Positions 1 to 37,039 of a stretch of 37,039 nt of DNA are shown piece after piece (within the stretch, counting starts at the first letter, position 1; every line of letters begins with the position of its first letter). This DNA is from Dirinaria sp. TL-2023a (lineage: Eukaryota). Made by a program: the position numbers and the translations under genes. The notes under the pieces were generated by a model, which did not search any database, was not told where the DNA came from, and saw nothing but the letters and a program-made list of their open reading frames with translations. The stretch is from positions 1-37,039 of the forward strand of contig JAVEBF010000058.1 in the NCBI GenBank assembly GCA_051941275.1, in the 5' to 3' direction.

Positions 1-2089
1 TCCTTCTTCTTCCCACCACCTTTACCCTCCTCCTCATTCCCGCTCTCCAGTCTACTAGCCTGCCCCACCCCCGCTAAAGTCTCGCTCGAGGAAAGCTGCG
101 CCGCGCGATCGGCCGCCAGCAGCGCCACCTGCTGCCCCACCGTCGGGCGGGCGATCAGATCCTCCAGACGCACGATATAGCCTTCGCCCTCGAGGATCGA
201 GGTCAGGGAGGCGAGGCTGACGAGGTCGCCGCCGGCGGCGTAGAAATTGGATTCGAAGGTCAGTGCCGTGAGGGGTTTGGACTGGTCTCGGCCGGGGCTG
301 TTGTTCGAGATGAGGGGGAGGACCATGCGCCAGCAGCGCGTGAGCGTGTCGGCGAGGTAGTAGAGGTCTGATTTCTCGAGCGTGCGCAGCGTGGAGAGGG
401 CTTGTGATTGCATCCGAGGATCTGGTGGTGGTTGTGATTGTTGATGTTGCTGTCCGGTGCGTGTTGTTGGTTGGATCTCGGATTGTGCGCGACGGGGCAT
501 GGTGATGTTTTCGAGCGGTGATGCTGCTAGCATGGACGTCAGACTACTTTTGGGTTTTTCGGCGAGCTGCTGCGCCAGGCTGCAGGTTAAGTCCAGAGCC
601 GCTTGCGCGACCGTTGGCGGGATATTGCCATCGTCGATAAACCCGAGTGCGACCTCCACCGTATCCTCGCCCTTCGGGGTCGACACGATAGAGACGTCGG
701 CAAGCGTGTCTTGCGGGGCCAGGAACCCGACTTTGTACTTGACTTTGTCGAGATCGAGCGAGACGTCCTCCGCCAGGTTTTGATGCTGCACTATACTCGA
801 GAAGTAGGTCCATTCGGGCCAGTCGGTGCAGTGTTGGATGATTTCCCTGAAGCCCAGTGATTCGAATGACATGCCCGCGACCTGTTGGTTCTGAATGCGC
901 CGGAGCAGGTCCAACGCGGTCCATTTCGGCTCGATTTGCACCCGCACCGGCACGATATTCAGGCACGCTCCGACTATGCTTTCAACATCGTCCACGGCCG
1001 CGTTCCGGCCGCTGATCAGATTTCCGAAAACGATGTCTGATCGTCCGGACATCTGAGCGAGGACAAGTGCCCATGCGGCTTTCAGCATGGTGGCTGTCGT
1101 GACGTTCTTAGAGGCGAGCGCTGGTAAGTCGATGGTCTTCTTCAGCACGGTTTCCGATCGTCCGGTTCCGCTGTATTTGGGCTGTTCGCGAGGGACGAGG
1201 TGCGTCATTGATGATCCCTTAAGAAGCCCATTCCAGTATTCATAGTTGCCTTGGCTTGCGTTTCCATTGGTGGCCTCCTTGACGTAATTCGAGAATGGTG
1301 GTGATGGCTCTGGCATGGTCTCTTTGCCTTCATATGCCATTTTGAAGACTTCAATGATCTTGGGCAGGCATACGCCATCGTACTGTGCATGCGACAGCCG
1401 TATGACTATACGATGAGCGGAGCTGTTCAGCTTTTTGATAACCATGAACTGGATGTAGGGCTCGCCTAGTCGGGGATATGCGCCCGGGCTCTCCTGGCGT
1501 AGCTGGCGAGTGTATTCATCAAGATCTGTTTCGGTCTCGTAGACGAGGACAGGGGGTCGGATTCTTTTGAGGACTACTTGGAGAAAGCTGTTACCACAAG
1601 ATATAAAGACGGTGCGTAGAATATCGAAATGCTGGACCAGTGCCGAAGCGGCCTTCCTAATGCGATTGATGTCCAAAAAGCCCGTACCGTCGAAGAAGAA
1701 GTAGTTCAGCATCCAGCGTTGTTCTAACAATGAACCTGCTATCGCCAGGGCCTGAAAGTCTGTAACCGGGAACGCATCCACAATGCCGATCCGGAACACT
1801 CCCACTTTAGGACATAGGTAATCCTGGATGAACGCGTCGGTATTGGCGGCTCTCAGCAGTGAGAAGCGAGCGGGCTGCTTTTCTTTGGTGTTTGCTAAAG
1901 CTGCTTCGCGCTTAGTGACCATCGCAGCCTCGTTGAGCTTCCGCTCCTGTTCCTTATTCTCAGTGGAGACTGCGACTATTTCCGCCATGTCTGAGAGTGC
2001 CGGGGACCGGAAAACATCCGCAACTGTCAAGCTTAATCCAGCTTCACGCGCGGCTCGAGCCAATGCCATGGCCAAGATCGAATCCCCAC
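1..2089 (-). CDS. NRPS exon 10 (runs off the window): T6, terminal CT condensation domain, Ser-less T7
   Basis: Acceptor CTAAT..CTCAG|GT GGG GAT TCG (GGDSILAM); RLSHAQYDGVC (SHAQYDG at 1394-1374); SNFYAAGGDLVS near 250-216. The segments I translated are all in one frame, still open at base 1 (..EEEGKGGGKKK), which would explain its absence from the ORF track. Confidence 0.92.
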
Positions 2090-5000
2090 CTGAGAGTCGA
2101 AAGCATTAGCAGATTTTTACCAAAGGAGCGTATGAGAAATTTGAATTTAGCATAAGAATATGATTTGAGACACAGGGCTCACTCTTCGCGTGCTTATCAA
2201 TTTAGAAAACGAAATGGAAAGAAGAATTCACTCACCAAGTTCAAAGAAAGTATCGTCATCTCTTATCTTCTTCTCGGGCATGTGAACTAGGGGGCTCCAA
2301 AGCGCGCGAAGCTTCGGAAGGATTGATTCAGATCCTCGACTTCGGTTCATAGCACCATAATGAGTTTTTGGCTCGTCGTCGAATGAAGCTGATTTGAGCG
2401 GCCGCTCATAGTCGGGTGAAGTATCAGGACCGCCTAGTTTTTGCTCTACTAATTCCGTCGCCCTTTGCAGCTTGTCCATGTACACCGACAAGTCATCGGA
2501 CTTGAACATCTGTTGGAGGACTTCATGCACGCATTGCTTGACAAGGCCGCGGTAATCTTGTGAATGGAAGTCTTCTGGATTCACAAGGCTTCCGGAGTTT
2601 GAGGACGAATCATCGCCGGCTTGGGTATCCTCCGACATAGAATCGTCGAAGTGGTGGTGCTCGTTGCTGGTGATCTCTGACCCATCAAAGCTGGCTTGGC
2701 CATCGACCTCCCTCTCGGCTGCCAGGACGAATTTAGACATGGGTTGATCGGCGTTATCTAGGATGCTACCCAGTACGTTGGCGTAAGTACGGGACAATTT
2801 CTCCGCTTCTGGGATCGATATATGCGATGTCCAGTGTTCGATGCGGGCACCTTCGTCGCCAAGTGCACTTCTCACGTTGACAGTGATAGCGTACTAAATT
2901 ACGCCAGTTAGCATGCAGCTCGTATTCTCATCAAGCTGACCGTTTATGTAACGTACCTCAGTCGGATCCGAGCCAGCAATGGGCTCAATTTCGATGGTAT
3001 CGCCCTCCCTCTCAGCATCTTTTGAGGATATTTGATTCTGTATCGACACGGCTGTGTTGAACAAGGGCTCCCTAGAAAAGCCAAGATCGTGCTGAAGTTT
3101 GGCGAGCGAGCAGTGCTGATGTGGCAAGCTCTCCAGATAGTCACTTTGGACGTTGCGAACGATATCCTTGATACTTCTTGAATGCTCAAATGTCACGCGG
3201 CAGACCAACATATTGATGAAAGCGCCCACCGTGTCTTGAATGCCGTCCACAGGGGCATCCCTGCCTGCTGTGAGATTGCCGAAGCAAACATCGTTCATAG
3301 AGGTGTAGTGCCTGAGGACCAAGCCCCAACCGGCAAGCATAACGTTAGAGAGCGTGAGCTCGTTCGCCCTGCAGAACGCCTGTAGCTCTGCAAATCGGTC
3401 GAATTGAAAATCGACGATGTTCAACCGAGTCGCTTCCTTTGGTTCCGGTCGTATGGGAGGCAGGTGACAACGACGTATCCCATCCAGATAATTCTTCCAG
3501 TAGGCTGCGTCTATTCTCTCATCGCGGCTGCTGATGAATTTGACGTAGTCGGAATACAACGGTTTAGAGCCATCTGGTAGGCGGCCTTGGTACGCTAGCG
3601 CGAGGTCTCGTGTGATCAAAGCGCCTGATTCGCCATCGATGACTGCGTGGTTCAGTTCCAGCTTGATGTAACATCGCCCAGAGTTTGTCATGCAGATGGA
3701 GAGCTGTTGCGGCAGCATCGGGCGCCGAGTGCGGTTCACCTCTCGGAGAGAGATCTTGCCAAGCTCATTCTCCCATTCGGAGTCGTCGCAACGCACGATC
3801 ACGGCCCCGCCTTCTGCGTACTTCATCGCGATCTGGTCGAACGCGTGGCTTTTGCAGACGCTGTAGACGAACGCGGTGCGGAGGGACTGGTGACGGTCGA
3901 CGACCTTCTGCCACGCCCTGGCCATGCGCTGCACGTCGACTTTGGCCCCCTTGAACGCCAGCTGCACTTCCGAGATGACAAAGTTGACGTACTGCGTCGG
4001 GTTGCGGATCTGCGACAGCAGGAGCCCTTCCTGCGTGGGTGCGCAGATGTACATGTCTTCGACCTCGTCCAGGGTCGAGATGCCGATCTCGTGGAACGTC
4101 TCGTCGACGTGTTTCGCGAGCCCGCTGTAATCCGTCGGCAGGAGCGGGAAATCACTCAGGGTCGGCTCGCGCCGGTGATCTGCCAGCCGCACGACGAGAT
4201 CGGTCAGCGTGTCCCGGCATTTGCTGACCCATTGCTGGATCTGGGGCTGATGCTCCATGTGCCTGTTCCACATGAACGAGAACCGCGCTTGGCCGTTGGT
4301 GATGGCCACGGAGATCTCGAAGAGCGCCATCCTCACGGCTGCGGGCCCGACGTCGGCGGTGCGGGTCTCCTCTTCGCGGCTTTTGACGAGGTCGAAGGGT
4401 TGCAGCAGTGCGTCTTTGGGACCTCCAGAGCTCTTTGATTGTCCGGTATAGTTGAGCAGGATCTCGATCGGCATGTGATCACCGAAGCGCCACCGACCAT
4501 CTGGCGTCAGGAAGCGATGAGCGAAATATTCCCTCCCATTGGCCTGCAGAGATCGGCGAAGATCTTTTACCCGCTTCAGGATGTCGATAGAGTTTAGATC
4601 CACGTCCTCTTGCGCTATGGCGATCGGATAGATGCTCGTAAACCATCCGATGGTTTCAGTAGGGTCGATGGCCGTATCCCAGGTATCACGGCCGTGGCTT
4701 TCGTTGAAAATCGTCGGCATCGCTCGCCGCTGGAACACGCTTCTGAAGGAATGCAGCAGAGCACTTTGGAACAGTTCGATCGGCTGTGTTTGCAATGCCT
4801 TGTTTGACTTGCCAACAACCAGTTCCGTGTGAGACTTGTTAAGTTGAAAGCTCGCGTGCTCGACATCTGCGTAGAGATTACTGCGACCCAACATACCCCA
4901 TGATGCCAGATCCGGCTTTTGTACACGGAACGGCAGGATTTTCTTGATTGTCGATGGATCCCTCCGGCAAGCACTATCGTTTTGTAGTGCGGACCAGACT

Positions 5001-8000
5001 TGGAAAGATAACGGTTTTTCGATTCTTTCCGTTTGCAGCGTGAGCAGGTCCTCGAGTTGCTGAAGCATTATGTTCCATGAGACGACGTCAATGATTAGAT
5101 GATGCGCTATGAGCGATAAGATTTGACCGTGTTGTGGGGAGTGCAGAAGCTCGACTGCAAACAGCGGCCCGTTTTCTAAGTCGAGGCTGCTTTGGCTCTC
5201 CGAAAGCACGCGCAGGAGGTCACTGGGACTGTTGACTTGGTGCTCGCGGAATCGGTGAGATTCTGAAGCGGAAATGGTGATTCTTTGACGCCAATTACCG
5301 TCCATATCTCTCTGGAATCTTGCCCTGAGCATTGAGTGCTGCTGGACTATTGTCCTGACAGCATTTTGAATGGCCTTGGCCTCGGTCTTGCGGTTGAAGC
5401 GTAATAACTGACTCTGGTTGAAACGGCTCTCTTTCGTATAATCGCTCGAAGACCCTGCTAATTCGAAATACAGCCTTTGTACGGGAGACAGCTCAAAGAG
5501 TTTGTCAACTTTTTCCTCTGCAAAGAGTGTCTTGCTGTTCTTCGTCGAGTAACCTCTTGAGTCGAGCGTGGTCCCGAGCTGGAACAAGGATTTACTTTGT
5601 AGAACCTCTTGCAGGGAGAGATTGATACCAATCTTGCGGCACCGAGCAATGATGGACATGGAGATCAAAGAATCTCCGCCCTGCGACATGAAAGATCGAC
5701 CAGGGTCGATCTTGTCCACAGCAATGTTGAACACGGAAGCCCAGACTTCTCGAAGTCGCTGCACGGTCTCGGTAATTGGGGCCTGTCCAGAAGCACCTCG
5801 CTCATCGCCGACAATATGCTGATAACTAACCTCGTCAAGACCGTGGATCCACTTCTCGACCTGCTTCCTGTCGAGCTTTCCCGAGACGAGGATTGGGATT
5901 GCCGCCATGATCACCCAAACGGTCGGCATCATGTAGGCAGGTAACTGATCCGATAGCGACTCGCGGACCTTGTCCAATTGGGCTTGCGCCATTTCGAGAG
6001 GCTCCCCTTGAAGAAGCTCACAAGCATTTGACGCTGAGCTTTTAGACGCGAGAGACGGATCAGACATTGAAACGACTGCCACCAAGCGCTCCTTGCACAG
6101 GCCTTCCTTAGGCAGCAGAGCCACTCCATGACGAATTTGATCATGAAGCGCAAACTTGCTCTCGATTTCGCCGAGCTCCATGCGCTGCCCATGCAACTTG
6201 ACCTGGTTATCCCTGCGACCAATGAACGCGATGCTTCCGTCCTCGTTGTATCTCACCACGTCTCCTGTTTTGTAAATTCTCCCCGGGGTCCCTAGCTTCG
6301 CTTCGAAATTTTTGGCCCAAGTAGTGGTCGCGATGAACGCCGCGGCTGTTTTGGCTTCGTCGTGGAGGTACTCTCGGGCGAGGATTGGTCCTCCCAAGAG
6401 AAGCTCACCCACACAACCTAATGGGGCGAGACGGTTATGATTATTGAGATCGGCAATCCACGCGCGACCGTTGGTGTGAGCGAAACCGATATTAGAAGGA
6501 TCTGTAGATTGGGTAACCCTGGAATTTGCTACAGAGATCACAGCAGCCTCGGTTGGACCATATCCGTTGACGAGCTGTACCCGATCGGCCCATTTAAGCA
6601 CGTTGTCCTGCGACAAAGCTTCACCGCCGCAAACCTAGTAAATCGTGAGATCAGCATTCATCTTCTGACGTATCGCAAGAATCCAGCAAAACGTGGCGCA
6701 GGAGTGCAGCCCGCAGAGTGCGCGTCATTGCTTCTGGCAACCGCCCAGACAGCGAGAAATAAGAACAGAATTTTACTCACCAATGTCTTCAAAGATGGAA
6801 CTACGGTCGGGTCGATGAGGCTCGCAACGGAGGGGGTTAAAAAGGCCCATGTTGCACTGAGACCTGCGATAGCTGCGTCGACATCCATCTTCCCTTCGTT
6901 GTTTGGTAGACATACGCAAGCTCCCAATGTCAAAGGCGAGAGATTCTCCATCAGTCCTACATCGAATGTAACTGAGGCAAAGTTGAAGACTCGAGAATTG
7001 ATATCCATCAACATGGCAGCACAGAATGCTTCTGAGCTCGTACAGAACGCTTCGTGTTCCACTACTACCCCCTTCGGGCGTCCGGTAGAGCCCGAAGTAA
7101 AGATAACATACGCTGTGTTGGTACTGGATACCTGGACAACGGAGGCTTCGTAGTCAATAATTGCCTCTCCTTGAACCATTGTCTGCTCATCGACTGGGAT
7201 GACCGTCTCGACGACTTCTGCGTACCGGCTTTGATATTGCGGTGAACACAGTATTATCTTTGCGTTCGTATCCTTCAGGATTTCGGAGTGGCGAGTCATA
7301 GGATGTGACGGGTCAAGAGGCACGATAGCTCCACCAGCCATAAGAACAGCCAATTGTGCAACAATCGCCCACCGGGACTTGTCCATACAGAAAGGGATCA
7401 AGACTTCCGGAGCAACGCCAAGCCTGATTAGGCGTTTGGACAAAATATCAGCATTAGTCCTCAGTTCTGCATAGGTAAATGTCCCATCCCAGGCACATAC
7501 AGCCTGGGTTTGAGGTGTTGCTTCTGCTCGCTGCAGGAAAAGGTTGTGAATGCATCGCTTGACAGGGATTGGATGATAATCGTTCCACTGCGCTATCAAA
7601 TCGACGTCTTGCTCGCTAATGACTTGGATATCGTCCAGGGTGGCGCGGCTACCGGGTGGTGATGAAAACAACTGCCCAAGTATCGATTCAAGCTGGTATA
7701 GTAGCCTTTGAACCAGCCACTTGGAGAGCATAGTTTCATCATAATGAGCATCGACGTGAATGCTTGATCCACCCATGTTGCATTCTATGACAAGCGGATA
7801 CGTGAAGAAGTCGGAGCTCACACCCGAGCCTTGAGGATGCCACATCTTTGATTCGTCTTGGGCGCCGGCTGTTTGGATGATCAGGAGATTCTGAAAATCA
7901 CACGCTCTTGCCGCCTCCGTGCCGAGCCTGCGGATGTTCTGCAGGCCCGTATGCTGGTAAGGGATGACGTCCGTAGCCATCCGATGAATGCTCTGCAAAA

Positions 8001-11000
8001 ACTCCGCAATAGTGCATGACGCACTTGTCCGGATCCTGGAAGGGACCGTAGTCAGCGTGGGCCCTACCATGTCAATCACTCCGTGGATAGGGATATCGCG
8101 TCCGGTCATGGTCTCGCCAAACACCACATCGTCGCTCCCAGTATGCGCTGACAATAGTATGGCCCACGCCGCTCTGATCATTGTTGGTAATGTGATGCTG
8201 CTCATAGCTGGTCTTTGGGGGAGCTGGACAGTATACGATAAAAGTTTGCTGCGATTGTTCTGACCAGCATTCAGCGCCGAGATGGTTGGGAAATGAGAAC
8301 ACTGTAATCCCTCGAACTTCGATTGCCAGAATTCGTTGCAGGCTTTGCTGTCGGTATCCGAAAGGTATCTGATGAATTGCGCGTATGATGCTTTTGGCAC
8401 GGGAGGCGACTCATCAAAGTATATTTCCTCGACTCGTTGTAGCATCCGTGGCATACTCCATCCATCGTATAAAGAGTGGTGGATAGACCAAACGAAGAAT
8501 CGATCTTGCCCAAGGTTCTTTTCGTCAACAATCACCAGCCTCATCAGTGGTGCACCGTTGCGCTCTGGAAGCTGCTTCTGTGATTGAATGGCGGCTTCCA
8601 CATTCTGCGCATGGTGCCATTTGATGTGCTCTTGCTTGAGCACGGCTTGAAGAAGCACGTCTGTATCGCTGCGGATGATTCGCGTCCTCAATATGTCCAT
8701 TTGTCCAACTGCTGTTTCCCACGCTGCTTTGAATTGATCAATATCAAGCGCTTTAGGCAGGCGGAACACATTGTGAGCAACATAGGCTCCGGGTTGCTTG
8801 ATCGACAATGTAACAAGTCCCTCTTGCAGCGCGGTACATGGATAGGCGTCTGCTAATTCGTCCTTCTCAATCTGGCACTGTGCCACGATCTCCTCAATAA
8901 GTTGATCGACGGCGCCAATGCGGTTGAGCAGCGCGAATGGTTTGAGTGAGCTTTCTCCCTCGTCCTCGATGCAAGTGCACGCGTTTGCCATTTCGGAGAA
9001 GTTGGACCTGCGAAAGACATCCTGTACGCTCAGCAAAATCTGCTCCTCGCGTGCGGCGGCAACAAGTTTCATCGCTTGCACGGAATCCCCCCCAACTGCA
9101 AGGTAATTGTCATCGAGAGTGACTGATCCGGGGGCCAATTTCAAATTTGTTTCCCACAATTTTTGAAGGCTCTTTTCCATTGCTGTGGTTGGCGCTCGGT
9201 TCTGGCCGACATTGGCGAGCTTGAACGGGGCCATCATTTCTTTCGGTAACTGTGACACGATCTTGCATAACCTGGACCTATCAAGTTTTCCAGAAGTAGT
9301 CCACGGTATCCGCTCAAGTGGTATGTAGAGAGACGGAATCATGTAGGCAGGCAATGCTCCCGTAAGGTTGTTTTTTAGAGCTTTGCATAAGGACGCGGCT
9401 TGTTCAGACATAGGCAGAAGCAGTGGATCTAAGTCCACCTTGGTAGACTTCGCTTCTGGGAGCTCCTTTCGTGGAAGATTCTCCAACTGGCCAGCAGGTC
9501 TAGGATCAGTGAAGAAAACCGCCAGTGTCGGTCGTTGGTCTGCGGGTGCAACCATCTCGACAGCGGTCTGGATATTTTCAGGCAGCTTTTCCTTGACGCG
9601 GTGTTCTATTTCGCCCAGTTCAATCCTGAGCCCATTGAGTTTGATTTGAGTATCTTTTCGTGAAATGTACACTAAATTGCCGTCCGAATTATAGCGTACG
9701 AGATCGCCTGTTTTGTAAATCCTTCGTTCAGGGGCAGGATCACTGTCTTGACCGTTTTCAAGGCCCGTCATCCAAGCGGGAGGAGGAACGAATGCCTTCG
9801 CTGTTTTCTCCTTTTCGTTCAGGTAGCCCCGTGCCACGGTGTTTCCCTGTAACACAAGTTCGCCAATACTGCCAATGGGCATCAATTGGCTGTGGTCCTG
9901 TGGATGCACCACCCAACTTCGACATCCTACAGCGCGGCCAATCACTGCGGATTCGTCATTCATAACAAACCCATATTCATCCACTTTGATACTGGTGGTT
10001 GCTATGACGGCGCATTCGCTCGGCCCATATGCATTTACCAAGATAACCTTCCCACGCCATTTGGCAATATGTCTTGCTTGCATCGCTTCTCCTCCCGTTA
10101 CAAGGACTTTCAAGCTAGGAACGGTCTCTGGCTCCAAGATATCCGCCACCGAGGGAGTCAGCAGCGTCCAATTGACGGACATACGATTTATTGCCCCAGG
10201 AATGTCGTTCATACGTTCTTCCTCACTGGGTATACAGATACACCCACCGACGATCAGGGTTGTAAGAATTTCCATGATTGAGGCGTCAAAGCACAGATTC
10301 GAGAATTGCATTACACGTGAACCTTCACGCATGGCGATCGCGGATGCATGCTCAGTAGCGCTTGTTGCGAACGCGCGATGAGAGATGATTGTGCCTTTCG
10401 GTAAACCTGTTGTACCGCTTGTAAAGATCAAATAAGCTGTATTGTCTGGTGTCACCTTGACGCTGACATTGTCGAGAACAGGCTTCGGCTCTGTGTTTAG
10501 GCTCTTATCGACAATGAAGGTGGCCACCTCGGGGTATTCGGTGAACCTCTTCTCGTATTTCGAAGAACAGAGGATAAGGCGCGCATTGACACTGTTCAGT
10601 ATGTATTTTATCCGACTCTCTGGATGCGAGGGTTCGAGAGCAACGAATGCGCCGCCTGCAAAAAGAACACCAAGCATGCCTACGATTGCCCAAGTCGTCT
10701 TCTCAAAGCAGAGCGGTACATAAACCTCCGGTCCGACTCCCAGCGCTACAAGGTGTTTGGAAAGCCGTCTGGATAGGTCCAGAAGCGCTGGAAAGGTAAG
10801 GTCCAAGTCCCATGAGCATACGGCTGGCGAGGTTGGCAGCAAAGACTGGCCCCGCTGGTAAATCACGTCGTGAACACATTCGTCCAAAATCGGGAGCGGG
10901 TCTTCGTTCCACTCCAAGATCTTTCGTTTATGGCTTTCCCCACAGGCCTCGAGGGCTCCAATTCCCTGTTCTGAGCTGTCAAGATGCAGCATGGAATTCA

Positions 11001-14000
11001 ATATCTGATCAAAGGTCTCTAATATATTTTGTGCATGGCCATCGTCAAGGCAATGCGTCCAGTAATTGAAGTGTATGGAGATACCAGTCTCGTAAGCTTC
11101 TACGTTGACCGTTAGATCATATTCTGAAGGGTCGTAAGCGTCAAGTATATCAAGTGCTATGCCTTGACTGCCTGTTTTCCCTGAGTCTGGACGCCGCTGA
11201 TATGTGAAAGCGGTATTGAAGATCGATTTACTTGAGAGTTGCAGTTTATGCTGCAAATCACCCAAATAGAAGGCTTGGTGATTCGTGCCTTGAGCATGAT
11301 CGTCTCGAATTTGCTCGAGTGCACTCCTAACTGGTGTGTCGGTGTCACAGTCTATCCTGCAGATGAGCATGGAGATGAAGATTCCGACAGCGCTTTCAAT
11401 ATTCTCAAGAGGGACATCTCGGCCAGAATGAAGGTAGCCAAAACAGACATCGTCACGACCTGTGTAAGCGCGCAAGACCAGAGCCCAGACAAATTGTAAT
11501 GCGTTGGACAAGGTCACGCTATTTTTGGAGCAAAACGAATGTAGCTCTGGAAGCTCTCTGATATCTAGCTCAACTGTCTGTAATTGTTTACTGGCTTCCG
11601 TGCTGTCGCCTAGGGCTGGGAAGTAACAAGGCTCAACATTCTCGAGATAGCGGTGCCAATAGGCTATATCACTTTCGTGGGAACTCTTGTTGATATAGGC
11701 TATGTAGTCGGAATATGGAAGAACTTTGTCGCCAGGATCTTGTGATTCGGCGCAGAAGTCGGTCAAATCCCGGAATATTATTGGTATTGATGTCCCGTCG
11801 ACAATCGAATGACTCATTTCAAGCTTGCAGTATAGCCGGCCTTCCGCTGCTGCGGCTATTGTTAATCGATGGGGCAGCTGACCTTGAACGAATGTAAGCG
11901 GTTCTTGCTTCTTGAGATACTTTACTGCGTTGGAGGAATCGCAGGAAAGCCTATAAGACAAATTCGTTAGTAGTGTTATAACAATGGAGACGGAGTGCGG
12001 TGATAGCTTTCAAGAAGCACTTGAAGCTCAAAAGAGTCCATTGCACTATGAGCTAACAGCAAGGCAACGGACAGGACGAGAGCACGGATGGAACTCCACC
12101 GAGCCACTACGCAAGCGTACGCCCATTACCGCGTCATCTGATTTCATGGCCAATCCAAGTTTTGAAGCTTGAACAAGTTTTTGTGGCTCCAATTCAAAAA
12201 CACCACCACGGATTTCGAGCAGGCTAAGGTGTACAACACGCTGGGCAAATGGCAATGATTTAAATACTTACGGAACGATATTCGGCGATACGTGTTTCAG
12301 AACGGCTTGATCCATGAGACCTTCCTGCGACAGGCTTTTAATGAATATGGTCCTGAGCGCAGAATGCTTTGCGACAACCTTTCGCCAGGCATTTGCGAGC
12401 TTACTAGGGTCGACAGGAGTAAGTGGATTTGCGGAGCTGACTGTGAAGATAGATTGGTACATGTATTGTCCATTGTCCTTGATCTGGCTCAGTAAAAGCC
12501 CACGCTGGATCGGCGAGCAACCATAGACATTCTCGATATCACCGATTGATTCGAGGCCTATGGCCGACAACCGTTCTCGCAGCGACTCCATGATACCATA
12601 TCTGAGAGGTAAGAGAGGGAAGCTATCAAGGGTCGCTTGAGGTTCCATTTTCATGAGCAGCTGAGAAGCAGAGCGAAGAGAATTCTCAAGCTCAGTAACC
12701 CAGTGTCGGATACGAGGCTGGTACTTCATATTCTTGTTATAGTCAAGGCTTAATTTCAGTCTGTGCTCTGATATCGAAGCTGACAGTTCGAAGAGTGCAA
12801 ACCGCGGGACCGACGAGCCAATATCGAAGTTGGTCAAAGAGTCATTGACTGGCTGAAGCAAAGAATGGCTCTTTTTTAACATGTTCTCATGACCCAGATA
12901 GTTGAAAGCGATCTCCATCGGCCAATGGCTTGCAAAGTCGGTTTTGCTATCCTCTGCTAGCATTCGATGCGCAAAATACTGACGTCCCTTGTCCACTATG
13001 CGAGCCCTTTGATCTTTTACCCATCGAATAATTCTCGTGACCTCCTGTTCCTGGCGTGCTTCAGTAGGAACGAAAATTGGGCTGATAGTGGTGAACCATC
13101 CCACTGTATTTGTCAAGTCAAGCTTCGCATCCCAAGGCTCACGGCCGTGACCTTCATTGAAGACCGCAGGTATAGATTCTCGATCCGAAAATGCTCGGCA
13201 AAAGGAATGAAGAATACAGCCAAGCAGTACATCAACGATATCAGTCTGAAGCGAGCGATGACAAGGTCCTAGAAGACATGTCGTTGTTTCCTCATCGATA
13301 GCAAAGTCCAATGTGGAAACATCGCCGTAGACGTTAGGACGCTCTGACATACCCCAGTAAGCGAAGTCAGGCGTCGCAACTTCATCAGGAAAGTATATGC
13401 CGTTCGATGTCTCCCAACTGACTCGTTCATCCTGAAGGCGTGACCAGCTCTGGAACGGAAGGGAGAGCTGGGTTGTGGTTTTACCCGACACGAGCAATCC
13501 CTCAAGATCCTCCAGAATGATGCCCCATGAGACAACGTCCACAACAAGATGGTGCACAACAAGCGAAAGAACTTGTGACCCGCTCTCGCCAAATTCGAAC
13601 AGATCAGCTCTGTACAACGGTCCATTGGTGACGTCGAGATTTTTCTGACTAGCCTCAATGAGAGAGCTCATCTGCTTCGGAGAGTATGTGCCAGCATGTG
13701 CCACGAAATGGTGGGAGTTCAGAGGTCGCCTAGTCAGTTTTTGCATCCAGACACCGTCTTTGGATTTCTCAAAACTTGCATTGAGCATTGAGTGCACCTT
13801 ACTCAGCTCCTGGATCGCATGCGATACAGTTTCCGGTTCCTTCTTTTCAGTCAAAGTGACAACCATGCTTTGATTGAAGTAATTCACATGATCACCCACC
13901 CATTCGAAAAATAGCTTTTGTATTGGGGCTAGGCTGAATAGCTTCTCGAATTCCTCAGCGGCAAACGCCGAATTCTGGGGTAAAGTCACCCGACAGGCTA

Positions 14001-17000
14001 GGTCTGAGATCGATTGGCAACGTATAATATCCTGAACTGTTACTCCAAGACCTGCTGCTCGGCATTGAGATGAAACCTGAAGCGCTGCTAAAGAATCGCC
14101 GCCGAGGAAGTAAAAGCTGTTGTCAAGACCAATTTGCTCCATGGGTAGATGTAGGACTTTTGACCAGATTCTTTGTAAATGTTGTTCAATTTCTGAACCC
14201 TGAATGTCAAAACTCTCTCTCCCTGTTCGAAAGATTCCAGCAAAATCGTCTTCAGTCATTTCCTCGAGCCATAATATTATTCGTCTCCTGTCCAGCTTTC
14301 CGCTCGGTAGCAAAGGGATCTCTTGAAGAACCACCCAATTCGAGCAGACCATATACGGCGGCAGGTGATTAGAAAGGTACTCTCGGGCGCTTTTAACGGG
14401 AAGTTCGGACTCCTTCGCGGCCACTACATCAAGACCTTGATGCAAGATGCCGGACTGCATCTCCCCTTGAAGCGAAAGTACTCCTACAAGCTTTTTCTCG
14501 CAAAGGCCATGGGTTGGGACAACAGCTAGCGCGTGTTTGATATCCTGGACCTGACCCATGTGGTACTCCACTTCACCGAGCTCCAACCTCTGACCATGGA
14601 GCTTTGTTTGGCTATCCTTCCGGCCCACATAAAGCAACGAGCCGTCTTCGTCGTATTTGACCAAGTCCCCTGTTTTATACATCAAGGGCTTCGCTAAAGC
14701 TGGAGAGCAATGCAAGTCATTCACGCATTCAGGGCAAGAAACAAAAGACTCTGCGGTCTTTAAAGGGTTTTTCTGATAACCAGATGCTAAGATTGGACCG
14801 ACGACCACCAGCTCTCCTACGGCGCCAACAGGCACTAATTGGTCATGGCGGTGCTGATTGACAATAAAGCAGTGACTTGAAACCGCTCGGCCAATGTTCG
14901 AAGGCTGAGAAGTCGAGCACACATTTGGATTAACGGTGGCGACTACTGCACACTCGCTTGGACCGTACGCGTTAATAAGATGCGTCTTGCCAGCCCAAAT
15001 AGCAAGATTATTCCGAGTCATACTCTCGCCGCCGAGTACAAGGGTATCGAGGCTTGGAACGCTGGATGGCGTAATCATTTGAACGAAAGATGGTGTAAGG
15101 AGAGCCCAGGTCACGTTCATATCATTAATGACTTTCGTTATGTCGTTCAGCCGTGCCCGTTCATCGGGGATGCACACACAGCCGCCGAACATCAACGTCG
15201 TGAATATTTCTACCATCGATGCATCAAACGTATAGGATGCGAATTGAAGTACTCGGGAAGTTGACTGCATTCGCATAGCTGGTCCATGTGCCGTGGCTCC
15301 GCTCACAAATGCGGTATGGGAGACTAAGGTACCTTTCGGTTTCCCAGTCGAGCCGCTCGTGAATACAATATATGCAATGTCATTTGGTGAACAGGACGCA
15401 AGATAGGTAGGTTTCTGAGGGAGACGAGCGACATTTTGCATCTCCACAAGATGGACCTTAACTCCCAAGGATTCGCAGACCTCTTTGTACTTAGATGATG
15501 AGAGGACACATTTTGCATCCACATCAGCAATGATGCTTTGTAACCGTGCATTTGGAGAACTCCCATCAATGGCCACAAAACTTGCACCAATCTTGAGAAT
15601 TGCAAGCATTGCAATTACAGCCAAAGCTGACTTCTCGAAACAAACAGGTACTTTCGAACGATGGCCAAGACCAAGCTCTTGTAGATGACGCGCTAGAGAA
15701 TTAGCCAGATTATCAAGTTCCGAATACGTTAAGTTAGCATCCCATGAACAGAGAGCTGGAGCCAGGGTCGCCGCAGCATTGACTCTTTCTTGTATCATGT
15801 CATGAATACCCCTGTTGATAACGGCGTAAGGCTTTGTATTCCATCGCTTGATCAACGTCCTATCATCATTTGTGATGGTCTGAATTTCACAGAGTCGCGA
15901 AGAAGCTCTGTCGGATTCACTCAGCCGCGTCAGAGTACATCCGAAATAATCAAACAGTTTCTGGATTTGCCACAGAGGGATAACTTCAGAGTCAAAGTAT
16001 GCAGTAGCTTTTACGCCAGAATTGCTGACGTCAAAAGATATTGTAAGGGCGTAGGTGAAAAAGTCGGTCGCAGAGGTTCCTGCTTGTTCTGGCTTCCAGA
16101 AATCGTTGTCCGAACCGGAGTCGCCGCTATTGATGCTGATCAGGTTCTGAAACTCACAGGCCTTTGCGGTATCAGAACTGAGTCGCTTTATACGCTGGAG
16201 ACCCATATATTGGAATGGCATAGCCTCCGTACAGTCGCCTTGCACGTTCGTCAAAAACTCAGCGATTGTTAGCTCAGAATTTGTCCGAACACGCACAGGT
16301 ATCGTTGCAAAAGCAGGACCAATCATGTCAACGATGCCGAATATTGGGGCATCGCGGCCATTTACTGTTTCAGCATATGTCACATCATCTGAATTAGAGT
16401 ATGCAGAGATTGTCAGAGCCCATGCCGCTCGTATCAGACAAGGCATAGTATATTCACCACCCGAATTCTGAGGAACAGAAGTGAAGTGCGAGAATGAGTC
16501 TGTCACACGTGGCTGATATGTTGATTTCGGCAGCATTGGATATTGTGGAGATGCTGTGTCTGCTAATCTTGATCGCCAGAAGTCTTCCGACGCAGCTCCG
16601 TCAATGCTTGTTAGATATTGCATGAATTGTGAATAGGACGGTACATCGGCTGCCTCAAGTCTTTCGGCCCCGTTATAATGAGCCTCAACTTTGTCTAAGA
16701 CAAGCTCAAAAGACCACCCGTCATACAGTGAATGATGTATGGTCCACACAAAGCAAGCTTCGTTTTCACTGCCTCCAGCAATTGCGTATGCTGTGAGACT
16801 GGCACCATTCGAAGTAGGCTTTATGCGGACAGCGTCCGGTATTTCTGTCACATTTTCGTATCCGCACCAGTCGACTTTCTCATTGATCACAACTTGGAAA
16901 AAGCCTAGATTTTCCATGTAGACAATGCGGGTTCTTAAAATAGCTTCCGCAGCAACAACAGCCTCCCAAGCTGCTTTGAACTTATCGAGGTCTATCGAAG

Positions 17001-20000
17001 GCAGGCGGTATACGTTGTGGGCAACATAGGCTCCTGGTTGTTTGTCACTTGACACAATTAAGCCTTCTTGGATCGCGGTAGCAGGATATACGTCTTCAAT
17101 GTCGTTCTCAGCAACTTTGCACAACTCTGATATGTCAGTAATCATCTGGCTGAGAGGCAAGGTAGCTGGAAGAAGCTCAAAGGGTTTAGGGCCTGCTGTG
17201 GAAGCCTTTTGATCAAGCGCGTCTGAAGCGTACGCATTTTCACACATTCGTGAAAGCGTCGCGTTCCGGAATATGTCAGCTACAGTAAGATTTATGTTCT
17301 TGGATCTTGCAGCAGTAACTAGACGGATTGCTGCAATCGAATCCGCGCCCTAGCCTCAAAGTCAGCTACAGATTCTTTAGAGATTCGTTCGGCATTAATT
17401 GAAGACATCTTTAGCAGTCATGATCGACCCTGGAATGAGGCATATGCTATCATTCGCGCCAAAAAAGGATAAAGGCACGTGATGCAACGATCAGGCCCAA
17501 GGAACGAAATTAGGGAGATGACATACCATACGGAAGAACTGTGCATCCATGCCAATAGAACCTGCTGGAAGGCTGAGTACAGACTCCCAAAGTTGAGCCA
17601 AAGTTTTCTCAATTTCAGTAGAAGGTTCTCGCCCAGTCGCACCGGCAAGCCTGAAAAGCGCTGTTTGATTCTCGGTCATCGAATTGGCCATAGCTTGCAA
17701 CTGTTTTCTATCAAGTTTTCCGGAGCTCGTAAGAGGTATTCTTGCCAAAGGAATGAAGAGTGTAGGGACCATATGCTTTGGAAGAGCTCCTGCTAAGGAG
17801 GCCTCTAGCTTTTGGAAAATGTCGCGCAGCGTGGTCGACATTGGCATCAGCCCGTCCTCGGGAACAGTCGCAGAGGCATTGCTATCGTTCTGTGGGCACA
17901 GAAAGAGTGCTAGAGCTTTGGTGCTCGTTTGATTGTCACCAGGCCTAATCAGTTCAACCGCGAAATGCCAATCGGTTTCGAGATGGATCCGAACATGATA
18001 TTCAATCTCTCCCAGCTCGATTCGCTGGCCATTCAACTTGACCTGCTGGTCTTTGCGTCCAATATAACAAATTGTCCCATCCGAGTTGTAGCGTACCAAG
18101 TCGCCGGTCTTGTACATTCGTCTTGGAGCGTTACTATAATTGACTTCTGGGCCATTGAGTGGATTATCAATGAAGACCTGAGCAGTCTTCTCTGGGTCGT
18201 TGAGATAACCCCTGGCAAGGATCGGGCCTTCTATTGCCAATTCTCCCTCACATCCGATCGCCACTAAGCGACGATGGTCCGATGGGTCAACGATCCACGA
18301 TACACTTCCTACAGAGCGGCCGATGCTAGATGCATCACTTGACCCTCGTATGTCTGTCCTGTGGGTTGCATTGATGGAACACTCCGACGGTCCGTACTGG
18401 TTGTGGACTTCGACCGCATCTCCCCATACTTCCAACACAGTCTTCGTGAGTGCTTCGCCACCTAAGCCGATCTTCTTTATGGTTGGCATCTCAGCAGGGT
18501 TCAAGTATGTAGCAACAGTTGGAGTCAGATCCATGAAGTTTGCTTCGAGTCTCGAAGCGGCGCCTGCGAGGTCGTTGAAACGATCGTGGTCGGACGGTAC
18601 ACATACTGTTCCTCCGCGCATGAGCGTGGTGAAAATCTCTTCGAGACTGTTATCGAAAGTGTAGCTCGCAAATTGAAGGCATTTTGTACTAGAGCCGAAG
18701 CCAAGAGCAGAACCATGCGCCTCGGAGCTCGTGACGAGGGCCCGGTGCTCCAGCACTACCCCTTTAGGCTTCCCTGTACTGCCACTCGTGTAGATCACGC
18801 AGCATGGATTATGAGGCTGTACTGACGTACAAAGATAGGGCTGGGCTGAAAGGCTATCGAGGAATTTTCGGTCGATTGACACAATTTGATGACCCATTCC
18901 AGTAAAAGTAGCTTGGTAGCAGGATGATGTCAGGATTACAGGTGCTTTAGTATCCTGAATACGCATTTCAAGAGCGGTGGTCGGATGCATTGGATCCAAA
19001 GACACAAAGGCTCCACCAGCTTGGAGGACACCAAGCATTGCAATAATCGTATATGCCGATTTTTCGAAACAGAGACAGACGTACGTTTCTGGACCAATGC
19101 CGAGAAGTTTGAGATAGCTGGCAAGCTTTCCTGCAATCATATTTAATTCGGCGTATGTGAAGTTACCATCCCATGCGCGAATAGCTGCCGCGTTAGGATG
19201 AAGCACCATTCGTTCTTGAATAACCTCATGCACACACTTGTTGATGGTTTCTGGCATCTCTTTATTCCAGCTCGATATCTGCTGGTAGTCCGAATCACTG
19301 ACACATTGGACCTGGTCAACAGCAAGCTCTGATGATTTCACAATAGTTCGTAGAACCTGTAAGAAGGTGTTCGACACGTTGTTTGCGTGTCCGTCCGATA
19401 AGCAATCTGTCCAGTAGTCCAAGTCAACAAGTGCTTTTCCATCAGAAATCTCGATATTGATTGAGACGCTGTATTCTGTTGGATCATAGTACGGAAAGCA
19501 GTCATCAAACGAGATCGCGTGCTGTTCGCTTGCGGTGGCAAGAGGCACTTTGCGATATGATAACGACGTATTAAATAGCGAGGCGCCCGGGAGCTTGAGA
19601 GCGTGCAATACTTCTGATAACGCAGTTTGGCAGTGATCCTGGCCGTCTGACAGATCTGTCTGAACTTGCCGCATGGTCGCTATAAGTGGTGTTTCCGGCT
19701 CAAAAACAACACGACATACGACCATATTGACCAAATAACCCACAAGATCTTCGATACCCTGTATCGAAGGATCTCGCACCGACATCAAATAGCCGTAGGA
19801 CACGTCATCAGAGCCTGTATAGCACCGAAGCAACATAGCCCAAGCCATGTGAAAGACGTTGGCCATTGTCAAACCGTGAAGGTCGCAAAACAATTGAATA
19901 TCTCTCAGATCGTCCACTTGCAGATGCTTGGAGTGTAACTGCCGTTGCACACACGCGGCGTCATCGAGTTTGGGGAAGATTGTGGGCTCGATATTATTGA

Positions 20001-23000
20001 GATAGGTTTTCCAGTACCCAATACCAGCGTGAGTTGACTTGCTTTGCAGAAAATGAATGTAATCGCTGTACAACGGCCCTGTTTCATGCAAGAACCGCCC
20101 CTCGTAAAAGCATACAAGCTCTCGGAAGATAATGGACATGGAAGCCCCATCCTTAAGGATAACCGAGTCAGCACACTCCAAAGCCATCCCAACATATCAT
20201 GATGAATAAGGGTGACATGACCAGGGAAAGAGGCTTGCCAGGCTCTGCAGTTATACAGGAGGGAAACGCATGAGCAGGAAAAGATTACTGACTATAATAG
20301 TATGGCTGATCTCCAGCCTACAAAAGACGCTGCCGGCTGAGGTATCGCAAATGGTTAATTGATGTGGTGGGCTCTGATTAGTTTGTTCCATAGGTGCTTG
20401 GAAGCGAAGTAATTGTATGGCATCTGCATCAGTCTTGCATGTCAGGCGCACAATGTTCGCCTTGATTTTTCTGAGAACAATTTGATCGTATAGTACATTC
20501 TCTTGACTTGAACTTTCGACGAATAATGTACGAAGTGAAGCATGGCGATCCACAATTTTCTGCCACGCATCCGCAACTCTGTTACTGTAGACTGGATCAC
20601 CGCATGTTGAGTTTATTTTGTAAACGCCAGCAACCGCATAGACATCCGCATCGCGCTGTTTGCTTATCAAAAGACCCTGCTGTATCTGTGAGCACCTGTA
20701 TATATCTTCAACATTACCTATGTCTAATATTCCAACGCGAGGTAGGCTGTTACTCAGTAGCTTTTCTAGTTTATCATACGTTAGTGAAAGTAGGGGAAAA
20801 TCGCTCAATGTGGGCTGATAGCCCATTTCTGCAAGCCTCGACGGCTGTGTAATGAGAATATCGTGGCAGTGTGAGATCCAAGAATTGATCCTCTCCTGGT
20901 GATGCATATGGCGGTTGAAAGTAAATGAGAAGCGAAGTTTGCCTTGTGCAATGACTGCGGAGATCTCGAACAGGCCGAAGCGAGGAGTGTGAGAGCCAAC
21001 ATCTGCATTGCCACCTGCTCCTCGAGCTTCTCCCGCAAGCTCCTCAACGGGTAACAGCAAAGAATCTTCACGTTCGAGCTGCTGGTAGACTCCGAGATAA
21101 TTGAATGTTATTTCAAGAGGCCAATGACTCGCGAATCTCTTTGAACCTTTGGACGTAAGCATGCGGCTGGCGAAGTAGTGTCTTCCATTGGCAGGAACGC
21201 TACGACGGAAGTCTTTGACCCGCCGCAGTACATCAAAAAAATCTCCAGATGCGGCTGAATCGACATACACTGGGTACATCGTTGTGAACCATCCCACAGT
21301 CCGTGATAAATCAATGTTTTGATCCCAAACCTCGCGGCCATGACCTTCATTAAAGATGGTCGGGGCTGTACGGTCATTGAATACCATCGAGAATGAATGC
21401 AGCATTGCGGCGATGAGTATGTCTACTGTGTCGGTCCGCATAGTTTCGTGGCACTTGGAGATTATGATATCCGTAGCGAAGGCATCTAGCTCGAAGCCTT
21501 CCCGGCGGACCTCTCCATAATGATTGGGTCGGTCTTGCATCCCCCAGTACGCATAGCTCTGTGTCGGTATATCACGAATTGGTAAGAGACTCTGAAGCGG
21601 AAGTTTATGAGAGTGTTCGACTTGCATCGCACACCATGTTTGAAATGACAACGAAACCTCAGTAGGTGCTGCCGGCTGTGGGCTCGTCAGTAGCTCCTCC
21701 AGATCCTGTAGAATGATTCGCCAAGATACGAGATCGATGACAAGATGGTGACTTGTCATGAACAGCAACTGACTACCATTCTCAAGCTGAAATGTATCGA
21801 CTGCGAAAAGAGGTCCGTTCACCAGATCAAGTGAGGCTTGAGTCTCTGACATGAGTGGAATAGCGTCTTCCTTGGAGGAGCACTTGTGGACATGGAAGGA
21901 ATGAGACCCCGTCACATCGGTTGTAATGCGCTGTTTCCACTCATCGTCTGAAACTGATAAGTCAAATCTTGCCCGGAGCATCGAATGACGACCCACGATG
22001 GTCTTCACCGCTTGGTGCAGCTTTGCGGGCTGAATGGATCGGGCCAAGCGCACGAACACACTTTGATTGAAGTGGCCTTCGCCACGATTAGGAAGCTCAA
22101 AGTACAAGCTTTGAATTGGAGAGAGGTCAAACTCTTCTTCGATCTTCTCGGTTTGGATGGTATCGGAGGCGACTGTTCTGGCCAGGCTTGCGAGGTGAGT
22201 TATAGATTTAGCGCTAAGGATATCCTTGACGGCAAGACCAATGCCGTTCTTTTTACATTGACTTTGGACCATCATAGCTGTGATACTATCACCACCCAAC
22301 GCCAACCAAGAATTCTTCAGGGTGATTCGTGTCGGTTTCAAATTCAGAGCATGGCCCCAGAAGTCTCGTAATTGATTCTCGATCTTCGTTGCCGGTTTCT
22401 CATCGCATTCGCCTCTCTCGATCCATTGAGAATAGGTTTCCTCGCTCATTTCATGAAGTCGATTGAGAATGGCTTTGCGATCCAATTTGCCAGACCGTAA
22501 GAGCGGTATAGATCGTACCACGAGCCAAATGGATGGAAGCATAAAGGTAGGCAATCGACTTGACAGCCTTTGGCGTGCTACAGCAATCGTTGGTTGAGCT
22601 TTATCTTGTTCTAGTCTGTCAACGAGCTGCAATTCATTCGCATTCAACATGTTTTCAGCCGACAATACGCCCTGCAAAGAGATCACTGCTACAAGACGCT
22701 GTTTACAGAACCCTGCCTTAGGCAGTAAGACTACCGATTGACGGATAGCCGATTCTGCCTTGAGGTGATGTTCAATCTCTCCGAGCTCCACCCTTTGTCC
22801 ATGAACCTTCACTTGCGTGTCTTTGCGCCCAAGAAAATATAACATTCCATCAGACGTGCGATATCTGACAAGATCACCAGTCTTATACATTCGACGAGTC
22901 AACACCTGCAGCTGACCTTTACCAGGCCCTGGATCCACTGTATCATTCTGGAAGGGAACCTCAACGAATGAATCACTTGTACGTTCTGAATCACCGAGGT

Positions 23001-25294
23001 AGCCTCGTGCTAGTGTAGGACCTTCTATTGCAAGCTCCGCGACGCATCCTGGTGGAACAAGTCGTGTATGGTCACCAGGGTCTACCAGCCAGCATTGCAC
23101 ACCAATTCCACAGCCGATCAAAGTTGGTTGCTGATCTAGTGCGACGTTCATATTGACCACGGCAGCCACTGAGGTCTCGGCAGGGCCGTAACCATTCATC
23201 AAATTGATAGACGACCATGTTGCCATGTGTTCTTCACTCATTGCCTCGCCCCTGGGGATCGATAGAATTAGCTTAGGCTTTCAATTGGGTAGCGTGTTGC
23301 GAGTGAAGAATGTACTTAAGGTCGCGTTCAGAGTGTGGTCCCTGCAGGAAGTCTTGCACACCTTCCGTATTGCGAGAGCAAGGATATATATGTAGGATAT
23401 CACTCACATCATAAGCAGAGATTTCAGGCTTGGTACCAGAGACGGGTTGAAAAAACTGGCCACCGAAGGAGTAAGCGCCGCCCAGTCAACGCGCATTTGG
23501 TTCACAACAGAAGTGAGGTCGTTCACGCGCGAATCCTCGTCAGGAACACAAATCGTAGCTCCCACCATAAGGGTCGTAAGCACCTCAAGAATGGAGGCAT
23601 CGAATACGTAGGATGCATCTGCAGGAACGTTGAGTCAGTAAAGCTTAGTAGAAGAGTACCAATGCGACAAGTAGTAGATCCTGAGTAGAACCGGATTCCG
23701 ACAACATTACGTTCGAAGTGCCAAAGGGAAATCCAGTCAAAGTTACCAATCTGTTGAACACGGGCCATTCCCTAGTATTGTACTAGCCAGCGATCTCCAT
23801 CCCGCACCACGATATGCTAAACTGTATTTCTGTCTTGAGGACGTGGTGGATATGATGAGAGGGAAAGCATATCAGACTTAGCTACTTACACTGCAGGACC
23901 CGCGAATCCGCTTTCATACGAAATTTTGGCGCATGAGACTTGGCGGCTGAGCAGTAAGCGCGATGCTCAATCACGACACCTTTAGGTTCACCGGTCGAGC
24001 CAGACGTCCATAAAACATAGGCAATATTTCCTGGTTTAGCTCGCGATTGCTTCTCCAGCGAAACATCGGTTCTGGATTTGAAGGTCTCGATATCTATTGG
24101 CAGAGTTCTTTCTGCGACAGAAGAAAGCTCGGCCAAAAATTTTCGCGAGCACAGTACAAGACGAGCTTGTAGCTTTAGAACAAGCCCTTGGACACGGCTG
24201 GTGGGCTGGGTAGGATCTAGGGGGCAGAAGGCTGCTCCTGCCTCGAGAACCGCCAGCATTGCGACTGTCGACCAGATGGATTTTTCAAAGCATAAAGCGA
24301 CAACGCTTTCCGGGCCAATACCAAAGTCCGTAAGTACATGCGCCAGTGACTGTACATGGGCCCATAAATCTCGATACGTCAAGCTTCCGTCCCATGCGCA
24401 TACAGCTTCACGTTCGGGATGTATTAGAACCCTCTCATAAATAACATCGTGTATACACGCATCGGTCGGCTCATCGGGAGCTTGACTCCATTTCCGGATC
24501 TGTCGCTCATGGTCATCGTTGATGTAATTGACATCGAAAAGCGATATTTGAGGAGAGACGATTAGGGTAGAGAGAATCGTTTCGAGAGTCTTCGCAAGGC
24601 TTTCGAGGTACAGCGTAGACACGAAGGACTCTTGCGATGCCAATTTGAGATCCGGGTTGTTGGGATTTAGGTTCGCAAAGAGCCAAACTTCCCCCTGAAA
24701 TCATAGTTAGTTCACAGGTAACCGCAGGACAAGTGATGTTGGAAAGAGCTTCACCTTTGTAAGGTTCGGATCCTGCAGCTTTTGCATCTGCTCGTCAAGC
24801 GCTTGCGCTTCCTCTTGCATCCAGATCGTTGTATTGCAATGAAAAGAATCTGATGAAGGACGCAAACCCGAGGTTATATTGCTTGGAGAGGACTGTGGCT
24901 GCCGAGCATAAGTAATATCTGCTTGTGCCTTGTGAATGTATGCCAGTAGTGGTTCGTTTCCATACAAAGACATTTGAAACTCAGATCGATGTTGTTGCCA
25001 TGCGGTAGACTCTGAATCCGCAGATGCGCGATTGCATCGTCGAATATGGAAGCATACATCATCCTGCCCAGTGAAGCAGCGTAAAAGGAGGGCCCAAGCG
25101 GTGCATAACAGGCCCTCGAATTGTGCTCCATTCCTTGCACAGAGATGGTGAAGCTCTTTGGTTTGCTCCAATCTTACTCCAGTGGCTAGGAAACAGTGTG
25201 CAGAGCTGCGTTTACCGTCCAACAAAGGTAGCTTGCACAGAGCATGGCGAGAGAAAGCCTCTCGCTCCTGCCTGGGTGTCACACTTCCTGGCAT
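1..25294 (-). CDS. NPS4: Multimodular fungal NRPS, NPS4/NRPS4 (fusahexin synthetase)-like, 3'-truncated by the window edge. Spliced CDS: join(25294-24755, 24694-23890, 23618-23408, 23251-20293, 20151-17527, 17349-12272, 11950-6781, 6634-2957, 2893-2236, 2089-<1) = 23813 nt, >7937 aa
   Basis: Five A domains with TSGS/TTGxPKG, YGPxE, YKTGD and SGKLDR motifs; six G(G/A)DS carrier motifs; three E domains (HHLxxDxVSW, EG/SHGRE/D, GWFT); C domains (SHTIIDG, HHSLYDG x2, SHSIVDG, NHAVIDG); terminal SHAQYDG. All nine introns have GT..AG ends and CTRAY-type branch points, and every junction preserves frame. The symbol is a family-level assignment from architecture and the divergent ABC neighbour, not from a database search. 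Confidence 0.95.
2090..2235 (-). other. NRPS intron 9 (146 nt)
   Basis: GTGAGT..CTAAT..TCTCAG; phase 1, restores FFELGGDS. Confidence 0.92.
2236..2893 (-). CDS. NRPS exon 9: end of C5, long A-less linker, first half of T6
   Basis: Acceptor CTAAC..TTTAG|TAC completes DPTEYAITVNV; ends DDTFFEL(G) at donor GTGAGT (2235). Confidence 0.9.
2894..2956 (-). other. NRPS intron 8 (63 nt)
   Basis: GTACGT..CTAAC..ATTTAG; phase 0, restores DPTEY. Confidence 0.92.
2957..6634 (-). CDS. NRPS exon 8: rest of A5, T5, E5, most of C5
   Basis: Acceptor TACTAG|GTT TGC GGC GGT GAA (VCGGE); QGGDSL, HHLIIDVVSW, NHAVIDGES; donor GAG|GTACGT at 2956. Confidence 0.95.
6635..6780 (-). other. NRPS intron 7 (146 nt)
   Basis: GTGAGT..CTGAT..TACTAG; phase 0, restores LKTLVCGGEA. 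Confidence 0.92.
6781..11950 (-). CDS. NRPS exon 7: C3, A4, T4, C4, first half of A5
   Basis: SHSIVDGTS, FTSGTTGLPKG, VGGDSV, HHSLYDGWS, FTSGSTGRPKG; donor TTG|GTGAGT at 6780. Confidence 0.95.
11951..12271 (-). other. NRPS intron 6 (321 nt)
   Basis: GTAAGT..CTAAC..TTATAG; phase 2. Confidence 0.88.
12272..17349 (-). CDS. NRPS exon 6: T2 (GADS), C2, A3, T3, E3, start of C3
   Basis: Acceptor CTGAC..GCTAG|GGC GCG GAT TCG; HHSLYDGWS, FTSGSTGKPKG, LGGDSL, HHLVVDVVSW; donor CC|GTAAGT at 12271. Confidence 0.95.
17350..17526 (-). other. NRPS intron 5 (177 nt)
   Basis: GTATGT..CTGAC..GGCTAG; phase 0, restores FFRMGADS. Confidence 0.9.
17527..20151 (-). CDS. NRPS exon 5: rest of C1, A2, first half of T2
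   Basis: Starts DGASM, completing SHTIIDG; YTSGSTGKPKG, FDNSLEE, NQYGPSE; ends FFRM|GTATGT. Confidence 0.93.
20152..20292 (-). other. NRPS intron 4 (141 nt)
   Basis: GTCAGT..CTGAC..CTTAAG; phase 0, restores catalytic SHTIIDG. Confidence 0.88.
20293..23251 (-). CDS. NRPS exon 4: rest of A1, T1, E1, first half of C1
   Basis: NGYGPAE, YKTGDL, LGGDSI, HHLVIDLVSW, NEGHGRE; ends SHTII at donor GTCAGT (20292). Confidence 0.93.
23252..23407 (-). other. NRPS intron 3 (156 nt)
   Basis: GTGAGT..CTAAT..CCCCAG; phase 2, restores LLMMGEAM. Confidence 0.88.
23408..23618 (-). CDS. NRPS exon 3: A1 substrate-pocket segment (absent from the ORF track)
   Basis: Acceptor CTGAC..CCTGCAG|AT; translates (Y)ASYVFDASILEVLTTLMVGATICVP...WAALTPSVASFFNPSLVPSLKSLLM; donor AT|GTGAGT at 23407. 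Confidence 0.9.
23619..23889 (-). other. NRPS intron 2 (271 nt)
   Basis: GTAAGT..CTGAC..CTGCAG; phase 1, restores LQYASYVFD. Confidence 0.9.
23890..24694 (-). CDS. NRPS exon 2: end of partial C domain and start of A1
   Basis: Acceptor CTAAC..TTTCAG|GGG; CIHDVIYER, AYVLWTSGSTGEPKG; donor T|GTAAGT at 23889. Confidence 0.9.
24695..24754 (-). other. NRPS intron 1 (60 nt)
   Basis: GTGAAG..CTAAC..TTTCAG; phase 0. Confidence 0.8.
24755..25294 (-). CDS. NRPS exon 1: N-terminal partial condensation domain
   Basis: First in-frame ATG at 25294 (MPGSVTPRQ); LLCTAWALLLRCFTGQDDVCF resembles the C-domain second-half motif AWAMLLRCYTGSDDVSY; donor AAG|GTGAAG at 24754. Confidence 0.75.
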
Positions 25295-27570
25295 TATGGT
25301 GTACAGGGTTCTGTCGTTTGTGTTGGCGAAAGCGCAGTAAGACAAGAAAGAAGCACCTTCTTGTTACCACGTTGCGGTAGCTTTTCTTTGCTTCGTGTGA
25401 GGGGGGAGGCTTTGACGCGCCTCCTTTGAAAAATCAAATCTCTTCGAAATGTAATGAAAAGCCCAGAAACAGCGCAAAAATGGGCTCACTGACTTTGACA
25501 GAGCAGACAATCGCTCGGCATCACCATTACATCGAGGCCACGGTCCGCCCAACTCTTAGCTCATGGCAGCTGCTGAACTTCAGCCAAGATTCCATCACCA
25601 GGTAACGCCTCTGACGCCCATGAGAAGCATCACTACGGTGACCGGTCCTGGCGGCGCCCGATGCGAGTCACCACTCTAACCTCTCAGTGTTTTGGCCCCC
25701 ACAGATATTGATTGTTATGCCCGTAGGGGAGTGCTGGGTTCTCTAAAGGGAGAAGCTGCACCGGCTGGGCAGCAGCTACTCTTCGATCAAGCATTTTAGG
25801 CAAGCATGCTATTCGTTGTCGCGGTTTCATTTACCTAACGTGATCAGGTTCTCTTGCGACACCCGATCAGTCGTGGCCGGCCTAGGATCGTTTTGTCAAT
25901 TGTCCATCGTCAATAATGCCGGCTAGAGCTTCGAATTTGATGTCGCTAGACCAGATCACAGTGATGAGTGAAGTTTCTAGCGCACGCGAAGCAGAAGCTA
26001 GTCCCTGCAGGGTGCCGCCACAAGTCAGCTTGCATGGCTGGCATATTTCCTATTGCGTTAATGGAAACATTGGCGGCAGGCTCTTCTGGCAAATATTTGG
26101 ATCGGGTGGTGTAAAATCTGGGGGAGACCGTTGTGCGCGATATGCAGGTCGAAGCCAATTTTGCGGGGAGAACGATTCTCAGCCATTCATACCCATGCAG
26201 CCTGCATGCACAGGTCCCCAGTCTATGGATAGTGGTTATGCTTGTTGGGGAAACATGGAAACACATGCGCGTGAGCACGCAGAGTGGCTGGAAATGCGCG
26301 TCAAATCTGTGGCACGCCACTTGGTAAAATTGGCGATTGCGTGACTCGAGGAATTGGGCGTGAAGATGGCTGACTGTCAGAATGTCATTCGCCTCCCCCT
26401 CCCTCATTCCCGGCCAAAGTTGAATTAGACTCAGCGAACGGGCCTCCCGAGTGACGTGATAGGTACAGCCGTAAGAGCTACGGGCGGATACTCGGGGGGC
26501 GCCGCCATGACAAACATGGAGGGGCTGCGGTGATCGTTTCGATGTTGTCAGACGGGACTCCGGGAGAGAAACAAGAAGCTGCCCATCCAAGGCCGCTGTC
26601 AACCTTCCTTTGCCGGGTTGGGAAGAAATCTCGTCAAATTTCTCCTGATCAGGCCTTTGGCTAGCTGAAACAGTGGAAATCTTTTTCTGGTCCACCGGTA
26701 GAGCTAAGTTAGCTTGATGAATGGTCGGTCGCTTTTTTTTTTCAACCGTCGCCGCGTCGGCCAACCGTCCGATACGAGAAACCCGACGGCGCGTTGTGAC
26801 TAAGCAAATAATTCGACTTATGATCGGGATTCGTGGTAGCGCAGCATCTGAAGATCTAAATGTAAGTACCAACACTACATCACTAACCAAAAAAACTTTA
26901 TGGAGGAAAAAAAAAAAAACCTTGATTAGTTACGCGGGATTTTTGACTGGAAATCTACCTTACCTGTGACATTTTGCATAAGCCACATACATCTCCTTTT
27001 GCCGCACCTCTCCTGTCTCACCCAACCCCATGCCCGACTAGACTTGCAGCTCCAAGTGCCCTCATTGCGCGATCTCATGTAGTGTAACATCAAAGCTCTG
27101 GCACGGTAGGCTGGTAGCCCAGCTTCTGCCAAACCATCTCTTTTCAGCGGGCTCGCGGTCGCCACTGACTCCACTGTTTTTTCTCAGCTCCCCGAATACG
27201 TGATAGCAACGTTGTGACTGCATCAGAGGCTGACGCTTTGCTCGGTTCGAGTACCAACCAACCGGCATGTTGTCCAAGCCGAGGTACTAAAAAACGGCCC
27301 ATTCTGGCTCTTGACTATGCTCCGGGCTCAGCCAGGAGACCAGGTCCATCTTTCTGGAATTCTCCTTTCCGCTGCTGTGTGACCGAATTTGCATGGCCCC
27401 GACCCTCGGTAACCTCGTGACTTCAGCATAAGCGCTGCAAAGAATTCTCCGTGGGAAATGTCAGTCCACGGTAGATCTCTGTCAGGAAACCCACTTCTGC
27501 GCTGAAACTGGTTCCCTGCAATCTTGTATCATTTGCTCGACAAGAGGAGCCTCTGGCTCAAGTGGTCAAA
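25295..27570. promoter_or_regulatory. Divergent (likely bidirectional) promoter and 5' UTR region between NRPS and ABC transporter
   Basis: Lies between two head-to-head start codons; contains poly(dA:dT) tracts T10 (26733-26742), A7 (26889-26895) and A13 (26907-26919). No specific TF site can be asserted. Confidence 0.65.
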
Positions 27571-30500
27571 ATGTCGTTAGCATCATGTACCGTCGTCGAT
27601 AATACCTTCGGTCCCCACGCGAAATATTGCCGCGGCGGCTTTGATTTTACTTTGCTGTTTGAAGAAAGCATCCTTTCCGTGGTCCCGTTGATACTGTTAC
27701 TCGGCATTGTCCCTCTTCGCATTCTCTACCTGGTCCGGAGGACGATTAAGGCAGATGGGGGTCTGCTATTGCCATCCAAGCTGGTGAGCCTCCTCCGTTG
27801 AAGTTTCATGTCCGGGCGAGCGAAAGGCTGACGCTCCCTCAAATCAGATCTTATACACCATATATGGCGTGATTCAGGTTGCTCTCGTTGTGTTATGGGC
27901 AAGCCCAACGGCCAAGAGAACGAAAGCCTCAGTTGCAAATGCAGCCTTAACACTTGTGGGCTCGCTTGCTTTGGCGCTTCTCTCGTTTGTCGAGCATCAG
28001 AGGACCATCCGGCCTTCCCTTATAACGGAATTTTACCTGGGTCTGTCGCTCCTATTCGATTCAGTGAGGATTAGAACGTTGTGGCTACAAAGATACAATG
28101 GCACCGTTGCCGCAACCACTACAGCATCACTTGTGATTAAGTTGATACTGTTCTGGGTCGAGGCCGTTGGGAAGCGGCGTGTGTTGCGCCCAGAGTGGCA
28201 GAGACAATCGCCTGAGGCCACAAGCGGCCTATGGGGCAAATTGTTTTTTTGGTGGTTGAATCCACTCTTCTTGACGGGCTTTGCAAGGTCGCTGTCGATG
28301 GAGGACATGATTCCGCTGGACAAACATCTCACCTCCGACTATCTCTATCACACATTGCACAAAGCCTGGTCGAGGATGGGACACCAACGCTCATTGCTTG
28401 CGGTTTATTTCCTAGACTTGAAGTGGCATCTTCTGTCTGTAGTGCCTCCTCGTCTAGCTCTCATCGGCTTCACCTTTTGTCAGCCATTTCTTATTCAAAG
28501 AGCGGTAAATTTCATGGGGCAGCCAGTGAACGAAAGCACGACCAATGTTGGGTATGGACTGATTGGCGCGTATTTTCTTGTGTATTGCGGCATTGCCTTG
28601 ACAACAGGCCAATACCAGCATCTAACGTATCGTGCTATTACCATGGCCAGAGGCGGTCTGGTGTCGATGCTTTTCGCTAAAACGTCGTTTTTGGAGGCCA
28701 ATGCCGTTGACTCTGCTGCATCACTGACCTTGATGAGCGCTGATATTGAGAGGATCACAACTGGTTGGCAGACTATGCATGAGATCTGGGCCAACGTGAT
28801 AGAAATTGCACTTGCGATATATTTGCTTGAACGTCAGCTTGGAGTGGCTTGTGTGATCCCGCTCGCGGTCGCAATATGTAAGTCTCTTTCCTGAAGAACA
28901 GTGTCACGGTGGTCATAAAGGTAGACCTCCCCCAAGAGGCGAATCTTAGGATTGCCTGCTTGGGGGCATTGCGACACCTTGACGTACATCAGCGTGTTGG
29001 CACCTCGAGACTGGGTCGCAGAGAGGCTGGCGTTGGCTAAGTAACCCGTTGTCAAGTAGTGGGATTGTGTTAGAGCAAGAAGTCAGAAACATGGTTTCAC
29101 GAACAAAACTGCAAGCAGCTTGCCGAGACCAAGTCTTCTGCGAGTGCCACCCGCTGTGGCAGATAGGTTGCGATACGCTGCTAACTACATTTTGTGTTCT
29201 TAGGTTCTTTTCTCGGCTCAATCTTTGTCGTGAATCTGGTCGTCTACAGGCAAGGCCTGTGGCTCGAAGCAATGGAAAAACGAATCAGCGCCACGACTGT
29301 GATGCTCGGATCGATGAAGCGCATCAAGATGTGCGGTTTGTCAGAGATATTCTTCGAGAATGTGCATTCACTTCGGCTGAAGGAATTGCGTGTCTCAAAA
29401 CGTTTCCGAAGACTGCTCATTGGAAGTATTTTCTTCGCATTCACAACTCCCGTAATCGCGCCTGTATTGACTTTTACTGTCTTCTCTCTGCTGGCACTCA
29501 GAAACGCCGATTCTACCTTGAACACCGAAAAGGCTTTTGCGTCGCTTTCGCTTTTCGCACTTTTGACCGACCCGCTGTCGTCATTGGTGATGGCTTTGAC
29601 GACTTTTGCTGGTTCGTTCGGATGCTTCGGCCGTATCCAAACTTTTCTAGAGACTCGAGAACATCAGGATAAATGCATCAAACATCTGGATGCAGACTTG
29701 GACGACTCGGAGCCTTCTCAAACCAGCGGCAGCTCGGATGAAAGTCTAGGCTGGACCGAAAAATGGACTGAAAAGCCTATCGCAACTTCTCTGATTAAGA
29801 AGAGCGTGGGCCCTTTGCCGAAGGCCAGTGGCGATGCCCTACGTATATTGGATGGAAGCTTCGGCTGGGACACGGAAAAGGCCCCTGTGATATCTTCAAT
29901 TCGCATGAAGGTGCCTCGAGGGAAACTGACAGTGATTGTGGGTCCTGTAGGTTGTGGGAAATCAGTTTTATTAAAATCGCTCCTGGGCGAAGTTCCAACT
30001 CTCTCAGGAACTGTCAAACATTTATTCTCGGGCGACATTTCTTACTGTGATCAATCTCCATTTCATATGAATGGCACAATTCGAGATAGCATACTTGGGT
30101 CCTCAAGGATGGACGATCGATGGTACAGTACCGTTTTGGAGATGTGTGATCTGGAAGACGATCTGCAACAATTGCCCCAAGGCGATCAGACAAGCATCGG
30201 AAGCAAAGGTATCGCGCTGAGTGGTGGCCAAAGCCAGCGCGTTGCTTTAGCACGGGCTGTTTATGCTCGGAATGACCTTTGTGTTCTCGACGACGTGTTC
30301 AGTGGTCTTGATAGTGATACTGAGCACCGCATATTTCACAATCTCTTAGGCTTCGACGGGCTCTTGCGGCGACAGGGCACCACCATCATCCTTGCTTCTT
30401 CTTCCAACAGAAGGCTTCCATTCGCGGACCACATCATCGCCCTGAACGAAAAAGGCAATATCGCAGAGCAGGGAAGCTTCGAGGACCTGAATACGAGCGG

Positions 30501-32441
30501 AGGCTTCGTTTCAAGCCTTGACCTGCCACCAGCCGAATGGAACCTTGACCCAAAGGAAACATCTTTGGACAGGCTGGTGCCCACCGCGGCGAAAGCTGCC
30601 GTTGGGACTTTGTCAAAAAACGAAACACCGCAGGCTGAGGAATTTGAAGCAAATAAGCGAACTGGGGACCTTTCGATCTATTCTTACTACGCTGGATCTG
30701 TCGGTTGGCTCGCAGTAGTCGTTTTCATCGTTTCCATTTGCTGTTATGTGTTCTGCATATCTTTCCCGCAGATCTGGCTGGCTTGGTGGGCGGAAGCAAA
30801 TGCGAAGAAACCAAATCAAAATCTAGGATACTGGCTTGGTATCTATGCGATGCTGGGTGTTGTAGGCCTGACATCCCTGGTCATCAGTTGCTGGCAGATA
30901 ATAGTAAAAATGGTTCCACAATCAGGAGGGAACTTCCATGCTCGACTTCTAAAAACGGTTCTCGCCGCACCGATGTCGTATTTCTCGACCACAGACACCG
31001 GTATCACGCTTAATCGCTTCTCGCAGGACCTTCAATTAATCGACATGGACTTACCCCTTTCAGCTTTGAACTTCTTCACAGCCTTCGTTCTTTGCATCGC
31101 TCAGATTATCCTGATTGGTGTCTCATCAGTCTATGCAGCCATCTCATTCCCTTTGTGGATAGTGGCACTGTACCTTATACAGAAGTATTATCTACGTACA
31201 TCCCGACAGCTTCGGTTCCTGGACCTTGAGGCAAAGTCTCCATTGTACACGCAATTTGCGGAAGTCATCGCTGGCCTGACCACAGTTCGGGCTTTTGGCT
31301 GGCAAAGAGCTCTGGTAAACAAGAACCGAGAGATGCTCGACCAGTCCCAAAAGCCTTTCTATCTTTTGTTCTCCGTTCAGCGATGGCTACAACTCGTCTT
31401 GGACTTACTGGTGGCTGCTGTTGCTGTGATGCTAATGATCCTGGTCGTAGAATTGAAAGGTTTCTTGAGCGGAGCTTATGTGGGTATCGCGTTACTAAAT
31501 GTCATCCTCTTTAGTCAGCATCTCAAGCTCGTTCTTCAATACTGGACGATGCTGGAAACCCACATCGGCGCGGTATCTCGCGTCAAAAACTTCATAGCCG
31601 CTACCGTTCCGGAGGACTTGCTGCAAGAAGATACGGCGCTTCCGCAGGACTGGCCAGCACAGGGTGCCATCAACTTCCAATCCGTCTCCGCGAGCTATGA
31701 TGGATCTCGAAAGGTGTTGAAGGATCTGACGCTGTCCATCCAAGCTGGCGAGAAAGTCGGCGTCTGCGGTAGAACAGGGAGCGGCAAAAGTTCCCTTGTT
31801 ATGGCATTATTCCGTATGCTGGAGCTGCACGGCGGCTCCATCACCATCGATGAGGTCGATATCTCAAAGATTCCACGCGGAGAGGTTCGCTCGCGAATCA
31901 TCGGGCTTCCTCAGGATGTATTTCTGTTGGATGGCACAGTACGATTGAACGTGGACCCTTTCAAAAATAATACCGACAAAGCGATCATCGGCGCTTTGCA
32001 AGACGTCAGATTATGGGAAACGATCCAAGGAAAGGGAGGGCTTGAAGCACAGGTCGCAGAGTTGAATCTATCGCATGGCCAGAAGCAATTGTTCTGTTTA
32101 GCGCAGGCGCTGCTTCGGCAGAGCTCCATACTGGTCTTAGATGAGGCTACAAGCAGGTCAGTACAAATCTCAATGAAGTCTTGGGAGTGCGAACTTCAGC
32201 TAACCGAGCCAAACCTCTCCACAGCGTCGACGACATTACAGATTCATTGATGCAACGGATCATCAGGCAAAAGTTCTCCAAGCACACTATCATCGCCGTA
32301 GCCCATAAATTAGACACAATTTTGGATTTTGATAAGGTTGCCGTGTTGGACAACGGTGTCTTGCGAGAGTTCGAAAACCCGACCAGGTTGTTGGAGATGC
32401 CAGAATCTATTTTCAGCAAGATATATAATCACAGCGGGTAG
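27571..32441 (+). CDS. Full-length ABCC/MRP-type ABC exporter (TMD0-TMD1-NBD1-TMD2-NBD2), 1470 aa; join(27571-27783, 27848-28877, 29204-32156, 32225-32441)
   Basis: N-terminus DNTFGP..CRGGFDFTLLFEE typical of fungal cluster-associated ABCC transporters; FFWWLNPLF; NBD1 GPVGCGKS, LSGGQ, VLDDVFSGLD; NRFSQDL, LDLEAKSPLY; NBD2 GRTGSGKS, LSHGQ, LDEATSSVD, VAHKL. Three GT-AG introns give 4413 nt in frame, ending in TAG. Confidence 0.95.
27784..27847 (+). other. ABC transporter intron 1 (64 nt)
   Basis: GTGAGC..CTGAC..AATCAG; phase 0. Confidence 0.88.
28878..29203 (+). other. ABC transporter intron 2 (326 nt)
   Basis: GTAAGT..CTAAC..TCTTAG; phase 1. Confidence 0.9.
32157..32224 (+). other. ABC transporter intron 3 (68 nt)
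   Basis: GTCAGT..CTAAC..CCACAG; phase 2, restores LDEATSSVD. Confidence 0.92.
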
Positions 32442-35158
32442 CCATACTTAGGACTGGGAAGTAATGAAAGATGAGATTGGCACAGATATAAGAACCCTAG
32501 CAAACCTCTGTCGGATTTGGCGTAAAGCATAAAATGGAAGCTTGCAGCTCATACATAAGAAAGCCAATGAGAAGGAACGGTTTATAGTTTGGGGGGATTC
32601 TAGCCATTGTTTATGCATAAATCATTACGATACCTTCTTGTAGTGTTGATAATGCGCCTGCTCGATTTGGTTTTACCGCATTGACGCAAATCTTCAAGGA
32701 TAGAACGTAAGAAATATGCTGTGGAAGGACACGTGCTATTCATAAGGTTCGAATTCATGCCTTAGAACGAAACGCAGTTCATTCTCAAATGTCATGGCCA
32801 GGATTCCGACTGCCGAGTATGGTAATAGTTGAGATGCGGATTTACCTGATGTCTTTTCCCCGCTGCCATGTGATCCTTTCAACCATCTCCGCTTCTTTAG
32901 GATTTGTCTCCTTACACCAAAACGCATATTCCAAGACAGCTATGTTAGTATTTCAGCAAGTATGGGGAGCCAAGGTCTATTTCGACGTCACCTTGGTCCA
33001 GCGTGTTTAGATACAATTCAGCTTCGAGCGTGACCATCGTCTGCTCACCTATGCTTGTGCGCTGTATGAACAAAGAGGCTGGTGTCCAGGAAGCGGGGCC
33101 TGAGAGTGCTATTTACAAGTCCTAACGGCGAAAGGGATAGCGGATCCATGTGGTAGGGTCTTGTAGACCCGTCCAATAAGGTATTTCTGCGAGGTAATCC
33201 TTTCCCAAACAGTGAAAAATGCGCGGCTAAACGTTGAAGGATCCGAGGAATCCTGAAAAGGATGCTCGCAAGACTGTTGTCAGCTTTGACAGAGAGTGCA
33301 CAGCATCATAAAGGAATATGAAGGAGCTGCAGTCGCTCGGCTCCGGTGATAGAAGGATCAAAATTGCAAGTAGCTTTCGCTGGCATGCACGTCTGAATGG
33401 AAGCTTCCGGATATGCTCGCATCACATCCGTCTCTGCACATGCCACTAGATCGTGGTAACAGCGTCGAATCTGTACCAATGGAACCCGACGTGCAGAACT
33501 CTACTTGAGACCCTGAGGATGTAACATCAAAGCATATCGCGTCTCTACCAACCTTGGCGCTACAACTCTTTCATCTGTTGTTAAGCATCGATTGCGATGG
33601 AATGTATTGATCAGGCCATTTCTGTAAGATGAGAAGGCGAGGTCTCCACTCTATCGAAAGGTTTGCGACTTTCTCCTCAGGACTCTTCCAGGATTTAATG
33701 ACCTAAGCGCTAAAAGTTCAGCAAATGCCTCACGGCCGTCATTGCTCGAGCAGCTTCGTTCCCGGAAAGAGGCAATGTCGACCTTGAATGTTGAAAGCCA
33801 TGGCCCGAGATCGAATGGAGGAAGTGGCAATAAGAACGCGGTTTTAGAATCGTTGATGATTTTTTTCCCCCTCCCTTCTTGGCTCTGCTTTTGGACTTCG
33901 CAGTACAACATGGGTCATCATATCTTCAGATCGCGAAAGATCACGCAAGGTTGTTAGTAACGACTGGGCACGCTGTGGGCAACTACTCCCGTTAATGACA
34001 CTCTTTAACATTCTTGCCCTCCTTGCCGATTCATCTCTCGTTGCCCCATACAACACGAGGCCCAGACCTCCTCTATTGACCAGGCACATTCCCATCTTGC
34101 AGTTCGCTCCTTTGCATGTCAGAAACATTCTCAGGGGTAGGCGCCATGTTTTGAGGCCTGCACGGTCATGTATTACCGCTGGCTTGTTGCTGCCGAAAAA
34201 GGTTGCTCAATTGTCACGCATTGTTGAACGGAATAATCTTTTCCGTGATCCCAATTTTGTCCGTCCCTTCATTTTCTTCTCAATGTTGGTGCTCTCTCAG
34301 AAACGCGTGTCTGCCAAGCTAGACCTGGAAGGGCGTAAGGTACCTATGAGGCAACTGATGCAGAACTCGATAGCAGAGTTTTAGTATGCCTTTCTCCAGA
34401 GACGTGACCTTGGGCCATGTTTTGATGGCCGTGAACAATGAAATCAAATCCGATACAACACAGCGATTTGGTGCTTGAGGGAAGACAAGTTGACAGAGTG
34501 GCCTTGAAGGATTGTTGTGTCCTGGGAGCCTGGCTGACGTTATCAATCCTTATCGGCGCGAGTCCGGACTAACCTAGGTAGACGGTCGGTATTGAGTAAT
34601 TTGAGTGGAGGTGTTAAAATCGGAAGGTCTTGGCAACGCCCTTTATCTACTTATCGGCAGCGATGTTCGACTCACTCCCTTACTATTACATAAAGTACTG
34701 AAGATACTGAGCGAATGTTTTGGATTGGTGCATATTTGTACTAACAAGCGATACTCGGAAATGCCAGTCCAATTCTTTACGTGTGATTGCGCAACTCGCT
34801 AGCGTTTCTGTTACCGGACCTTATTCACACATCACCTCACCTCACCTTGGGTACCTTCCAACCTACATGTGGTTGATTGGTACGAGAAAAGGTAAGATTA
34901 CCTACACTAATGTAGAAATACCCTGCAGGCCACACCAATGTCCCAGGATCTCGGTTTGACATTCTCCTATCATAGCTAGGAACACGCAGTGGCCCTTTCG
35001 AAGGATTTAGCTCTACAGTTAATCAGCATTCTGCTCTTCCCTCGCTTGCTCGAAACCGGATTTTCGACCTGAATATCGTCGGATAGCTCGTGCTCATGTA
35101 ATAACATGATAAGAACGGCTCTAGGTACTCTCGAAAGTATTAGGAATCAAGCCGATTC

Positions 35159-35181
35159 TTTTTTTTTTTTTTTCTTTTTTT
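35159..35181. repeat. Poly(T) tract T15-C-T7
   Basis: Read directly from sequence. Confidence 0.9.
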
Positions 35182-36879
35182 AATTTGACCTCAGGCTCTG
35201 CAATTGAGAATTGATCTAACTAACGGCCAGCGCTTCTTCTCCCAGTTTTAAATCATCATAGAATAATCTTTCTTCGAAACTATCGAAGCATCTGCGCCTT
35301 CAGTATCAGCTAGTATACTTTCATATGTGCCTCAGGATCCAAATGCGGGTAAAACAACACGAGAATAATACCGACTATTATACCGACCATTGGCATCTTA
35401 GGAAACCCGCTTGTTGTTTCCCTGGCCATTTTAGCTCTCTGAGATCTAGTTTCTGGTGAATAGAACTGCACTTCGACACGGAAGTGGAGATTTCATTCAG
35501 AATACTTTCATGTTCAAAAGTGCGCAGGCTAGTGCTTTCGAGTTTCGTAGTGGATGAACTCGCTCCAGAGCGCAGCGATGCCAGCAGCTTCGAACTTAAC
35601 TCATTCCTTCAGCTCGCACGAAGCGGATACTAAATTTCTCTGATGGAATCAAAGCTCGACGGTGTTTGTTCGATGCTGAATCCTAGCAAATCCGTTTACA
35701 AGCGTCGATCACTCTCTCAGCATGGACCTTGACTCTAGATACGCATCACGTCTAGCGGTGCAGCCACTGCAAGACTTCGCATGCCTGCAACTTGTGCTCA
35801 GTGCAAACTTCGAAGTTTGGCAAGTCGATGGGCGAAAGACCTGTTCTTTTGCGCCTTGAGCATGGTGTCCAATTGGGTGCTATCATTAGGGGTTGACTTG
35901 ACGACGGTGTGAAGAATCTTCGATTCTTGGTCATGCATGCCTTGGTAGTCTCAGCTTCCGCTTAAAGAAGAGAGCTATTTCAGGATCCAAAATGGATAGA
36001 GTCAGGTGTGGGACTTGTGGGGAGCTTCCCGCCTGAACTTGGACCGCCATGGTTGTCAGAGAGTACAGATTGACTGAAGTCGAGTTTCGATACCGCAATG
36101 AACATGTCCAGATTTAGATCGTTTGGGCCCGCGCTTTGGCAACTGACTATTATGAAGACTCTCGGCCTATCTCTTCCAAGCCTCGACTACTGAATCGTAT
36201 GCCAACCCTTCGATGGACTAACCTCTGGCCGAAACTCTTCAGACTCCGCTCTGAAATCTGGATCTCCAAATTGCCGCAAGCCTATTGGGTACTGCACAGC
36301 ATTAAGAGTATTTTCCGATTTGATCAATTCTGCACATTTCGATACTCGCTGTGTCTTTCAGCTTTGGCAGTCTATAGACGTGCCCTGCTATCCCTCCACG
36401 CCCGGCCATTCTGGCTGAGAATGATCCAAAGCATCCTCCATCACTGCAGGCGTTGCGCGTTACAATGTTTTATTTCCTTTGCCCCCTATCACTGTCCCAG
36501 AGTCCACAAGGAAACAGTCTCTATTAAGCCACAGTCCCTAGCCTACCCAACTTTCTAAACCATCCTCCCTCTTTCTTTAGCCTTCGTTTCCAAGCGTTGA
36601 GAGTGCACACAAGACCTAAACCCACGCAGTGAAGCCGCATAGAGATCGAAGCTCTTCCTAGAACCCTTTCTCAGGTCCAGCTAACAGATAGATTACATGT
36701 TCATCGTCCTCCAATAGTCTATCGTAATGCTTTCCAACTCTATTTATTAATGCTTCCTCCTGTAAAAAATCCAGTTTCTAAAGTAGCAATAGAACAAAAA
36801 CAGTGGGACTTTGTGAGTCCATCCCGTCAGGTTCAAAGGATCATCCCAAAAAATTCAGATAAAGAAAAAATCTACAAGA

Positions 36880-37039
36880 GACATCCCAGACCTCCTATCC
36901 AATACTCTCATTTTTCTCACCTCGCTTATCTACTTATCTAAGTCCACCTCACATAAACAAGACCCCCATAAAGAATCCTCATTTCCCACTAAAAGAAACT
37001 CCAAAAAAGTCCCAAGCCCACAAACCCCACACAAACCCC
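36880..37039. repeat. Low-complexity C/A-rich, G-poor stretch ending in a CACAAACCCC direct repeat
   Basis: ..aagcccacaaaccccacacaaacccc; very few G on the + strand. Confidence 0.55.

What the first reader, a model, noticed from the sequence alone, without database searches (positions are those of the whole stretch)
1..32441. Two-gene NRPS + ABCC locus predicted to make an alternating D,L cyclic hexapeptide different from fusahexin
Seen: E domains in modules 1, 3 and 5 only, six Ser-containing T domains, a terminal SHAQYDG CT domain, and a head-to-head ABCC exporter. Known: Fusarium graminearum NRPS4 has this layout and makes the hydrophobic cyclic hexapeptide fusahexin, cyclo(D-Ala-L-Leu-D-allo-Thr-L-Pro-D-Leu-L-Leu), and fungal CT domains macrocyclise. 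Hand-read GrsA-aligned pocket codes are A1 DALALMGVAK, A2 DNEDGGQINK, A3 DAVLVGAVVK, A4 DAMLVGAVIK, A5 DVMFVGGVIK. Inference: these do not fit the fusahexin sequence (A2 is polar/acidic; A3 and A4 are near-identical hydrophobic pockets), so the product is probably a different and possibly undescribed cyclo(D-X, L-basic, D-aliphatic, L-aliphatic, D-hydrophobic, L-X).
Basis: partly seen in the sequence, partly recalled or inferred. Interest (0 to 1): 0.8.

Follow-up and report, generated by a model that had tools for sequence, protein, structure and literature searches.

The report
Lichen-fungus NRPS4 (fusahexin-type) peptide cluster
This is a lichen-forming fungus's copy of the known two-gene cluster (a giant peptide synthetase plus an ABC exporter) that makes water-repellent cyclic D/L peptides such as fusahexin in other ascomycetes, so it is a new member of a known kind.

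Summary
A spliced NRPS (minus strand, ATG 25294, 10 exons, at least 7,937 aa) has E domains in modules 1, 3 and 5, six Ser-bearing T domains, an SHAQYDG CT domain and a divergent 1,470-aa ABCC exporter. All five pocket codes were reproduced exactly.

- There are only five A domains; module 6 is C-T only.
- A Ser-less carrier-like domain follows CT.
- About 40 C-terminal codons lie outside the window.
- The organism is a lichen fungus. The nearest named relative is Blastenia crenularia (59% identity, full length).

The locus is a positional orthologue of F. graminearum NRPS4, the fusahexin synthetase (42% identity, collinear; each A domain groups with its same-position counterpart).

The argument that the codes "do not fit fusahexin" fails, because F. 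graminearum NRPS4 carries the same traits. Its A2 is DNADAGCVNK, and its A3 and A4 (DAMLVGAVVK, DAMLVGAVIK) differ at one position. Only A1 (3/10) and A5 (7/10) differ notably.

The likeliest product is a fusahexin-like cyclic D/L hexapeptide made by re-using one A domain; an L-basic residue is unsupported. RNA contigs from a lichen metatranscriptome show the gene spliced as modelled.

Verdict: new member of a known kind, moderate-low interest.

The parts
1..25294 (-). NRPS gene (NRPS4/NPS4 'WARP' type). ATG at 25294; 10 exons: 25294-24755, 24694-23890, 23618-23408, 23251-20293, 20151-17527, 17349-12272, 11950-6781, 6634-2957, 2893-2236, 2089-1. At least 7,937 aa. The 3' end (about 40 codons plus the stop) lies outside the window.
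   Evidence: Splice model with 9 GT..AG introns and no internal stop. Six of the 7 introns inside 6001-26000 appear as joints in RNA contigs. Full-length collinear blastp to P0499 (59%) and P0437 (42%). P0241 extends about 40 aa further.
24545..25294 (-). N-terminal remnant of a C-like domain (residues 1-230), upstream of A1
   Evidence: Weak Pfam Condensation hit, 22.1 bits, below the cut-off. Orthologues show an N or C-like element at the same place.
22438..24247 (-). A1 (code DALALMGVAK); interrupted by introns 23889-23619 and 23407-23252
   Evidence: Both introns are confirmed by RNA joints.
22183..22395 (-). T1 (LGGDSI)
20818..22155 (-). E1 (HHLVID, EGHGRE, GWFT, FNYLG)
   Evidence: TIGR01720 47.5 bits
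19267..20745 (-). C2 (SHTIIDG; follows an E domain); intron 20292-20152 lies inside the motif
   Evidence: This intron is not covered by an RNA joint.
17662..19029 (-). A2 (code DNEDGGQINK)
17236..17625 (-). T2 (MGADSI); split by intron 17526-17350
   Evidence: The RNA joint comes from one run with only 29 letters on the shorter side, so it is weak.
15850..17172 (-). C3 (HHSLYDGWS)
14245..15597 (-). A3 (code DAVLVGAVVK)
13990..14202 (-). T3 (LGGDSL)
12610..13962 (-). E3 (HHLVVD, EGHGRE)
   Evidence: TIGR01720 41.6 bits
10924..12567 (-). C4 (SHSIVDG); contains intron 12271-11951
   Evidence: RNA joint in two runs; it skips 322 with one extra letter.
9229..10671 (-). A4 (code DAMLVGAVIK)
8980..9192 (-). 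T4 (VGGDSV)
7594..8916 (-). C5 (HHSLYDGWS)
5828..7341 (-). A5 (code DVMFVGGVIK); contains intron 6780-6635
   Evidence: RNA joint in three runs.
5567..5779 (-). T5 (QGGDSL)
4193..5530 (-). E5 (HHLIID, ESHGRD, GWFT)
   Evidence: TIGR01720 29.2 bits
2690..4090 (-). C6 (NHAVIDG); contains intron 2956-2894. It is followed by an approximately 120-aa linker and no A domain.
   Evidence: The linker has no Pfam or NCBIfam hit.
1977..2335 (-). T6 (LGGDSI); split by intron 2235-2090. This carrier has no A domain of its own.
504..1826 (-). CT, the terminal condensation-like domain; SHAQYDG at 1394-1374
114..341 (-). T*, a carrier-fold domain without the pantetheine Ser (GGDLVS, 233-216)
   Evidence: Pfam PP-binding 20.5 bits against a cut-off of 20.8. 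AF2 model pLDDT 81. Foldseek top hits are carrier domains, but E is only about 1e-2. None of 82 homologues has Ser at this position.
25295..27570 (.). Shared 2,276-bp region between the two divergent start codons
   Evidence: An RNA contig runs unspliced from 24754 to 25946.
27571..32441 (+). ABCC-type ABC transporter gene. Four exons: 27571-27783, 27848-28877, 29204-32156, 32225-32441. 1,470 aa. Order TMD0, TMD1-NBD1, TMD2-NBD2.
   Evidence: Pfam ABC_tran, ABC_membrane and a weak TMD0_ABC hit. Splice model with no internal stop, 98.6% identical to P0121. All 60 listed PDB matches are ABCC members. Named relatives are all lichen fungi.

Best explanation
Window 1-32441 holds a lichen-forming ascomycete's copy (Lecanoromycetes) of the conserved two-gene NRPS4/NPS4 ('WARP') cluster.

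Shown here. The NRPS has the domain string C*-A-T-E-C-A-T-C-A-T-E-C-A-T-C-A-T-E-C-T-CT-T*. It is a positional orthologue of F. graminearum NRPS4, the fusahexin synthetase. An ABCC transporter is transcribed divergently from it.

Inferred by analogy with the published fusahexin and fungisporin models.
- A1 to A5 load T1 to T5.
- E1, E3 and E5 invert residues 1, 3 and 5. The C domains that follow them carry [S/N]HxxxDG instead of HHxxxDG.
- The A-less sixth module (C6-T6) is loaded by a second use of an upstream A domain; this is A5 in the fusahexin model.
- CT releases the chain as a macrocycle.
- The ABCC pump exports the resulting cyclo(D,L,D,L,D,L) hexapeptide, or a small family of congeners, to the hyphal surface, where such peptides confer water repellence.

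Pocket comparison. Modules 2 to 4 carry the same pocket types as the fusahexin synthetase. A1 and A5 differ. The product is therefore most likely a fusahexin-like congener that differs at residue 1 and possibly at residues 5 and 6. It is unlikely to be a peptide with an L-basic residue.
For: - Architecture.
- Same domain string in relatives: of the 59 representatives P0241-P0299 annotated, P0242, P0243 and P0244 share the whole string. P0245 shares it but lacks the first A. P0248 shares it but ends in a T-scored element in place of T*, and P0279 shares it but lacks T*. F. graminearum P0437 also shares it, ending at CT.
- Collinear full-length identity: 59% to Blastenia crenularia P0499 and 42% to F. 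graminearum P0437.
- A-domain tree (quick method): each window A domain falls in a group with the same-position domains of 7 orthologues including F. graminearum. Support is 96, 99, 75, 98 and 99. Each is sister to the Blastenia domain with support 99-100.
- Codes against F. graminearum: 3, 6, 9, 10 and 7 of 10 positions. Against Blastenia: 7, 9, 9, 10 and 10.
- A5 (DVMFVGGVIK) matches HcpA A3 (DAMFVGGVFK) at 8 of 10 positions. That module supplies D-Val/Ile in the authors' model (passages of PMC4041764).
- Transcription: spliced RNA contigs from a lichen metatranscriptome, one sample.
- Published models: five modules with the last re-used through a C-T-C tridomain (preprint 10.64898/2026.07.13.738209, whole text; passage of PMC10967133). 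HcpA has the tail E-C-PCP-C-PCP with an A-less module loaded in trans (PMC4041764).
Against: - There is no chemistry for this organism.
- Ring size, which A domain loads T6, and every residue identity are inferred.
- Pocket codes are demonstrably poor predictors in this family. F. graminearum A3 and A4 differ at one position yet are assigned D-allo-Thr and L-Pro.
- Identity to the characterised enzyme is only 42%.
- A2 differs from F. graminearum at 4 of 10 positions, including A to E at position 239, so a different residue 2 cannot be excluded.
- Family members are reported to make mixtures of different lengths (preprint).
- The last 40 or so codons are not in the window.
- The RNA contigs are only 90-99% like the window. 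They come from a close relative or another strain, and all from one sample.
- Intron 20292-20152 has no RNA support.
- The A-domain tree is the quick version; the careful search did not finish.
Confidence: 0.72

Rival explanations
1. One reading: a distinct, undescribed hexapeptide cyclo(D-X, L-basic, D-aliphatic, L-aliphatic, D-hydrophobic, L-X), with A2 selecting a basic residue.
For: A2 (DNEDGGQINK) has Glu at position 239 and Asp at 278. By recalled bacterial rules an acidic pocket suggests a basic or polar substrate. The Glu/Gln subtype of A2 differs from the Ala/Cys subtype of Fusarium. A related synthetase in Apiospora incorporates Lys (preprint).
Against: Asn236, Asp278 and Asn331 of this pocket are family-wide (105 of 108). 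They are present in F. graminearum NRPS4, whose module 2 is assigned L-Leu. The 'aliphatic' A3 and A4 pockets are 9 and 10 of 10 identical to those assigned D-allo-Thr and L-Pro in fusahexin. WARPs are described as largely hydrophobic.
Confidence: 0.13
2. The product is fusahexin itself, with the same six residues as in Fusarium.
For: The architecture is the same and the A3 and A4 pockets are 9 and 10 of 10 identical. Fusahexin is made by at least two Fusarium species.
Against: A1 matches at 3 of 10 and A5 at 7 of 10. Overall identity is 42%. The family is reported to vary in sequence between taxa (preprint).
Confidence: 0.1
3. The enzyme makes peptides of another length, either a pentapeptide that skips C6-T6 or a mixture of ring sizes and linear forms, rather than one hexapeptide.
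For: Apiospora NRPS4 and HcpA give families of cyclic and linear products, and peptide length does not follow module number (preprint; PMC4041764).
Against: C6 keeps its catalytic His (NHAVIDG) and T6 keeps its Ser. The identical tail in F. graminearum gives six residues from five A domains.
Confidence: 0.12
4. The cluster is decaying or silent, a pseudogene.
For: The stop codon is not seen in the window. The 4.6 kb beyond the ABC gene shows no recognisable gene.
Against: The spliced frame of 7,937 aa is open and all catalytic motifs are intact. Spliced RNA contigs exist.
Confidence: 0.03

Closest known systems
Fusarium graminearum NRPS4 with its adjacent ABC transporter (fusahexin cluster)
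   Same: Both have five A domains, E domains in modules 1, 3 and 5, and an A-less C-T-CT tail. An ABC transporter lies next to the NRPS. The alignment is collinear over the full length and the A domains are positional orthologues. The A4 code is identical, A3 matches at 9 of 10 and A2 is of the same DN.D.G..NK type.
   Different: Identity is only 42%. A1 matches at 3 of 10 and A5 at 7 of 10. The Fusarium protein ends at CT and lacks the Ser-less carrier-like domain. The host here is a lichen fungus, not a plant pathogen. The product here is unknown.
Penicillium chrysogenum HcpA (fungisporin synthetase) and A. fumigatus Pes1
   Same: E domains sit in alternate modules. The tail is E-C-PCP-C-PCP with an A-less last module. 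The product is a hydrophobic cyclic D/L peptide with a role in surface hydrophobicity (passages of PMC4041764 and PMC8788816; preprint). HcpA A3 (DAMFVGGVFK) matches the window's A5 at 8 of 10 positions.
   Different: HcpA makes a tetrapeptide. Its A domains are rearranged (A4 beside A2), and one A domain is proposed to act in trans rather than the last module being re-used. I did not fetch the HcpA or Pes1 sequences; the codes are taken from the paper.
Apiospora arundinis NRPS4 (apiosporins A and B)
   Same: It belongs to the WARP class, with alternating E domains, an ABC partner and iterative use of a module (preprint).
   Different: It has six modules, starts T-C-A-T-E, makes heptapeptides and forms a Lys-derived imidazolidinone ring. 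Its sequence was not identified among my hits. P0030, from the same species, has a different domain string.
Predicted orthologues in lichen fungi: Blastenia crenularia P0499, and the unnamed records P0488, P0001 and P0008
   Same: P0499, the full-length one, has the same domain string up to CT. Identity is 59-63%. The A2 to A5 codes match at 9 or 10 of 10 positions where those modules are present. An ABC gene is adjacent in Blastenia.
   Different: A1 matches at 7 of 10. None of these has a known product.

Membership tests
NRPS4/NPS4 'WARP' synthetase cluster | An epimerisation domain in every other module | tested here: met
   E domains follow T1, T3 and T5 only.
NRPS4/NPS4 'WARP' synthetase cluster | An ABC transporter gene beside, and upstream of, the NRPS gene | tested here: met
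   The ABCC gene at 27571-32441 is divergent from the NRPS start at 25294. The same pairing is implied by adjacent locus tags in Blastenia.
NRPS4/NPS4 'WARP' synthetase cluster | Orthology to a characterised member: full-length collinear homology, with module-by-module grouping of the A domains | tested here: met
   42% identity over window residues 35-7762 against residues 25-7639 of P0437. The A-domain groups have support 96, 99, 75, 98 and 99 on the quick tree.
NRPS4/NPS4 'WARP' synthetase cluster | For the F. graminearum type: five A domains followed by a C-T-C tridomain | tested here: met
   Five A3..A10 motif sets, then C6-T6-CT with no A domain.
NRPS4/NPS4 'WARP' synthetase cluster | The product is a cyclic, mainly hydrophobic peptide with alternating D and L residues | not testable with these tools
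   Inferred only from the domain order.
NRPS4/NPS4 'WARP' synthetase cluster | Loss of the gene makes the mycelium wettable | not testable with these tools
   No genetics is available for this organism.
Fungal terminal condensation-like (CT) macrocyclising domain | It is the last catalytic domain, sits after a T domain, keeps the catalytic His of the xHxxxDG motif, and no thioesterase or reductase is present | tested here: met
   SHAQYDG at residue 7474, directly after T6. There is no TE or R hit in Pfam on any piece. Cyclising activity itself was not tested.
ABCC (MRP-type) transporters | TMD0 plus two TMD-NBD halves, with closest similarity to ABCC members | tested here: met
   Pfam ABC_membrane and ABC_tran (two stretches); TMD0_ABC at 19.8 bits, below its cut-off of 27. 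All 60 listed PDB matches are ABCC proteins (query P0121, 98.6% identical to the window's protein).
Peptidyl carrier (PP-binding) domains, for the C-terminal T* | A conserved Ser that carries phosphopantetheine | tested here: not met
   The window has GGDLVS, and none of 82 homologues has Ser there. The fold is carrier-like, but the Pfam score of 20.5 is below the cut-off of 20.8.

The most novel reading that the evidence does not exclude
Lichen-forming fungi use an NRPS4-type peptide as part of the waterproofing of thallus hyphae. This locus makes a not-yet-described fusahexin-type hexapeptide whose residues 1 and 5/6 differ from the Fusarium compound. Separately, the Ser-less carrier-fold domain after CT has a non-carrier role, for example docking onto CT or onto the exporter. 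It is conserved in four ascomycete classes, had no Ser in any of the 82 C-terminal homologues tested, and is lost in Hypocreales.
Probability: 0.35. Interest if true: 0.45.

Novelty: new member of a known kind. Interest (0 to 1): 0.3.

Why it matters
The cluster type, its architecture and its likely role in surface hydrophobicity are already in print, and the 2026 preprint says that Lecanoromycetes carry it. What is new is modest.

- This is a concrete gene model, supported by spliced RNA contigs, in a lichen fungus. No product of this family has been reported from any lichen in the papers I could search. The term 'fusahexin' occurs in 15 held papers, none of them on lichens. Searches combining lichen terms with NPS4 or fungisporin found no such report.
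- Hydrophobic hyphal surfaces are central to gas exchange in lichen thalli, so the peptide would be worth looking for.
- There is a methodological lesson. In this family the 10-residue pocket codes cannot be read by bacterial rules. The characterised fusahexin synthetase has near-identical A3 and A4 pockets for residues assigned as Thr and Pro.

Tried and rejected
- Whole genome of the window: none is held.
I obtained names instead from a third homologous-protein search seeded with P0243.
- Alignment to GrsA (1AMU): it ranked 12th and only five alignments can be printed. The code positions therefore rest on recalled motif anchors and on an alignment of the window's own A domains.
- Fusahexin paper (J Nat Prod 2021): not held. 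Its model is cited through passages of PMC10967133 and through the preprint. Any A-domain predictions in its supplement could bear on my code comparison.
They may already name lichen species.
- Earlier findings of this scan: nothing for this genome or for the search words.
- Window 32442-37039: no Pfam hit on the 10 frames of at least 80 aa tested, and only short frames otherwise. No tRNA in the whole window.
- The 327-aa frame at 25946-26929 (minus), in the intergenic region: no family hit and no homologue alignment. Rejected as a gene.
- 'Two NRPS genes': the 260-bp gap at 12009-12268 is an intron, not a gene boundary.
- My own T-domain HMM does not detect T*. Only Pfam (marginally) and the fold search do.
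- RNA cover: intron 20292-20152 has no joint, and the three RNA runs are one sample.
- The first automated search for the ABC splice sites found nothing, because one acceptor lay outside my search range. I solved it by eye.

Full report
**What is in the window.** Long frames on the minus strand from about 25.3 kb down to base 1 carry AMP-binding, PP-binding and Condensation domains; 8 of 10 stop-to-stop pieces have at least one. The pieces are separated by short stretches that start with GT and end with AG.

Guided by tblastn of relatives and by reading the junctions, I built a model with ATG at 25294, 10 exons and 9 GT..AG introns. It gives a 7,937-aa frame with no stop. The 260-bp gap at 12009-12268 is an intron, so there is a single NRPS gene.

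The frame runs off the window at base 1 without a stop. A fragment from a close relative (P0241, 80% identical by blastp) continues for about 40 more residues.

**Independent support for the splicing.** Contigs of three RNA runs of one lichen metatranscriptome sample (mostly 95-99% like the window) were laid on 6001-26000. They show joints at 6 of the 7 modelled introns there.
- Introns 6635-6780, 23252-23407, 23619-23889 and 24695-24754 appear in all three runs.
- Intron 11951-12271 appears in two runs, with one extra letter at the joint.
- Intron 17350-17526 appears in one run with only 29 letters on the shorter side, so it is weak.
- Intron 20152-20292 has no joint.
- A DNA-type run reads through intron 11951-12271 unspliced.

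Two of the confirmed introns cut through the pocket region of A1 and A5, so the codes of those domains rest on confirmed junctions. All RNA evidence comes from one sample and from a close relative rather than the same strain.

**Domain order.** Motifs, HMMs built from the window's own domains and the alignments give this order:
- an N-terminal C-like remnant;
- A1-T1-E1-C2-A2-T2-C3-A3-T3-E3-C4-A4-T4-C5-A5-T5-E5-C6-T6-CT;
- a final carrier-like domain, T*.

The three E domains carry HHL[VI][IV]D, E[GS]HGR[ED] and GWFT. TIGR01720, a model for the E-associated segment, hit 3 of 3 E segments and 0 of 3 C-type segments, always below its curated cut-off. C domains after an E domain read SHTIIDG, SHSIVDG and NHAVIDG. 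Those after an L-module read HHSLYDGWS. Six T domains keep the Ser. CT reads SHAQYDG.

There are, however, only five A domains. Between C6 and T6 lie about 120 residues with no family hit.

**The transporter.** On the plus strand, 27571-32441 encodes a four-exon, 1,470-aa protein. It has two ABC_tran stretches, one ABC_membrane hit on the long exon and a weak TMD0 hit. It is 98.6% identical to an unnamed record, P0121. With P0121 as query, all 60 listed PDB matches are ABCC proteins. The two start codons face away from each other across 2,276 bp.

**Whose genome.** The named relatives of the transporter are all lichen-forming Lecanoromycetes: Letrouitia 75%, Brigantiaea 71%, many Teloschistaceae about 70%, Bacidia 64%. 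The best full-length NRPS match is Blastenia crenularia P0499, at 59% over residues 9-7833. The runs that hold the sequence are labelled lichen metagenome.

**Family.** A search of 1.84 billion representatives with the last exon returned many proteins of 7,100-7,850 aa that match at their C-terminal end.
- Of the 59 representatives I annotated, P0242, P0243 and P0244 have exactly the window's domain string.
- P0245 has the same string minus the first A.
- P0248 has it with a T-scored element in place of T*, and P0279 has it without T*.

A search seeded with P0243 gave named full-length members, among them F. graminearum P0437 (7,639 aa) and F. poae 'FpNRPS4' P0414. These two are 81% identical to each other. 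The window aligns to P0437 collinearly at 42% identity (residues 35-7762 against 25-7639).

In a quick maximum-likelihood tree of 45 A domains, each window A domain groups with the same-position domains of seven orthologues including F. graminearum. Support is 96, 99, 75, 98 and 99. Each is sister to the Blastenia domain at 99-100. The careful tree search did not finish.

The literature describes this arrangement.
- F. graminearum has a two-gene NRPS4 cluster (passage of PMC11677700).
- NRPS4 has five modules, with the last one re-used through a C-T-C tridomain (passage of PMC10967133; preprint 10.64898/2026.07.13.738209, whole text).
- The preprint names the class WARPs. It defines the canonical cluster as an NRPS with an E domain in every other module plus an upstream ABC transporter, and says such clusters occur in Lecanoromycetes.

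**The pocket codes.** The positions were placed from recalled GrsA anchors: FD at 235, the residue three before the Pro of LTPS at 278, the two positions before GGE at 299 and 301, the residue after N of NxYGPxE at 322, positions +3 and +4 after that Glu at 330 and 331, and the Lys of GKxDR at 517. The 1AMU alignment could not be displayed.

Applying the same columns to relatives gives:

| Protein | A1 | A2 | A3 | A4 | A5 |
|---|---|---|---|---|---|
| Window | DALALMGVAK | DNEDGGQINK | DAVLVGAVVK | DAMLVGAVIK | DVMFVGGVIK |
| F. graminearum P0437 | DVTLVGCVVK | DNADAGCVNK | DAMLVGAVVK | DAMLVGAVIK | DIGFVGGVFK |
| Blastenia P0499 | DAIVLVGVAK | DNEDAGQINK | DAMLVGAVVK | DAMLVGAVIK | DVMFVGGVIK |

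The window matches F. graminearum at 3, 6, 9, 10 and 7 of 10 positions, and Blastenia at 7, 9, 9, 10 and 10.

Among 108 relatives with five complete codes (out of 123 examined, a sample dominated by Hypocreales):
- A2 fits DN.D.G..NK in 105;
- A4 is exactly DAMLVGAVIK in 94;
- A3 and A4 agree at 9 or more positions in 72.

The published model assigns these modules L-Leu, D-allo-Thr and L-Pro. Either the codes carry little information here, or the register of that model deserves a second look. I cannot decide which.

The window's A5 matches HcpA A3 (DAMFVGGVFK, D-Val/Ile in the authors' model) at 8 of 10 positions, and its A1 matches HcpA A1 (DAACVAGVAK, Phe/Tyr) at 6 of 10 (passages of PMC4041764).

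**Most likely mechanism.**

Shown:
- the domain order;
- intact catalytic motifs;
- orthology to F. graminearum NRPS4;
- the gene pair;
- spliced transcripts.

Inferred:
- Five A domains load T1 to T5.
- E1, E3 and E5 give D residues at positions 1, 3 and 5.
- T6 is loaded by a second use of an upstream A domain. This is A5 in the fusahexin model; a trans-acting A domain is proposed for HcpA.
- CT cyclises the chain and the ABCC pump exports it.

The best guess for the product is a fusahexin-like cyclo(D,L,D,L,D,L) hexapeptide whose residues from modules 2 to 4 resemble those of fusahexin, while residue 1 and perhaps residues 5 and 6 differ. Family members are reported to give mixtures (preprint), so congeners and linear forms are to be expected.

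**The extra domain.** After CT lies a 76-residue domain with GGDLVS where a carrier has GGDS.
- Pfam PP-binding scores 20.5 bits against a cut-off of 20.8.
- My T-domain HMM misses it.
- An AF2 model of the last 138 residues, built from 15 aligned sequences, has pLDDT 81.
- Its Foldseek hits are carrier domains. The best is the T domain of a fungal T-CT structure, 5ejd, with target TM 0.79-0.83 and rmsd 1.7-2.0 Å. No hit has an E-value better than 7e-3.
- In all 82 C-terminal homologues among the fetched proteins, the Ser position is I, L, V, F, M or P.
- Of 29 proteins annotated (the window plus 28 orthologues), 18 have it, counting the window. These include the named members of Eurotio-, Dothideo- and Leotiomycetes and the lichen-MAG records. 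The six Hypocreales proteins examined (four Fusarium, Paramyrothecium, Clonostachys) and the Diaporthe eres protein end at CT. Three others are truncated models, and one ends in a T-scored element.
- HcpA is drawn with a terminal PCP. I did not see the missing Ser remarked on in the passages I read.

**Verdict.** It is wrong in the argument that the pockets exclude a fusahexin-like sequence, and unsupported on the L-basic residue. This is a new member of a known kind, of moderate-low interest. Its main value is as a lead to the first peptide of this class from a lichen.

Noticed in passing
window 114-341 (minus); motif GGDLVS at 216-233: A conserved carrier-fold domain follows CT and lacks the phosphopantetheine Ser. 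None of 82 C-terminal homologues has Ser at that position. It is present in the window and in 17 of the 28 orthologues annotated, from several ascomycete classes. It is absent in the Hypocreales proteins examined, including F. graminearum NRPS4, and in the Diaporthe protein examined. Its function is unknown.
   Followed up: partly
P0437 (F. graminearum NRPS4 orthologue), A3 and A4 codes: The characterised fusahexin synthetase has A3 DAMLVGAVVK and A4 DAMLVGAVIK, which differ at one position. The published model nevertheless assigns them D-allo-Thr and L-Pro. Either the codes are uninformative in this family or the module-to-residue register merits re-examination.
   Followed up: partly
window 24754-25946: An RNA contig (run X2) runs unspliced to about 650 nt upstream of the modelled ATG at 25294. 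This could be a long 5' leader, DNA carry-over or another transcript. An in-frame stop at 25364-25366 precedes the ATG.
   Followed up: no
window 32442-37039: The 4.6 kb downstream of the ABC gene has only short frames, no Pfam hit on the 10 frames of at least 80 aa tested, and G+C of 41-50%. No gene was recognised.
   Followed up: partly
P0396 (record named Diploschistes diacapsis MAG): This 'lichen' protein carries Hypocreales-type codes (DVTLVGCVVK, DNADAGCINK ...), and its A1 and A2 are sister to those of F. graminearum in the tree. It may come from a lichen-inhabiting or contaminating fungus rather than from the mycobiont.
   Followed up: no
window 24545-25294 (minus): The NRPS starts with a roughly 230-residue remnant of a condensation-like domain before A1 (Pfam 22 bits, below the cut-off). 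Orthologues show a similar N-terminal C-like element.
   Followed up: partly
ABC gene against NRPS gene: The transporter is much better conserved than the synthetase. Against Blastenia the ABC is 69% identical and the NRPS 59%; in Letrouitia the ABC reaches 75%.
   Followed up: no

Follow-up and report, generated by a model that had tools for sequence, protein, structure and literature searches.

The window, by which we mean the whole 37,039-nucleotide stretch analysed here, carries on its minus strand a large nonribosomal peptide synthetase (NRPS) gene and, upstream of it on the opposite strand, a divergent gene for an ABC transporter (Table 1). Pfam profiles, motifs and BLASTP together give the synthetase the domain order A1-T1-E1-C2-A2-T2-C3-A3-T3-E3-C4-A4-T4-C5-A5-T5-E5-C6-T6-C. 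A motif scan finds the HHxxxDxxSW epimerase signature only after T1, T3 and T5, so that alternate modules (1, 3 and 5) carry an epimerase, and the protein ends in a C-T-C tridomain that lacks an A domain of its own, with none ahead of T6 and with the last C domain reaching the window edge. E1 matches TIGR01720 at 1.2e-15 and 57.8 bits, below the curated cut-off of 74.2, and among the matches listed the same profile appears after T5 at 1.4e-9, again below the curated cut-off; E3 was called from its motif, the profile table for its exon listing the best 25 of 90 families.

Every exon in the window is colinear with a Fusarium graminearum protein, P0402, at 41-47% identity (BLASTP), and P0402 is itself 81% identical to a protein named FpNRPS4 by its source. 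The window synthetase is thus an ortholog of F. graminearum NRPS4, a characterised member of the family, which makes fusahexin. A WARP cluster is defined by an NRPS gene that has a gene for an ABC transporter upstream (bioRxiv 10.64898/2026.07.13.738209), and the family's products are mostly hydrophobic cyclic peptides of alternating D- and L-residues (bioRxiv 10.64898/2026.07.13.738209). Judged by its sequence, the gene is a five-A-domain synthetase of the NRPS4/HcpA/Pes1 ("WARP") type from a lichen fungus.

Table 1. Features of the window, with the evidence for each.
Feature	Position	Strand	Evidence or remark
NRPS gene	3..24700	minus	5' limit about 24700, 3' end beyond window edge; Pfam, motifs, colinear BLASTP
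A1, code DALALMGVAK	22480..24424	minus	Pfam match; introns 23619-23889 and 23251-23406
E1 epimerisation domain	20854..22140	minus	motif HHLVIDLVSW
A2 adenylation domain	17700..19212	minus	single exon; Pfam AMP-binding 1.1e-60; TIGR01733 7.4e-109
Nine of the ten A2 code codons	18370..18654	minus	translation and hmmalign
A2 D235, N236, E239 codons	18652-18654, 18649-18651, 18640-18642	minus	
A2 D278, G299, G301 codons	18529-18531, 18466-18468, 18460-18462	minus	
A2 Q322, I330, N331 codons	18397-18399, 18373-18375, 18370-18372	minus	
A2 K517 codon	17716..17718	minus	motif A10, SGKLDRK; outside 18366-18660
Intron within T2	17349..17525	minus	spliced product FFRM-GADSIAAIRL
A3, code DAVLVGAVVK	14289..15762	minus	followed by T3 and E3; Pfam, motifs, hmmalign
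E3 motif HHLVVDVVSW	near 13554	minus	motif
A4, code DAMLVGAVIK	9285..10827	minus	Pfam and hmmalign
A5, code DVMFVGGVIK	5875..7122	minus	motifs; intron 6633-6778
C-T-C tail: C6, T6 (about 1977-2102), terminal C	774..4063	minus	Pfam and motifs
ABC transporter, divergent	27788..32250	plus	two ABC_tran domains, ABC_membrane, weak TMD0 match

The translation of 17491-20187 (minus strand) gives the second A domain the specificity code DNEDGGQINK, composed of D235, N236, E239, D278, G299, G301, Q322, I330 and N331 together with K517 of SGKLDRK. We take the GrsA-PheA numbering to apply to A2 as anchored on its conserved core motifs; the GrsA structure 1amu ranked 16th among the matches. The strings FDNSLEE, FMDLTPT, IGLGGE and NQYGPSECSIN, quoted for this pocket in the original prediction along with their pocket residues, were all recovered from the minus-strand translation, with nine codons inside 18366-18660. 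All core motifs from A3 to A10 are kept in an uninterrupted exon, as read from the motifs, and the carrier serine of T2 falls in GADS once the intron is spliced out. The pockets of A1, A3, A4 and A5 are hydrophobic (codes by hmmalign for A3 and A4, and by eye across introns for A1 and A5), which bears out the earlier statement that the other four A domains have mostly hydrophobic residues at these positions. Neither the A2 code nor related fungal codes had a string match in the literature, where textbook bacterial code pairs went equally unmatched.

The A2 pocket is strongly conserved among the orthologs. DN.D stands at A2 in 95 of 97 full-length proteins of the order A-E-A-A-E-A-A, and in the clade alignment thinned at 90% identity, where 62 of the 373 columns are invariant overall, G301, N331 and K517 are identical in all 74 members. 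Seven to ten of the ten code positions are retained in relatives with an A-domain core identity of 55-77%, which argues that the pocket is no chance pattern. N236, D278, G301 and N331 are family traits of the A2 position, and only E239 and Q322 set the window apart. On A-domain trees the window A2 groups with the second A domains of its orthologs (support 0.986), next to two sister clades, one with Q239/D278 (DVQD.G..NK, support 0.945) and the other with E239/D278 (DVEDVGTIQK, support 0.902), so that a polar residue 239 combined with D278 looks old. Two Apiospora proteins with the code DVEDVGTIQK, P0016 and P0025, were considered as WARP synthetases and set aside as another type of NRPS, having no epimerase in alternate modules.

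Residue 239 often switches between Glu and Ala: there are at least seven state changes on a 67-row tree, and Cadophora (DNEDSGCINK) and Halenospora (DNADSGCVNK), although closely related, differ in it. Position 322 moves with 239 in the same way in three to four of six independent pairs and never in the opposite way, a coupling that is non-significant (sign test, median p 0.125); Q322 accompanies E239 in 13 of the 22 thinned E239-type domains. A salt-bridge partner for E239 was sought in the A3-A10 core, where no basic column tracks this residue in a contrast that is confounded by phylogeny. The E239/Q322 form is widespread: it is found in the window's lichen-fungus relatives, in Talaromyces and Rasamsonia, in several Dothideomycetes, and in the dermatophytes Trichophyton, Microsporum, Nannizzia and Arthroderma.

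F. graminearum NRPS4 has the same domain order as the window synthetase, C-T-C tail included, and an ABC transporter is present in both clusters (PMC10967133; PMC11677700). Its A4 code is identical to that of the window and its A3 code nearly so, whereas A1 (DVTLVGCVVK) and A5 (DIGFVGGVFK) differ from their window counterparts. The two A2 domains share the frame D-N-x-D-x-G-x-x-N-K, the Fusarium code being DNADAGCVNK, and differ at 239, 299, 322 and 330. Fusahexin consists of Ala, Leu, Thr, Pro, Leu and Leu, with no basic residue, and its L-residues are Leu, Pro and Leu; the second module is assigned L-Leu, an assignment taken second-hand from a review (PMC10967133). As six of the ten positions are the same in the Fusarium A2, the polar frame by itself implies neither a polar nor a basic substrate, unless the Leu assignment is wrong.

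The fungisporin synthetases HcpA and Pes1 of Penicillium and Aspergillus are WARP synthetases too: they have an epimerase in every second module, come with an ABC transporter and yield D,L cyclic peptides, but they have four modules and make tetrapeptides, unlike the five-A-domain enzyme of the window. Protein P0161 of A. fumigatus, which is probably Pes1 since its source calls it "Nonribosomal peptide synthetase 1", aligns to the window at 36-43% identity. In these synthetases the second A domain is degenerate and, K239 of the third apart, the pockets are hydrophobic; in P0161 the second A domain has neither the usual A3 motif nor the A10 lysine. The K239 pocket of the A. fumigatus fungisporin-type synthetase reads DVKSVGAVMK in a domain assigned Val by colinearity, and charge at position 239 is no predictor of a charged substrate among WARP synthetases. 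A further member, the six-module Apiospora arundinis NRPS4, produces the apiosporins, heptapeptides with a residue described as Lys that belongs to the last module. A basic building block is therefore not new to the family, and this Lys is locked into a 4-imidazolidinone ring (bioRxiv 10.64898/2026.07.13.738209).

For a fungal A2, comparison with bacterial domains implies homology only at the level of the general A-domain fold. According to PMC12283262, the bacterial Arg consensus is D235, A/V236, E239, D278, I/V/L299, G301, A322, V/I330, T/D331 and K517, and Lys/Orn codes are of the type DGEDHGTV(V/T)K. For bacterial codes, then, this source agrees with the earlier statement that Glu239 and Asp278 typify Lys-, Orn- or Arg-activating domains. 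The window A2 matches the Arg consensus at D235, E239, D278, G301, I330 and K517, whereas N236, G299, Q322 and N331 do not fit the basic-residue consensus as given there.

We favor, with a probability of roughly 0.6, a WARP synthetase in which the E239/Q322 form of A2 selects a polar, non-hydrophobic L-residue. In this model A2 would adenylate one L-amino acid and load it onto T2, and C2 would join it to the D-residue from module 1; as no epimerase follows T2, residue 2 should stay L. If fusahexin is a guide, the final product would be a cyclic D-L-D-L-D-L hexapeptide, for which the divergent transporter of the window is the putative exporter. The A2 pocket can be pictured as two layers: a family-fixed polar frame of D235, N236, D278, G301, N331 and K517, and a variable pair that is E239/Q322 in the window and A239/C322 in Fusarium. 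As for the substrate itself, a neutral polar residue of the amide, hydroxy or semialdehyde type is a reasonable candidate, if short of even odds; among single classes a basic residue (Orn, Lys or Arg) leads, although its choice is tentative; and a Leu/Pro-like residue is to be regarded with similar doubt.

Several observations nevertheless pull away from a polar substrate. The frequent flips between E239 and Ala may reflect loose constraint and not changes in specificity, the known role of the family in water repellence would favor hydrophobic residues (bioRxiv 10.64898/2026.07.13.738209), and the misfit of N236, G299, Q322 and N331 with the bacterial consensus (PMC12283262) has to be set beside K239 in a Val-assigned domain and the L-Leu assigned to a Fusarium module with six common positions. 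A2 might instead load the residue of its Fusarium ortholog, L-Leu as published or L-Pro in another register, with E239 and Q322 tolerated as second-order substitutions in a synthetase for an ordinary hydrophobic WARP. Such a neutral substrate would agree with the orthology of the two modules, with the Glu/Ala exchange between close relatives, with the Val-assigned K239 domain and with the hydrophobic function of the family (bioRxiv 10.64898/2026.07.13.738209). However, a Leu pocket could bury Glu and Gln only at a cost, changes at 239 tend to be accompanied by changes at 322, Q322 recurs across the E239-type domains in the proportion given above, and an invariant N236/D278/N331 frame would be odd for Leu; we consider this alternative possible, with the odds against it. 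A narrower form of the favored model is the original prediction, according to which A2 would load Orn, Lys or Arg with a free side chain, giving a cationic amphipathic D,L ring with membrane-active or surfactant properties. Its premise that this pocket exceeds its four neighbors in polarity and acidity holds, E239 together with D278 is the bacterial hallmark described in PMC12283262, G299 and G301 leave a roomy pocket, a sister clade has E239/D278, apiosporins contain Lys, and the authors of the WARP preprint bring up Ghadiri-type stacking (bioRxiv 10.64898/2026.07.13.738209). Most of this pocket, however, is also found in A2 of the fusahexin synthetase, and every point made above against a polar residue applies here too; moreover, the ring-bound Lys of the apiosporins leaves no free cation, and members of the family have been associated with surface hydrophobicity instead of membrane lysis (bioRxiv 10.64898/2026.07.13.738209). 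A cationic product of the window's synthetase is possible from its pocket residues, but the full proposal of a free side chain and a membrane-active ring is rather unlikely; nanotubes and membrane permeabilisation would be further, putative steps beyond a cationic residue.

A polar A2 could also mark the module of a ring-closing residue, with Orn, Lys or a Glu or aminoadipate semialdehyde leading to an N-acyl N,O- or N,N-acetal, in which case the published fusahexin register would be one off. Fusarium A1, with T239, would then load Thr, A2 the precursor of the "Pro" unit, and the near-identical hydrophobic A3 and A4 the two adjacent leucines, while the E239/Q322 form of the window, the dermatophytes and Talaromyces would load a different, possibly basic, ring-closing residue. 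A2 is by far the most polar pocket of F. graminearum NRPS4, the others offering just T239 and C322 of A1, and Thr and Pro are assigned to A3 and A4 although the hydrophobic codes of these two are nearly alike (PMC10967133). The fusahexin cluster is described as two genes without an oxidase, and a +H2O analogue exceeds fusahexin in abundance (PMC11677700); a synthetic study argues that the Thr-Pro bicycle originates from a Glu delta-aldehyde. Reuse of A5 for both adjacent leucines would fit the published register, however, and WARP-family A domains can load the next carrier, so that we give the ring-closing proposal a low probability. Least probable by far is an A2 that is inactive or skipped, with T2 loaded by a neighboring A domain. 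The degenerate second A domain of P0161, where skipping seems to happen, and the iterative reuse of A domains said to occur in the family (bioRxiv 10.64898/2026.07.13.738209) offer a precedent, but in the window the exon of A2 is open and retains every core motif as well as the A10 lysine, conservation of the A2 pocket extends to relatives with cores 55-77% identical, and the gene is expressed in a close relative (see below).

The proposed role of WARP peptides is to render fungal surfaces water-repellent (bioRxiv 10.64898/2026.07.13.738209). Only three product families are known, namely the fungisporins, fusahexin and the apiosporins, and the substrate of the E239/Q322 form would show whether some WARPs bear a charged or reactive residue. 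The polar A2 set against the Leu assigned in Fusarium likewise allows the formation of the Thr-Pro bicycle of fusahexin to be tested directly. Should A2 take Leu or Pro, the finding would be an ordinary one and a further warning about applying bacterial codes to fungi.

Lichen samples yielded RNA contigs, 95-99% alike, which show that a close relative transcribes and splices the gene, with GT..AG joints at four introns: the A1 joints are present in contigs of X1 and X2, the A5 joint in an X4 contig, and the T2 joint, weakly, in one X4 contig with just 29 letters on one side. At 11950/12273 there is a further, tentative joint, whose ends on the minus strand read CG..AG with one additional letter, and a candidate intron in C2 is predicted near 20197-20250.

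Among the five pockets of the synthetase, A2 (the second adenylation domain) is the sole polar one. The translation of 17491-20187 holds FDNSLEE, FMDLTPT, IGLGGE, NQYGPSECSIN and SGKLDRK, giving the code DNEDGGQINK in standard GrsA-PheA numbering, with conserved motifs as anchors. Aligning the A-domain cores to A2 with an HMM gives DAVLVGAVVK for A3 (~14289-15762) and DAMLVGAVIK for A4 (~9285-10827), which are nearly alike and hydrophobic. A1 (DALALMGVAK) and A5 (DVMFVGGVIK) are both interrupted by introns and were read by eye; RNA-contig joints at 23250/23407 and 6632/6779 give ...SLLMM|GEAMS... and ...KTL-V-CGGEAL..., respectively. Translation, alignment, by-eye codes and RNA joints thus bear out the A2 motifs of the original prediction and the contrast it drew with the other A domains. 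Position 278 of A1 differs among the nearest relatives, being A in the window and E or Q in P0038-type proteins (DAIELMAVAK, DAIQLMAVAK), so that close species may start their peptides with different residues.

Features of the synthetase locus
Feature	Position	Strand	Remark
NRPS gene, single, fungal, intron-bearing	~24700 to left edge of window	minus	open frames and motifs
Nine A2 code codons	18370-18654	minus	within the range of the original prediction
A2 K517 codon	17716-17718	minus	SGKLDRK
ABC transporter	27788-32250	divergent from NRPS	Pfam

Every large open frame of the gene contains AMP-binding, PP-binding and Condensation domains (Pfam), and core motifs give the order A1-T1-E1-C2-A2-T2-C3-A3-T3-E3-C4-A4-T4-C5-A5-T5-E5-C6-T6-C. 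HHxxxDxxSW, a marker of epimerase domains, is present in all three E domains; TIGR01720 matches two of them without reaching its curated cut-off (1.2e-15 and 1.4e-9), the domain table for the E3-bearing exon listing the best 25 of 90 families. The scan of 17 smaller frames in the window gave no further Pfam family, and frames 24707-25363 and 25946-26929 are without a Pfam match. The first NRPS exon (23882-24700, followed upstream to ~25363) has no obvious in-frame ATG; the start codon possibly lies in an upstream exon. The T2 carrier motif, in the first codons past the T2 intron (~17340-17349), is GADS as opposed to GGDS in orthologues, and retains the serine.

Parts of the A2 exon occur in public runs labelled lichen metagenome, and only in these: X1, X2 and X4, RNA runs from one sample (shares 0.22, 0.16 and 0.09), and X3 (0.09). 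Their contigs are 95-99% alike to the window, covering 21-23 of 30 bins, and therefore come from a close relative, not the same genome. Minus-strand GT..AG joints in the RNA contigs (6632/6779, 17348/17526, which is weak, 23250/23407 and 23618/23890) show that the gene is transcribed and spliced in that relative. One X2 contig skips 322 bases at 11950-12273, with minus-strand ends CG..AG and one extra letter, which may reflect an unusual intron, alignment slippage or a sequence change in the relative.

WARP clusters combine an NRPS, an upstream ABC transporter and epimerases in alternate modules, and make cyclic, mostly hydrophobic D,L peptides required for surface water repellence; known synthetases are HcpA and Pes1 (fungisporins), Fusarium NRPS4 (fusahexin) and Apiospora NRPS4 (apiosporins) (10.64898/2026.07.13.738209). 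All sequence-level WARP criteria are found, as predicted features, in the window. A homologue search against representatives returned proteins of up to ~8000 residues, and a later one, with P0225 residues 1293-2170 as the query, took the best 120 of 592 scored proteins. Full-length orthologues among the matches listed include F. graminearum P0402 (7639 aa), F. poae FpNRPS4, "Nonribosomal peptide synthetase 4" of F. piperis and F. equiseti, and proteins of dermatophytes, Talaromyces stipitatus, several Leotiomycetes and Dothideomycetes and one lichen fungus. P0402 shares 81% identity with FpNRPS4 and is colinear with the window in all exons at 41-47%; for the downstream half, the highest match that carries a name comes from a MAG of Cornicularia normoerica, a lichen fungus (63-67%). 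The gene thus adds a new member, from a lichen fungus, to a known synthetase family, and transcription is seen in the close relative.

A2 codes in this family share a polar frame. The 457 proteins contain 2059 A-domain cores, and codes were taken from the 1932 that are full-length, a sample biased to Fusarium by the P0225-seeded search; 126 begin DN.D, with A or S at position 239 in 96 and E in 30. Defining A2 by position gives the same picture: the second A domain is DN.D in 95 of the 97 proteins that reach 6800 aa and have the order A-E-A-A-E-A-A; of the other two, one reads DTEDVGVINK and one belongs to a different family. Thinning at 90% identity leaves 74 A2-clade domains, with E239 in 22 and G301, N331 and K517 invariant in all 74 (invariant columns overall, 62 of 373). 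N236, D278, G301 and N331, which Fusarium NRPS4 has too, are thus family traits; the differences between window and Fusarium lie at 239 (E vs A), 299, 322 (Q vs C) and 330.

Adenylation codes of F. graminearum NRPS4
Domain	Code	Epimerase follows
A1	DVTLVGCVVK	yes
A2	DNADAGCVNK	no
A3	DAMLVGAVVK	yes
A4	DAMLVGAVIK	no
A5	DIGFVGGVFK	yes

The E239 form occurs as DNEDSGQINK in the nearest relatives of the window (P0124, 72% identity over C2-A2; P0038-type, 62%), and also in Trichophyton, Microsporum, Nannizzia, Arthroderma, Patellaria and Glonium, with I322 in Talaromyces and Rasamsonia and with C322 in Cadophora. On a tree of 64 rows built without the pocket columns, E at 239 is gained or lost at least 7 times, and close pairs such as Cadophora and Halenospora are unlike. 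The A2 clade has as its nearest sisters a Q239/D278 clade (FastTree support 0.945) and an E239/D278 clade (0.902), so that a polar residue at 239 is probably the ancestral state and A239 the derived one. Position 322 shifts in the same direction as 239 in 3-4 of 6 independent pairs and oppositely in none (sign test p 0.125, on very few pairs). No basic column tracking E239 was found in the A-domain core alignment. The A2 of the window is a widespread variant of the second pocket of the WARP/NRPS4 family, uncharacterised so far.

The third A domain of A. fumigatus P0161 (source name NRPS 1), presumably Pes1, reads DVKSVGAVMK. The pes1 product is cyclo(D-Tyr-Tyr-D-Val-Val), and Val or Ile is accepted by the third HcpA domain (10.64898/2026.07.13.738209), so that, with colinear modules, K239 would belong to a pocket for valine. 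This and the lability of 239 are both cautions against reading charge there as a substrate signal. The second A domain of P0161 (residues 1869-2250) looks degenerate, with an altered A3 motif and no A10 lysine, which would fit loading of T2 by A1.

Fusahexin is described as cyclo(D-Ala-L-Leu-D-allo-Thr-L-Pro-D-Leu-L-Leu), the review assigning Ala, Leu, Thr and Pro to modules 1-4 and both remaining leucines to module 5 (PMC10967133). Leu thus falls to A2, the strongly polar pocket, and D-allo-Thr and L-Pro to A3 and A4 (PMC10967133), whose codes hardly differ and are hydrophobic throughout. This mismatch means either that the codes tell little about substrate in this fungal case or that the modules should be read in a shifted register. 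A register with Thr at module 1, the 'Pro' unit at 2, Leu at 3 and 4 and Ala at 5 would keep the D/L pattern and, although we consider it unlikely, would bring a polar, aldehyde-level precursor in at A2, fitting the aldehyde oxidation level of C-delta in the 'Pro' unit. The cluster described as two genes with no oxidase, and the +H2O analogue reported as commoner than fusahexin (PMC11677700), fit as well, as does the synthetic account in which the bicycle forms spontaneously from a Glu delta-aldehyde precursor and a glutamate origin is argued (PMC12340964); the published register, however, accommodates reuse of A5 for two adjacent leucines. As no epimerase follows A2, the Fusarium A2 residue must be L, hence Leu or Pro. 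Both are non-basic, and D278 with two asparagines alone is therefore no cation signal in this lineage.

The original prediction took the acidic A2 pocket to point to a possible cationic D,L cyclic peptide. The window code shares 6/10 positions, both acids included, with the Arg consensus given for bacterial A domains (D, A/V, E, D, I/V/L, G, A, V/I, T/D, K); the same source lists DGEDHGTVVK for Lys, DGEDHGTVTK for Orn and DAQDLGVVDK as accepting both Glu and Gln (PMC12283262). The last module of the apiosporin synthetase takes a residue described as Lys, closed into a 4-imidazolidinone (10.64898/2026.07.13.738209); a basic building block is thus already known in the family, which makes the idea less novel and more plausible. 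The Q239/D278 and E239/D278 sister clades, the joint shifts of 239 and 322 and the lack of a basic column tracking E239 likewise favour a polar or basic substrate. A cationic residue is possible, but its support goes no further than a bacterial rule of thumb that the WARP/NRPS4 family demonstrably bends. An uncapped cationic side chain, action on membranes and nanotube formation would be additional, speculative steps.

Based on these comparisons, we propose that A2 is a working domain that would supply the second residue, in L form, of a product that by analogy is probably a cyclic D-L-D-L-D-L hexapeptide. The polar frame of its pocket would be inherited, with the E239/Q322 pair making it more polar than in the one characterised orthologue. 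Among substrate classes, a neutral polar residue has a slight lead (probability about 0.35); a basic residue and the Leu/Pro-like residue of Fusarium are almost as likely, with equal odds, and any other substrate seems very improbable.

A separate NRPS type has DVEDVGTIQK as its second A domain, conserved in the fetched P0016, P0025, P0152, P0159, P0163, P0165, P0170, P0178 and P0133, from Sordariomycetes and one Eurotiomycete. Of the fungal codes compared, it resembles the bacterial Lys/Arg codes most closely.
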